Assembly (NCBI RefSeq): GCF_028641065.1
Contig: NC_073400.1
Location: 29,574,001-29,638,000 of the forward strand
Direction: 5' to 3'
Length of the DNA: 64,000 nucleotides
Source: Leucoraja erinacea
Lineage: Eukaryota
Position numbers and translations under genes: made by a program. A model generated the notes under the pieces. The model was not told where the DNA came from and did not search any database. It saw only the letters and a list, made by a program, of their open reading frames with translations. Numbering within the stretch: the stretch's first letter is position 1; each line of letters starts with the position of its first letter. This document shows positions 1 through 64,000 of the stretch, in pieces.

Positions 1-2700
1 CCAATTTGTAATTAAAATATTTTTTTCTGAAAACAAGTCCAGAGTCCATGTGAAATGTTCCCGTATGCAACATCCCTCCCCAGTAAATGAGCACATGACC
101 TACGAGCACCACAGTGCCAACTGGTAGAGTACGTCACTGCCTGAACTGCACATTTCTGGGTGAGATCCGAAAACAAGAAGATTCAACTGTCATGACCACA
201 GAAACCATCCCACAAAAAAGGGAATTTCTGTAGCAGAAGGAAGTTCGATTGGAAATTCTGGTCTTAGCAGCATTGCTACAGGACCTCTTCTCAACTCTAG
301 AGGTACTCTGTTCGAAATATGCAAAACTCTTACTGGGCAGAAGAGTGCAGGAGAAGGGATGAGGTTTTCCTTGTCTCAATTGTCCAGACGCAGTGAGGAG
401 GTGTAAGTTGGGCTGAAGGGCCTGTTTCTGCATTGTATTGCTCTATGACTACAATACAATCTAGCCTGGGAACAATTGTTTCTTAGATATTAAAGGACCT
501 ATGGAAATAGAACTAGCACTGGATATTGACATGATGGATAAGCTATGATTTCAATGCATAAATGACAAATGGGGACTGGCATATTTGTTCATTAATTTGT
601 TGACCCTACAATACATATTCATTTGTTATGAACACATTTCCAGTCAATGTACAAACACATCAAAGGCCAACATGCCATGGAATGAAACATTGAGTGTGAG
701 CTGCATCTGGCTGTGGTTTACGTGCTTCCTGTTTGAGCAAAACACAAAAAGGAAATGGACAGATGACATTTCAGGTCACGACCCTACTTCAGACTTTTCT
801 CAGAATATGACTGCAGCAGAAAGCCACAAACAAACAATGTTCATAGGTTCATAAGTTCGAAGTGCAGAATTAGGCCTTTCGGCCCATCAAGTCTACCATT
901 CAATCATGGCTGATGTATTTTCTCCTGTCTTCTCCCCATAACTCCTAACACCCCCTCTAATCAGGAATCTGTCAATCTCTGCCTAAAAAATATTAATTGA
1001 CTTGGCTTCCACAAATTCACCATCTTTTGACTGAAGAAATTTGGCCCATATCTCTGTAAACCTATCCTGTCCAGATTTCCTCAGGTTCCTATTAAATCTT
1101 TCCCCCTCACTATAAACCTATGTCCCCTGGCTCTCAAACTATGTCCCCTGGTTCTCAAGTATTCAGTAAGAACATGTAGAGTATAAGAATGTTAGCTCAG
1201 GGAGAGCACCTTGCCCTGGCAGGTCACTGGGTTTCAGGTAGAACGCAGTGGCACAGCGGTAAAGCTGCTGCCTTTCAGCGCCAGAGACCCAGGTTCGATG
1301 CTGACTTCGGGTGCTGTCTGTATGGAGTTTGTACGTTCTCCCTGTGTCCGCATGGGTTTTCACCGGGTGCTCCGGTTTCCTCCCACACTCCAAAGACGTA
1401 CAGGTTTGTAGGTTAATCTGCTCAGTAAATTGTATACGGGGTGAACACTGGTTGGCATGGTCTCAGTGGGCCGAAGAGCCTGTTTCCATGCTGTATCTAT
1501 AAAGTTTTCTTGCCAATTGCACACTCCAGAAATAGATGGATAACAGTTTTGTCCAGAGCACAGCTGCCTTGTGTAGCTCTGTGGTTGTGCAACACAATGC
1601 AACGCAAAAAGGATCTGACTTTGGAGCCCTTCCCACCAACACACAAGGAAGGATGTTCACAGTCGGCTTGCAAAATCATCGGGGAGGAAGTACCTTAGAC
1701 TTAACCCTGCGGTTTGCTTGCTAGTTTGCATGCATGCAGCTCCCACGCTGCTAACCAGAGTTCAATCCTTGTTCTTGCCTGCAAGGTAAGTTGAAGGATA
1801 TGTCAGACAATCACAGGTAGAGCCGCTACCTCACAGCATCCGAGTCCCGGGTTCGATCCTGACCTTGGGTGCTGTCTGTGTGGAGTTCGCACGTTCTCTG
1901 TGTACCATGTTCGTTTCCTCCGGGTGTGCGTATTTCCTCCCACATCCCAAAGACGTGTGGGTTTGTAGGTTAATTGGCCCTCTGCAAATTCACCCTCGTG
2001 GGTAGAGAGTGGATGCGAAAGTGGTCGGTGTGGACTTGGTTGTCCGTCGGGCCTTTTCCATGCTGTATCGCTCTATAAATGAGTTTACCACGTGCAGTTT
2101 AATGTGCATTGTGATATTTAGATGATCTTAAATTGTTGGTGGGAGGAAGATGATAATTTACACAAGAGACATCTGGAACAGCCAATACACTGGATGGAAA
2201 TGCATTTCGGTAACAGATGGGATGAGACAGTGTGATGAAAGACTAATACATGGGAGACTGTGTTGACTATGAGAAGGATCATTAGCGCAGGCCTTGAGCC
2301 CAGAGATAAATATAATCCAAACTTTATGTATAAGAAGGAACTGCAGATGCTGATTTTAATCAAAGATAGACACAAAATGCTGGAGTAACTCAGTGGGAGA
2401 AGCAGCATCTTTGGAGATTCCTCCCCTCTAGAGTTGCTGCCTATCCTGCTGAGTTACTCCAGCATTTTCTGCCTATCCAAGCTATATGTAGTCTGGTTTA
2501 CTGGCATTCCATACAGCTGTACCTGCAGTAATCATGCAATTAATTGCTGCGACATTAACAACACCAAGAGTGAATATATTTTGAATTTAGCTTTTATTTT
2601 GACATGTGCCTGTGATGCTGCTGTAAGTAAGATTTTCATTGTCCCTGTGCTTCGCTGTTCTTGTGCACATCACAATACATTTGGCTTGACTTGGCTGTTA

Positions 2701-3020
2701 GGGGTGGGACAGTGGAGCAGCGGTAGAGCTGCTGCCTCACAGCGCCAGAGACCTAGATTCAATCCCGACTATGGGTGCTGTCTGTGTAGAGTTTGTACAT
2801 TCTCCCTGCGACTGCATGGGTTTCCTCCGGGTGCTCCGGTTTCCTCCCACATCCCAAAGACGTACAGGTTTGTAGGTTGATTACCTTTGGTAAGAAAAAT
2901 TGTAAACTGTTTCTAGAGTGTAGAATGGTGCTAGTGTGCGGGGTGATCGCTGGTCGGTGCGGACTCAGTGGGCCAAAGGGCCTGTTTCCACAAGTATCTC
3001 CAAAAGTAAAAAATAAAAAA
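2701..3020 (+). mobile_element. tRNA-derived V-SINE (HE1-like); representative of dozens of copies in the window
   Basis: A/B-box-like head (gtggagcagcggtagag...gattcaatcc), conserved central ggtttcctcccacatcccaaagacgtacaggtt and a CR1-like tail. Confidence 0.8.
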
Positions 3021-3269
3021 ATAAAAGGCTGGACTACTTTCATCAGTCAATGAAAATTGGATTACTTTTATTTTACACTCCAAAGACGTACAGGTATGTA
3101 GGTAAATTGGCTTGGTAAAAGTAAAAAAAACTGTCCCTAGTGTGTGTAGGATAGTGTTAATGTGCAAGGATTGCTGATCGGCATGGACTCGGTGGGCTGA
3201 AGGGCCTGTTTACTAAACTAATCAGAACTAAATTTAACTGACTAAACAGAACTAAATCTAACTTTGATT

Positions 3270-3672
3270 AAACACCTCCGAACACCTCCGCTCGGTCCAC
3301 AAGAACCTACCTGACCTCCCGTGGCTCAGCACTTCAACTTCCCCTCCCATTCCCATTCCGACCTCTCTGTCCTGGGTCTCCTCCATTGCCAGAGTGAGCA
3401 ACACCGGAAATTGGGGGAACAGCACCTCATATTCCGCCTGGGGAGTCTGCATCCTGCGGGCATGAACATCGAATTTTCCCAATTTTGTCAGCCCTTGCTG
3501 TCTCCTCCCCATCCCCCAGCCCTCGGACTCCTCCTCCTCCTTTTTCCTTCCTTCTCCCCGCCACCCCCTATCAGTCTGAAGAAGGGTTACGGCCCGAAAC
3601 GTTGCCTATTTCCTTCGCTCCATAGATGCTGCTGGAGCCGCTGAGTTTCTCCACCATTTTTGTGTACCTTAA
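3270..3672 (+). mobile_element. Penelope-like element fragment (GIY-YIG C-terminus plus pLTR with hammerhead-like motif)
   Basis: EHLRSVHKNLPDLPVAQHFN...EQHLIFRLGSLHPAGMNIEF, followed by ctgaagaagggttacggcccgaaacgtt at 3576. Confidence 0.8.
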
Positions 3673-3724
3673 ATTTAACTGAGACAACTTCAAATTCTAA
3701 AGTTTCAGATTTTATCATCAGTCT

Positions 3725-3840
3725 CATTCTGGTTTCACAATCAGGTTTCCTGTTCCCTTCTTCCTCATTCTTAATACATGCCATATTTGTCAGACCGTTC
3801 AGTCTGAGGACTAAGAGCTGAGCAGCAGGTCAGTGCTAAC
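3725..3840 (+). promoter_or_regulatory. Putative proximal promoter/5'UTR of gene A, homologous to that of gene B
   Basis: Blocks tctggtttcacaatcaggtttcctgttcccttcttcctcatt and ggactaagagctga also occur upstream of the ATG at 19971. Confidence 0.55.
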
Positions 3841-3898
3841 ATGGTCTCCTTGGATAAAACTATGTGGATTCCAATGCTGCTCATTTATTCCCTGCCCG
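3841..3898 (+). CDS. Gene A exon 1: leader MVSLDKTMWIPMLLIYSLP
   Basis: ATG, hydrophobic core and phase-1 donor G|GTAAGT; homologous to the leader at 19971. Confidence 0.85.
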
Positions 3899-6800
3899 GT
3901 AAGTAACAGCTTGATTTGGACGGTCATGTGACCAGACTCTACGGGAAGTACGAGATAGTCACAACGTGCTGGAGTAACTCAGCGGGACAGGCTGAAGAAA
4001 AGTCTCGACCCGAAATGTCACCCATACCTTCTATCCAGAGATGCTGCCTGTCCCTCTGAGTTACTCCAGCATTTTGTGTCTATCTTCGGTGTAAACCAGC
4101 ATCTGCAGTTCCTTCCTTTACATATGCTGGAAATACTTAGCAGGTGTGCCGAGAAAAAGAGTTACCCTTTCAGATCAGAGATCCTTCGACCTAAAACCTA
4201 ACTCTATCTCTCCCCACAGATGCGCCCTGACCACCTGATTATTTTTTTGTTTTTGTGTTAGATTTTGTTAACCTCCGTAGTTTTATTTTGATATTCATTT
4301 TGGTGATCAGAATGTATCTGGGTCTTGTGCACCATTTCTGCAGTGGAGATAGTTAAATGCTTGCAGATGTAAAGATAACTGAACAATATTGGGGCGTGGA
4401 TCAAGAAAGAGGAACTCAGCGGGTCAGCCAGCATCTGTGTATGTGAAGAGGACCCTGTATCGGGACTGAGCAAGGGAGGCAGGAAAGGTTGAATCAGGAT
4501 CGGCAGGTGGGCTTGTGTGGGAGGAGAACACCAGAGGGTGTGAATTACCCAAAATTGGAAAATGTAATGTTTGTACCATTGAGTTTTGAACTATCAATCA
4601 ACATCTTGTGTTCTGCTTGTGTATTCTCTATCAAACACATCCTCTTCATCCAGTTCCATCTTCCTCAACCAGCCCCAACCCTCCCACCCATTAGTACATC
4701 TATATGTTGCCAAACATATCTGTCCCCTCTCAGTCCTGATGCAGGGTCTCGATCTGAAAGAACGACTTACACTTTTTTGCCTTCAAACCTCCATGACCCA
4801 CTGAGTCCTTCCAGTGTGCTGTTTGTTGTTCCAGATTCCAGCATCTGCAATTCTCTTTTGTCTCAATATTAGAGTGTGGTCTTCCAATCTCCTCCTGTCT
4901 CCATCACTGTGCCACACATAAATCATGGCCGCCAATGTATCCGACAGCACAAAGTGACAGTGAATGAAAAACAGAGACAATTACAAGTGACTGGGACAGT
5001 GGCACAGCGGTGCCTTACAGTACCAGAGATCTGGGTTCGATCCTGACTAAGGGGTCTGTCTATATGGAGTTAGTACCTTCTCCCTGTGACCGCATGGGTT
5101 TTTTCCCAGTCCTCTGGTTTCCTCCCACACCCCAAAGACACATGGGTTTGTAGGTTAATTGGACTCTATAAATAGGGAATATGGACTATGTAAATTGTCC
5201 CTAGTGTACAAGATACTAGGTCAGCACGGACAAGTTGGGCCGAAGGGCCAGTTTCCATGCTCCACCTTAAACTAAACTAAACTAAAGTAACAGTGTCAAA
5301 GTGCAAAGGGACCCTTTCTATTCATGAAACATTGTTTTATTGCTTGCTTGCACTCACTAACAGCAGCCAAGCAATAATGCCAAGACAATTGTCTCCATTT
5401 TACAACACTTCCTCTTATTTAAAGTTCAGATGTTGTTTGACGTCCAGTTCCTCTTGGGCTGTGGGTTGCTCTTGCAATGTAGCCATTTCCTTCTTGTTCT
5501 TGGACGTCAACTATGCATATTTGTCAAAGTCATCAGCATGCAATATTAATAATTTATTGTTACCAAGTAAATTCTTTTTTTCAATGTTATCACTGATGCT
5601 CAGATGCAGGTGAAGGCCAACATTGACTGTCTTCATTCACCAGATCATTTCCGGTAATCTAGTATCATTGCTATACTAGTTTAGTTTAGTTTAGTCCAAT
5701 GAAGTCCAATTATTGATTGTTCACGGGGGTAAATAGGAGGCCAGGACTGCGCTCTAGCTAGTGAGAGGATGGGTCAGTTGCCTGATGACAGTTGGGAAGA
5801 AAACTGTCTCTGAATCTAGAGCATTGGGTTCAAACTTCTGTCCCTCGTGCCTAATGGTAGACAGGTAAAGAAGGAGTGACTGGGATGAAACTGCTCCATG
5901 ATTATGCTGGTGGCCTTGCAAGGCAGCGTGAAGTGTAGGTGACTATTTCCTAGTTTATAGATGGGAAAGATGGCAAATAAGGTTTACCCTCCATAAAACA
6001 GGTCAACGATATACGTGCATTTGGGGGATAAGGTTGTTGTAGGGATCCACAAGCCTCAGTACTCATCAATAGACAATAGGTGCAGGAGTAGGCCATTCGG
6101 CCCTTTGAGCCAGCACTGCCATGTAAGATTATTGTAAGATTATTGTAAAATTATTTTAAGATTATTAAGGGTTTGGACACGCTAGAGGCAGGAAACATGT
6201 TTCCGATGTTGGGGGAGTCCAGAACCAGGAGCCACAGTTTAAGAATAAGGGGTAAGCCATTTAGAACGGAGATGATCAGCCATGATCACATTGAATGGCG
6301 TTGCTGGCTCGAAGGGCCAAATGCCCTACTCCTGCACCTATTGTCTATTGTCCATTGTTTATTGAATGTGATCATGCTTGATCATCCCCAATCAGTACCC
6401 CGTTCCTGCCTTCTCCCCATATCCCCTGACTACTATCTTTAAGAGCCCTATCTAGCTCTCTCTTGAAAGTTTCCAGAGAATGGGCAGAGAATTCCACATA
6501 CTCACAACTCTCTGTGTTTCATTGTCTCCGTTCTAAATGGCTTACCCCTTATTCTTAAACTGTGGCCCCTGGTTCTGGACTCCCCCAACATCGGGAACAT
6601 GTTTCCTGTCTCTAGCGTGTCCAAACCCTTAATAATCTTACATGTTTCAATAAGATTCCCTCTCATCCTAAGTTCCAGAGTATACAAGCTTAGCTGCTCC
6701 ATTCTCTCAGCATATGACAGTCCCGCCATCCCGGGAATTAACCTTGTAAACCTACGCTGCACTCCCTCAATAGCAAGAATCATCTATGTAGATAAATGTA

Positions 6801-9800
6801 GGGGGCGTGGTGAAGTCCTCTGCAGATGAGACAAAGGTCAGCTGGATGGTTGACAGGGAGGAGAAGGCTTTTGACCCCAGGGCGTATATAGATGGACAAA
6901 TCAGTAGGGCAGAAAAGTGGCAAAGCCAGTTTAATCCAGAGAAGTGAGAGGAATTACATTTGACAAAGAGGTCTAAATAAAGACATTAATATATGGATGT
7001 TGAGGGAGTGTGGAGGAACAGAAGGACCTTGGGGAATATTCTCACAGCTCATTAAATGCAATATGACAATTAGTTAGTTTTAGAGATACAGCCTTGAACA
7101 GGCCCTTCGGCCCACAATGTCCAAGCCGACCAACGATTACCCGTGCACCAGTTCTATCCTACACCCTTGGGGTAATTTACAGAAGCCAATTAACTTACAA
7201 ACCTACTCATGTTTGGATTGTGGGAGGAAACTAGAGCACCCAGAGGAAACCCATGCGGTCACAGGGAGAACGTACAAATTCTGTACAGGCAGCATCCATA
7301 GTCAGGATCAAACCCGGGTCCTTGGCGCTGTAAGGCAGCCACTCTTCTGCTGTGCTACTGTGCTGCCCAACTAGTGTAAACAGTTAGGACCAAAGAACTG
7401 CAGGTGCTGGTTTGTACCAAAGATAGAAACAAAGTGCTGGAGTAACTTAGAAGGGTGTCTGAAGAAAAGTCCCAATCCCGAAACATCACGCATTCTATTT
7501 CTCCAGACATGCTGCCTGACCCGCTGAGTTACTCCAGCACCTTGTGTCTATCTTTAGTGTGAAGAGGACTCGGTGGGCCAAAGGGCGTCTTTCCATGCTG
7601 TATTTTTCAATCAATTCAATCAATAGAAAAATATCTTATGATCATTAAATTCTCCAATTTTACGTTGCACACCCCCCTACCCTCTCTCACTTTCCTGTGC
7701 ACCATTTAATCCATGCCTCTTCCTCCCTTTCACCCTGTCCCCTACCAAATATACCCCTCCCTCTGTCTTTACATTTCGGTTCTCTTCCGTCCTTATCTGA
7801 CAACCTTTTGACCGCTTTTCACCTCCAGTTTTTGTCCACTCGTGAACCAGTCAAAATTCCCCCCTCATCTGTATCCACTTGTTGTGCTGCCTGTCCCGCT
7901 GAGTTACTCCAGCAATTTGTGTCTACCTTCCACCTGTCACTTGCCAGGCTTTATCCCATCTCCACCTCTCTTCCAGCTTTCCCCACCCTACTTTAATCAG
8001 TCTGAAGCAGGGTCCCAACCCGACACGTCACGTGTCCATTCCCTCCACAGATGCTGCCAGATCTGCTGAGTTACACGGGCACTTTGTGCTTGGCTCAAGG
8101 GTAAGTGAATGTCCACACACGGGTTGGACCATTCGGCCCATCGTTGATTAGGGGAAGAGTGGGTGGGACAGCAAACGCTGTGTTAAGTAGATTTGTCCTG
8201 TACATGTTCTGATGATTTTTCTTCTCAGTTTCAGGTGCTCTGTGGGCAAAGACACCTGTAAGAGGAGTTGTGGGAAAAAATATCACAATCGATTGTCACT
8301 ATGGAGCATGGTACCGTTCACACACAAAATACTGGTGTCATGGGTGGAGTCACTGGTGTTCAGTTGTAGTGAAAACAAATGGGCAACACAGACGGAGTGG
8401 AAGATGGTCAATCACAGATAACCAGACACAAGGAATATTTACTGTGACTGTGGAGGGTCTTCTCTCTAGCGATACAGGATGGTACAGCTGTGGAATTGAT
8501 ACATCTGGCTTGGATCCAATGTTTAACGTTCAGCTCCAAGTATCTGACGGTACGTTTTACATTTATACCAAGCCAATTAACCTGTAAACCTGTACGTCTT
8601 TGGAGTGTGGGGGGAAACCGAAGTTTTCAGAGAAAACTCACGCAGGTCAGGGGGAGAATGTACAAACTCCAGACAGACAGACAAGTACCCGTGGTCATGA
8701 TCGAACCCGGGTCCCTGGCGCTGTAAGGCAGTAATTCTACAGCTGCGCCACCGTGCCGCCCTTAATGATGCACCATAGGGATCAGTGCCGGGATCTTTGC
8801 TGTTTGGCCGAATTCTGTTCTTACCCCTCCTGGGAGTGTGCAGATGATGCCCCTGGATCTTGAATAATGATGAAACGGCAAACAGGGAAATGTCTTTTAT
8901 TGTGTTGGAAAGAACTGCAGATGCTGTTTTAATCGAACATAGACACACAATCTATAGAGCAGATAGATGCGTCACTGGGTGGCGCCGAGATGGCAGCCTC
9001 GCCAGCAGCCTGTGTGTTATTTCGACTTTTTTGTTATTTTCAGTCTGTCTAAAATGTATGTTTTAATGTTTCTCTCTGTTTTTTTTATGTGGGGGGGGTG
9101 AGGGGAGGGGGGGGGGGGGGTGGGGGGGGGAGGGGGGGGGGGGGGGGGGTACTTTCCGTTGCACCGCAAGAAGGGGGGGGGGCGAAACCGTTTTCAGTCA
9201 CTTACCGCAACAGAGATGTGATCTTTCCCCGTGTCACGTCTCCGTCCCCTCCCCGCGGACTAACAACTGGATGGATGCGGCCTTTCCTGGAGACCGGGCT
9301 GCATCTTCGCCGCAAGGGCGACGCGGACTTTAACATTGCGGAGCTGTGATCCTTTGCTGAGGATCGCTGTGGAAGCTCTCCGACCGCGGGGCTTGTGGAC
9401 TTTAATACCGTGAAGCCGCGGAGAGTTTCCGTTCCGCTCCGACGCCGGAGTCTCCATCATCCCGACGAGAGGGCTTGAACATCGGGCCGTCGGCAGTGGC
9501 AGTGCTGAGGGTTCAAGGCCCCGACCACCACGGGTAAACAAAGGAGGAAGATGACTGAACCTTGTTGCCTTCCATCACAGTGAGGAATGATGATTCCACT
9601 GTGGTGGATGTTTATGTTAAAACTATTGTGTATTGCGTTATGTTTTTAAACTTGTATGGCTGTATGATAACTCAAATACCACTGTACCTTAATTGGTGCA
9701 CGTGACAATATGTGAACTTGAACTTGAAATGTTGGAGTAACTCAGCGGGACAGGCAGCGTCTCTGGAGGGAAGGAATGGGTGACGTTTCGGCCCGAGACC

Positions 9801-12800
9801 CATCCTCAGACCCGAAACTTCACCCATTCCTTCTCTCCAGAGATGCTGCCTGTCCCGCTGAGTTACTCCAGCATATTTTGTCTATCTTTAATTGTCTTTT
9901 ATTTCCTTTTCTCAACAGAACCTGAACCTAATCCTGGATCGTCAACAACAACAGTAGCACTTACTTCAACTACAAAAGTAACATCCGAAAACAATGATCA
10001 TGCGCCCAGTTCCTCTGACAGGTATAATTTTCACTTGCTTAAGTTTTGATTGGCCTTGCTTTTCAATATGAGAGGTGGAGACACAAGGAACTGTTGATCC
10101 ATACATAGATACATAGATGGATAGACAATAGTGCAGGAGAAGTCCATTCTGCCCTTCGAGCCAGCACCGCCATTCAATGTGATCATGGTTGATCATCCAC
10201 AATCAGTACCCTGTTCCTGCCTTGTCCCCATATCCCTTGATTCCGCTAGCCCTAAGAACTATGTCTAATTATCTTTTGAATGTATCCAGTGAATCATCCT
10301 GCACTGCCTTACGAGGTAAAGAATTCCCCAGATTCACAACTCCCTGGGTGAAAAGTTTTCCTCAACTCAGTTCTAAATGGCCTACCCCTTATTCTTAAAC
10401 TGTGGCCCCTGGTTCTGGACTTCCACAACATCGAGAACATGTTTCCTGCATCTCGCGTGTCCAATCCCTTAATGATTTTATATGTGTCTATAAGATACCC
10501 TCTCATCCTTCTAAATTCCAGTGAATACAAGCCCAGACGCTCCATTCTTTCATCATATGACAGTCCCGCCATCCCGGGAATTAACCTGGCTGGATGCTGG
10601 AACCTTGAGTAGAACACAAAGTACTGGAGTAACTCTAGGTTGTCGAGGGTGGCATGGTGGTGCAGCGGTAGAGTTGCTGCCTTACAATGCCAGAGAGGCA
10701 TAATCAAGGACCACTCACCCCGGTCACTCCCTCTTCTCCCCTCTGGCAAGATGTATGGAGGTTTGAAAATTCACACCTGCAGAGTCAGGGACATTTTCTT
10801 CCCAGCAGTTACCAGGCAACTGAACCATCCCCTCACCAGCTAGAGAGCGACCCTGACCTCCCATCTACCTCATTGGAGACCTTCCAACTATCTTTAATCA
10901 GACTTTATTGGACTTTATCTTACACTAAACATTCAACCCTTTAATCACAAATCTATATGCTGTGACAGCTTGATTGTAATCGTGTCTAGTCTTTTCGCTG
11001 ACTGGATAACACACAACCAAAAGCTTTTCACTGAACCTCGATACACGTGACAATAATAAGCTAAACTAAATTAACGAAACAACAGTTAAACTTGGCAGGA
11101 CATTGACACCCACCACTAGCCACATCTCCCCATCTCCACCCCTTTCTGCTTTCTGCAGAGACCGTTCCCTCCACATCTCCCTGGTTAACTCATCCCTTCC
11201 CACCCAAACTTCCCCGTCCCCAAGTACTTTCACCTGCAACTGCAGGAGATGCAACACCTGTCCCTATACCTCCCCCCTCGAATGCATCCAAGGACCCTGA
11301 CAGTCTTTTCAGGTGAGGTAGAGGTTCACTTGCAGCTCCTCCAACCTCATCTACAGTTGCAGGTGTGGACTCCTATATATCGGCAAGAATACGCACAGGC
11401 TTGGCGATCGTTTCACTGATCTCCTTCGCTCAGTCCGCTTAAACCTACCTGACCGTCCGGTGGTGAACACTTTAACTCCCCCTCCCATTCCCACGCTTAC
11501 ATTTCTGTCCTGGGCCTCCTCCTTTATCAGCGAAAATTAGGGGTAACAGCACCTCGTATTGGGCAGCTTCCACCCCAGCTGTATGAATATTGACTTCTCC
11601 AACTACAAGTAACCCTTGCTTTCCCTGACTCCATCCCATTCCCTTTCCAGTACTCCGACCAGTCTGACTCTGCCCAATTATATTTTATCTTTGTTTATTT
11701 TGTTGTTACCGTCTCCCAGCTAACAATGATCTATTCTACATTTTCCTTGATCTCCACCCCCTTTGTTTCATTTTCACACCTTACACTTCCTTATCTCTGT
11801 ATCTCCTTCTCCCCTGAAGGAGGGTCTCAATCCCAAATGTCATCCATTCCTTCTCTCCAGAGATGCTGCCTCTCCCGCCGAGTTACTCCAGCATTTTGTG
11901 TCTATCTTCTTCAGTTTTATACCAGCATCTGCAGTTCCTTCCTACACTTATTGACTGTCCACTGGTTTTGAACAAGGGGTGTTTCCTTTGTAAATCTGTA
12001 AGCTGTGAGCATTTGTAAACCAATCAGCAGATATATCGACCACGGACAATGCCACTGGCCAGATCTCACACACAATTAGTTTAGTTTTACTTTAGTTTAG
12101 AGATACAGCATGGTAACAAATCCTTCGTTCCTCCGAGTCCACGCTGTCCGTCGATCACCCTTTTATATTAGATCTATGTGATCCCGCTTTTTCATCCACT
12201 CGCTACAAATTAAGGACAATTTACCAAGGCCAATTAACCCACAAACCCGCACGTCTTTGTGATGTGGGAGGAAACCGGAGCACCCGGAGGAAACCCACTT
12301 CATCACAGGGAGAATATGCAAACTCCTTACAGACAGCACCTGTAGTCTGGATTGAACCTGGGTCTCTGGCTCTGTAAGGCATCAACTCCATGCTGCGCTA
12401 CTGTTGGGTTGAGTTGGGTTTATTCTTTATCCAACATCACAATCATTGGTCGTTATCGCACTGCTGTTTGTGGAACTTGCTGTGGGCAGATTGGCTTTGG
12501 TGTTTACCACATTACAGCAATGTGTGCACTCCATTGACTGGGCTTGACTTATCCTGAGCTCATGAAAGATACCCTGCAGATGTTAGACTTTTGTTCTTTA
12601 CCAAAGGATAGGAATCAATGATGAAACAAGAGTAACCTTTTTGCTTTCTCTGTCCCATAGACCCATAATTTGGCTCGGTATTGCTGGAGTTCTTCTCGTG
12701 GTGATATTTGCTGGTCTACTTTGGTGCCTAATGTGTAGACAAAGGAGTGAGTTTCTATGTTTCCTTCATCCTTTCATGATGTATGTGATCATTTCCTGCA

Positions 12801-14520
12801 GAGAGGGAGAGAGATACAGCATGGAAACAGGCCCTTTATCAACCATCTCTTTATTCCAGTCCTACAATAATCTTATCCAGTCTGAAGAAGGGTCCCGGCC
12901 TGAAATGTCACCCACCCTTTTCGTCCAGAGATGCTGCCTGATCCATTGAGTTACTACTTTGTATCTATCTTTGGTGTAAACTAGCATTCTTAACAGTCAT
13001 TCCTAACTGTCACTGTTTGTCGTTGTCACTTGCGGGGGCGGAGCACCAAGGCAAATTCCTTGTATGTGAATACTTGGCCAATAAACTTATTCATTAATTC
13101 ATTAATCTGCAGGTCCTTTCTACACACTAATTTTATTCAACTTTGTTCTCTCCATGTTGTTATCAATTCCCCCAAGATTCTACCCCTCGCCTACACACTA
13201 GGGGCAATTTACAGTGGGAATTAACCTACAGGCGTGCATGTCTTTAGGATGTAGGGGGAAACCGGAGCACCCAGAGGTAACCCACCTAGTTGGGCTTGTG
13301 GTTCTCATGAATAAAAGTGTAGGAAGGAACTGCAGATGCTGGTTATACACCTAAGACAGATTGAAGATGCTGGAGTAAATCAGCAGGATAGGCATCTCTG
13401 GAGAGAACGGTCTGAAGAAGGGTCTCAACCTGAAACGCCATCCATTTCTTCTCTCCGGAGATGCTGCCTGTCCCACTAAGTTACTCCAGCATTTTGTGTC
13501 CATCTTCGGTTTAAACCAGCATCTGCAGTTCCTCCCTACTCTATATGCATCAAGATGGCTGGTTAAAAATGTCCCTGACATGTTCTTTCAATGTTAACAT
13601 TGTGTTTTCCAGAATCAGAAGGGAACAAACCTCCCGGAGCAAATAACAATGAAATGCAGGTAAAGACGGCAAAGTATGAATTCTCCGTGTATTGAGAACT
13701 TACAAAATTCTGTAATCCAACCTCACTAATCAAGTCACTAATCTGCTTCAATGGTTCTATGGTTCCTTTATCATCAAACGCATCAAGATGCATCAAGGTT
13801 ATTTTATGCATACAGATCAGACGATTATTTCAAAGGAACAGGGTTCTAATTTTGGATGATCAGCCATGATCACATACACAGCAGCTCGTTCCATACACCC
13901 ACCACACTTTGTGTAGAAAGTTACCCCTTGGGTTCCTATTAAATCTTTCCCCCCCTCATCATAAACCTATATCATCTGGTTCTCGATTCTTCTACTCTAG
14001 GCAAAAGGCTCTGTGCGTCTACCCGATCTTTTCCTCTCATGATTTTGTACACCTCTATCAGATCACCCCTCATCCTCCTGCACTCCAAGCGTCCTGGCCT
14101 GCTCAACCTCTCCCTATAGTTCACGCCCACGAGTCTGGGCAACATCCTTGCAAATCTTCTCCGCACCCTTTCCAACTTGACAGCATCTTTCCTATGACAT
14201 GGTGACTAAAACTGAACACAAATCATCGGACAAACCTTGGTTCCTCTTTTGTTTTTCAGGGTTTGCCAGCAGGAAAACGGAGCATCGTTTATGCAACACT
14301 GTCAGACATTCGAAGCAACAAGGAAGCTGCCCATTGTTCTAATCAATATCAAACTGTGTATGCAGAAGTGCAAGTTCAAAGCAAATCGACAGGGTCTCAC
14401 TCCAGTACTGGGGAGGACAATGTCACCTATTCAGAAGTTACATCTCAAAGCGTCAGCCAGATTGCCCGTCAGAAAGCTCCTTCTCCTGTGCAGAGTATTT
14501 ATGCCACTGTGACTTCTTAG
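3841..14520 (+). CDS. Gene A: CD300/pIgR-like (CMRF35/MDIR-like) inhibitory receptor, spliced join(3841..3898,8229..8549,9919..10021,12661..12746,13613..13659,14260..14520), 291 aa
   Basis: All six exons have GT/AG sites with compatible phases (1,1,2,1,0). The total is 876 nt, open to TAG. Domain order: signal peptide, V domain with KYWC-x6-C extra disulfide, S/T stalk, uncharged TM, Tyr-motif tail. Confidence 0.88.
6066..6780. mobile_element. Nested CR1-type LINE 3' fragments (a plus-strand piece inside a minus-strand copy)
   Basis: GVQRRFTRLIPGMAGLSY.ER...SRTRGHSLRIRG in both orientations. Confidence 0.75.
8229..8549 (+). CDS. Gene A exon 2: Ig V-set domain, CD300/pIgR type
   Basis: ITIDCHY...KYWCHGWSHWC...GRWSITDN..GIFTVTV...DTGWYSCGI; acceptor ttctcag, donor G|GTACGT; overlaps ORF 8270..8587. 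Confidence 0.95.
8556..8762 (-). mobile_element. V-SINE (HE1-like) fragment immediately 3' of the gene A V-exon donor
   Basis: Reverse complement of the SINE head and core. Confidence 0.8.
8972..9728 (+). mobile_element. GC-rich non-coding interspersed repeat with (AACTTG)n tail, probable non-autonomous retroelement
   Basis: Related copies at ~42575-43000(-), ~46858-47556(-), ~60115-60645(+) and ~63590-64000(-). Confidence 0.6.
9919..10021 (+). CDS. Gene A exon 3: Ser/Thr/Pro-rich stalk EPEPNPGSSTTTVALTSTTKVTSENNDHAPSSSDR
   Basis: Pyrimidine tract plus caacag acceptor; donor AG|GTATAA; phase 1 to phase 2. Confidence 0.85.
10105..10590 (-). mobile_element. CR1-type LINE 3' fragment
   Basis: RLIPGMAGLSYDERMERLGLYSLEFRRMRG in ORF 10309..10749. 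Confidence 0.8.
11105..11945 (+). mobile_element. Degenerate Penelope-like element (GIY-YIG region plus pLTR)
   Basis: CNCRRCNTCPY, LLYIGK...RLGDRF; ends in the ccagcatctgcagttcct pLTR sequence. Confidence 0.75.
12661..12746 (+). CDS. Gene A exon 4: transmembrane segment PIIWLGIAGVLLVVIFAGLLWCLMCRQR
   Basis: Acceptor tcccatag, donor A|GTGAGT; about 23 uncharged hydrophobic residues followed by basic residues. Confidence 0.9.
13613..13659 (+). CDS. Gene A exon 5: juxtamembrane cytoplasmic exon KSEGNKPPGANNNEMQ
   Basis: ttttccag acceptor, CAG|GTAAAG donor; its phase 1 to phase 0 structure joins exons 4 and 6 in frame. Confidence 0.8.
13875..14220 (-). mobile_element. CR1-type LINE fragment
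   Basis: ERVRRRFARMLPRL...YRERL...RMRGDLIEVYKIMRG. Confidence 0.75.
14260..14520 (+). CDS. Gene A exon 6: cytoplasmic tail with IVYATL, TVYAEV, VTYSEV, SIYATV (ITIM/ITSM)
   Basis: gtttttcag acceptor; corresponds to ORF 14263..14520; four Tyr motifs match the ITIM or ITSM consensus. Confidence 0.9.
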   Translation, partial: GLPAGKRSIVYATLSDIRSNKEAAHCSNQYQTVYAEVQVQSKSTGSHSSTGEDNVTYSEVTSQSVSQIARQKAPSPVQSIYATVTS

Positions 14521-17500
14521 ATAGACCATTGAGTCATTGATTGATTGATTGATACTTTATTACCACATGTGACAATGTCACGGTGATAATTGTTTTTGTT
14601 TTGCATACCATAAACAAGGTATATAAAGAGTCACTATGTATAGGGCGCCAACAGTTACAAACTATTCATTACAGTCCCTATTGGTCCCCCTTTGTTCTCG
14701 GCTCCCCCACCCCCCCACTCCATGACCCCCTTTGTTAACACACCCCCACCCCACGCCAGGTCCGCTATGTTCTCGGCAGCCCCGTACCTGGACCAGTGCT
14801 GTTTGTTGCCCCATCTTTGCGCCATGGTTGCATTGAGGTTTCTCTGCTGTAATCGACAAATCTAGTTACTTTGAAGAAGGGTCTCGACCTGAAATATCAC
14901 CCATTCCTTCTCTTCAGGGATGCTGCCTGACCCGCTAAGTTATTCCAGAACTTTGTCTCTTTTTTTTGCAAACCAGCTTCTGCAGTTCCTCATTTTTCCA
15001 CTCCCTTCCTTGGTCCCAATGATCAGCAATTGCCATAAAATTACTGAATCTGGGCCAGCTTTGCAAATAGCAGCCATTTTGCTCAATGCATTGAATGATA
15101 CCGTCTCCTTCCTCAACCCCATCCCCAACATAGACTGAGAGGTGTTATGTTACAGTGCAAACATCTTCTCTCTACAACTCAAGGTTGTGAGTTCAAATCT
15201 CATCACAGCACCTGTGCAAGTAACCCACCTGAACACTTCAGTGCAGAACGAGTGAGTGTGTCGATCTACAAGGCACCTCCTGCATCGCAGGAGACACAGA
15301 AATAAAGGAAACAAAAGTTGGAGATGGCAAATATTGTATATTGAAGATGATGAATGTTTTCTTGCGCAGAGGATGTTTCTGCTTCCAGAGATCATGTTGA
15401 ATATTGAGATTAATAAGACACAATAAAGCTTTTTTTTTTCTCTTCACGTGATGATTTTTGACTCGAGAGTCAAGTGTGTTTCATTGTCATATGTCCCAAA
15501 ATAGAACAATAACATTCTCACTTGTAGCAGCGCAACAGGTTTGTAAACACAGTTTCGGAGTCAGTCTCAGTTTAGTCTATTGTCACGTGTACCGAAGTAC
15601 AGTGAAAAGCTTTTGTTACGTGCTAACCAGTCAGCAGAAAGACAATACATGCTTACACTTGAGCCATTACAGTGTATAGATACATGATAAGGGAATAACG
15701 TTTAGTGCTAGGTTAAGCCAGCAATTGCTCAATGGATAAAATAACAAGCAAACAAAACAATAAGTTCAACAAATAAAAATAAATAGTGCCTATTGGGATC
15801 CATATTCAAACCACTCCAAAAGCCCTGGGTTATGAGCTGCATGACAGGGTGAACTATGAAGAGGATATAGAGAGTCATTGTGGAATGCAGTTGGGTTAAC
15901 TGAATGCACGAGGATGTGGGAAATGCAGCATATGAGACACGAGGGGAAGAAAGCAGAAATGCTGAACCGTTTTATAAACGGCAAGCGATTGAAATGTCTT
16001 CATGTTTAGTTTAGAGATACAGCGTGGAAACAGGCCCTTCGGCCCACCGAGTCTGCACCACCAGCAATTAACACTACCCCACACACACTGGTGACAATTT
16101 ACAATTTTACCAAGCCAATTATCCTGCACCTGTATGACGTTGAGGAAAGGAGTAAACCGGAGATCTCTAAAAAAAACCCATGTGGTCACGGGGAGTACGT
16201 ACAAACTCTATACAGACAGTACCCGTAGTCGGGATCAAACCTGGGTCTCTGGTGCTGTAGATGTTGTAAGGCAGCAACTCCACCGCTGTGCCACCGTGCT
16301 GTGGAGCAGAAGGGCCCAGATATTCCAGTACATGAATCATTGAAAGTTGACCAACAGTGCAACTTTTAGGAAGGCAAACGGCATGTGGGTAATTGTTGCA
16401 AGAAATTTGAATGCAAGCATAGTGACACTTTGGTTCAATGCTATATAGGGTTCTGTTGAGACTGCGTCTGGAATGTTTTGTTGATCTGGTCTTTATACAT
16501 AATGATGGATATATTTGCAAAGGAGAGAATGCAGCCAAGATTCAACAGAGCTGCTGCCTCACAGCACCAGAGGCCCAGTTTCAAAACTGACTATAGGTTC
16601 TGTCTGTGAAGAGTTTGCACATCCTCCCGGTGACTGTGTGGGTTTTCTCTGGGTCCTCTGGTTTCCTCCCTCATTCCAAAGATCTGCAGTTTTGTAGGTT
16701 GTTTGGCTTCTATAAATTCTCCCAAGTGTGTAAGATATGAATGTGGGATCACATAGAACTAGTACAAAGGGGCTGGATGGTCAGCATAGTGGGCCAAAGA
16801 GCCGGTTTCAACACTGTATTTAAACTAAACTAAAAATTCAGCAGTCTATATTCTGAAGAAGAAGGGTCTTGACCCGAAACATCACCTGTTCCTTATCGCC
16901 AGAGATGCTGCCTGACCAGCTGAGTTACACCAGCTTTTTGTGGATAATCTTATGGAAGCAGGTACAGGAGATGCCACAGCTAGTGCATCTGTCACACAGC
17001 TCCAGTCGTCTGGGTTCAATTCCGAACTTCATTGCTTTCTGTGTGGAGTTTGCATGTTCTCTCTGCGATTGCATTGTTATCCTCTGGATTCTCCAGTTTC
17101 CTCCCATACCCCAGAGCATACTAGGTGGTAGAATAACTGGCAACTGTAACATGCAAGAGAATAGGCAAAGGGATGTAGGATGGGGACAGATTAATGGGAT
17201 TAATCCCAAAGCTGGTATGGAATCAATGGGCCTAATGGGCTCCATATATTAATAGGTTTTGATAGGGTAGCTGCTGGGATGAAGCTTCCCCTGTTTATAA
17301 GGGGCATCTGACTCAAAATATGAGGTCAGTCATTCAAGAATGGGACAAGAAGAAGCCTCTTTACAAGGAACATGGTGAATCCTCAAAGTTCTCTCACCAG
17401 GAGACCATCGAGGCTCAATCACAGTAAAAATCAATATTTTTATTAAAAATTATAGGAAACAAAGGATATAGAATCCATTCACAAAAGTGGTGCTGTGTCA

Positions 17501-19850
17501 ACCATGATGCCATTGAGTAGCGGAGAAAAATACTGAAGATAGACACAAAGTGTTGGAGTAACTTAGCGGGTCAGGCAGCATCTCTGGAGATAAAGGATAG
17601 GTGACATTTTAGGTCGAGACCCTTCTTGAGACTATACTCTTGCTTTATGTTGTGTTCAAACTATGAGCACTGCATGGTATGATTTTTGGCACAGTGCTGT
17701 TATCTTAGTTGAATGTTGTTTCGAACAATAAAGGGAGTTAGATTAGATGCTCAGTTTTGTTAACAGCAATACAGATAAGATGCCCCCCAGAGCCTACAAG
17801 TGGACAGCTTTTTCTCCATCAACCTGCGGCACAGTGGCCCAGTTGGTAGAGCTGCTGCCTCACATCGCCAGAGACCCGGCATCCATTAATCCCTCAGCTA
17901 CTTTGTCAGACATGATTTCCCTCCCATAAATGCACCATGATCCTGTCCCAATTGCTTGCTGAGATCACATGCTATTAGCATATTGAAGGCGTCCAAAACA
18001 CGTCTCCTCCCAGAGATCCTTACTCATTGAATTTGCCGAACCTAATGAGTATTGAACTCAGACACAATCATTTGATGACCGCTATTAGTTCTTTGCTGAT
18101 TGTGTGTCCAATCGTACACCTACTGTACCAGGGTCAAGACACAACTCCAAGTGATGCTTTCAAGTGGTTAGTAATTCTTATCGCCACACAGGCTAACTTT
18201 AAGGGCAGCAATCTGCCTTGAAATAGATTAAAGTGAGATATAATGATTTCATTACCTTCTTTGTCCATTATTAACACTGTGTACGATTGTATACCAACCT
18301 CCCTTCCATTGACTCCATCAACAAGACACGCTGCCTTGGCAAGGCCACCAGCATAATCAGGGATGAGTCACACCCTGGACACTCCCTCTTCTCCCCTCTT
18401 CCATCAGCCAAGAGGTACAGAAATGTGAAAATGCATATCTCCAGATTCAGAGTCAGATCCTTCCCAGCTGTTATCAGGAAACTGAACCATCCTCTCACCG
18501 ACTAGATAGCGGTCCTAACCTCCCACCCACCTTATTGGAGACAGCCAGACTATCTTTACCCGGTCTTTACTGGACTTTATCTTGCATTAAATGTTATTCA
18601 CTTTATCCTGTATCTGTACACTGTGGATGGCTGTTTGTAATCATGCATAGGTAGGCAAAAACGAAGGAATATGTGACGTTTCGGGTCTCGACCAGAAACG
18701 TTGCCTATTCCTTTGCTCCATAGATGCTGCCTCACCCGCAGAGTTTCTCCAGCATTTTTGTCTACCTTCGATTTTTCCAGCATCTGGAGTTCTTTCTTAA
18801 ACAGTAATCATGCATCGTCTTTCTGTTGCAACAAACATCTTCTCACTCTACCTCGGTACACATGACGATAAACTAAACTAAACTAAACTTGCCAACTGGA
18901 CAGTGAATGACATCCTGGCCAAAGGTTTTGTGAAATGAGCAATAAGAGATTTTTTTAAACTTACAATGTTGTTGAGGTTTAGTCGGAAATCCAATCCCCT
19001 TCCCAACCAGTAAGGCTTGCTGGGGAAGTCGAACTTTTGGCAATTGTGGGTCAGGTTTGTATTGGGTTACTTAGCTGGTTGCGAGAATCAAACTTGGAAT
19101 GAAGCAAAACCCATCAGGAACAGTGGTGCAGCGGTAGAGCTGCCGTGTCACAGCGCCAGAGACCTGGATTTGATCCTGGCATCATGCGCTGCCTGTGTGG
19201 AGTTTGCATGTTCTCACTGCGACAGTCGGGTTCTCTCCAGGTGGTCTGGTTTCCTCCTTCATCCCAAATATGTACAGGTTTGTAGGTTCATTAGCATCTG
19301 TAAATGTCCCCCAGTGTGTAGGATGTGAATATGGGATAACATTGGACTACAATGGTGTGGAATTGGTTGGCCCGAAGGGACTATTTCCATGCTGTATCTC
19401 CAAACAAAACTAAATCGCCCACCATTAACAAGCTCCAGGCATGAAACGAGACCTGCCCTGAGATCAAAGTCCCAGCCTGGATCACACCCATCAAAGTTCA
19501 GAACAAATCCCGTCCAAATCGGCATGACTTGCCCACCACAATCAGCCATTTCTGGTCAAAGGGTGACCAGAGAGGTGGGTGTGGGACTATGCTACCTGTC
19601 CTGAAGACCTCTGTAGCCAACATCCAGCATAGATATGGTGGTCCTCTCCCAACTACAGAACAAGATGATTCCACAGGCGTTGGCACAATCCCTTCTGACT
19701 TTGTCCAGTTATCTGGACCTCGTAAGTTCATGCCATGGGAGTAGCATGGAGTCATAGCATAACTACATTCTATCATGTGATTAAAATTCACTTTAGATTC
19801 GTGAAATCATTTATAGCCAAGGGGAACTAGCTGGTTGTCAGCTATTGGCT

Positions 19851-19970
19851 TACTCTTGTTTCACATTCCGGTTCCTTGTTTCTTTCTTCATCATTTATAT
19901 TGTAACATTTCCTCTCGATGGGCATTTATTTAGTTCTCTGGACTAAGAGCTGAACAATAAACGTCCCAGC
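19851..19970 (+). promoter_or_regulatory. Putative proximal promoter/5'UTR of gene B
   Basis: tcttgtttcacattccggttccttgtttctttcttcatcatt and ggactaagagctga, conserved with gene A. Confidence 0.55.
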
Positions 19971-20028
19971 ATGGGGTCTGCATCTAAAACGATGTTGGTG
20001 CCAATTCTTCTCATTTGTTTCTTGCCCG
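19971..20028 (+). CDS. Gene B exon 1: leader MGSASKTMLVPILLICFLP
   Basis: Same length (58 nt) and phase as the gene A leader; donor G|GTGAGT. Confidence 0.85.
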
Positions 20029-23000
20029 GTGAGTAACATTCAGCATTGGACATTCTGATAATTAGTATTAGTTTGCACGTTATACACTGTTGCCACTGCA
20101 GAGATGCAGTGTTATTAATGTGTTATGTTTTATGTAGCATTCCTATCTGTCACTGTATGCCATTTTGTCATTTGCGGGCGGAGCACCAAGGCCAATTCCT
20201 TGTATGTGAATACTTGGCCAATAGACATTCATTCATTCATTCATTCAGATGGTTAAAAATGTGTCGCCACGTAAAGCTGCAAAATGTTCAGCACATAATA
20301 ATATGACCAGTATTGGAATATAGTCATGTAAACACTCTCTCTCTGTAACATGGTACTACACAAATCATCACCAATGTATCCAATGTGTACTTCAAGTAGC
20401 CTTTGCTTTCCCTCTGTCTCCATCACCTCCCCTTCTCGCCAGAGATGACGTCTGACCCGCTGCGTTACCCCAGCATTTAGTCGATCAAAGACACACGGCA
20501 CTCCCTCCACGTACTGCAATGGGAAATGTTGAACCTAAACCTTAGCACATTCAAAGAAAATTCTGTGAAAGCCAGCCATTGGGAACAGGCGGCATCTCAA
20601 ATGAGGAAGCACCAGAGTGACTGTCCAATTTAGCATTTGGAGAAGTTGTGGTAATCTCTCCCTTCTGAGAAAAACCAGCTGCCTTACAACAGACTCTGCT
20701 GCTCGAGCTGTTCTACACACTGTGCTTTCCCCAGCCTCTGAGTTCTCCTTCAAGGCATTTGTCTTGTGGCTTGTGAGCCGACCTGGACTGATGTGATGAT
20801 GTGTCTCCACCCCAGCTCCTGAATCTGCAGAGTTTCACATGTGTTAGAGTCATAGAGTGATACAGTCTGGAAACAGGCCCTTCAGCCCTTCTTACCCACA
20901 CCGGCCAACATGTCTCAGCAACACTAGTCCCACCTGTCCACGTTTGGTCCATGTACCTTCAAACCTGTCCTATCCATGTACCTGTCTAACTGCTTCTTAG
21001 ATTATGGGATAGTCCCTGCCTCAACTACTGCCGAAGTTTTTGAGGGAGGAAGTGTTATCGTAATCAACCAGTGGATCTGCTTTCACAAGAAACAGAAAGG
21101 TATTTGTTAACAATAACAACCTCCCCTGAGCTTAAATTAATATCGCAGTTTGTAATATTCTTTCTGCAATTAAATCAGGTTTATCAACGGTTTACAATAA
21201 AAAATGTTCTGAACTCCCTTGACCATTCTGCCGTGTGAAAAAGACACCTCATGATATGGTCACCGGATGTCCAGTTTGAAACATCAGTGGCTGATATCAA
21301 TGCTCCACCACAGTGGAATGGGATTAAAATGTTTATTTCATTCCGGCAGCTTTCAGACCTGTTTGAGCCACAAAGTGCTGCCGTATCCCTCTTGGGGTTT
21401 CCGTGGTTGACCCATAGGCTAAGTATGTCATGGGTCACCACACTCAACCTGGACTGTGGTGGGTAGGCCCGGAATCCCACCAGTGAATTGGGCGTTCCTG
21501 GTCCATATAACCATATAACGATTACAGCACGGAAAACACAGGCCATCTCGACCCTACTAGTCCGTGCCGAACTCATAATCTCGCCTAGTCCCATATACCT
21601 GCGAGTTAGGTTTTTACCAGACCTAGAATATGAATGTGATGCGCTGGGGTAATCACCATGTTATCCAGTCTAGATTTATGGAGTGTACGAGAGCTATAAG
21701 CATGAGCGTTTTTAACATAGATTGAGCAAGCTGAGGGATCTGGCTGGTGCCATTCTCTGAGATATGTCAATATCACACCGATATCCCATACATGGTAGAA
21801 CCTCCATGCTCTGCTGACGTTTTAGATAAGCAGACAAGGGCTCCATGCTGTATTTAGGCACTGTAACTCACCTTTTAGTCATGGTGTAGATGTTCCAGAA
21901 CTCCAATACGTCAGTGGTTGAATAGTTTTGGTATGTTGTCCCTGCGTTGGCATTTTACCCATGTTAGCTCTTGGTGACTGTTCGCAGGGATGCCGACATG
22001 GTGGTAATGGTTCCTTTGGATAATCCCAGTCCCTGGTAAGGTCTATTCAAAACCTGCACCCAGGAGTTTGATGTTTTTCTGGCATGGGTGGCTTATGCCT
22101 GATACTGGGTTGAGTCAGCAACCATGGTCCATTAGGGAAATCCATAGGTGACTCGCCCACCATGTCGTGATGAACTGGGAACCATGGCTGTGTAGGCCGG
22201 TCGGGCACCTTCAATATCTCGGAGACAGATTCCATGGGACTGATGAGGCAGAAGGGAGGAAGGCAAAGCAGACATTCCCCCTTACAGCGTGTAGGCATCT
22301 ATCGCTGCTGCCTCTGATCTGGTTCCTAAGTCACATACATAGGTTACTGGTGATTCCGTTTTGTGCAACCAAATTGATATCTGGCTTTCAAACTGCTTAA
22401 TACCTTTAGCAGATATTTTGGGTTTGACATCTATTCAATGTTATCATAAATTTTTACCCGTGACGTGGTGTCTCCCACTGTGTTCTAGCTTCCTAGGACA
22501 TAGGCAGCTGATAGTTAAAATGTCTTTTGACACACCATTGCCAGATCTGTTTGACCAATTTGTTGCACAATAATGATTTTTATGCTCCCCATATGGTTGA
22601 TATAAGCCACCACCATAGTATTATCAATCCGTAACCACATATGTACGTGCTGCATTTGAAATGCATATGCTTTTTAGCCCAATAGGCGATCACCAATCCC
22701 AATAGTTGATAAGTGTAGTAACGATGTTTGTGAATTGGTCCATCTGTTACCTGTGATAGATATGGAGTTTAGTTGCTCCCCAGCCTAAAGTACTGGCATC
22801 GATTTTTAATAATCAAGTTGGGATTGGTGATGATAATAGGGCAGAGAACTATGCAAAATATATGTATGCCCACCACTGTAATTGTGATATAGCTTCAGTG
22901 GGTACAATCATGATTTGATTATAGTGACCCAAGTACCTTGGCAAAGTAACAGTCATATGGATGGAATTGTTATTGAAGCCCAGATAATCCATGGTAGTTA

Positions 23001-26000
23001 ACGGCTTCAATTCTGGTTTATCTGGGCGTGGGATGGGGGAGCTTTAGCAGAGAGCTGTTTCGTAGCTAGAACTGCTGCCACAGCTAATTCCTTTGTTTCC
23101 CCTAATATGAGGATATCATCCAATATAGCCATGATTATGCTTGCTTTTTTCTTAATATTTTCATGGCCATTTTTAATATTTATAATAGTTTAGGGCTGAG
23201 GTTAGACCATTGGGAATGCTCTATACTCTCATAGTTGCCCTAACCGGGATATCCATTATCCAGGTAAAAATTTTTAGGTATCTATAATGATCCTAGTGTA
23301 TGGGTATAAGATAGTTAGCATCTTCCATATCAATGCTCGCCATAGGTATCCTTTGGAGATGTCTGGCAGTGACAAAAACCCGTCTCCATCTTAAAGTGTA
23401 TATACTCAACAGATTTATTTAGTGATATTAGATCAATGATGATGCTACATTCACCATCTTTTGTAGTTTTGGTGAATATATTCGATACAAATTCCAATGG
23501 TTCATGTTTACTCCCATGATCCGTTTAGTAATGAGCCTTTCTAGTTCAGATTGACCTTCTCACTTCTCTTTCTTAGAGGGAGAAAATGCCCTTTGGGCGC
23601 ATTGCTGAACTGGCGGTAATATGCCCAATTTGAATTTGTTTTTTATCCACTAATACTGTTGAGTATATTTTAGTTATTTGTGACTTCCCATGCTTTATCA
23701 ACTCCTGCCCCCCCCCCCCCCCCCCCCCAGTTAGTAGAACACCCTTATTTAGTGTAAAACTGGGAGGAACCAGACTACCTACCTCCATGTTTATTGTTTT
23801 TTTCATGAAGGCCTAGTTTTGCTGGTATGCTGGTGCTGTCGGTATTTTCCCACGGCTCCGCTCTGGGCCCCTGTCTAAAAAGAACTATGGGGGTAATGTG
23901 AAGCGGTCGCCAGGCTTTCACCAGCCTTGTTCGATATTGCTCGTGGGATGCCGAGGGGTGCTGCCAGCTGGGTGTTGGATGCGATGTCCTGCTCGTTCCA
24001 TGGCCTGCCCTCATGAGGCGCACAGGTTTAGCTGCCTCTCTCTTCCCGCAGCAGCGGTTTGTATGCCCCGTATATTGGGGTTGTGGGCAGGTCGTATATG
24101 CACAAATGTCAGTCGAGTATCCCAAATTTGGGAACATCTTAGGCGTCAGCACACTCGTAGTGCAACGGGATAGTCTCATCCTGGGGAACCACCTTGGTGA
24201 TCATGGCGTCTCGCCTGCCAGGTAAGTATATCCGTGGAAAAAAAACGAGCAAAGGCTGACATCTTGACCCTTCTGTTAGGAGCTTCAGATTCGCTGCTTT
24301 TAGCTCTTGTCTGCGAGTCTGCTGACCCAGCTGCCTGCGGATTTGCCTCTAGAAAGGCCTACTCCTCCTGCAGGGCTTTGTTTGGGAAGATGGTCGCGTG
24401 GAGGAGCCATGTAGTGGCCCACGACACCCAGTAGCTCTTCCTGATCCTGCTCCCCTGGCATACTGCTGTGTTCTCGTCCGCCTGCCCAGCGTTTAAGCCA
24501 GCCAGCCCAGCCCTGGCCTCCTTAGCTAGCCTCAAAAGAGGGAGCAAAAGGGTGTGCTATAAATTGGAGGAGGCATAGCTCAAACTTCCGCTGTTGCATC
24601 AATCCCTCGACAAGGGAGATGGCTAGTGCAATAGCACTGTCAGCTCCCTTGGCATTCAGCCAGTGCCCCTTTTTTCCTGGAGGTTTTGAACTCCATGACC
24701 TCCTCTGGCTTGGGGAGACATACATACTTATTTTTGCTGTCTCCACCTGTTCCAGTGTTGGAGGAAGGTGATTCCTGTAGAACCTGTAATTTTGGTACGT
24801 TTTTTGTCTTACCTGTAGTTAGAGGCTGCCTGCCGTTTTTCAGGCGGCATTGTAGCGGTTCCCGGGCGGCGATTCTCCTTGTCAGGAGTCTGCAGGGCTG
24901 CCGGTCGGGTTTTTAAACTTCCCGCCGGTCCGCTGCTGTTACCAAACAGCTGTTCAGCGGACCGGCATCAGCGCAGCTCTCTATCAGCGGTCCGCAGCGT
25001 GTGCGGTCCCGTTAGCGCCTATCCCCCTCCACTGTCGGCTCCTTCGCTGGAGTCGAACGGGGGCCGCTTCCTCTGCTGCTTTGCTCCCCCTGGAGCAAAA
25101 ACCACAAGGCCCGATTAAGGTAAGTATTTACCTCACGTCCTTGGTTGCGGCACCTGCGCACTGGGCTGGGATCTTCACGGAATCACTCACGTGACTCCGA
25201 AGTAAAATTGTCCTATCTGGGACACATGACAATAAAACTCTCTTGACTCTAGTACAAAAATGCTGGAGAAACTCAGCAGGTGCAGCAGCATCTATGGAGC
25301 GAAGGAAATATGCAACCTTTCGGGCCAAAACCCTTCTTCAGATTGATGGGGGGCGGGGGGGCAGGGAGAAGAAAGGAAAAAGTAGGAGAAGGGGCCGAGG
25401 GGGAGATGGGAAGGGGAGGAGACAGCAAAGGCTAACGGAATTGTGAGAATTCAATGTTCATGCAATGGAGGAGGCCCAGGACAGAGAAGACAGATACGGA
25501 ATGGGAGGGGGAGTTGAAGTGCTGAGCCCGTTCCCTCCGTAACTCCCTTGTTAATTCTTCCCTTCCCTCCTGCACCACCCCCTCCCCAGGCACTTTCCCA
25601 TGCAACCGCAAGAGATGCTACACTTGTCGCTTTACCTCCCCCCTTGACTCCATTCAAGGAGCCACGCAGTCGTTCCAGGTGCGACAGAGGTTCACCTGCA
25701 TCTATTGCATCCGCTGCTCTAGATGTCAGCTGATCTACATCGGTGAGACCAAGCGTAGGCTTGGCGATCGTTTCGCCGAACACCTCCGCTCGGTCTGCAT
25801 TAACCAACCTGACCTCCCGGTGGCTCAGCACTTCAACTCCCCCTCCCATTCCGTATCTGACCTCTTTGTCCTGGGCCTCCTCCATGGCCAGAGTGAGCAC
25901 CACCAGAAATTGGAGGAACAGCACCTCATATTCCGCTTGGGGAGTCTGCATCCTGGTGGCATGAACATTGAATTCTCACAATTCTGTTAGCCCTTGCTGT

Positions 26001-27027
26001 CTCCTCCCCTTCCCAGCTCTCCCTCAGCCCTCGGGCTTCTCCTCCTCCTAACCCTAACCCCCCACCAGTCTGAAGAAGGGTTTTGGCCCGAAACGTTGCC
26101 TATTTCCTTCGCTCCATAGATGCTGCTGCACCCACTGAGTTTCTCCAGCATTTTTGTGTACCTGGGATTTTCCAGCATCTGCAGTTCCTTCTTAAACATC
26201 TCTTGACTCTTGACTTGGACGTAAGCATGAAAGGGTTCTTGGGGAAAAAAGAGGTACCTTAAATTTAGTTGCGTCTGTTTGGGTAACTATGGTAGGGTGA
26301 AGACTATTCCATGCTTTAATTGTGCGGGGTTACTCCATGGAGCAGCCAGCAACTCTGGATAGAAGAAATTGGGTGACGTTTCGGGTAGAGACCCTTCTTT
26401 ACCCTCCCTCTGGTTTTAGTGTTTTTAGTTTAATTTAAAGATACAGCGTGGAAACAGGCCCTTCGGCCCACCGAGTCCACGCCGACCACCGATCACCTGT
26501 ACACTAGTTCTATCCCACACATTAGCGGAGTAAGTCAAGAGTCAAGAGTGTTTTGTTCACTCACGTCCCAGTTAGAACAATGAAATCCTTACTAGCAGCA
26601 GCACAACAGAATATGTAAACATAGTACTCTGTAAACAATGTTATAAACGAGAAAACAGAACGGNNNNNNNNNNNNNNNNNNNNNNNNNNNNNNNNNNNNN
26701 NNNNNNNNNNNNNNNNNNNNNNNNNNNNNNNNNNNNNNNNNNNNNNNNNNNNNNNNNNNNNNNNNNNNNNNNNNNNNNNNNNNNNNNNNNNNNNNNNNNN
26801 NNNNNNNNNNNNNNNNNNNNNNNNNNNNNNNNNNNNNNNNNNNNNNNNNNNNNNNNNNNNNNNNNNNNNNNNNNNNNNNNNNNNNACGTATCTCCTCAAA
26901 AACCTGACACAAAAAAGCGGAGATTTTTACAATTTCCGTAGCGATTTATCTTAGGAGTTCAGAAATCCATTCCTTGGTCAATTATTTCCCCAGATTTTGA
27001 ATAAATCTCTCTCCCCACCCCTCCCCC

Positions 27028-27067
<40 letters not shown>

Positions 27068-30000
27068 CACCTCTCTCTCCTTCTCTCCCCCACCTCTCTC
27101 TCTCGTTCCCTCATCTCCGTCTCCCTCCCCCCCCCCCCCCCCCTCTCTCCCCCCCCCCTTCCCTGTACCCCCCTCCTTCCCTGCCCTCCCCCCCTCCCTC
27201 CCTCTTCCCCCCTTCTCTCTCTGCCCTCACTCTCTAACCCCCCCCCCCCCTTCCTCTCTAGACGCGCCTGCGAGTTGGGGGCTATGCGTCAGTAGATAGG
27301 GCGGTTGTGGGGTAAAAGGAGCAAATGAATAATATTAATATATTGACAAGGGGGGGTTAGTTAGCGTGTGTGCGAGGGGGTAGTTAGTGTGTGTGGGGGT
27401 GGTTAATGTGTGTGACGCCGCATGCCACTCCCCCCCCCCCCTCTCCCCTCGCAACCGCACGTTGGGGGTACATACACAACGGGTCTCCACTTGGTCTAGT
27501 TACGCTTCAAATTCTCAAATTGACAAGAGGTCCGTTTTGTTTAAAATTTAGATGTTTATTTTGTTAGTTCACTAATCCTCGTGGGTAGAATGTTGGTCAA
27601 CAGCGCTCCCGCAATGAGTAATCATTTACTTCTCATTTTGTTTTGCCTCTGTTGTGCTTTTGTCTAATTCAGCAAGGCCCAGCCTTAACCCTGATGCTGT
27701 TGTGAAACTGATTGTGAGTGAGAGGGGATCACTATCCAGAATCCCATATATTTTCCTGGACGTATTTTCTCACTCGGTCATTAAAGCGAGCCATTTAGTT
27801 GGTAGCTATAGTGAGGTAATTTGCCGAATATTGTACTCTGTGGTCTCCTTCCATTCACAACTGCTGGATCTTCTGGGAAGTCACCAGCCGACACTAAGGC
27901 CGGGAGATGCCGCTCCCAGCAGCGTGACGAGCGATAGAAACGCCGGCAATGCTGAGGGGGCAGAGACAATGTTGGTTTGGAAGATAGACACAATATACTG
28001 GAGTAACTCAGCTGGTCAGACAGCATCTATGGAACTAAGGGATAGGTGCTGTTTCGAGATCTAGACTCTTCTACAGAGTCAGGGGAAATGGAAGAGGTAT
28101 AGACGGTTGTGTAGAGAGATATAGAACAAATGAATGAAAGATATGTAAACAAGTAACAATGGTAAAGGAAACAGGCCATTGCTGTGCGGTGAGTGAGAAC
28201 TAGTTACAGACAATGAGATTCAACAAGAAGCTGGTGCAACTTGGGTAGGGGAGGGATGGACAGAGGGGGGGATGTAAGGTTTACTTGATATCAATATTCA
28301 TACCATTGAGGTGTAATTTGCCGACGGGAAATATGAGATGTTGTTTCCTACCACTAGGTTGGAGATGGCAGAGACGTTTCCAATTGAAACGAGGGCAAGT
28401 CCATTCAGTGATGGATGATCTGGTCCAGTGTTGGTGCGGGGGTGAATGTTGTCCAACACACCCCTCATCATTCCGAATATTCAGCTGATTTTTCCTGTTC
28501 ATTTTCAGAAGATTTGACCTCTCAGTTTCAGGTGCGGTGTGGGGGAAGGAACATGTAAGAGGAGTTGTGGGAAGAGCGATCACAATCGATTGTCACTATG
28601 AAGCAAAGTACCGCTCACACACAAAATACTGGTGTCAAGGGTGGACCCGCCATTGTATAGTTGTATTGGAAACAAATGGGCAACACGGACGGAATGGAAG
28701 AGCGTCAATCACCGATAACCCGGCACGAGGAATATTTACCGTGACTGTGGAGGATCTTCGCTCTGGAGATACTGGATGGTACAACTGTGGAATTACTACA
28801 TCTGGCTACGATCCATTGTTTAACATTTATCTCCAAGTATCTGACGGTACGTTTCGCAGCGATTGACTTGACGTCTCCACTGAAATGCCTGATCCATGTT
28901 TTCTCCGGGAAGGGTCAGGGCAGCACCGATATCCCGAGGCTCCGCAGCAGTGCAGAGACCTGCGGGGAGCGGGCGGGGGTCGGGAAACCCCACTCATGTT
29001 GCTCTCACCCAGTGCCGGCTCTGTCCCGCTCAGCACATTTCCCTGCCTCTGAACTGTATGAAATGTCACCCTGTCAGAGGTTTGCATTCCCACTAAAACT
29101 AATAATCCGACAGATCAGGTAGAAACAAGTGGTCTGGTCTGAATACCTGGAGAATCATAAACAGGGAATCAGTCCCGTGAGTTCAACAGACTGCATTCAA
29201 TACTCCCGGGGCAGGCCAGCCCGCACCCCGCCCCCACCTCAGGGACCATACACCCTCTCCCCACCCAGCGGTCTCTCTCCCTCTATCCCGTCAATGCGCC
29301 CCCACCCCCAGCAGCCACTCACCACTGACCACCCACCGCCCGGCAGCCAGCCAGCCTCTCCACCCGGCCCAATCTCGGTGGAAATTTGAGTAAAGCAATC
29401 CTAATCAGACCTTTCAGGAAACTCCCGGCGACCTCCAGCTTCCCCGAGTTTCTGGGATTCTCAGACTGACAATATCTCTCGCTGTCTCCACCCCGATATC
29501 AGCATCAGTGGGTTCCCTTCCTGTTGCAGGTCACTTAATCCAAGCACAACTATAGCCTCTCTCTATAGCCACCGAACATTGGACAGGTGTACGACACGTG
29601 AACAAAACCATAAGTGCTGGAAGAACTTAGTGGGTCAGGTAGCATCTGTGGAGGCAATGGACAAAACCAACTCGAGTCTGAAGAAGGGTTTCGGCCCGAA
29701 ACGTCGCCTATTTCCTTCGCTCCATAGATGCTGCTGCACCCACTGAGTTTCTCCAGCATTTTTGTGTACCTTCGATCTTCCAGCATCTGCAGTTCCTTCT
29801 TGAACACTCGAGTCGTGACCCTCCTTCAGACAGACGGAATGAGGGAGGAGAAAACTGGAATTGAGAGATGGGAACGGCACNNNNNNNNNNNNNNNNNNNN
29901 NNNNNNNNNNNNNNNNNNNNNNNNNNNNNNNNNNNNNNNNNNNNNNNNNNNNNNNNNNNNNNNNNNNNNNNNNNNNNNNNNNNNNNNNNNNNNNNNNNNN

Positions 30001-33000
30001 NNNNNNNNNNNNNNNNNNNNNNNNNNNNNNNNNNNNNNNNNNNNNNNNNNNNNNAGACGGGTGGAGTGATATAAGTGAGGAGGAGACCAGATAAGGAGAG
30101 GAGGAACAGTGAAATGTGAAGCAGGATTGAGGGAGGGATGGAGGGATGGAATTGACCGCGTGGAGGGGAACGGGGGCGGTATACAAAGGAAACGGGGAAC
30201 TCGGTGGGAGATGTGACGAGTTTATGAATGTACAGAAGCGGGGATGGTGGAAGGGTGGCTGGGATGGGGTGGAAGTTTCATGGGGGGGAGGGACGGTAGT
30301 GAGGCATTAATTGAAATCCGCGAATACAAATGTTCATACCGTTGCGTTGGCCGATTGTTAAGGGGAATATGAGTTGCTGTTTCTGTTTCAAAATAGTTTT
30401 GGCAATGGATGGACCTAAACAGGACAGAAAGGGGTGAACGGGAAGGTGACGTAAACGATTAGCAACCAGCATCCCCAGGCTCGCTCGTGGCAAGTGTTCA
30501 GCGAACCGGTCTCCAAGCCTCCGTTTGGGCTGGCCGATGTCAAGGTCGAGGTCATATTGCGAGCACCGAAGGCAGGAGACGAGGTTCGCGTGTACCTCTT
30601 CAAAAGTCGAGGTACAAGGGTGCCAGAATGGGAGAGTCGTTTATATTCAGGTGTTGACTTTGTATCCATTATTTGCTCCTTTCCCACAGAACCTGTGTCT
30701 GTTCCTGTGCTTGGATTACTATCACCAGCCAATGTCCCCAGTGTCGGAGGCTCAGTGACAATGTCCTGTAAGTCTGAGCGGGGATCTCTTCCCATTCGCT
30801 ACACCTGGTATGAAAATACCTTAAAGATCTCAAATAACAACCTGGATCTACGTTGTCAATACTTCAAACAACAAAGCCATCAATATTACTGCAAAGCCTC
30901 AAATAATAACGGGACAGAGTCCAGTGAAATGGTCACTGTGGCAGTGTCCAACACCGGAGAGAATTGCAGTTATATGGTGCATTTCGGTAACAATGGTAAG
31001 TACGAAACGTTACCCTGCCCAGGGCCCCGAAATCTAGGGGCCTCGGCCAAAGCAGGGCTCGAAATTTACTGTTGCCCAGGTGCCAATGGCCATCTAACGT
31101 CCTGCCGGGCAACCTAAAAGTTTTGTCATTTTGCCTGGCATGGCAAGCACCCGGGACACCTGCCGTTTAACTCTGAGTGAGTCCCCTCTTTATCTCTCTC
31201 TCTCTGTTACTCTCCGTCTCCGCCCGCCATCCGTGTCTGGGCCGCCGGGCTCCTCGTCCGCCGGCACGGCCGGCCGCCTCGCACATGCGCACTGCTACGG
31301 CCAGCACATCTTCCCCCTGCACATGGGGTAGAGAGGGAGGGATAGATCTGCCGTGATTGAATGGTGGAGCAGACTGTTTGGTCAGTCCCATATCTGAGGA
31401 AGGATGTGCTTGTTCTGGAGAGGGTCCAGAGGAGGTTTACATGAACGATCCCAGGAATGAGTGGGTTAACATTTGATGAGTGTTTAAGAGGGAACTGCAG
31501 ATGCTGGAGAATCGAAGGTTACACAGAAAAGCTGGAGAAACTCAGCGGGTGCAGCAGCATCTATGGAGCGAAGGAGAAGGGTTTCGGCCCGAAACGTTGC
31601 CTATTTCCTTCGCTCCATAGATGCTGCTGCACCCGCTGAGTTTCTCCAGCTTTTCTGTGTAACATATGATGAGTGTTTGACAGCACTGGGCCTGTACTCG
31701 CTGGAGTTTGGAAGGGTGAGGGAGGCCCTTTTTGAAACTTACTGAATAATGAAAGGCCTGGATAGAGTGGATGTGGAGAAGATGTTTCCACTAGTGAGAT
31801 AATCTAGGGCCAGAGGTCATAGCCTCAGAATTAAAGAGTGTTTCTTTAGGAAGGAATTCTTAAGCAAGACGGTAGTGAATCTGTGGAATTTATTGCCACA
31901 GAATATTGTGGAGGCCAAGTCAATGGATATTTTAAGGCGGAGATAGTACGGGTATCAGGGGTTATGGGGAGAAGGCAGGAGAATAGGGTTAGGAGTGAGA
32001 GATAGATCAGCCATGATTGAATGATGGAGTAGACTTGATGGGCCGAATGACCTAATTCTGCTCCTATCGCTTATGAACATGAACTGATGAACTTGATGTG
32101 CCAAATGGCCTAATTCTGCTCCTATGCCTTATGAACTTAAGATTGCAAGTGAAAAGCAGGTGATGCTGAATTGTATTTCCTTGACCCAACAGAACATAAA
32201 GTGACTGAACGAATGATGACTACACCTTTTGCAAGTACAGTAAAAAGATCCAATGAGAGTCAAAATGACTCCACCCGATCCACCTGCACTGAATGGTACA
32301 ATTATGTTATTACTGCTGTTGTGATTGGCTCTGCTTCCTTATGATATTTAATTGGAAGAGAATTTCCTCTTTCATTTGCTAGTTAAGTGCATCAGAGTAT
32401 TGACTTCAATCGATTCAAATGTTGAGATCGGAGTACGAGAATGATCTAAGATCCAGCATACACTCAATGGGCCAAATGGACTCTAGCTATTTTTTTGGGT
32501 TTTTAGTTTTAAAGAAACAGCACGGAAACAGGCCCTTCCACCCTATGAGTCCATGACATCCATAGATCAGTCTGAAGAAGTGACTCAACATGAAAAACAT
32601 CATCTATTCCTTCTCTCCAGAGGTGCTGTCTGACCCGCTGAGTTACTCCAGCTTTTTGTGTCGATCTTCCATCCCCCCGTTAACATTAGTTCTGTGTTGT
32701 ACCACCTTATTGTTCACTTCCTACACATTAAGGGCGATTTTACAGATGCCAATTAACCTCCAAACCCGCATGCCTTTAGGATGTGGGAGCAAACCAGAGC
32801 ACCTGCAGGAGAACCACGCGGTCATAGGGAGAATGTAGAAATCCACGCAGATAACATCCTGAGTTCAGGATCGAACCCAGGTGTCTAGCGCCTTAAGAGA
32901 GCAGCTCTATCAAATGTGTCAATGTAACAAAAAAAAGATGAGAGAGTAATTTTTGATTCATCTCTTGATGATACACCTCCATAAGATCACCCCTCGTCCT

Positions 33001-34443
33001 CCTGCTCTCCAAGAAATAATCACCTAGCTTGCTCAACCTTTCCCTATACATCAGTCCCTCGAGTCCCGGCAACATCCTCGTTAATCTTCTCTGCACCCTT
33101 TCCAGCTTGACAAAATCTTTCCTGTAACATGGCGACCAGAAATGCACACAATACCCTCAATGTGATGAGGTTCCAGGGTTACGCAGAATGACATCTGATC
33201 ACATAGGATTTAAGGCACAGAAAAGATCAACTGAACTGGTCCCATGCTGGTGTTTACATACCACTCGTCACTTCTCCCATCTTTTTTTATCTAACTTTAT
33301 CAACGCTAGACACAAAATGCTGGAGTAACTCAGCGAGTCAGGCAGCATCTCTGAAGAACATGGATAGGTGAAGTTTCGGGTCGAGATCCTGGACGGTGGA
33401 ATTTCCCAGGTGAACTACCTGGGCTCTGTTGCTGTACCCTGCTCCATGCAGAGATTTCACAGCAATCAGGCTATGAATGTTTCCAACACGAACAAGTCTG
33501 TTTCCTCCCACTGATTCTGTATCTTTCCCCCTTTGCTCAGTTACACGATATGGAATGTGGGACGCTGGCTGTACTTCGCTCTGCTTGGGATCTGCAGCAT
33601 CTCAGTCTCATTGTTCACAAGTATAAGGAAGGTATGTTTTGCGGAGATCATCAGAATCGCTGAATGCTTCCAAATGCTGTCCATTAATACCTTCAAACAT
33701 GCTGATAAAATAAAACAAACGAAAAGCGTTTAGATAAAGTACTTCACAAATATAGGCCAAACCAATGCTCTACGAAGATGATATCAATTGGTCTTGACAA
33801 GATGTTTGTGTGCAGAATGAACTGAAGTGTTTGACGTAGATGTTGTAGTGTCATTGAATCAGAGAAATACAACTGGGAAACAGGCCCTTTGACCCACTGT
33901 AACAAACGCAGACCATCTTATCTGAACCCAGTTCCCTCTCCTCTACTTTCAGTTTGAAGAAGGGTCCCGACCTGAAATGTCACCCATCCTTTTTCTCCAG
34001 AGATCGTGCCAGACTCGCTGGGTTACTCCAGCACTTTGTGCCGATCAGGCCATTGATCACCCGTACGCATTAGTTCGATGTTATCCCATTCTCTCATCCC
34101 AACTCCCAACACACTAGGGGAAATTCACATTGGCCAATTAACCTGCAAACCCACAAGTCTTTGGGAGGTGGGAGGAAACCGGAGCTCGCGGAGGAAACCC
34201 ACATGGCCACAGCGAGAACATGTAAACTCCACACAGATAGCATCAAAGTCAAAATCCAAGCAAATTCTTGGACGCTGTGAGGCAGCAGCTCTATCAGCTG
34301 CATCACTGTGCCAATTGGAAGCAGAATTCTGTTGTTAGTGGCCTTGTGAAATACAGCACAATTCCCAGAGTCAATTAATCTGATGACTTCTAAGTTTTTT
34401 TTTGCAGGGACCCATTGAACCAAAACCTCACAGCTTGCCGTAG
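19971..34443 (+). CDS. Gene B: two-Ig-domain (V + C2) activating-type CD300/MDIR-like receptor, join(19971..20028,28526..28846,30690..30995,32193..32295,33541..33631,34408..34443), 304 aa
   Basis: Phases 1,1,1,2,0 are compatible and the 915 nt are open to TAG. Caveat: N-gaps in introns 1 and 2 could hide exons or join two genes. Confidence 0.78.
21031..25203 (-). mobile_element. Degenerate DIRS1-like tyrosine-recombinase retrotransposon in gene B intron 1
   Basis: Minus-strand motifs: RT (IIIDLISLNKSVEYIHFKMET, ASIDMEDA, PNGLTSA, LDDILI ~23110-23450), RNase H (DASTLGWG ~22780), methyltransferase-like PPFCLI/VPDRPTQPWFP (~22180-22265) and YR C-terminus (WLKQV...PHST ~21310-21370). CCGAAGT is repeated at both ends. 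Many frameshifts. Confidence 0.8.
25252..26198 (+). mobile_element. Penelope-like element with inverted 5' pLTR
   Basis: GIY-YIG ORF 25679..25990 (IYCIRCSRCQLIYIGETKRRLGDRFAEHLRS) flanked by oppositely oriented copies of the pLTR/hammerhead unit. Confidence 0.85.
26664..26885. other. Assembly gap (222 N)
   Basis: Run of N. Confidence 1.
26886..27499 (+). mobile_element. Possible non-autonomous Helitron-like repeat with internal (CT)n/poly-C
   Basis: Ends in ...ccacttggtCTAG followed by T; low-complexity interior; no coding evidence. Confidence 0.3.
28526..28846 (+). CDS. Gene B exon 2: Ig V-set domain, CD300/pIgR type
   Basis: ITIDCHYEAKYRSHTKYWCQGWTRHC...DTGWYNCGI; 321 nt like gene A; same splice-site context; ORF 28537..28866. 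Confidence 0.95.
29674..29708 (+). ncRNA. Minimal hammerhead-ribozyme-like motif (Penelope pLTR type)
   Basis: CUGAAGA-AGGGUUUCGGCCC-GAAA-CGUC: conserved core boxes, near-palindromic stem II, palindromic ACGU stem III and a GUC cleavage triplet. Confidence 0.55.
29881..30054. other. Assembly gap (174 N)
   Basis: Run of N. Confidence 1.
30690..30995 (+). CDS. Gene B exon 3: Ig C2-type domain (FcRL/PECAM-like GSLPIRYTW motif)
   Basis: EPVSVPVL...GGSVTMSCKSERGSLPIRYTWY...YYCKASNNNGTESS; acceptor ttcccacag, donor G|GTAAGT; phase 1-1. Confidence 0.92.
32193..32295 (+). CDS. Gene B exon 4: stalk EHKVTERMMTTPFASTVKRSNESQNDSTRSTCTE(C)
   Basis: Acceptor resembles the gene A stalk acceptor; same length (103 nt) and phase 1 to 2; donor GTACAA is weak. 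Confidence 0.75.
33541..33631 (+). CDS. Gene B exon 5: TM with arginine, YTIWNVGRWLYFALLGICSISVSLFTSIRK
   Basis: Long pyrimidine tract plus cag; donor AAG|GTATGT; lies within ORF 33533..33733. Confidence 0.88.
34408..34443 (+). CDS. Gene B exon 6: short tail GPIEPKPHSLP*
   Basis: Poly-T tract plus gcag acceptor, phase 0, TAG at 34441-34443. Confidence 0.65.
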   Translation, partial: GPIEPKPHSLP

Positions 34444-35098
34444 AAGGCAGAATGAAGATCCACTGGTGATAGTGACTGAGAAACAACTCTCCAACAAGAC
34501 CAAATGATCATTATTATTTTGAATGAATGAATGATTGAAATAATTAATTAATTAATACTTTATTGTCACGTGTGACAAGTCACAGTGAAATTCTTTGCTT
34601 GCTAACCCAAGGTATGCAAATAGTCGCCCATAAAGGGCATTGACAAAGTGTTTTTCATTTTGCTTTCATAATAGACTGCACAGAATTAATGCTTCTTCTG
34701 CTAAAATTATTAACTTAGTTTACACAATATTCACTCAGTAAAGGTGCCATTTAAACAATGTTGCTAGCCTTTATAGCAATGACTTATTATTTTGTGTTGT
34801 GTAGCATGACATTGCAGTTATGTGGAATAAATTGTATTCAATCCTGGAAATGCCTCATGGTTTTAACTGTGAAGAATATTTAGAAGAGGGAAACTATAAG
34901 CTATGACATCCCATCAGATCAAATGTTCTGGAAGTACTTTTTCTCATGAGAACATCACTGTAATATACTTTGCTGAGCTGTTTTCAAGTCAAGTCTGTCA
35001 TTCTTATGTGCACGTATGGTGAGGTGCAGATACAATGAAAATCACGCTTGTGGCAACATCACATACACGTAGACACATAAAAATATAAATGATACATA

Positions 35099-35417
35099 GG
35101 GCGGCACGGGTGTACAGCGGTGGTGTTGCTGCCTTCATTTCAGCGCCAGGGACGCGGGTTCGATACGGGTGCTGTCTGTACGGAGTTTGTATGTTCTCCC
35201 CATGACCAAGTGGGTTTTCTCTGAGATCTTTGGTTTCTTCCCACACTCCAAAGACGTGCAGGTTTGTAGGTTAATTGGCTTTGGTAAAATTGTAAATTGA
35301 CCCTAGTGTATGCAGGATAGTGCTGGTGTGCGGAGGAGATAGCTGGTTGGCGTCAACTAGGTGGGCCAAAGGTCCTGTTTCCATGCTGTATCTCTAAACT
35401 AAACTCAACTCAACTAA
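35099..35417 (+). mobile_element. V-SINE (HE1-like)
   Basis: Full head, core and tail with (CTAAA)n-like end. Confidence 0.8.
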
Positions 35418-35519
35418 GACGTCCAATTCCACTGAAGGAAAGTCACCGTATCTCTCAAACTAATTGGCACTTTACTCAAAGCAATGGGTTCCATCTGACA
35501 ATCTTGTTCTCTTTAGTCA

Positions 35520-35834
35520 CTGCATGTGAAAACAGGTGAGACTTAATTTTATTTCCTTGCCTCAACAGAACTTGAATGAACTTATGAAGGAATGATGAAT
35601 GAATGAATAGGTTTATGAATGAATAGGTTTATTGACCAAGTATTCACATACAATGAATTTGCCTTGGTGCTCCGCCCGCAATTGCAATATGACATACAGT
35701 GACATTAGGAGTGACACCTAAAACATTAAACATTAACAATAACATACATTTTAATAACAGAACCAATGACAACCACACTATCTCCAATTACAAGATTGAT
35801 ATCAACAGTACTCAAAACAAATATAGTGCAAGGT
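35520..35834 (+). pseudogene. Orphan/degenerate stalk-exon paralog fragments
   Basis: 35520-35600 aligns with the intron/acceptor region of gene B exon 4 (32144-32220). 35761-35832 reads EPMTTTLSPITRLISTVLKTNIVQ between ag and gt. Confidence 0.45.
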
Positions 35835-37094
35835 ATATTCTTCTCAACTTTTTTTACGCGCTGGAACTGAATCCATGTCGAGGACATTCGGTTGATTTTG
35901 TATTGTTAAACGCAAGCAACAAGAGTGCTTGATTGTCATATGTACCGACAGAGGGGAAATATATTGCTTTGTTTCAGTAGCACAACGAATCTGCAGATTT
36001 ATAGAGATGTACAGCACGGAAACAGGCCCTTTAGCCCAACTTGCCCACATCAACTAAGATGCCCCATCTACTCTAGTTCCTCCTGCCAGCGTTTGGTCCA
36101 TCTCCTGCTAAACCAGTCCAATTCATGTAACTGTCCAAATGCCTTTAAAATATTTTTGTAGCACCTGCCTCAAATACCTCATCAGTTAGCTCATTCCATA
36201 CACCCACAACTAACTGTGTAAAAAAATGATGCCCCTCAGGATCCTATTAAATATTTTCCCTTTCACCTGAAGCCTTGTCCCCTGGGTCTTGATTCCCCTA
36301 CTCTAGGTAAGAGACTTGTTTCCCTTGCCCCTAACTCTGTCTGAAGAGAGGTCTCGACTCAAAACACCACTTATTCCTTTACTCCAAAGATGCTGCCTCG
36401 CCCAATGAGTAACTAGGTTTTAGAGTCTATCTTCGGTTTGAATGAGCATCTGCAGTTCCTTCCAACAAATACCCTATCTATTCCCCTCATTGTGCTTGTA
36501 TACACAATGCATACACTTAATAGAAAATGTACAAAAATGAATTAGTTAATAAGTCCAATAAGGACAAAAAAGAACTGATGTCTTTAGTGCAACCAAAGAC
36601 TGCCCATACATGATAGTTGAGGTTAGTGTGCAGTGTTCAAAAGCCTAATTGTTGCTGCTGAGAAGCTGTTCTTGAACCTGGAGGTCACGGTTTTCAGGCT
36701 CCTGTACCTTCTTCCCAATGGCAGGAGTGAAATGAGAGTGTGGTCAGTGTCATAGAGTCATACAGTGTGGAAACAGGCCATTCGGCCCAACTCGCCCACA
36801 CCCGCCAACAATGTCCCAGGTACACTAGTCCCACTTGCCTGTGCTTGGTCCATATCCCTCCAAACTTGGCCTATCCATGTATCTGTGTAACTTAAACTTC
36901 TTAAACGATCAGATAGTCCCAGCCTCAACTACCTCCTCTGGCATTTTGTTCCATATACCCACCACCCATTGTGCGAAAACGTTACCCCTCAGATTCCTAT
37001 TAAATCTTTTCCCCTTCACCTTTAACCTATGTCCTCTGGTCCTCGATTTCCCTACTCTGGGCATAAGACTTTGTGAGTCTACCCGATCTATTCC

Positions 37095-37897
37095 TCTCAT
37101 GATCTTATACACCTCTTTCAGATCACCCATCTGCTCTACAACACTACCCAGAGGCCTGCCATTTACTGTGTAGGTCCAGCCCTTGTTCGACGTCCCAAAA
37201 TGCAACACCTCACACTTCTCTGTATTAAATTCCATCAACCAATGCTCCGGCTACCAGGTCAATCGATCCAGATCCTGCAAAGGGGTTATGAGGAGAAGGC
37301 AGGAGAATGGGGTTAGGAGGGAGAGATAGATGAGCCATGATTGAATGGCGGAGTAGACATCATGGGCCGTATCACTAATGACCTGATGACCGTATTACCA
37401 AATATTCCCCACTCGTGCCAGGTTTTTGACTCTTTTCACCTTTTTCATTACTCTATGAACATTAATTTATGTTTGAAATGTGCTGGGAAAATTTGAAACT
37501 CGAGAGTTAATCTGCAAGATCATTGTGATTTCATACACAATGTCCTGCTGACTTCTTCCTCATTTATGTTCCTCATAACGTTTCTACTTAAACGTTATTT
37601 TGCAATGAAGAGGAAGAGCTGAGAGACTTATGAGTGACAATAAACTTAACTAGCTAACTGACTAACAAAAACCTTCAAAATGTAAACTAACAATTAGTGC
37701 TAAAATATATTTTTGATATAGTCTAGTCGTTTTTGCAAAGTGGAAATATATGCTTCATTGTTATCATGGATAAATGAGGGATTGGAGGGGATGACTGCGG
37801 TGAAAAAGGTCCTTTAATATGTTGGCTGCTTTCTTGAGGCAGGGTGGCACAGTGACACAGCGGTAGAGTTGCTGCCAGACACCTGGGATCAATCCTG
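37095..37897 (+). repeat. Direct duplication copy 1 (803 bp) flanking the L1 insertion
   Basis: About 98% identical by eye to 39971-40768. Confidence 0.92.
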
Positions 37898-39970
37898 TTT
37901 TAATAATTTTTATTGTTTTATACAATTTTTTAAACAAAACAAACCAAAAAAAAAAAACTGAAAAAGACAACAGGAAAAAAAAAAAGGAAGGAAAAAAGAA
38001 AAATTAAAAAAAATAAAATAAAACAAAGCCGCCAGGCATAACAGTATTGGTACAATCCACATGGTGCTACACAGTCAGGCATTGCAAAAGCAGAAGTAAA
38101 GGTCACAGGACTACATCACTGCAGATAATATGAAATTGTGAAATTATTGGACTTTGAGATGGTTGATAAATGGTCCCCAAACACTTAAAAAGTTGTTTGG
38201 TACCTTGGAGTTGTAGAAGCGTATCCTTTCCATCTGTATGATTATTATCATTTCATTGAGCCATTTTACGAAGCAGGGGGGTGTAGATGATTTCCAGTCT
38301 GTTAGGATCATTTTCTTGGCTGCCACCATACCAAGCATCAGTGCTTGTTGTTCTTCAGACGTGAAGTACAAAGCAGTCTCTGAGCATCCAAAAAGTGCCA
38401 GTTCTGGATCAGGGAGAATATCTTTTCCATAGACCCCAGAAAACCACAAATATTTTAGACCAGTATCTTTGTATATGAGGACAGAGCCAGAAAATATGTG
38501 TTAAAGAACCATCTGCACTTTTGCATCTGTCACATAATGGAGAAATAGCAGGGTAGATTCGATGTAATTTGGTCTTTGAGTAATGGAGTCTGTGGATGAC
38601 TTTAAACTGAATCAGTTTATACCTGACATTGATCGAACAAATTTGGATTCTGGTCAGACCTTCATTCCAAGTGTCGTCAGACACCTCGAAATTCAGCTCA
38701 GTAGACCAGGCTTCTTTCAGATGGGTAGTGGATACAGAGGTGGTGAATAGACTCACAAAGCGAGATATTAGATGTTTGGAGTCTGGAGGAAGCTGCAGGA
38801 GCTCATAGAGTGGGCAACTGTCAGGCATGGTTTGAAAATTTGCAATTTGATTTTTAACGTAGTGCCTAATTTGGAGATAGCGAAAAAAATGAGAGTTGGA
38901 AAGGTTAAATTTTGATTTCAGCTGATTAAACGAAGCAAACTTTTTGTCAATATATAGATCTCTGAGGGTCGCAAGGCCCTTGTCCCTCCAGACAGCAAAC
39001 ACCCCATCCGTCTGTGATGGCAAAAAGGAGTGGTTGTGACATATGGGGGTGTAAATAGAGACATTTGACAATGTACTGAAACTTCTTATCTGATTTAAAA
39101 TTCGAATAGAATTTCTTAAAATGAAGTTCTCACCAACCAACTTATGTGGGGATTCTGTTTTGGAAAAAAGCAAAGTACAGAGGGAGGAATTTTTCACTGC
39201 TGTGTTTTCAATGTTTAGCCACGAAGGGGTATTATTATTATTATCCAAAGGTTCATCTGGGAATCCCCATTGCCAGTAAATCAGAGCTCTAGCATTGGCT
39301 GCCCAATAGTAGTGCCTAAATATAGGAAGGCCCATGCCTCCCTCATTTTTTGGCTTTTGAAGATGTGCCTTTGATATACGGTGGGCTTTATAGCCCCAAA
39401 TGAATGGAAGGATAATGGAGTCCAATTTTTTTTTTTTAAATGATGAAGTAAGAAAAATTGGAAGATTTTGGAATAAATATATGAATCTAGGAAGAGACAC
39501 CATCTTGATAGCGTTAATACGCCCCACTATAGACAAGGGTAAAATCCTCCATTTCTCTATGTTCAGTTTTAACTTTGTAATCATATCAGCGTAGTTGAGT
39601 TTGAATATAAGTTTGGGGTTTAGGGGTATTTTGAGTCCTAGATATGTAAAATGGTCATATACTATCTTAAATGGTAGAGCCTCAAGACAATCTGAATCTA
39701 TATTGTCTGATAAAGGCATGAACTCACTCTTACTCCAGTTGACTGTGTATCCAGAAAGCTTGCCAAATGATTTAATAAAATCTAACAAGGGAAGAACAGA
39801 GGCTTCTGGATCGGAGAGATATAGTAATGTGTCATCGGCGTAAAGCCGCACACGACTTTCCACATTCCCCACCTTTATACCCCTGATGTTTGGGTGACTC
39901 CTGATACCTATTGCGAGGGGCTCCAGAGCAATATCAAAGAGTAAGGGGGACAGAGGATCTCCCTGTCTGT
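37898..39970 (-). mobile_element. 5'-truncated L1-clade LINE (ORF2 RT C-half plus CCHC region plus A-rich tail)
   Basis: RQGDPLSPLLF, LYADD, YLG, KNEGGMGLP, CDRC...HIFWLC; ORFs 38409..39872 and 38144..38449 separated by one frameshift; A-rich 3' end at 37898. Confidence 0.93.
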
Positions 39971-40768
39971 TCTCATGATCTTATACACCTCTTTCAGATC
40001 ATCCATCTGCTCTACAACACTACCCAGAGGCCTGCCATTTACTGTGTAGGTCCAGCCCTTGTTCGACGTCCCAAATTGCAACACCTCACACTTCTCTGTA
40101 TTAAATTCCATCAACCAATGCTACGGCTACCAGGTCAATCGATCCAGATCCTGCAAAGGGGTTATGAGGAGAAGGCAGGAGAATGGGGTTAGGAGGGAGA
40201 GATAGATGAGCCATGATTGAATGGCGGGGTAGACATCATGGGCCGTATCACTAATGACCTGATGACCGTATTACCAAATATTCCTCACTCGTGCCAGGTT
40301 TTTGACTCTTTTCACCATTTTCATTACTCTATGAACATTAATTTATGTTTGAAATGTGCTGGGAAAATTTGAAACTCGAGAGTTAATCTGCAAGATCATT
40401 GTGGTTTCATACACAATATCTTGCTGACGTCTTCCTCATTTATGTTCCTCATAACGTTTCTACTTAAACGTTATTTTGCAATGAAGAGGAAGAGCTGAGA
40501 GACTTATGAGTGACAATAAACTTAACTAGCTAACTAACAAAAACCTTCAAAATGTAAACTGACAATTAGTGCTAAAATATATTTTTGATATAGTCTAGTC
40601 GTTGTGCAAAGTGGAAATATATGCTTCATTGTTATCATGGATAAATGAGGGATTGGAGGGGATGACTGCGGTGAAAAAGGTCCTTTATTATGTTGGCTGC
40701 TTTCTTGAGGCAGGGTGGCACAGTGACACAGCGGTAGAGTTGCTGCCAGACACCTGGGATCAATCCTG
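39971..40768 (+). repeat. Direct duplication copy 2 (798 bp)
   Basis: Matches 37095-37897 and continues into the rest of the SINE that is truncated in copy 1. Confidence 0.92.
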
Positions 40769-42104
40769 ACTACGGAGATTGTACGTACTCCCAGTGACCG
40801 CGTGGGTTTTCTCTGGCTGCTCTGGTTTCCTCCCACATTCCAAAGACGTGCAGGTTTGTAGGTTAATTGGCTTCTGTAAATTGTACCTAGGGTGCACGAT
40901 AGAACTAGTGTATGGGTGATTGCTGGTCAGGGCAAACTTAGTGGATCAAAGGGCGTGTTTCCATGCTGTATCTCTAAACTAAACTAAACATGACAGGAAC
41001 AAGCCCTCGGGCCCACAATGTCCATGCCGAACATAATGCCAGGAACCAGGCCATCTCATAGATGAACTGAGGCCGAGGCCAATTTCAATTTTAGAATTTC
41101 AAGCAGAAGCCCCTCAATTTTAGAGGCACCCAAATCAAGATCCCTTTGAAGCAGACAGGCATGAGGCCCATGCCAAATGCCACTCGTTGCCCCCCCCCCC
41201 CCCCCCCTCTGAGAGTGCTTGCCCTGAACAAACCCTTATCTGCCTGCACATAATCCATATCCCTCCAGCCCTGCACCTCCATGTATTTATCTAAAAGTCT
41301 CTTACATCACATCAGATTTGAAGAAGCTGTCCCTGAAACTGGCGGGGTATAATTTCAAGCTTTTATATCTTCTGCCTTGATGGGAGAGGGGAGAAGAGGG
41401 GACGGCTGGGATGAAAAAGGTCCTTAATTATGTTGTCTGCTTTCTTGGGGCATCGTGAGGTATAGATGGCTCAATGGTGGGATACAGTGCATCTTCAGAA
41501 TCTATAACATAGATATGTGACGTTTCGGGTCGGGGCCCTTCTTCAGACCCGTCAAAATGTAGAAACAAGAAACCGAAGATACTGGTTTACACAAAAGACA
41601 CAAAGTGCTGGAGGAACTCAGTGGGTTAGACAGCATGCCTGAAGAACAAATAGAAAAAAATAACTGCAAAAGCTTGTTTACAAAAAGAACAAGCAGTTTT
41701 GTTTGCCTCACACATTTGAGCATTAATTGACACATTGCTCAACAATTGACTTCCAAGAAGAACACAGTTTTGCAAAGAATACAAACCACTTCCTGATTGT
41801 GGTTTCGAAGAGCTAGGTTTAAAGGCAGTGAAATACTAAATTTGATCTTAATCTTAGCAAGGTAATGAGAACAATATTGTACTCATCTCTACACGTCCAC
41901 ATTATATAAAATTAACAAACAATTGTTCCTTCCTATATTTTCTAAGTTGCTTCATACGTTTGTTGTTTGGCCAATAAAATTTAATAATAAAGAATGTAAC
42001 GCATTACATTATGTTTAAGAACTGCAGATGCTGGCAAAATCGAAGGTAGACAAAAGTGCTGGAGAAACTCAGCGGGTGAGGCAGCATCTATGGAGCGAAG
42101 GAAT

Positions 42105-42140
42105 AGGTGACGTTTCGGGTCGAGACCCTTCTTCAGACTT
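42105..42140 (-). ncRNA. Minimal hammerhead-ribozyme-like motif (consensus copy)
   Basis: Reverse complement reads AGUCUGAAGAAGGGUCUCGACCCGAAACGUCACC. Confidence 0.55.
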
Positions 42141-42292
42141 ATTTTATGATCAGTATTGCAAGTGGCAATATAAACTGGAAGGTACAAAAACAAGACTTCT
42201 GCAGAATGTTTAATAGCCAAGCTCCTTGAAAATTCCAGAGCAGATTGGGAAATTGATTGAAAAAAATGAATTAACTCTGATACATAGAATAT

Positions 42293-43648
42293 TAGGCTGT
42301 GGGCCGAGCATCAAAAATGTGTCTAGAAATCGGTTTTCGTGACCCAAGTCACCAAACTACATGAAATTTTCCACAGATTTAGATGAAATATAATTGAGAA
42401 GGATGTCATAACTCATCATTGCCTAAAGTTGCACATTAATTAATTAAACTAATTAGAAAATGAAATCGGGAAAGCGCCATCTAGTGGCCAATGCCCACAT
42501 TACACCATGGGCAGCCTATTTCCGTGTTGCAGTCCATTTAAACTGTATATTATTATACCAAATTAACATCCACCACAGTGAGTTCACCAGGCACCTCCTC
42601 ACTGTGATGGAAGGCAAAAGTCTTAAGTCTTTGTCTCAACCCTTCTTATTCTCCCTCTGCGCCGAGGCGATCCAGGCTTCAGATGCTGTGACCCCGCCGG
42701 GCGATGGTAAATAATGTCAGTCCCGCGGCTGAATCCGAGCTCAAAGCTGCCGAAGCTGCGGCCCGGGGTGGTCGAAGCTGCCGAAGCTGCGGCCCTCCAG
42801 TCCAGCGGACGCAGCTGTTGTTGCGGAGGCTCCGGAGAACAGGTCACCAACCTGTGACTATGAGCTCCCGACGATGTCGTCCACTGGGCCTGCAGTCGGG
42901 TCGGGTCACCGCTTCCGCCGGAACACTGCCCCAGCTCCGAGGCCAGGTTGCCGCTGCCTCCGTCGCTGCCCCAACTCCGAGGCCGGGTTGTGTGCTAGCA
43001 TGAGTGAGTGAGTGAGTGAGTGAGTGAGTGAGTGAGTGAGTGAGTGAGTGAGTGAGTGAGTGAGTGAATGAATGTACAGCTTCGAAATCTCATTTTCTCA
43101 CATTATAAAAGGGTGCAATTAAATTAATTAAAGTCCATACAGATAGATTTTCATAAATTCAGACTTTAGATCTTACCTTTCAGTTCCAGTTGATTCACAA
43201 AGTTTGACTGCAGCACTTCAGCATCGACTTTGCTTTCAAGACTTTCTTCCTCTTCTATCCTCTTAGCAGCACATTCTTCAGCCTTCTTAATGCTTTTCTC
43301 ACTAAATTCAATTACCCTGCTGTAAGTTTCCACGACATGTATTCCACAGAACTAGAAAGAACCTTCATCGGAATCTCCAGTAAAGCAGGCATCAGTGAAG
43401 TCCTCTCAGCCATGTTGTGTGCTAGCCTGAAGCAAAGCGCGTGATTGGCCAACTGGCATACAACTCAATGTTAAACATGCTTTGATTGGACTAAAAATAC
43501 CCGAAATTTAATAAAAAAATATGCAAGTCTTGTTCATGACGAGTTTCAGGGGTGATTTATATATTTTTACATAATATGTGAAAATTTCATGTAGTTCTGT
43601 GACTTGGGTTTCGAAACGCTGGGAAAAAGCTCCTCGCCCCACAGCCTA
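42293..43648. mobile_element. Non-autonomous DNA transposon with TAGGCTGTGGG TIRs and TAT 3-bp TSD (Academ-like)
   Basis: Terminal and subterminal inverted repeats (acccaagtcac..aactacatgaaattttc); tat flanks both ends. Confidence 0.65.
43001..43066 (+). repeat. (TGAG)n microsatellite
   Basis: About 16 perfect units. Confidence 0.95.
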
Positions 43649-44063
43649 TATGAGTTATTATGAAACTTTATGAAACATGTAAGAGCCAAAAAACTGCTCA
43701 AGGCACTCAATGGGTTAAGCAGAGTCCGCAAGCAGAAATAAATTGCCAACATTTTGGTCTAGACTGCACCAGGATACCTTCTTGCTTCAGATTCCAGCAT
43801 CGATAGTTTAGTGTACCTCCATTTATAAAATATGAGTTTGGTCACAATAGGAAGGTTGCGAAATCGTTGCAGAGGTACATGAGGGATTTAGAAAAAGTAA
43901 CTTAGGAATGAAGGACTTTAGTCTGGTGGATAATTGATCAGCGAACAGCGAACAATTGATCTCCTGAGAACAGAGAAGATTGCAAAGTGATCAGGTGGAG
44001 ATGTTTAAAATCAAGGTAAAATGCAAATTCCAAATGGAAGGCATAGTGGCATAGCGGTAGAGT

Positions 44064-45000
44064 CAAGTCAAGTCAAGCCTATTCGTCACATACACATACG
44101 AGTTGTGCAGTGAAATGAAAAGTGGCAATACTCGCGGACTTTGTGCAAAAAGACAAACAAACAAACAACCAAACAAGCTACAAACAGAATCACATATTCT
44201 TTTACATATTAAATATTGTGGGCGGAAGGAAAAAGGTTCAGTAAAGTTGTCCCTGGTGAGATAGGAGTTTACAGTCCGAATGGCCTCTGGGAAGAAACTC
44301 CTTCTCAACCTCTTCGTTCTCACAGCATGGCAACGGAGGCGTTTTGCCTGACCGTAGCAGCTGGAACAGTCCGTTGCAGTGGTGGAAGGGGTCTCCCATG
44401 ATTTTATTGGCTCTGGAGTTGCACCTCCTGATGTATAGTTCCTGCAGGGGGCGAGTGAAGTTCCCTACTCTCTGCAGCGCCTTCTTGTCCTGGGCAGACA
44501 ATTCCCAAACCAGATGGTAATATTTCCGGACAAGATGCTTTCCACAGCCGCTGAGTAGAAGCACTGGAGGATCCTCGGAGACACTCTGAATTTCATCAAT
44601 TGCCTGAGGTGGTAAAGGCGCTGCCTTGCCTTACTCACGAGTGCTGCAGCGTGTGATGTTCATGTCATATCCTCAGAGATGTGGATCCCAGATATTTAAA
44701 ACAGCTCACCCTATCCACAGTATCCCCATTTATCCTCAATGGTGTGTACGTCCTCGGATGATGTGCCCTCCTAAAGTCCACGATCAGCTCCTTAGTTTTT
44801 TTGATGTTCAAGAGGAGGCTGTTGTCCTGACACCAGAGTGCTAGATCAGCCACCTCCTCCCGGTAGGCCTTCTCATCGTTGTCTGAGATCAGGCCCACCG
44901 CCACAGTGTCATCAGCAAACTTGATTATTGAGTTGGAGCTGAACCTAGCCACACAGTCATGTGTGTACAGGGAGTACAATAGAGGGCTGAGGACGCAACC
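44064..45000 (-). mobile_element. 5'-truncated Rex1/Babar-type LINE inserted in a tRNA SINE
   Basis: YSLYTHDCVA...IIKFADDT.VGLIS.NDE.AYREEV..L..WC..N.L.LN..KTKELIVDFRR; (CTTGA)n tail; SINE halves on both sides. Confidence 0.88.
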
Positions 45001-45554
45001 TTACTGCCTTACAGCCTTGACAGAGACCCAGGTTTGATCCTGGCAATGGGTGCTGTCTGCACTGAGTTTGTACGTTATCCCTCTGGTCACGTGGGTTTCC
45101 ACCCATATTCCAAATACGTGCAGGTTTGTGGGTTTTAATATAACCTCAATGACCATATCTTAACATTGTTAAATAGTTAAGAAGCAGATGCTGGGAAATC
45201 GAAGGTAGACAAAAATGCTGGAGAAACTCAGCACTCATCTATGGAGCGAAGGAAATAGGCAACGTTTCGGGCCGAAACCCTTCTTCAGTCGAAAGGACGG
45301 ACAGCTGCTGGCGAAGCTGCCGGCTCGGGATGCCACCCGATGCTGGTTTAAACTGAAGATAAGACACAAAATGCTGGAGTAACTCAGAGGGACAGGCAGC
45401 ATCTCTGGAGAGAAGGAATGGGTGATGTTTCGGGTCGAGACCCTTCGTCAGACTATTCTATATTGCCCCAAAGTATTCAAAATTTATCACCTCATTTCTC
45501 TGCAATAAATGAATGTCATATGTCTAGGAAGGAACTGCAGATGCTGGTTTCACT

Positions 45555-45720
45555 TAGACCACAGCTAACAAGGTTTTCACCAAAACCACAGCTGACAATG
45601 TTTTTTTTTTTCACATAGACCACAGCTAACACTGTTTTTATTCATCTCGATTACAGCGAACATTTTTTTTCCATGTAGACCACAGCTAACACTGGTTTGT
45701 TTCACCTAGACCACAGCTCA
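45555..45720 (+). repeat. Degenerate minisatellite with unit ~tagaccacagctaaca
   Basis: About 5 imperfect copies. Confidence 0.7.
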
Positions 45721-46074
45721 CATTAGCCAGTCTCCTTTATCATCGTTACTTTCCACCATTTCTTTCATTCATTTGTTCTATATCTCTCTATATTACCGCA
45801 TATATCTCTCTTGCTTCCCTTTCCCCTGACTCTCAGTCTGAAGAAGGGTCTCAACCCAAAACGTAATCTATTCCTTTCCTCCAGAGATGCTGTCTGACCC
45901 GCTGAGTTGCTCCAGCTTTTTATGTCTACCTTCCGCCATATGTCTGTCCATCCCGCCAGCAAGTCTATGCACTCCCGAAATTCAACAACATCCTGGATTG
46001 CAGTTCACAATGCTATTTCGTTTTGCATCAGCTCATTTAAAACTTGTGGCTTGCAAATCCAAGTCTAGGTCACT

Positions 46075-46600
46075 TATATCCTAATTTGAGGAAGGACATC
46101 CTTGTGATTGAGGCAGTGCAGCGTAGGTTCACGAGATTGATCCCTTTGATGGTGGGACTGTCTTATGAGGAAAGATTGAAAAGACTAGGCTTGTATTCAC
46201 GGGAGTTTAGAAGGATGAGGGGTAATCATGTAGAAACCTATAAAGTTATAAAAGGACGGGACAAGTTAGATTCAGGAAAAATGTTCCCAATGTTGGGCGA
46301 GTCCAGAACCAGGGGCCAGTCTTAGAATAAAGGGGAGGTCATTTAAGACTGAGGTGAGAAACAACTTTTTTGCCCAGAGTTGTGAATTGATGGAATTCCC
46401 TGCCACAGAGGGCAGTGGAGGCCAAGTCACTGGGTGGATTAAGAGAGAGTTAGGTAGAGCTCTAGGGACTAGTGGAGTCAAGGGATATGGGGAGAAGGCA
46501 GGCACGGGTTATTGATAGGGGACTATCAGCCATAATCACAATGATGGAGGTGCTGGCTCGAAGGGTCGAATGGCCTCCTCCTGCACCTATTTTTATGTTT
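46075..46600 (+). mobile_element. CR1-type LINE 3' fragment
   Basis: LRKDILVIEAVQRRFTRLIP...LSYEERLKRLGLYS. Confidence 0.8.
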
Positions 46601-47749
46601 CTGTTTCTTTTTCGATTTTTAAAAATCCAACACCAATCTCACTATTGACCTTCCTCCTGCTCAATAAGCAGCCAATCACCCATATTCCTCTGTAGTAGCG
46701 AGTCTTGGTCCCCTTTACTCTGACTCCGTTGGATAAAGGGTCTCGACCTAAAACATCACCTATTCCTTTTCTCCAGAGATGCTGTCTGACCCACTGTTAC
46801 CCCAGTTTTCAATGTCTTTCCTCTGTAGTATGATACTTAACCATCTTCAAGGTTTCCAGGTCAGTTTACTGTCACATGTACCAATTAAGGTACAGTGAAA
46901 TTTGAGTTACCATACAGGCAAACTAAGTGAAAAGCAACAAGACTCACAACCATATAAAAGTTAACATCAACATCCATCACAGTGGATTCCACATTCCTCA
47001 CTGTGACGGAAGGCAATAAAGTTCAAACTTCTTCCTCTTTGTTCTACCATGGTCGGGGCAGACAAACCATCTGCAGTCGGGGCAGTCAAAGTCTCCGCAG
47101 CCGGTGATTGAAGTCCTCGTCGGGGTGATCGAAACTCCCACATCGGGCCAGTTGAAACTTTCTCCACTGCATGGATCTCCCGAGTCCATGGGACTCTTAC
47201 CAGAGACTGCGAGCTTCACAATGTTCAAGTCCACAGGCCCCGCGGTTAGAGCTTCGATCCCCAGCAAAGGGATCGCAAGCTCCGCAATGTTAAAGTCCCG
47301 CAGTCTCCCGCGGCTTGGAGCGCCCGTCCGTCTCCAGGAAAGGCCGCCAACTCCACAATGTTAGGCCGCAGTGGGGACAGTGATACGATACGGAAACAAA
47401 CCGCATCTCCGTCGAGATAAGAGATTGAAAAAAAGTTTCCCCCACATAAAACAAACCAACGAAGGCTGAAACATACTTTTAACACATACTAAAAATAACA
47501 AAAAGAAGAAAGGACAGACAGACTGTTGGCGAGGCAGCCACTGCTGGTGGCACCACATGGTGTTCCTATCCATAAATGCCCCTTTTATGTTCTTCATGTT
47601 CTTCAACTTTACTTTTATTCCTGATATCTGCCATTTATCCTGTTATTAAAACCATCTGGAAGCTCATTTATACCACATTAACTTCATTACCATCAACTTT
47701 ATCTGTAATTTTACCGGAAAGGATCAAATTTTTGAATATGATTTCCTCT

Positions 47750-49027
47750 ATGCCTGGAAGGTCATGTTTAACTAATCTTCTTGAATTTTTTGAAGAGGTT
47801 ACTAGGGAAATTGACGAGGGTAAAGCAGTGGGTGTTGTCTATATGGACTTTAGTAAGGCCTTTGACAAGGTTCCTCATGGAATGTTGGTTAAGAAGGTTC
47901 AACTGTTGGGTATAAATGCAGGAGTAGCAAGATGGATTCAACAGTGGCTGAATGGGAGAAGCCAGAGGGTAATGGTGGATGGCTGTTTGTCGGGTTGTAG
48001 GCAGGTGACTAGTGGGGTGCCTCAGGGATCTGTGTTGGGTCTTTTGTTGTTTGTCATGTACATCAATGATCTGGATGAAGGTGTGGTAAATTGGATTAGT
48101 AAGTATGCAGATGATACCAAAATAGGGGGTGTTGTGGATAATGAAGAGGATTTCCAAAGTCTACAGTGAGTTAGGCCATTTGGAAGAATGGGCTGAAAGA
48201 TGGCAGATGGAGTTTAATGCTGATAAATGTGAGGTGCTACACCTTGGCAGGACAAATCAAAATAGGACGTACATGGTAAATGGTAGGGAATTGAAGAATG
48301 CAGTTGAACAGAGGGATCTGGGAATAACCGTGCATGGTTCCTTGAAGGTGGAATCTCATATAGATAGGGTGGTAAAGAAAGCTTTTGGTATGCTAGCCTT
48401 TATAAATCAGAACATTGAGTATAGAAGCTGGGATGTAATGTTAAAATTGTACAAGGCATTGGTGAGACCAAATTTTGGAGTATGGTGTACAATTTTGGTC
48501 GCCCAATTATAGAAAGTATGTCAACAAAATAGAGAGAGTACAGAGGAGATTTACTAGAATGTTGCCTGGGTTTCAACAACTAAGTTACAGAGAAAGGTTG
48601 AATAAGTTAGGTCTTTATTCTCTGGAGCGCAGAAGGTTAAGGGGGGACTTGATGGAGGTCTTTAAAATGATGAGAGGGATAGACAGAGTTGATGCGGACA
48701 AGCTTTTCCCTTTGAGAATAGGGAAGATTCAAACAAGAGGACATGACTTCAGAATTAAGGGACAGACGTTTAGGGGTAACATGAGGGGGAACTTCTTTAC
48801 TCAGAGAGTGGTAGCGGTGTGGAATGAGCTTCCAGTGGAAGTGGTGGAGGCAGGTTCATTGGTATCATTTAAAAATAAAATGGATAGGCATATGGATGAG
48901 AAGGGAATGGAGGGTTATGGTATGAGTGCAGGCAGGTGGGACTAAGGGAAAATAATTGTTCGGCATGGACTTGTAGGGCCGAGATGGCCTGTTTCCGTGT
49001 TGTAATTGTTATATAGTTATATGGTTA
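47750..49027 (+). mobile_element. 5'-truncated CR1/HER1-type LINE (RT domain to 3' tail)
   Basis: GRSCLTNLLEFF, YMDFSKAFDKVPH, SGVPQGSVLG, KYADDTK, WQMEFNADKC; frameshifted ORFs 47576..48945; short tandem 3' tail. Confidence 0.93.
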
Positions 49028-52000
49028 AACAAATCTGTGCTGTGATTTCCCTTAATTAATCGATTTCTTGCCCAGTTCTATTAATGCTGTCTAGTTTATT
49101 TTAGTTAGTTTATAGATACAGCACAGTAACAGGCCCTTCGGCCCACCGAGTCCATGCCAACCTGCGACCCCCGCACATTAACACTATCCTACACACACTA
49201 GGGACAATTTACATTTATACCAAGCCAATTAACCTATAAACCTGTATGTCTTGAAGTGTGAGCGGAAACCGAAGATCTCGGAGAAAACCTACGAACCTTC
49301 AAACCTGTACGTCTTTGGAGCGTGGGAGGAACCCTGAGCACCCGGAGAAACCCACATAGGTCACAGGGAGAACGTAAAAACTCTGAACAGACAGCACCCG
49401 TAGTCAGTATCGAACCCAAGTCTCTGGCGCTGTGAGGCAGCAACTGCTGCGCCACAGTGCCGCCCAAGATCAAAGATCCGTCTACGATCAATATTTCTAA
49501 AAGCTGGAATTATTGCAAAATCAAGTCTATTTTCAAATGAAAAACATGAATATTGTTTTTAAAATGCCCTTATCAATCATAGTAACAATTAAGCCACAAA
49601 GTTGTTATGTAAATCTATCTTTCACTAACATTCTTCAGTAAAAACTAAATCATAGGCACAAACAAATCAATGACATTATTGACGTGAAACAGCTGAACAA
49701 ACTATTAAAGTCAAGTGCAATTCAAAATGGACATTTGCCTTTGCTACAAGTTGTGAATGAGTCAATAAATGACTGGTATATATTCCGTCATCACTCCACC
49801 AACAGTACTTAGTTGGTCATGTACTGGGATTCCCATGTCGGCAGTCCCCATGAACAATGAGATTATGGAACTGTTCCAGCTGACATCTCTTCACTACACC
49901 AGGAGAGGGAGGAAGATACTAGATTTGCTGTAATCAGCAGCACTTGCACTGCGATAATAACATTACACAATTTCCTCTCTTTTCAAGCCTGTGAATTTGT
50001 GGCTGCTTTCAGAGGGGAAATAATAGATAGTGGAGCCTAGAGGCTGTGGTGTGAAGGACAGCCCCGGAACCAGGGAACAGCCAGGGCTACACGATGACAC
50101 AGCGGTAGAGTGGCTGCATTACAGCACCAGAGACCCGGGTTCGATCCTGACTGCGGATGCTGTCAGTACAGAGTTTGTACATTCTCCCCGTGACTTATGT
50201 GGGTTTCTCTGGGTGCTCAGGGTTCCGCCTACACTCCAAATACGTACAGGTTTGTAGGTTAATTGGCTTTGATAAAAATTGTAAATTTCCCCTAGTGTGT
50301 ACGACAGTGATAGTGTAGGTAATCGCTGGTGGGCACGGACTCGGTGGGCCGAAGGACCTGTTTCCACGCTGTATTCTAAACTATAACTGAAGGGCCTGTT
50401 TCTGAGCCGTGAGGCCATGACTATGTCTCTAAGTAGTTCTATTCCCAGGTGATAGTTTTGAGGCCAGGTAACTTATTGAATTATTTGAACAAAATGCGAT
50501 ATCCTGGACAACATTTACAATACCTTTCCTGTGCCATCATTACGAGAACATTTCTATCTTCTTGAAATATGGAAGATCCTTCCAACAAATGTGATTGTTG
50601 ATTTCTAAGGCATTTGGTGAAACATGGCACTGTCTTGCAGAACAATAAGAGCAGTGAATATTTTAATCCTATTCTGGAATCTAGGCCTGCTCTTAAAAAG
50701 ACAAGTGTAAGTATTTTAACCATAAATGAGTTAGACAATAGACAGTAGACAATAGGTGCAGGAGTAGGCCATTCGGCCTTTGAGCCAGCACCGCCATTCA
50801 ATGTGATCATGGCTGATCATTCCCAATCAGTACCCCGTTCCTGCCTTCTCCCCATATCCTCTGACTCCACTATCTTTAAGAGCTCCATCTAGCTCTCTCT
50901 AGCATCACTTCCTATTTTATCCAAAACAGTAAACTTAAAAAAACTGGTCTTGCCAAATAAATGTTCGGCATGGACTTGAAGGGCCGAGCTGGCCTGTTTT
51001 CCGTGCTGTAATTGTTATATGGTTATATATGGTTCTCGAGAACATGAAGGAGGAAGTTCTGAGTTTATGGCTGTTATTTCCATTAATCCATTTTTTACCA
51101 CTCTATCTACTTGTGTTACCACTTCCAGTGAGTCATGGATATGGACCAAAAGATCTCTCTGCTCATCAATGGTGTTAACCTTAACAATTATCAATTGTGA
51201 CCAACCTTAACACCATAAAGAAATGCCATTTGAGTCATGGTTGAGGTGTTAAAATTATATCTTACTTATAAAGCAACTTTAACACAGTGGAACATTTCAA
51301 GGCTCTGCACAGGTGAGTTCTTAAATAAAATATTGTTCCCACACCACATGGGAGGTATTTAGACTGGAGATATTAAGAGGTACACTGTTCAAAAGATTGA
51401 TGAACAAAATGACTTCTGCCCCACTCACATCATCAGCCTGAAGTCCGGGGAGATTTTGCAACCAATGGATTTATTAAAGTTCATTTGGAAGTTTGGCTCC
51501 AGTGTGACCGAAACTGGGTTGAATAATGAACATGCAACAACAGAAACAGGCACTTCCTTGTGGAGCCTTTTATAAAATAACCAAAGTAACTGAAGTGGAA
51601 ATAGATGCCTACAGATCTCATCAATATTGTGGGGAAAAAACCTGATCATAGTGCAAGCAGGGAATTAGTTTAGTTTAGTTTATCCATTACTATATTTCCA
51701 TAGCATCATAGAGTGATACAGCATGAAAACAGGTCCTTCGGCCCAATTTGCCCACAGTAACATGCCCCGTCTACACTAGCCCCACCTGCCTGCGTTTACC
51801 CCATAACCCTCTAAACCCATCCTACCCATCTACCTGTCTTATTGTTTCTTAAACGTTGCAATAGTCCCAGCCTCAACTACCTCCTCAAGTAGCTCGTTCC
51901 ATGCACCCACCATCATTTGCTTGAAAAGGTGACCCTTCAGATTCCTATTAAATCTTTTCCCCTTCATGTTAAACCTATGTCCTCTGGTTCTCTATTCTCC

Positions 52001-53040
52001 TACTCTTGGCAAGAGACTCTGTGCTTTTACTTTATAATTGTTACGTGAGCCAAGGTACATGTGACAATAAGACTATAGATGATTACAATCAAGCCGTCCA
52101 AGTGTAACGTTCAACTTCTCACGTATGTCCATGGCACAATCCTGGGTCACATTGTTTAGATTAGTTTGGTTTATTGTCATGGGTACCAAGGTGCAGTGAA
52201 AAGCATTTCTGTCTCATGTTATCCAGTCAGCGGAAAGACTACACATGATTAAAATCAAGCCGTTCACAGTATCAAGGGAATAACGTTTAGTGCAAGATGA
52301 AGTCCAGTAAAGTCCAATTAAAGATAGTCCAAAGGTCTCCAATGAGGTGGATGGAAGGTCAGAACAGCTCCCTAGTTGGTGAGAGGATGGTTCAGTTGGG
52401 TGATAACAGCTGGGAAGAAACTGTCCGTGAATCTGGAGGTGTGCGTTTTCAAACTTCTGCATGTCACTGCTTTGCAGATTTTGAATTCTTATCTGTCCTG
52501 GACCTGTTTAGATCATATGCAATCAAGACAAATGTCAAGTATAATCGGTAGAGTGAAGGTAAAGATACAGAGTGCAGAATATAGTTCTCAGCATTGAGAA
52601 ATAATTTAATCACCAGATCCCAAACATCAGTCCTTAAGATTTATCTTTGCTCAGCCACAGCTTAATATCCAATCCTGAAACTTGCAACAAAGCTAGAATG
52701 AGCTTAGAGTAAAATATAAAGACTTCTATCTTCTTCTTCTTCTTCTTGCGTATGGCGTGCACAGCCTAAAGTTGTCAGACTACTTGTTCAATTTGATCTT
52801 ATTTGAATTTGCAAGTCGGGTTGATTGCATTAGTCGAAACAGGGCGGACTACACGAAGGTTGCAATCCCCCACCCAAGGCTTCTATGATTCATTCTGTCA
52901 CCAGTCCCATGCTATTGCTATAAATATACTTACTGTAACGAATGGTAATTTCGAAACTCAAGCAGAGCTGTGCAAAGATACAAAATAGGAACAATATCAC
53001 AAGTTCCACTGGAATCATATTTGCTTTCAAAACGTACACT

Positions 53041-53080
53041 ATGGACTTTGTATTTCTTTATTTCATGATCACCATTTCGG
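53041..53080 (+). CDS. Gene C exon 1: leader MDFVFLYFMITIS
   Basis: ATG, hydrophobic run and phase-1 donor G|GTAAGT. Confidence 0.8.
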
Positions 53081-56000
53081 GTAAGTGCCTGCAATTGCTG
53101 TTGGCTGCATATTGGTACATGATAATAGATAGATTAGGTTTCAGTGGAACTAAGGATGATTGGGAGAAGTTGGCTTGCCTAATGATAAGATTGTTCACAT
53201 CAACAGTGGGGCGACACGGTGGCGCAGCGGTAGAGTTGCTGCCTTACAGCACCAGAGATCCGGGTTCAATCCTGACTATGGTTGCGGTCTGTATGGATTT
53301 TGTACGTTCTCCTCGTGACTCCAAAGATGTACATATTTATGTCAATTGGCTTGGTATAATTGTAAATTGTCCGTACTGTGTGTAGGATAGCGCCCGTGTG
53401 CTCGATTAGCTGGTCGGCGTGGACTCGGTGGGCTGACGAGCCAGTTTCTGCGCTGTATCTCTAAACTAAACTAAACTAAGTTTGCTTGTATGGATGTGAA
53501 ATCATACAGTCTCCATTATCCAACCTCTCTAATCTGCAATGTATATTGTTCACAGAAGATCAAACATACCCAACTGGATGATCGAATCTGAGTGTCCGAC
53601 CCCTCTTTGTACTTGTGGGAGGTTGATGCACACAAGTCGGTCCTCTTGCCTCCTACCTTACGATAGTGACTGCATCAAAAATCTCATGATTGTCTGCAAA
53701 TTGTTTGGAAATTCTCTGACGATGTTTCAAGTCATCCTTGTTTCCTTCTACTTTGTGCAGCATCTGTTCGTGATAGATTGCTTTGAATTTTCTTTCCAAA
53801 TAAATAAAGCCATTTTAAGCATTTTAATTCTGAGCACACTTATCCGTTATCTATACTTTTTAAATTGATTTCGGATTCACTAACTGGGCTGGATGCCAAC
53901 CCAAACATGTCGCTTATCCTTCTCCACAGATGCTGCCTAACCCGTTGAGTTACTCCAGCGCTTCATGTCCTGTTCTGAGCCATATTGTGTCAGTATAAGG
54001 ATGGTTAGGTGATTGGGGAAAAAACAGGTGCAATATGACATGAAGAATTGTGAAATTATCTATCTTGACATGAAGCAAGGAAGAGCAGGATATTTTTTAA
54101 GAGCTTCCAGCGTGGTTAAAATTTGGCATTCCTTGCAATCCCGCTGTCCCGTTTGTGAAACCATTTCAATTATGTGAGGAGTTCAGGAAGTGAAAAAAAA
54201 GTACTTAAAGCAATGTATATATATCTTGGGATGAAGTAAGGACAAAATATTTTATTCAGCATGAAATTATGATCTGCCAGTTTCACATTTAAACAATCAA
54301 ATGAAACAGGTGTATCTTCCCGAGAGTAGGTGAATTGTGCACCAGAGGACATAGGTTTCAGGTCAAGGGGAAAAGATTTAATCTGAATTTGAGGGGTGAC
54401 TTTTTAATACATAGGGTGGTGGGTGTATGGAACAAGTTGCCAGAGGAGGTAGTTGAGGCTGGGACTATCCCAACATTCCAGAAACATAGACAGGTGCATG
54501 GATAGGACATGTTTGGAGGGATATTGCCAAACATGGGCAGTTGGGATTAGTGTAACTGGGACATTGGGCCAGTGTAGGCAAGTTGGGCCGAAAGGCCTAT
54601 TTTCATGCTATCACTCCATGCCTATGTTGGGTGAATTAGAATTTGGTGAGAGTTAGGACATTGGAAAAGCAGCCAACATAACCAAACACTTGTCTCACCC
54701 TAGTCATTCCTTTTTCCTGTTCCCATCCAGCAGAACGTACATAAGCTTGAAAGAATGCATCACCAGACTCAGGAACATCTTTCCCACTGTAATCAAGCTG
54801 TAGAACGGTCCTTCCATAAGCTAGGGTACTATCCTATTCACCTCTATCCCAATGCAGACATTGTACTTTGTCTATGAAACTGATGCACTACAATGCTTAG
54901 AACTATTCTGCACTCTGTATCTTCCCCTTTGCTCTATTTATTGTACCAGTAGGATGATCGCATTTATGTTATGTTTGTTTAGTGTAATTTAGTTTAGTTT
55001 ATTATGGTCACATGTACCGAGATACAGTGAAAAGCTTTTTGTTGCGTGCTATCCAGTCAGCCGATAGACTATACATGATTACAATTAAGTCATCCACAGT
55101 GTACACATACAGGATAAAGGAAATAACATTTAGTGCTTGGATTGCAGGCAAAACAAAGCTTTCCACTGTACCATGGTACACTTGACAATAATGGACCTAA
55201 ACATGGAGCAAATGTTTGAAAGTCCTTTAGTTCTCTAGTTATTAATCTGCCACAAATATTATGTTTTAATATGCATTTTATATTTTCACACTGAACAGTT
55301 ACAAATGCTGCTCTAAGTGGACCACGTGCAGTAAATGGAACAGAGGGGCAATCAGTCCATATCACATGTACATATAATCGATATTTCAGCCACTTCCCAA
55401 AGTACTGGTGCAAAGGCGGTGACTGGATGAGATGTACCATTCTGGTACAAACCATTGGCCATAACAAGACAACGTCTGATGGCAGAATATCCATTACAGA
55501 TGATACCAAAGTCGGGGAGTTCTCAGTCACCATGGAAAATCTCACCCTGAATGATGAAGGGTGGTATTGGTGTGCGATTAGGAGAATTGTCATTGACCTG
55601 CGAAGTCGTGTGAAACTTAATATCATTGAAAGTAAGGCTTGAATATACTTTTGTAAACGTCAATGCTCTTACATAGTCTGCTGTGTGAATTATTATATAG
55701 TTTGCGGTTTACATAGCTTTTAACAGAATTATTATTCTAGAAAGAAATTAAGATATTTTCTGTTGGAACATTAATTTTTAACTATGTTAATCTTAATTTT
55801 AATTTAACCTTTAATTTTTAATTTAAATTTAACCTGTAATTTAAGTTTTCATTTAATTTAATTTCAGTTCAACAGGAACATGGATAGAATAGGTTTGGAG
55901 GGATACGGGCCACCGCAGACAGCTGTGACTAGGGTAGCTGGGACATGTTGTGGGCAAGTTGGGCCGAAGGGCCTATTACTACGCTGTTTGACTCTTCCAT

Positions 56001-58243
56001 GGCTCTATGGCTCTAATTTAAATGTTAACCTAGTCATTGTACTAGTTTCACTGCCATCCTGGAGAGTTTCTCTCTGTATAACTCATTTACACCTAGCTCA
56101 CAGCTATCAATAGCCTGTCTCCTTGATCATCGTTACTGTTTTGCATATCTTTCATTCATTTGTTCTATATCTCTCTATATCACTGTCTATATCTCTCATT
56201 TCCCTTTCCCCTGACTCTCAGTCTGAAAAAAGGTCTTGACCCGAAATGTCACCTATTCATTTTCACCGGAGATGCTGCCTGACCCCGCTGGGTTACTCCA
56301 GCTCTCTGTGTCGATCTTTCTAAACCTCGTCAAAAACCTTGGTGTGATATTTGACTCAGCGTAGAAATTTGACAAACAAGTCAATGCTGTGGTAAAAGCT
56401 AGCTTCTTCCAGGTTCGGACGATAGCTAAAATAAAACAATTCCTCCATTTAGACGGCCTCGAAAAGATCATCCGCACATTTATCTCCTCCTGCCTCGATT
56501 ACTGCAACTCCCTTTACACTGGCATCAGCCTATCTTCCCTGTCCCGCCTGCAACTGGTCCAAAACGCCGCAGAGAGACTCCTGACGTGCACACGAAAAAG
56601 GGACCACTTCACCCCGATTCTGGCCTCTCTCCACTGGCTCCCTGTGCGGTACCGAATAAATTTCAAGATCCTTCTTTATGTTTACAAAGCCCTTAACGGG
56701 CTTGCTCCCACCTACATCAAAAGTCTTCTTACCCACCACACCACCTCCAGGTCCCTCAGATCGGCCGACTTAGGGTTACTGACCATCCCGCAGTCTAGGC
56801 ATAAGCTCAGGGGTGACCGCGCCATTGCGGTTGCAGCTCCTAGACTGTGGAAAAGCAGCATCCATCTTCCCATCAGAACTGCCCCCTCCATCGACTCAAA
56901 AGACTCATCGACTTAAAACTCATCTTTACTCTCAAGCCTTTCTTGACGTCCTCTGAGGGAGGGCTATATGTATGTATTTATGTATGTACTTAATCTATGA
57001 ACCAATGTTGTATAACGTTAGTACCTCCACCAATGTAAAGCACTTTGGTCAACGAGAGTTGTTTTTTAAATGTGCTACAGAAATAAAAGTGACTTGACTT
57101 GACTTAACTTCATATTAAACCAGCATCTGCAGTTCCTACCTACACATTACATTTTCACTTTTTGTTTGTGAACAAATTGATGGGTTAGATTAAACATGTT
57201 ATAGACATTTACCTGCACTACTAGCCAACAGTAACTGACCTCAATTTTAACAAGTCATCATTTACTTTTTCAATCACAGATCCGTCAACGTCAAAGGATA
57301 TCTGGTAAAGGCTAAATCTTTATAAAGTTATATCTTCTAAATACTTACACTATATCTGCATAGCTATAGTGATGAATACTTCTGTACAAGGGGTTATCAC
57401 TGCTTCTTGGTGGTTTCACTGGTCAATGTTTGTCTAGAAAGTTGGGGGAGAATGTGGAGAATGAAGGATTATTTATTTACGGTTTCAGAATCAAGGGGAA
57501 TATTATAGAACATGTAAAAGTGTACAATATGTGGCAGAGAATCAAGATGTTGGATTGCACTTTAGTTCAGATTAGTGATACAACGTGAAATTGATCCCTT
57601 GGCAACAAATGATCACCTGTATCCTTGTTCCATCCTATACCCAGTGGACCATTTACAGAAGTCTGAAGAAGTGGCCTGGCCCCAAATATTACCTATCTCT
57701 GAACTCCAGAGATGCTCCCTGACCCGCTGAGTTACTCCAGCACTTTGTGTCCCCAACAGTCTTGCCCAAGTAAATATGGGCGGCACTGTGGCGCAACGGT
57801 AGAGTTGCTGCCTTACACAACCTGGGTTCGATCCTAACTACGGGTGCTGTCTGTACAGAGTTTGTACGTTCTCCCGTGACCGTGTGGGTTTCCTCCGAGA
57901 TCTTCAGTTTCCTCCCACACTCCAAAGACGTACAGGTATGTAGGTAAATTGGCTTGGTGTAAATGTAAATTGTCCCTACTGTGTGTAGGATAGTTAATAA
58001 GTGGGGATCATTGGTCGGCGCAGACTCGGTGGGCCGAAGGGCCAGTTTCTGCACAGTATCTATATTGCTACAAATAATTGGACGCACATCCACCTGTACT
58101 CTTATTAAACGCCTTTGATTAAACTGTTTTGCCTCTTTCCTCTTAGGAAACATAATACTAACTACAATTTCATATGGAGCATTTTGCGTTGGATATTCTT
58201 TGCCATTCTGCTTGTCTGGGGTATCGTGACCACGAGAATGTAG
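53041..58243 (+). CDS. Gene C: single-V CD300-like activating-type receptor, join(53041..53080,55299..55631,57280..57304,58147..58243), 164 aa
   Basis: Phases 1,1,2 are compatible; 495 nt; leader, V domain, micro-stalk, Arg-containing TM, TAG. Confidence 0.8.
53208..53479 (+). mobile_element. V-SINE (HE1-like)
   Basis: ggtggcgcagcggtagagttgctgcc...gggttcaatcc head and (CTAAA)n tail. Confidence 0.8.
55299..55631 (+). CDS. Gene C exon 2: Ig V-set domain, CD300 type (LSGPRAVNGTEGQSVHITCTY...KYWCKGGDWMRC...DEGWYWCAI)
   Basis: The GP..V.G..G.SV.I.C.Y and KYWC-x7-C patterns are typical of CD300/pIgR; acceptor aacag, donor A|GTAAGG; ORF 55427..55642 is the 3' part. Confidence 0.95.
56327..57110 (+). 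mobile_element. L2-clade LINE 3' fragment in gene C intron 2
   Basis: NLGVIFDS, LDYCNSL, LQLVQNAA, TPILASLHWLPV..RI.FKIL; (GACTT)n tail. Confidence 0.88.
57280..57304 (+). CDS. Gene C exon 3: 25-nt micro-stalk exon NPSTSKDI(W)
   Basis: tttttcaatcacag acceptor, TG|GTAAAG donor; supplies the phase 1 to phase 2 link needed between the V and TM exons. Confidence 0.7.
57778..58062 (+). mobile_element. V-SINE (HE1-like)
   Basis: Head, core and tail match the family. Confidence 0.8.
58147..58243 (+). CDS. Gene C exon 4: TM with arginine, KHNTNYNFIWSILRWIFFAILLVWGIVTTRM*
   Basis: Pyrimidine tract plus tag acceptor; IW...RW..FA.L aligns with the gene B TM; TAG at 58241, splice donor at 58257. Confidence 0.85.
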
Positions 58244-59086
58244 GCAAAGAAAACAGGTAAGATTTATTTTATTCACCCCTTTCTGCATCTTTAAATTCAA
58301 CATTGACAACACATTGGAGTAACTCAGCAGGTCAGGCAGCATCTGTGGAGGAGATGGATAGGGGATGTTACAGGTCAGGACCTTCCTTCAGACAGATGAG
58401 GGAACACCTTGCTGGGAATTAAGTTAGTAAGTTCATGTGATAAGAGCAGAGTTAGGCCCATTCGGCCCATCAAGTCTACTCCGCCATTCAATTAAGGCTG
58501 ATCTATCTCCCCCTCCTAACCACATTCTCCTGCCTTCTCCCCATAACCCGACACCTGGATGTAATAGCAATCTCTGCAAGGGTAAAGCTGTTGCCTCACA
58601 TGCCAGAAACCTGGGATTGATCCTGAGCTCAGGTGCTCTCTGTGTGGAGTTTGCACGTTCTCCCTGTGATTACGTGGGTTTTCTCCTGGTGCTCCGATTT
58701 CCACCTCCCCCCCCCTCATATCCTCAATCTTTCCCTCTTAAACCCATTCTCCTACCTTCTGCCCATTACCCCAGGCACCTTTTATAACTATTTCTAAGAA
58801 TTAATTAAAAATTAAGTGTCCTTTCCTCCTTTCCAGTCCATCATGTCAGGCGATAGCAAGGAATATCCAGCAGAGATTGACAGGTTCTTGATTAGTACAG
58901 GGGTCAAAGTCCACGCGGAGAAGGCAAGAGAATGGGGTTGAGAGGGAAAGGTAGATTATTCATGACTGAATGGCAGAGTAGACTCGATGGACCAAATGGC
59001 CTAATTCTGCTCCTATAACTTACGAACATAAACTTTCTTTAGGATAAGCCTGCATTGCAGTTCCTTGTAGTTACATATTCCTTGTA

Positions 59087-59390
59087 GGGTGCCATGGTGA
59101 CGCAGCGGTAGAGATGCTGCCTCACAGCGCCAGAGACCCGGGTTTGATCCTGACTATGGGTGCCGTCCGTACGGAGTTCGCCCCGTGCGTGACCTGTGTT
59201 GGTTTTCTCCGGCAGCTCCGGTTTCCTCCCACACTCCAAAATGCAGGATGGTAGACTACTTGTCTTGGTAAAATTGTACATTGTCCCTAGTGTGTGTAGG
59301 ATAGCGTTAGTGCACCGGGATCGCTGGTCGTCACGGACTGGGTGAGCCGAAGGACCTGTTTCTTAGCTGTATGTCTAATCTAAACCTAAA
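59087..59390 (+). mobile_element. V-SINE (HE1-like)
   Basis: Head, core and tail match the family. Confidence 0.75.
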
Positions 59391-62300
59391 CATACTGCTA
59401 AATCGGTAGTTTGCTTCTCTTTTAGACAAGTTCTATCCTACCCACTAGGGACAATGTACGGGAAGTTACAGGTGACCTGTCGGTTGCCCAACCTGTCGGA
59501 GATTCTGGAGTTCTCTGATTTTATTCCTTTTGTTCAGCATGTGTGTATAATGATGATTGCCAAGTACAAAATTGCAGGACACAAAGACTCAATTCTGTTT
59601 TGCAAGATGCAAATTGTCTTTCATTCTTTGCCTTCCAGGGCGAGAGCGGTCTGTCACTCTGCACCACTGCCCCATAACTCATCAGCTCTTTCAACACTGA
59701 AAACCATCCAGTGAACTGAAGAACAAGGACTATCCTCAATGTATTCCTGTTTATCACATACACACCACCGACTGGCCGACTGATCTGATGTAAATACTGT
59801 GCTCTCAAAGCATTAGTTCCCTTACAAGGTCTCTGCTCCCCAATAGAAGGGGAATTTGTTTTCTCCAGTTTTTAGTTTATTGTCACATGTACCGAGGTAT
59901 AAGGACATATGTGATAGGAGCCAAATTATGCCATTCAGCCCATCAAGTCTACTCCGCCATTCAATCATGGTTGATCCATCTCTCCCTCCTTACCCCGTTC
60001 TCCTGCCTATTCCCCATAACCTCTGACACCGAAGAATCTATCTATCTCTGTCATAAAAATACCCATTAACTTGACCTCCACAGCCTTCTGCAGCAAAGTA
60101 TTACACAGAGTCACCACCGAGCGGGCGACAGCATCCTTTGCCAAGGATCGCCAGTGTTGGAGCTCCGACTGCGGGATGGAGCAGCGGTCTGCGGAGCTTC
60201 TAGCCGCGGCTGCGGCGCGGTCTTTAACATCGCGGAGCTGTGACCCTTTGCCAAGGATCGCCAATATTAAAGCTCTGACCGCCGGGCCTGTGGATTATAA
60301 CATCATGAAGCCGCAAGAAGCGGCTGATTCGGGAACTCCAAGCCACGGAGTGTGTTCCGATCCGTTCCGACATCGGAGCTTCGATCATCCCGACGAGATG
60401 GCCTGAACATCTGTAGCAGCGACTGCGGAGGGTTCAAGGCCCCCGACCACGGGTGAATAAAGGAGGAAGATGACCAAACTTTATTGCCTTCCATCACAGT
60501 GAAGAATGATGATTCCACTGTGGTGGAAGTTCATGTTAAATTCTATTATGTATGGTGTTCATTTTACTTGTATGGCTGTATGTTAACTCAAATATCGCTG
60601 TTCCTTAATTGGTGCATGTGACAATAAATGTGAACTTGAACTTGAATAATCTCTGTTAAGCCCATGACTGCAGACTGCTAAGCAGAAAAGGGGGGGGGGG
60701 GGGGGGGGGGGGGGGGGAATCAGCCTCTAAAGAAAAGCCAGTGGTTCAAACTGGTCACCGAGTGATCTTACTTCAATTATATCAACCCACTGTAAGCTTG
60801 TTCAACGAGAACCTCAAAGTTTGTTCCAGCTGGCCTCCGTTGCCTAAAATGTCTCGAAACGGTTGAAGTTCCTCATCTTGTGCTTCACTTTGGTTGCAAT
60901 GAATGTGGGAGGAACTTTGTCACGGCCGTGCCAGTCCCAGCGACTTCTTCCTCCATTACATATGTGCTGAAGTGTAAAGCTTCACACTGAATGTTATTTT
61001 CTGGACTGAGAATGTTCACGTTTGTTCATAACAGTGATAGCTATGACTAACTTTTACAGAAGAGGAGTTTAGCTTAGTTTAGTTCAGTTCAGTTCAGTTT
61101 CGAGATACAGCATGGCAGCAGGCCCTTCGGCCACCTAGTCCGCACTAACCAGCGATCCCCACACACAAGCACTATCCTACACACACTAGGGATAATTTAC
61201 AATTATACCAAGACAATTACCATACAAACCTGTACTCCTTTGGAGTGTGGAAGGAAGCCGGAGATCCCGGAGAAAACTCACACTGGTCACAGGGAGAACG
61301 TACAAATTCTGTACGGATAGCACCCATAGTCAAGATCAAACACGGATCTCTGGCACTGCGAGGAACAAACTCTACCACTGTGCCATTGTGAGACCCTGTG
61401 TAATTTCGACCATTAAACCTTTAGTGTTTTTCCTGATTGCTTCCAACACAGTAATGTCAATTCCCCTGAGAATTCTCCAATATTCCAGCAGAGATGCGAG
61501 GAGATTCACACAGAATTACATGAAATAGGGAACTATTTACGATTGTCACGTAGCATTAACAGCTGGGTTGGTTATTTTGGGCAGTCAATAACCAATTTCT
61601 CATTCTTTGAACCAAAGATCAGAAACTATTTTGTGTACTCAGCTCAAGTTGCCAATGTACAATGCAGGTTGCTAACGCTCACAGTCAGGAACTAGTTTAG
61701 TTTAGTCGAGAGATAAAGCATGGAAACAGGCCCTTCGGCCCATCAAGTCCGTATCAACCATTGATCACCATTCACACGATAGATGTTACCCCACTTTCCC
61801 ATCCACTCTCTACTGAGGCCAATTAACCTACAAACCTGTACGTCTTTGGGAAGTGGGAGGTCGGAGCACCCGGAGGAAACCTAGGGGGTCAACCTGCAAA
61901 CTCCACACAATCAGCACCCCAGGTCAGGATCAAACCCGGATCTCCTGGTGCTTTGAGGCAATTAACTTCACAATTATGCATGAACGCAACATTTTATTTG
62001 CACATTATTTGGTCTTGGTTTAATGAAAGCCAGCCATGTTTGCAAAATTACTTGTTTATCAATAAAGCAGTCTCTGAATTCTCGTGATTTAAAAAAAAAA
62101 GGAAACGTGGTATAAACTATTTTGTGGAAAAATTCACCACACTCATGAGATTTTTTTTTTTAAACTGTCATCACTTCTGCACAGTACTTTCTAAAACTAT
62201 TGCAGACATGGGGAAACCTGAACTTCCTCACTGTCTGCATTTATTTCATCATTTGGGGGTTGTAGTGTTGCTGACAAGGCATGTGCGTATCGCCCATTCC

Positions 62301-64000
62301 TTACTGCCCTCGTTGAAGTGGCTGTTAGCTGCCTCGTTGAACCATTGCTATCCTGGCAAAGGTTCCATCACAATTGGGGAGTGTGTTCCAGACTCAGACA
62401 CAGCCAACAATATATTTTGAAATCAATATGGTGCGTGACTGGAACTGATGAGTTGGAAGCATGACTTGATGACTCAGAGCATAAGAAATAGAAGCAGGGG
62501 TTAGTCATTCAATGCTCAATCTTGCTTTAACACTAATGGCACTTACATAAACTAGGGTACTGTCAAATTCACCTCTACCCCATTGTAGACATTGGACTTC
62601 CTATATGGAACTGATGTGTTACTATGCTGAGAACTATATTCTGCACTCTGTATTTATGCTTAAAGATACCTCACGGAAACAGGCCCTTCGGCCCTCCGAG
62701 TCTGGACTGACCAGTGATCACCCATTCTATCTTGCACAATTCTCTCCTACGCACCAATTTACAGAAACCAATTAACCTACAAGCCTGCATGTATTTGGAA
62801 TGTGGGAGGATACCTGAGCAAACTGAGAAAACCCATGCGGTCATAGGGCGAACATACAAACTCTATGCAGACAGCACCCATTGTAATCCCAAAGACGTGC
62901 GAGTTTGTAAGTTGAAGATAGATATAAAGTGTTGGAGTAACTCAATGAGTCGGGCAACATCTCTCAGAGATTCTCTGGAGTGAAAGGTTGGGAGACGTTT
63001 CAAATTGGGCCCATTCTTCAAACGGGGTGTGAAGGGTCCAGAACTGAAACGTCACCCATCCTTTTTCACCAGAAATGATGTATAACCATTGAGTTACTCC
63101 AGCACCTCACATCTATCTTCAGTATGAACCAGCATCTGCGATTCCTTTCTACACAGGTTTTTAAGTTAAGTAGCTTCTGAAAATTGCCCTTAGTGTGGAT
63201 GGAACTAGTATACGGCTGATCGCTGGTCAGTATGGACTCAGTGGGTCGACAGGCTCATTTCCACACTGCATCTCTAAACTAGGCTTCACGGCTACCACTG
63301 CTGATGTTGCTTTTGTATTCCTGGAATTTAATGAACAATTGTCCAGTTGCTTTGCTAGATTTCATCTTCCATTCACAAATCATTGTTCCAGGTCAACATG
63401 TATCCAATTCAGCAATGTAATTACTCTGATACAGTACGCACTTTTAAACAGTAACTGAGCAATGGGGATCATGGGCGACTGACAATAGTGTTGAACCAGC
63501 CAGCTTCCACCTGGTCCTTCCAGGTGGTGGTATCAGTTGGACCGAGCTACACTTGAAGAAGCTCAGACCAACTTAAGGACAAAGGACATTTATTGCCACA
63601 TTCGCCATTTCTGGCGTAATAAAATTTGAGTTGCCATTTGCAGCACACCAATAAAAGTAAGACACCATATTAAAAAGAATTGAACATACAACATAAAAAC
63701 ATCCCTCCACAATGGTTTCCACTGTGAGGGAAGGCACAAAGTCCAGTTCTCTTCCCCTTGTTCACCCGTGGTCGGGCCTATTGAGGCCTCCGCAGTAGCC
63801 GCAACGACGGTCCGATGTTACAGGCCCTCTCGCCGGATGATGGGGCTTCGGCGTCGGGAGAACACTCTTCAGCGGCTTGGAGCGTCTGGAACTGGAGCTT
63901 GCTGCCAGAGACCACGGCTCCCGAAGTCCACAGGCCTCGCTGGTCGGAGCTCCGACACTGGCGATCTCGGCGAGAGCTCCCATGCTCCGCGGTGTTTCAA

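What the first reader, a model, noticed from the sequence alone, without database searches (positions are those of the whole stretch)
3841..58243. Tandem paired activating/inhibitory CD300/pIgR-like receptor cluster in a probable cartilaginous fish
Seen: three same-strand genes reconstructed from splice phases. One has an uncharged TM and four ITIM/ITSM motifs (A); two have an Arg in the TM and short or no tails (B, C). A and B share nearly the same V domain. Established: this is the architecture of paired innate receptors (CD300, LILR, PIR), and a modular family with CD300-like V domains (MDIR) has been described in skate, so the family may be known even if this locus is not. Inference: A and B form a ligand-sharing inhibitory/activating pair. 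The ORF track shows only fragments and misses both leader exons of A and B, several small exons and the gene C TM.
Basis: partly seen in the sequence, partly recalled or inferred. Interest (0 to 1): 0.8.

Follow-up and report, generated by a model that had tools for sequence, protein, structure and literature searches.

The report
Little skate MDIR immune-receptor gene cluster
This stretch of little skate DNA holds three intact tandem genes of the already described MDIR family of innate immune receptors, one inhibitory type and two activating types; it is a correctly read but ordinary locus, and genes A and B are not a matched pair.

Summary
Three + strand genes can be built with canonical GT..AG at all 13 introns and no internal stop.
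- Gene A is 291 aa: one V domain, an uncharged TM and four ITIM/ITSM tyrosines.
- Gene B is 304 aa: V plus an FcRL-like C2 domain, an NxxR arginine TM and a 16-aa tail.
- Gene C is 164 aa: one V domain, an arginine TM and a 4-aa tail.

The window is little skate (Leucoraja erinacea). Gene A residues 1-161 are identical to its RefSeq protein XP_055510915.

The family is the known MDIR family of clearnose skate. Gene C is 84% identical end to end to a named MDIR, and gene B's V-C2 is 67% identical to MDIR2.

The pairing claim fails. V-A and V-B share only 72% of residues, which is the family baseline. V-B is sister to an ITIM-bearing paralogue elsewhere on the chromosome, and V-A groups with activating forms from other skates. 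An AU test rejects an A+B clade (p 0.0075).

Both assembly gaps lie in gene B introns. RNA reads over gene B were too few to confirm its junctions or continuity across the gaps.

The scan has already flagged neighbouring windows of this genome as MDIR clusters. Verdict: a new locus of a known kind, of low to moderate interest.

The parts
3841..3898 (+). Gene A exon 1: leader (MVSLDKTMWIPMLLIYSLP), donor GTAAGT, ends in phase 1
   Evidence: identical to residues 1-19 of P0057 and P0037
8229..8549 (+). Gene A exon 2: pIgR/CD300-type V domain with four cysteines, phase 1-1
   Evidence: Pfam V-set E 2.4e-10; PDB hits to pIgR and CLM-1/CD300f, 2.5e-19; 100% identical to P0057
9919..10021 (+). Gene A exon 3: Ser/Thr-rich stalk, phase 1 to 2. 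The RefSeq model P0057 reads through its donor to a stop at 10049.
12661..12746 (+). Gene A exon 4: uncharged transmembrane segment
   Evidence: 76% identical to the P0001 TM
13613..13659 (+). Gene A exon 5: small cytoplasmic exon (KSEGNKPPGANNNEMQ)
   Evidence: found by fuzzy match to the P0001 orthologue; frame checked
14260..14520 (+). Gene A exon 6: cytoplasmic tail with IVYATL, TVYAEV, VTYSEV, SIYATV, then the stop
   Evidence: 72% identical to the P0001 C-terminus
19971..20028 (+). Probable gene B exon 1: leader (MGSASKTMLVPILLICFLP), donor GTGAGT, ends in phase 1. Assigning it to B is an inference.
   Evidence: 95% identical to the P0189 leader. The 5' flank and exon align with the gene A leader region. 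No other Ig exon lies between it and V-B.
26664..26885 (.). Assembly gap 1, inside the leader-to-V intron of gene B
   Evidence: not filled or looked up
28526..28846 (+). Gene B exon 2: V domain. It sits on a 2,995-bp piece bounded by both gaps.
   Evidence: Pfam V-set 6e-12; 86% identical to the P0171 V
29881..30054 (.). Assembly gap 2, inside the V-to-C2 intron of gene B. Both flanks are purine-rich low-complexity sequence.
   Evidence: not filled or looked up
30690..30995 (+). Gene B exon 3: C2-type Ig domain, FcRL-like, phase 1-1
   Evidence: Pfam Ig_2 7e-7; PDB best hit FcRL5, then FcRL4 and CD22; 92% identical to the P0171 C2 and 90% to the P0037 C2
32193..32295 (+). Gene B exon 4: stalk, phase 1 to 2
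   Evidence: 97% identical to the P0037 stalk
33541..33631 (+). Gene B exon 5: transmembrane segment with the NxxR motif (IWNVGRW...)
   Evidence: 97% identical to P0037 and P0188. A few + strand RNA reads in X18, all with C>T at 33546.
34408..34443 (+). Gene B exon 6: short tail (GPIEPKPHSLP) and stop
   Evidence: matches the P0037 C-terminus with one change
53041..53080 (+). Gene C exon 1: leader (MDFVFLYFMITIS), donor GTAAGT
55299..55631 (+). Gene C exon 2: pIgR/CD300-type V domain of a separate subfamily
   Evidence: Pfam V-set 8e-19; PDB hits to pIgR and CLM-1, 3e-20; 95% identical to the P0200 V and 87% to the P0201 (MDIR) V
57280..57304 (+). Gene C exon 3: 25-nt micro-exon (NPSTSKDIW), phase 1 to 2
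   Evidence: needed to put the TM exon in frame
58147..58243 (+). Gene C exon 4: arginine-bearing TM (FIWSILRWIFFAILLVWGIV), 4-aa tail, stop
   Evidence: full-length gene C is 95% identical to P0200 and 84% to P0201

Best explanation
The window is part of the MDIR (modular domain immune-type receptor) gene cluster of the little skate. It carries three intact tandem genes on the same strand.

- Gene A encodes a type I membrane protein with one pIgR/CD300-type V domain, a Ser/Thr-rich stalk and an uncharged TM. Its tail has three ITIMs and one ITSM. By analogy with known ITIM receptors it should be phosphorylated on ligand engagement and recruit SHP/SHIP phosphatases that dampen leukocyte activation.
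- Genes B (V plus an FcRL-like C2 domain) and C (one V domain) have almost no tail. Each carries an arginine near the outer end of its TM. In B this is the NxxR motif, which in other vertebrates couples receptors to the ITAM adaptor FcR-gamma, so both should be activating.

The genes are built from exons in compatible phases, so domains are exchangeable. A and B are not each other's partners. B's V-C2 ectodomain pairs with an ITIM-bearing paralogue elsewhere on the chromosome, and A's V lineage occurs with activating TMs in other skates.

Shown here: the gene structures, homology and phylogeny. Inferred: signalling, adaptor use, ligands and expression.
For: Gene structures:
- All three are complete ORFs with GT..AG at all 13 introns.

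Species and orthologues:
- Gene A is 100% identical to L. erinacea XP_055510915 over residues 1-161, and the model's 8-aa intronic read-through end (YNFHLLKF, then the stop) also stands in the window.
- Gene A is 70.6% identical to the C-terminal unit of a Rhinoraja model, including TM and ITIM tail.
- Gene B is 84.6% identical end to end to Amblyraja XP_032898776, 305 aa.
- Gene C is 95% identical to an Amblyraja protein and 84% to 'Modular domain immune-type receptor' A0S0E7 of Rostroraja eglanteria.
- MDIR2 and MDIR5 are strong hits of the gene B orthologue.

Domain types:
- The V domains match pIgR and CD300f far better than rearranging V domains.
- The C2 domain matches FcRL5 best.

Pairing:
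- Tree and AU test.

Literature:
- NxxR TMs associate with FcR-gamma (PMC2413239).
- MDIRs are described as a multigene activating/inhibitory family in skate (PMC3031540).
Against: - No splice junction was confirmed by RNA. In four RNA runs the gene B exons had depth of 1.4 or less (V), 0.6 or less (C2) and 4.5 (TM, one run, all reads with a C>T difference).
- RefSeq annotates gene A only as a 169-aa protein that stops after the stalk exon. Nothing matching genes B or C came up from L. erinacea in the protein searches.
- The V-B exon lies on a 3-kb piece between two assembly gaps. Its placement, and the absence of a hidden exon, are not proven.
- Gene C's TM has SxxR, not NxxR.
- No adaptor, ligand or expression data were obtained.
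Confidence: 0.85

Rival explanations
1. A and B are a matched inhibitory/activating pair that arose from each other and see the same ligand through nearly the same V domain.
For: - The genes are adjacent and on the same strand.
- Their V exons are 84.6% identical in DNA, with dS only 0.125.
- Their leader exons and 5' flanks are homologous.
Against: - Protein identity is 72.2%, the family baseline.
- V-B is sister to the V of P0171 (99/90). V-A groups with P0037 and P0188 (96/91).
- The AU test rejects an A+B clade, p 0.0075.
- dN/dS is 1.49.
- B has a C2 domain that A lacks.
Confidence: 0.07
2. One or more of the three genes is not a working gene as modelled. Gene B may be mis-scaffolded or may have an extra Ig exon hidden in a gap. 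Gene A may mainly give the 169-aa secreted form that RefSeq annotates. B and C may be silent.
For: - V-B lies on a 2,995-bp piece between two gaps.
- RNA depth over the B exons is close to nil.
- The RefSeq model for A stops in the intron after the stalk.
- No L. erinacea protein matching B or C was found.
- V-V-C2 relatives exist (P0007, P0162).
- Earlier notes report damaged activating-type copies in the neighbouring window.
Against: - All ORFs are intact with canonical splice sites.
- End-to-end orthologues with the same architecture exist in other skates.
- V-B and C2 both have P0171 as their closest relative (86% and 92%), as expected for one duplicated unit.
- The tissues of the RNA runs are unknown, and only 5-25% of each run was read.
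Confidence: 0.15
3. Splicing can run from one unit into the next. The V and stalk exons of one unit would join the TM exon of a downstream unit, so one V domain could appear in both inhibitory and activating forms.
For: - The phases allow it: the A stalk ends in phase 2 and the B TM exon starts in phase 2.
- P0188, from an assembled contig, has an A-lineage V, an A-type stalk and a B-type TM/tail. Its junction residue is Ser, as AG+T would give.
- The P0188 TM/tail is identical to that of P0037 although the V domains differ (81%).
Against: - P0188 and P0037 may simply be separate genes, assembly chimeras or merged gene predictions. P0001 is clearly a merged model.
- No read evidence was obtained here.
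Confidence: 0.08

Closest known systems
MDIR family of clearnose skate (Cannon et al. 2006, Immunogenetics 58:362; UniProt A0S0E7, MDIR2, MDIR5)
   Same: - The host is also a skate (same order).
- Gene C is 84% identical end to end to A0S0E7.
- Gene B's V-C2 is 67% identical to MDIR2, and its TM is 56% identical to the MDIR5 TM.
- The same mix of V and C2 modules occurs, with charged-TM forms and ITIM forms.
- It is a multigene family.
   Different: - This is the genomic locus in another species, Leucoraja erinacea. The family was described from cDNA, as I recall it.
- Gene A's combination (single V, mucin-like stalk, four-tyrosine tail) has no named MDIR counterpart among the proteins retrieved.
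Mammalian CD300 (CMRF35-like) family
   Same: - A single V domain with the extra cysteine pair, then stalk and TM.
- Members with ITIMs and members with a charged TM and short tail.
- A tandem cluster.
- PDB matches to CD300f and CD300a at 1e-15 to 1e-20.
   Different: - The charged TM residue here is an N-terminal Arg of the NxxR type. From my own knowledge, CD300 activating members use a mid-membrane Lys or Glu.
- Gene B adds an FcRL-like C2 domain.
- Orthology and synteny were not tested.
Polymeric immunoglobulin receptor (pIgR)
   Same: The V domains give their best PDB matches to pIgR domains.
   Different: These genes have one V domain rather than the four matched stretches seen in the PDB pIgR chains (from my own knowledge, mammalian pIgR has five V domains). 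Their tails carry ITIMs or are nearly absent. Nothing suggests a transcytosis receptor.
FcR-gamma-coupled NxxR receptors (LILRA2, PIR-A, NKp46, GPVI, OSCAR, FcalphaR, Xenopus XFL; PMC2413239)
   Same: - Gene B's TM has the N-terminal NxxR motif and a short tail.
- Gene B's C2 domain is FcRL-like.
   Different: - The membrane-distal domain is a pIgR/CD300-type V domain, not C2.
- Gene C has SxxR.
- Adaptor association was not tested.

Membership tests
MDIR (modular domain immune-type receptors) | Sequence homology to the named MDIR proteins of Rostroraja eglanteria | tested here: met
   - Gene C is 84.1% identical over all 164 residues to A0S0E7 (P0201).
- Gene B residues 8-256 are 67% identical to MDIR2 (P0172).
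- The MDIR5 TM matches the B TM exon at 58%.
MDIR (modular domain immune-type receptors) | Modular ectodomains built from distinct Ig subfamilies, one to several per protein | tested here: met
   - A and C have V only; B has V plus C2.
- The V domains of A/B and of C fall in two clades separated with 100/100 support.
- Relatives with V-V-C2 and V-C2-V-C2 exist.
- The Ig-domain exons (three V, one C2) are phase 1-1, and the stalk exons of A and B both run from phase 1 to 2.
MDIR (modular domain immune-type receptors) | Forms with a positively charged TM residue and forms with cytoplasmic ITIMs | tested here: met
   B and C have Arg in the TM. A has four ITIM/ITSM motifs.
MDIR (modular domain immune-type receptors) | Large multigene family | tested here: met
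   - Three genes lie in this window.
- Further L. erinacea paralogues lie on the same 33.95-Mb record (P0159, P0171).
- Earlier notes describe neighbouring windows; I did not check those notes myself.
CD300 / CMRF35-like | Single pIgR-like V domain with a second disulfide (C-C' cysteines) | tested here: met
   - All three V exons show four cysteines in the pattern C...YWC-x6-C...Y-x-C.
- PDB matches to CD300f and CD300a at 1e-15 to 1e-20.
- That these cysteines form a disulfide is inferred from knowledge of the family.
CD300 / CMRF35-like | Orthology or conserved synteny with the mammalian CD300 locus | not tested
   No non-receptor flanking gene was found in the window, and no mammalian sequences were placed in the tree.
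pIgR | Several tandem pIgR-type V domains in one chain | tested here: not met
   There is one V domain per gene.
   Tree, AU test p 0.0075, 72% identity, and different domain architecture.
FcR-gamma-coupled NxxR receptors | NxxR at the N-terminal end of the TM, with a short tail | tested here: met
   Met for B (WNVGRW). Gene C has SILR in this species, although the Rostroraja MDIR orthologue has NIMR.
FcR-gamma-coupled NxxR receptors | Physical association with FcR-gamma | not testable with these tools
   This needs co-expression and co-immunoprecipitation.

The most novel reading that the evidence does not exclude
In the tandem MDIR array, the V and stalk exons of one unit can be spliced onto the TM exon of the next unit downstream. 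The phases match: the A stalk ends in phase 2 and the B TM exon starts in phase 2. One V domain would then be displayed either with its own ITIM tail or with a shared activating NxxR TM. The inhibitory/activating pair would be made by splicing rather than by gene duplication. The lead is P0188, which has an A-lineage V and an A-type stalk joined to a TM/tail identical to that of P0037, with the junction residue expected from such a splice.
Probability: 0.08. Interest if true: 0.7.

Novelty: new member of a known kind. Interest (0 to 1): 0.25.

Why it matters
The result gives exon-level models for three MDIR genes in the little skate. It includes a full-length inhibitory form of a gene that RefSeq annotates only as a truncated 169-aa protein. 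No L. erinacea protein matching the two activating-type genes turned up in the protein searches.

It also shows how the family is put together. Exons in compatible phases let V, C2, stalk and TM modules recombine. The same V lineage appears with inhibitory or activating anchors in different skates.

This is useful for annotating cartilaginous fish immune genes and for tracing the origin of paired receptors. It does not reveal a new kind of system.

Tried and rejected
- **RNA reads over gene B** (read laying on 28480-34460, four RNA runs). High-copy repeats took nearly all the reads. Exon depth was too low and no splice joint was listed, so the test was inconclusive.
- **Orthologue loci** (look-up of encoding contigs for P0037, P0188 and P0200). 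The orthologous loci, synteny and the origin of P0188 could not be checked.
- **Original MDIR paper and a review** (PMC3701310 and PMC2823954). Neither is held. What I say about the 2006 paper beyond PMC3031540 is from memory.
- **B leader search between 24000 and 28480**. It found only weak candidates. The leader at 19971 came from tblastn with P0189.
- **Direct V-to-TM splice for gene C.** It gives the wrong frame, so I rejected it. The 25-nt micro-exon restores the frame.
- **Rearranging Ig/TCR V segments.** TCR and antibody V domains match only at 1e-3 to 1e-8, against 1e-19 or better for CD300f and pIgR.
- **dN/dS above 1 between V-A and V-B.** It is not significant (Fisher p 0.17).
- **Joined models.** The spliced models were never sent to a search tool. 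Database searches were made exon by exon, by reference. The joined translations were built only in local scripts, for frame checks and for comparison with proteins already fetched.


Full report
**What is there**

The window is repeat-rich vertebrate DNA with two N runs, at 26664-26885 and 29881-30054. A pattern scan found exactly three Ig V-like open frames, all on the + strand. Pfam calls all three V-set, with E-values of 2e-10, 6e-12 and 8e-19. An open frame at 30.7 kb is an Ig_2/C2 domain. tblastn with about 200 family proteins found no further Ig exon on either strand.

**Species**

A search of protein representatives with the V-B exon gave 2,715 hits. One of them, P0057, is XP_055510915 'CMRF35-like molecule 1' of Leucoraja erinacea. 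It is identical to the window over leader, V and stalk. Its last eight residues (YNFHLLKF) are also present, translated from the intron after the stalk exon. The window is therefore little skate.

**Gene models**

I used orthologues as guides and checked every boundary in the sequence. All 13 introns are GT..AG and there are no internal stops.
- Gene A: 3841-3898, 8229-8549, 9919-10021, 12661-12746, 13613-13659, 14260-14520; 291 aa.
- Gene B: 19971-20028, 28526-28846, 30690-30995, 32193-32295, 33541-33631, 34408-34443; 304 aa.
- Gene C: 53041-53080, 55299-55631, 57280-57304, 58147-58243; 164 aa.

Comparison with proteins from other skates:
- A is 70.6% identical to the last unit of a merged Rhinoraja longicauda model (P0001), including TM, small exon and tail.
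- B is 84.6% identical end to end to Amblyraja radiata XP_032898776 (P0037, 305 aa).
- C is 95% identical to an Amblyraja protein (P0200) and 84% to P0201.

The spliced models were never sent to a search tool. Database searches used single exons by reference. The joined translations were made only in local scripts.

**Family**

P0201 is UniProt A0S0E7, 'Modular domain immune-type receptor' of Rostroraja eglanteria, the clearnose skate. MDIR2 and MDIR5 are strong hits of the gene B orthologue. PMC3031540 describes MDIRs as multigene activating/inhibitory families in skate, related to CD300, TREM, FCAR and pIgR, and cites Cannon et al. 2006. I could not read the original paper.

Matches among solved structures:
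- V-A and V-C match pIgR domains best, then CD300f/CLM-1 (about 2e-19 to 3e-20). NKp44, TIM and TREM2 come next.
- Antibody and TCR V domains match far more weakly.
- The C2 domain of B matches FcRL5 best, then FcRL4 and CD22.

**Signalling parts**

- The A tail has IVYATL, VTYSEV and SIYATV (ITIM consensus) and TVYAEV (ITSM consensus). Three of the four are kept in the Rhinoraja orthologue.
- The B TM reads IWNVGRWLYF..., an NxxR motif at its outer end, followed by a 16-aa tail.
- The C TM reads IWSILRWIFF..., followed by 4 residues. The Rostroraja orthologue has NIMR at that position.
- NxxR TMs of LILRA2, PIR-A, NKp46, GPVI, OSCAR, FcalphaR and Xenopus XFLs associate with FcR-gamma (PMC2413239).

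That A inhibits and that B and C activate is inferred from these motifs. It was not tested.

**The pairing claim**

V-A and V-B are 84.6% identical in DNA and 72.2% in protein, with dS 0.125, dN 0.187 and dN/dS 1.49. The excess over 1 is not significant. DNA similarity between the two loci is confined to the V exon and about 26 bases before it.

V-A is just as close to V domains from sawfish and stingrays. In a maximum-likelihood tree of 42 V domains:
- V-B is sister to the V of P0171 (99/90). P0171 is a 413-aa L. erinacea paralogue with an MDIR2-like ITIM tail.
- V-A groups with P0037 and P0188 (96/91), both of which have the activating TM.

Holding A and B together costs 47 log-likelihood units (AU p 0.0075).

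B's C2 domain is 92% identical to that of P0171. If B has an inhibitory counterpart, it is P0171 and not gene A.

**The gaps**

Both gaps are intronic in the gene B model.
- Gap 1 lies 6.6 kb after the leader and 1.6 kb before V-B.
- Gap 2 lies 1.0 kb after V-B and 0.6 kb before C2.
- No exon abuts a gap. The 'ORFs' that cross them are runs of X.

V-B therefore sits alone on a 2,995-bp piece. In favour of the given order:
- The orientation is the same throughout.
- The phases fit.
- V-B and C2 share the same closest relative.
- Both flanks of gap 2 are similar purine-rich low-complexity sequence.

A hidden phase 1-1 Ig exon cannot be excluded, and V-V-C2 relatives exist.

**RNA**

High-copy repeats took nearly all the reads.
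- Exon depth was at most 1.4 on V-B and at most 0.6 on C2.
- Depth on the TM exon was 4.5 in X18 only, in the orientation expected for a + strand RNA if the library is stranded in the usual way.
- All eight X18 reads at 33546 show C>T, which turns YTIW into YMIW. They may come from an allele or from a paralogue.
- No splice joint was listed.

This test is inconclusive.

**Annotation status**

No L. erinacea protein matching gene B or gene C appeared in either word search, although orthologues from other skates did. Gene A is present only as the 169-aa model.

**Earlier notes of this scan**

Neighbouring windows of the same genome were already read as little skate MDIR clusters. A note on this window pointed me to the gene B TM. 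My own searches reach the same family.

**Verdict**

This is a real, correctly reconstructed receptor cluster. It belongs to a known family, and the specific A/B pairing idea is rejected.

Noticed in passing
window 9919-10049: The RefSeq model for gene A (XP_055510915, 169 aa) reads through the stalk exon donor at 10021 and stops in the intron (..DRYNFHLLKF). It is either a secreted isoform or a truncated prediction. The full 291-aa ITIM form is open in the genome.
   Followed up: partly
P0188 and P0037 (proteins from other skates), compared with window 9919-10021 and 33541-33631: P0188 joins an A-lineage V and an A-type stalk to a TM/tail that is identical over 41 residues to that of P0037. 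The two V domains are only 81% alike. The junction residue Ser fits an A-type stalk exon (ending AG) spliced to a B-type TM exon (starting T).
   Followed up: partly
P0001 (Rhinoraja longicauda XP_078277136, 870 aa): This is a merged gene prediction: V-V-C2-V-C2-TM runs straight into another V-stalk-TM-ITIM unit. The compatible exon phases of this family make such chimeric models easy to produce, so database architectures need care.
   Followed up: partly
window 33546: All 8 RNA reads of run X18 on the gene B TM exon carry C>T, changing Thr to Met (YMIW, as in Amblyraja). They come from an allele or from an expressed near-identical paralogue.
   Followed up: no
window 29675-29800, 31480-31680, 33280-33480: High-copy interspersed repeats, SINE-like, have RNA depth of 200-900 in all four runs. 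Many copies occur across the window, including in the introns of all three genes.
   Followed up: no
window 38409-39872 (-), 47576-48945 (+), 25679-25990 (+), 3278-3669: Transposable element remnants are present. Two are reverse-transcriptase fragments (Pfam RVT_1). One ORF contains a GIY-YIG domain and may be Penelope-like, with a related copy just upstream of the gene A leader.
   Followed up: partly
window 27025-27228: A CT/C-rich low-complexity tract lies just after gap 1. Purine-rich tracts flank gap 2. These are the likely causes of the assembly breaks.
   Followed up: partly

What the first reader, a model, noticed from the sequence alone, without database searches (positions are those of the whole stretch)
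28526..33631. Gene B is a mosaic: CD300-type V domain + FcRL-like C2 domain + LILR/FcaRI-type NxxR transmembrane segment
Seen: a phase 1-1 C2 exon (SCKSERGSLPIRYTWY...YYCKASN) sits between the V and stalk exons and is absent from genes A and C. The TM begins YTIWNVGRW. Established: most activating mammalian CD300s carry a mid-TM lysine and commonly pair with DAP12, whereas an N-terminal TM arginine in a YTxxNxxR context marks FcR-gamma-coupled receptors (LILRA, FcaRI, GPVI, OSCAR, NKp46). GS.PI.Y.W/F is characteristic of FcRL/PECAM-type domains. Inference: exon shuffling joined modules that are split among the CD300, FcRL and LRC families in mammals, and B probably signals through FcR-gamma.
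Basis: partly seen in the sequence, partly recalled or inferred. Interest (0 to 1): 0.75.

Follow-up and report, generated by a model that had tools for sequence, protein, structure and literature searches.

The report
Activating skate MDIR immune receptor gene
This is an intact gene for an activating-type immune receptor of a skate family described in 2006 (MDIRs), whose V-plus-C2 build and arginine-bearing membrane anchor are the family's normal design across sharks and rays, so it is a new member of a known kind rather than a one-off mosaic.

Summary
Observation confirmed. All the exons described are there, open and bounded by GT-AG sites with fitting phases. With a leader (19971-20028) and a tail exon (34408-34443) that I added, they make a 915-nt reading frame.

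The N gap (29881-30054) lies inside the V-C2 intron. Continuity across it could not be tested.

- **V domain:** CD300/pIgR-type.
- **C2 domain:** its nearest solved relative by sequence is human FCRL5. Fold searches only say "C2-set Ig".
- **TM exon:** it does read YT..N..R.

Interpretation partly supported. This is not a mosaic special to gene B.

- V + C2 + arginine-TM (or ITIM tail) is the standard build of an elasmobranch-wide paired-receptor family that includes clearnose-skate MDIR2 and MDIR5.
- B's ectodomain is closest to an ITIM-bearing protein named Leucoraja erinacea (V 86%, C2 91%), so B looks like its activating partner.
- The R-W membrane anchor is also in gene C and in single-V relatives.
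- The Asn of "NxxR" occurs in only 3 of 35 family TM segments. The acidic C-end of the LRC-type TM is missing.
- Coupling to a gamma/zeta-type adaptor is a reasonable, untested inference.

RNA reads were too sparse to show any exon-exon joint. Verdict: new member of a known kind, modest interest.

The parts
19971..20028 (+). Candidate leader exon of gene B (ATG; hydrophobic signal peptide; ends in phase 1 at ccc g|gtgagt)
   Evidence: tblastn of family leaders (weak: E 0.22-0.27) and direct reading. Its 5' flank resembles that of gene A's leader. Assignment to B rests on position and phase only.
26664..26885 (.). Assembly gap inside the predicted leader-V intron of gene B
   Evidence: N run listed. 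Not filled, not searched.
28526..28846 (+). V exon (phase 1-1), CD300/pIgR-type V-set domain with four cysteines
   Evidence: Pfam V-set E 3.5e-12. PDB: pIgR D1 i-E 1.8e-13, CLM-1/CD300f E 6.6e-22, CD300a 6.4e-18. 86.4% identical to the V of P0174.
29881..30054 (.). Assembly gap inside the predicted V-C2 intron
   Evidence: Its left edge adjoins a SINE-like repeat (29675-29806). Continuity unknown.
30690..30995 (+). C2 exon (phase 1-1): C2-set Ig domain plus a Cys-containing extension (ENCSY...)
   Evidence: Pfam Ig_2 2.9e-7. PDB best is FCRL5, best single domain i-E 1e-7. 91.2% identical to P0174, 89.2% to P0011, 72.3% to MDIR2. AF2 model pLDDT 82 gives a generic C2-set fold.
32193..32295 (+). 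Stalk exon (phase 1-2), ends ..STCTE + 2 bases
   Evidence: 91.7% identical to residues 230-265 of P0011. Phases read.
33541..33631 (+). Transmembrane exon (phase 2-0), YTIWNVGRW..., Arg near the outer end
   Evidence: 96.7% identical to the TM of P0011 and P0193. R-W core shared by 35 family segments.
34408..34443 (+). Tail exon: 11 codons (GPIEPKPHSLP) and stop; no tyrosine motif
   Evidence: Acceptor tttttttgcag|gg, phase 0. Matches the C-terminus of P0011 and P0193 (61% over 18 residues, E 0.015-0.03).

Best explanation
Gene B is an intact six-exon gene for an activating-type member of the elasmobranch MDIR (modular domain immune-type receptor) family. The window is most likely from the little skate.

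Its product would be a type I membrane protein made of:
- a signal peptide;
- a CD300/pIgR-like V domain;
- an FCRL5/CD22-like C2 domain;
- a short Cys-containing stalk;
- a membrane anchor with an arginine near its outer end;
- a short tail without any signalling motif: about 5 residues after the membrane on the TM exon plus 11 on the tail exon.

Its ectodomain is nearly the same as that of an ITIM-bearing paralogue of the same species (P0174). The two would therefore bind the same or similar ligands and send opposite signals, which is the classic paired-receptor arrangement.

Because B has no signalling motif of its own, it most likely assembles through the membrane arginine with a dimeric ITAM adaptor that carries paired aspartates near the top of its TM (FcR-gamma or zeta type).

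**Shown:** the exons, their phases, the domain types, family membership, and the inhibitory twin.
**Inferred:** that the six exons are one transcript; expression; the adaptor; the ligand.
For: **Gene model**
- Six open exons with GT-AG sites. Phases 1 / 1-1 / 1-1 / 1-2 / 2-0 / 0 add up to 915 nt.
- P0011 (Amblyraja radiata, 305 aa) has the same order of parts. It is 89% identical in the C2, 92% in the stalk and 97% in the TM, with the same tail.

**Family**
- MDIR5 and MDIR2 of Rostroraja eglanteria are among 63 relatives of P0011.
- MDIR2 is 75% (V) and 72% (C2) identical to B's exons.

**Paired receptor**
- P0174 (named Leucoraja erinacea, ITIM-like IMYAAV and VTYANV) is the nearest protein in both domains, at 86.4% and 91.2%.
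- It is sister to B in both domain trees.

**Spread of the architecture**
- Of 61 fetched proteins that pass a crude V+C2 motif filter, 22 have an R-W TM, 20 have ITIM-like motifs and 19 have neither.
- Their named sources are skates, rays, a sawfish and sharks.

**Membrane arginine**
- Arg is the 8th residue of the TM exon, before about 20 hydrophobic residues.
- NxxR-TM Xenopus receptors bind FcR-gamma (PMC2413239, passages).
Against: **No transcript evidence for this gene**
- In four RNA runs, mean depth on the exon bins was at most 4.5, and 0 on the 3' half of the V exon.
- None of the 15 joints shown (of 396) is a joint of the model.
- All 15 reads over 33546 carry T, not the window's C. 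They may come from an allele or from a near-identical paralogue.

**No database protein for gene B**
- No protein equal to gene B's product appeared among the hits.
- No short fragment appeared.

**Uncertain joins**
- The leader is assigned by position only.
- Two assembly gaps lie in its introns.
- P0011 joins a leader and V of gene A's type to B-type C2-to-tail parts. So another exon combination is conceivable.

**Adaptor choice is weakly constrained**
- LMIR8, with a TM lysine, uses FcR-gamma (PMC5974347).
Confidence: 0.75

Rival explanations
1. The V-B exon and the C2-stalk-TM-tail exons are not one transcript. The C2-to-tail exons might be spliced to another leader and V, for example gene A's, 22 kb upstream, as the A. 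radiata model P0011 suggests. V-B would then be an alternative, orphan or decaying exon.
For: - P0011 has a leader 100% identical (19 of 19) to gene A's.
- Its V is 83.7% identical to V-A against 77.9% to V-B, while its C2-to-tail parts match B.
- All V and C2 exons are phase 1-1, so any such join stays in frame.
- An assembly gap sits between V-B and C2.
- No V-to-C2 joint was seen in RNA.
Against: - V-B is open, has all four cysteines and canonical splice sites, and lies 1.8 kb upstream of C2 with a leader of its own type further upstream.
- Its nearest relative, P0174, has V and C2 adjacent. So do MDIR2 and dozens of other family proteins.
- Gene A has its own downstream stalk, hydrophobic TM and ITIM-like exons with fitting phase.
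- P0011 may itself be a chimeric automatic model. The AU test does not reject its V grouping with V-B (p 0.07).
Confidence: 0.12
2. One reading: gene B is a recent mosaic made by exon shuffling from three otherwise separate families (CD300 V, FcRL C2, LRC-type NxxR TM).
For: - Each part has its best non-elasmobranch match in a different mammalian family.
- Genes A and C next door lack the C2 exon.
- The YT..N..R string matches the DYT/NxxR description of LRC TMs (PMC6557307).
- Symmetric phase 1-1 exons make shuffling easy.
Against: - The same V-C2-(R-TM or ITIM) build is present in sharks, rays and skates, so it predates this gene by far.
- The R-W TM occurs without the C2 in gene C and in P0193, P0194, P0203 and P0205.
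- Asn at -3 is found in 3 of 35 family TMs. The others are K 15, S 6, T 4, D 4, M 2, E 1.
- There is no acidic residue at the TM's C-end.
- There is no two-exon FCRL-type signal peptide (against the PMC2413239 passage).
Confidence: 0.05
3. Gene B is a silent or decaying copy (a young pseudogene) in a fast-turning multigene cluster. The reads on its exons come from near-identical paralogues.
For: - Very low read depth on its exons.
- No read covers the 3' half of the V exon.
- 15 of 15 reads over 33546 differ from the window.
- No database protein matches it.
Against: - No stop, frameshift or broken splice site in 915 nt over six exons.
- The tissues of the four runs are unknown, and only 5-32% of each run was read.
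- Immune receptors of this kind are often restricted to a few cell types.
Confidence: 0.08

Closest known systems
MDIR2 and MDIR5 of the clearnose skate (modular domain immune-type receptors; Cannon et al. 2006, Immunogenetics 58:362)
   Same: - The same two domain types in the same order, with the same V|C2 junction (..QVSD|E.VSVPVL..).
- MDIR2 is 75% (V) and 72% (C2) identical to B.
- MDIR5 ends in the same kind of R-W TM and a short tail.
- The family is described as multigenic, with activating and inhibitory forms and similarity to CD300, TREM, FCAR and pIgR (PMC3031540, passages).
   Different: - MDIR2 has an uncharged TM and an ITIM-bearing tail.
- MDIR5 has V-C2-V-C2.
- B combines the MDIR2-type V-C2 ectodomain with the R-W TM.
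- MDIR1, which I recall as having a charged TM residue, was not retrieved.
- The 2006 paper is not held. Its content is recalled or second-hand.
P0174, 'uncharacterized protein LOC129708882' [Leucoraja erinacea] (automatic RefSeq model)
   Same: - Nearest protein in both ectodomains: V 86.4%, C2 91.2%.
- Sister to B in both trees.
   Different: It has an uncharged TM and a long tail with ITIM-like motifs. It is the inhibitory counterpart, encoded outside this window.
P0011, 'CXADR-like membrane protein' [Amblyraja radiata]
   Same: - Same overall build and length: 305 aa against 304 codons.
- C2 89%, stalk 92%, TM 97% identical, with the same tail.
   Different: - Its leader and V are of gene A's type.
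- Its name is an automatic label that fits neither the family nor the domains.
Mammalian CD300/CMRF35 (LMIR/CLM) receptors and pIgR domain 1
   Same: - V domain with the same four cysteines.
- CLM-1 E 6.6e-22, CD300a 6.4e-18, pIgR D1 i-E 1.8e-13.
- Clustered activating and inhibitory pairs that use FcR-gamma or DAP12 (PMC5974347).
   Different: - CD300s have a single Ig domain and no C2.
- LMIR8's charged TM residue is a lysine.
- Orthology and synteny were not tested.
FCRL5 (membrane-proximal repeats) and the NxxR 'TM1' of LRC and Xenopus FcR-like receptors
   Same: - The C2 aligns end to end with FCRL5 repeats and shares GS.PI.Y and YYC.A.N.
- Mammalian FCRL5 models are 34-39% identical.
- The TM has an N-terminal Arg with Asn at -3 and YT before it. 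Xenopus FcR-like genes also combine FcR-like C2 domains with an NxxR TM (PMC2413239).
   Different: - CD22 d6-d7 scores not much worse (E 4.8e-6).
- Fold searches do not single out FCRL.
- No two-exon signal peptide.
- No acidic TM C-end, and the Asn is not conserved in the family.

Membership tests
MDIR family (elasmobranch modular domain immune-type receptors) | Significant full-length similarity to named MDIR proteins | tested here: met
   MDIR5 (E 2.9e-166) and MDIR2 (E 9.2e-106) are hits of B's near-orthologue P0011. B's own exons are 75% and 72% identical to MDIR2.
MDIR family (elasmobranch modular domain immune-type receptors) | Ectodomain built from the family's Ig modules (CD300/pIgR-like domain and FcR-homologue-like domain) in variable number | tested here: met
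   V-set and Ig_2; pIgR/CLM-1; FCRL5. Relatives have V-C2, V-V-C2 and V-C2-V-C2 builds. The definition itself is recalled from the 2006 abstract and from the PMC3031540 passages.
MDIR family (elasmobranch modular domain immune-type receptors) | Multigene cluster with charged-TM and ITIM-bearing forms | tested here: met
   In the window, gene A is followed by an uncharged TM exon (12662-12749) and an exon with four Y-motifs (14259-14520). B and C have R-W TMs.
MDIR family (elasmobranch modular domain immune-type receptors) | Transcribed as one mRNA | tested here: inconclusive
   exon depth at most 4.5, and no model joint among the 15 of 396 joints shown.
CD300/CMRF35 family | CD300-type V domain with two disulfides | tested here: met
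   The four Cys align with those of pIgR D1. CLM-1 E 6.6e-22.
CD300/CMRF35 family | Single Ig domain ectodomain | tested here: not met
   A C2 exon lies between the V and stalk exons.
CD300/CMRF35 family | Orthology or conserved synteny with the mammalian CD300 cluster | not tested
   No flanking non-Ig genes were examined.
FCRL family | Ig domains of FcR/FCRL subtypes | tested here: inconclusive
   By sequence, FCRL5 repeats are best (i-E 1e-7), with CD22 d6-d7 at 4.8e-6. Foldseek found no hit with E <= 0.001. VIA gave tied generic C2 domains, Z 7-8.9, with FCRLA D2 at Z 7.1.
FCRL family | Signal peptide split over two exons (second one 21 bp), as stated for FCRL1-6 and Xenopus XFL genes | tested here: not met
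   In the model, one 58-nt leader exon joins the V exon directly. The rule is taken from the PMC2413239 passage. The leader assignment is itself inferred.
NxxR 'TM1' transmembrane subtype (LRC, Xenopus FCRL/SLAM-like) | Arg near the N-terminal end of the TM | tested here: met
   YTIWNVGRW at 33542-33568.
NxxR 'TM1' transmembrane subtype (LRC, Xenopus FCRL/SLAM-like) | Conserved Asn three residues before the Arg | tested here: inconclusive
   Present in B. Found in only 3 of 35 family TM segments (K 15, S 6, T 4, D 4, M 2, E 1).
NxxR 'TM1' transmembrane subtype (LRC, Xenopus FCRL/SLAM-like) | DYT consensus before the TM and acidic residue(s) at its C-end (PMC6557307 Discussion passage) | tested here: not met
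   YT is present but is preceded by Cys, not Asp. The TM ends ..LFTSIRK with no acidic residue.
NxxR 'TM1' transmembrane subtype (LRC, Xenopus FCRL/SLAM-like) | Sequence homology to LRC TMs, and binding of FcR-gamma | not testable with these tools
   No LRC TM sequence was available from a tool. phmmer of the TM exon against PDB chains gave 0 hits at E <= 10. Binding needs an experiment.

The most novel reading that the evidence does not exclude
The W...R-W membrane anchor of elasmobranch MDIRs is the cartilaginous-fish homologue of the tetrapod NxxR/'TM1' FcR-gamma-coupling module. Gene B and its A. radiata counterpart would then preserve the ancestral YT..N..R form.

If so, one gamma/zeta-coupling TM exon was already being passed among CD300-like and FcR-like ectodomains before cartilaginous and bony vertebrates split. 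The passages read trace that module back only to amphibians and birds.
Probability: 0.15. Interest if true: 0.55.

Novelty: new member of a known kind. Interest (0 to 1): 0.3.

Why it matters
- **Annotation.** It adds an apparently unannotated activating partner to an inhibitory MDIR2-type receptor of a skate. Current automatic names for this family ('CXADR-like', 'pIgR-like', 'Fc receptor-like 5', 'CMRF35-like', 'uncharacterized') hide one coherent, elasmobranch-wide paired-receptor family.
- **Testable system.** The pair B / LOC129708882, with 86-91% identical ectodomains and opposite tails, offers a clean way to ask which adaptor an outer-leaflet arginine recruits in a cartilaginous fish. 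It also lets one ask what the ligand of MDIRs is.
- **Limit.** It does not change the picture of how CD300, FCRL and LRC families relate.

Tried and rejected
**RNA evidence for the V-C2 joint**
- The four runs were swamped by SINE-like repeats, with depth up to about 1000.
- Exon depth was at most 4.5.
- Only 15 of 396 joints are printed, and all of them are between repeats. Inconclusive.

**Short assembled protein fragments spanning exon junctions (C2 exon as query)**
- 3 candidates, none with E <= 1e-10.

**Orthologous A. radiata locus**

**Structure route for 'FcRL-like'**
- The AF2 model of the C2 exon reached pLDDT 82.3 in one of five models. The other four were 38.8-41.5.
- Foldseek against PDB found no match with E <= 0.001. 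The top matches were PKD and FN3 domains, FCRLA D2 and Fc-gamma-RI at E about 0.02.
- VIA wide search gave generic C2 domains (CEACAM, MDGA1, NTB-A, CD48, CD22), Z 7-8.9, all tied.
- The fold therefore does not discriminate.

**TM exon against PDB sequences**
- Nothing found.

**MDIR1**
- Not found with P0011 or P0193 as queries. The length limits of that tool apply.

**Cannon 2006 and Cannon 2010**
- Not held.

**Adaptor genes in cartilaginous fish**
- The literature search gave only unrelated cancer papers. The presence of FcR-gamma, zeta or DAP12 in skates is unchecked here.

**Domain-tree discordance of P0011**
- The AU test gave p 0.07, and the group was named after seeing the tree. Suggestive only.

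**Rejected readings**
- Rejected: that the C2 came with the TM from an FcR-like gene. The TM occurs without the C2.
- Rejected: that NxxR is a family signature.

Full report
**What is there**

- V exon, 28526-28846. It is a 106-codon V-set domain (Pfam V-set E 3.5e-12) with four cysteines.
- C2 exon, 30690-30995. It is a C2-type Ig domain (Ig_2 E 2.9e-7). It carries SCKSERGSLPIRYTWY...YYCKASN, followed by a Cys-containing extension.
- Stalk exon, 32193-32295.
- TM exon, 33541-33631, beginning YTIWNVGRW.

All borders are GT-AG.

I added two exons.
- A leader at 19971-20028. It has an ATG and a hydrophobic signal peptide, and ends in phase 1.
- A tail exon at 34408-34443: 11 codons, no tyrosine, then a stop.

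The six pieces sum to 915 nt, which is in frame. All searches were exon by exon or used database proteins.

**The gap**

The N run 29881-30054 lies in the predicted V-C2 intron. It is 1035 nt after the V donor and 635 nt before the C2 acceptor, so no codon crosses it.
- Its left edge adjoins a SINE-like repeat that occurs many times in the window.
- I could not test whether the two sides are contiguous or whether an exon is hidden there.
- A second gap (26664-26885) lies in the leader-V intron.

**Neighbours**

On the same strand the window holds three genes.
- Gene A:
  - leader 3842-3898;
  - V exon, coding stretch 8228-8548;
  - stalk 9918-10022;
  - an uncharged TM exon at 12662-12749, whose phase fits the stalk;
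  - an exon with four tyrosine motifs at 14259-14520.
- Gene B, described above.
- Gene C: V 55304-55639, then a TM exon that reads ..NFIWSILRW.. and stops four codons after the membrane.

The C2 exon is unique in the window. It is truly absent from A and C, since their V-to-next-exon stretches hold no N.

Gene A's leader, V and stalk are 100%, 100% and 98% identical to the RefSeq protein P0202. That protein is named Leucoraja erinacea. The window is therefore most likely little skate, which agrees with other notes of this scan.

**What the parts resemble**

- V domain. The best solved relatives are pIgR domain 1 (i-E 1.8e-13), CLM-1/CD300f (E 6.6e-22) and CD300a (6.4e-18). NKp44 and TREM2 follow.
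- C2 domain by sequence.
  - The best solved relative is human FCRL5. The best single repeat has i-E 1e-7, and six repeats align end to end, sharing GS.PI.Y and YYC.A.N.
  - FCRL4, titin and CD22 d6-d7 (E 4.8e-6) follow.
  - In the 1.84-billion-protein search, the non-elasmobranch hits that I looked up were mammalian FCRL5 models (34-39% identity), fish 'CD22-like', 'sialoadhesin-like' or 'hemicentin-2-like' proteins, a spider titin and one unnamed protein.
- C2 domain by structure. This added nothing specific.
  - The model's pLDDT was 82 in one of five models.
  - Foldseek found no match with E <= 0.001.
  - VIA-align listed generic C2 domains at Z 7-8.9, all tied.

So 'FcRL-like' is the best label by sequence, but not an exclusive one.

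**The family**

The same search found P0011 (A. radiata, 305 aa), which has V, C2, stalk..YMIWNVGRW.. TM and the same tail. It is 89% identical to B in the C2, 92% in the stalk and 97% in the TM.

Searching with P0011 gave 63 relatives. Among them are 'Modular domain immune-type receptor 5' and '2' of Rostroraja (Raja) eglanteria. The others are automatic models from skates, rays, a sawfish and sharks, plus one weak teleost (tarpon) hit. These carry names such as pIgR-like, CMRF35-like, Fc receptor-like 5, CXADR-like or uncharacterized.

What the literature says about MDIRs:
- The original paper (Cannon et al. 2006) is not held. What I say of its abstract is recalled.

How the architecture is distributed:
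- Of 61 fetched proteins passing a crude V+C2 motif filter, 22 carry an R-W TM, 20 carry ITIM-like motifs and 19 carry neither.
- The V-C2 build with either ending is thus the family's norm, not a feature of gene B.

**Paired receptor**

B's nearest protein in both domains is P0174 (named L. erinacea LOC129708882). It is 86.4% identical in the V and 91.2% in the C2. It has an uncharged TM and a long tail with IMYAAV and VTYANV.

In quick trees:
- V-B is sister to P0174's V (SH-aLRT 90), with MDIR2 next.
- C2-B forms a starred clade with P0174 and P0011, inside a starred clade with MDIR2 and P0038.

B is therefore best read as the activating partner of an MDIR2-type inhibitory receptor.

**The membrane anchor**

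The literature passages confirm the background.
[quoted passage not shown] Xenopus FcR-like receptors with it bind FcR-gamma (PMC2413239).
- Further listed features are a DYT consensus before the TM and acidic residues at its C-end (PMC6557307).
- CD89 binds the gamma dimer through an arginine near the top of its TMD (PMC13107469).
- NKp30 and NKp46 use zeta or zeta/gamma and likewise have an arginine in the top half of the TMD (PMC13107469).
- Receptors that assemble through DxxxT/S motifs, the motif type given there for DAP10 and CD3, otherwise use a centrally placed lysine (PMC13107469).

Against a specific LRC origin:
- Among 35 R-W TM segments in 34 of the 215 fetched proteins, the residue at -3 is K 15, S 6, T 4, D 4, N 3, M 2 and E 1.
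- The TM ends ..LFTSIRK without an acidic residue.
- The same TM type serves gene C and single-V relatives that have no C2.
- Homology to LRC TMs could not be tested. No such sequence came from a tool, and the TM exon finds nothing in PDB sequences.
- Mammalian CD300/LMIR receptors themselves use FcR-gamma or DAP12. LMIR8, with a lysine, uses FcR-gamma (PMC5974347).

**RNA**

One search for runs gave no listed holder on record as RNA; the raw-read RNA runs were added for sharing a small-share holder's species label. I laid four of them on 28480-34479.
- Repeats dominate, with depth up to about 1000.
- Exon bins have mean depth 0-4.5. The 3' half of the V exon has none.
- None of the 15 joints printed (of 396) is a joint of the model.
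- All 15 reads over 33546 carry T instead of C (X11 3/3, X15 1/1, X18 8/8, X20 3/3). That would change Thr to Met, as in P0011 and P0193. These reads may come from another allele or from a near-identical paralogue.

Indirect support for one transcript is comparative. It comes from the adjacency of V and C2 in P0174, MDIR2 and dozens of relatives, together with the fitting phases.

**A real hint of module exchange, at another level**

P0011 combines a leader identical to gene A's with B-type C2-to-tail parts. Its V is of A's type: 83.7% identical to V-A against 77.9% to V-B, and in a 95-supported clade with V-A.

P0193, an assembled transcript-like protein, combines an A-type V and stalk with the B-type TM and tail.

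Because all V and C2 exons are phase 1-1, such combinations stay in frame. They could arise in three ways:
- true exon exchange or conversion between neighbours;
- alternative splicing;
- chimeric automatic models.

The AU test does not reject placing P0011's V with V-B (p 0.07, and the group was named after seeing the tree).

**Mechanism, with odds**

- Shown: an intact gene for a type I protein with a V-C2 ectodomain, an outer-leaflet arginine and a signalling-free tail; membership of the MDIR family; and an inhibitory twin.
- Inferred, about 0.75: it is expressed as one transcript and acts as the activating partner.
- Inferred, about 0.5 given that it is expressed: the arginine recruits a gamma/zeta-type dimer rather than DAP12.
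- Ligand: unknown.

**Novelty**

This is a new member of a known kind.

Noticed in passing
window 3842-3898, 8228-8548, 9918-10022, 12662-12749, 14259-14520 (+): Gene A looks like a complete inhibitory single-V receptor. The stalk exon ends in phase 2, and an uncharged TM exon 2.6 kb downstream starts in phase 2. An exon with four tyrosine motifs (IVYATL, TVYAEV, VTYSEV, SIYATV) follows. The RefSeq model P0202 (169 aa, 'CMRF35-like molecule 1') instead reads through the stalk donor to a stop. It may therefore be truncated, or it may be a soluble form. The phase between the TM exon and the tyrosine-motif exon does not fit directly, so a small exon may be missing.
   Followed up: partly
window 55304-55639 and 58130-58231 (+): Gene C has a more divergent CD300-like V exon (about 38-40% identical to V-B). 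Its TM exon reads ..NFIWSILRW.. and stops four codons after the membrane. It is an activating-type single-V receptor with the same R-W anchor but no Asn at -3. Its leader and stalk exons were not located.
   Followed up: partly
window 33546: All 15 RNA reads covering this place, in four runs, carry T where the window has C. This would change Thr to Met (YT.. to YM..), the residue found in P0011 and P0193. It is either an allele or transcripts of a near-identical paralogue's TM exon.
   Followed up: no
P0011 (A. radiata) and P0193 (assembled-run protein), compared with window 3841-3897, 8228-8548, 9912-10025, 30689-34440: Relatives combine gene-A-type and gene-B-type modules. P0011 has A-type leader and V with B-type C2, stalk, TM and tail. 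P0193 has A-type V and stalk with B-type TM and tail. This could be exon exchange between neighbours, long-range splicing, or chimeric models. AU test p 0.07.
   Followed up: partly
window 29675-29806, 31575-31661, 32564-32669, 33299-33390, 33943-34046 and many more: A roughly 100-nt SINE-like repeat core occurs in both orientations all over the window. It is very abundant in RNA reads, with depth up to about 1000 on each strand. It drowns out the gene's own signal and sits at the left edge of the assembly gap.
   Followed up: no
window 30690-30995 (C2 exon), residues 55 and 92 of its translation: Besides the canonical Cys pair (26 and 67), the family keeps two more cysteines. Cys55 (..DLRC..) is invariant, and Cys92 (..ENCSY..) is present in at least 90% of 28 aligned rows. 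The FCRL5 repeats aligned lack them. A family-specific extra disulfide that staples the C-terminal extension is possible, but was not checked on the model.
   Followed up: no
window 32296-32347 (+): If the stalk donor is not used, the frame runs on for 17 codons, 16 of them past the exon's end, through a hydrophobic stretch (..YNYVITAVVIGSASL) to a stop. This could be chance, or an alternative hydrophobic or GPI-signal-like C-terminus.
   Followed up: no
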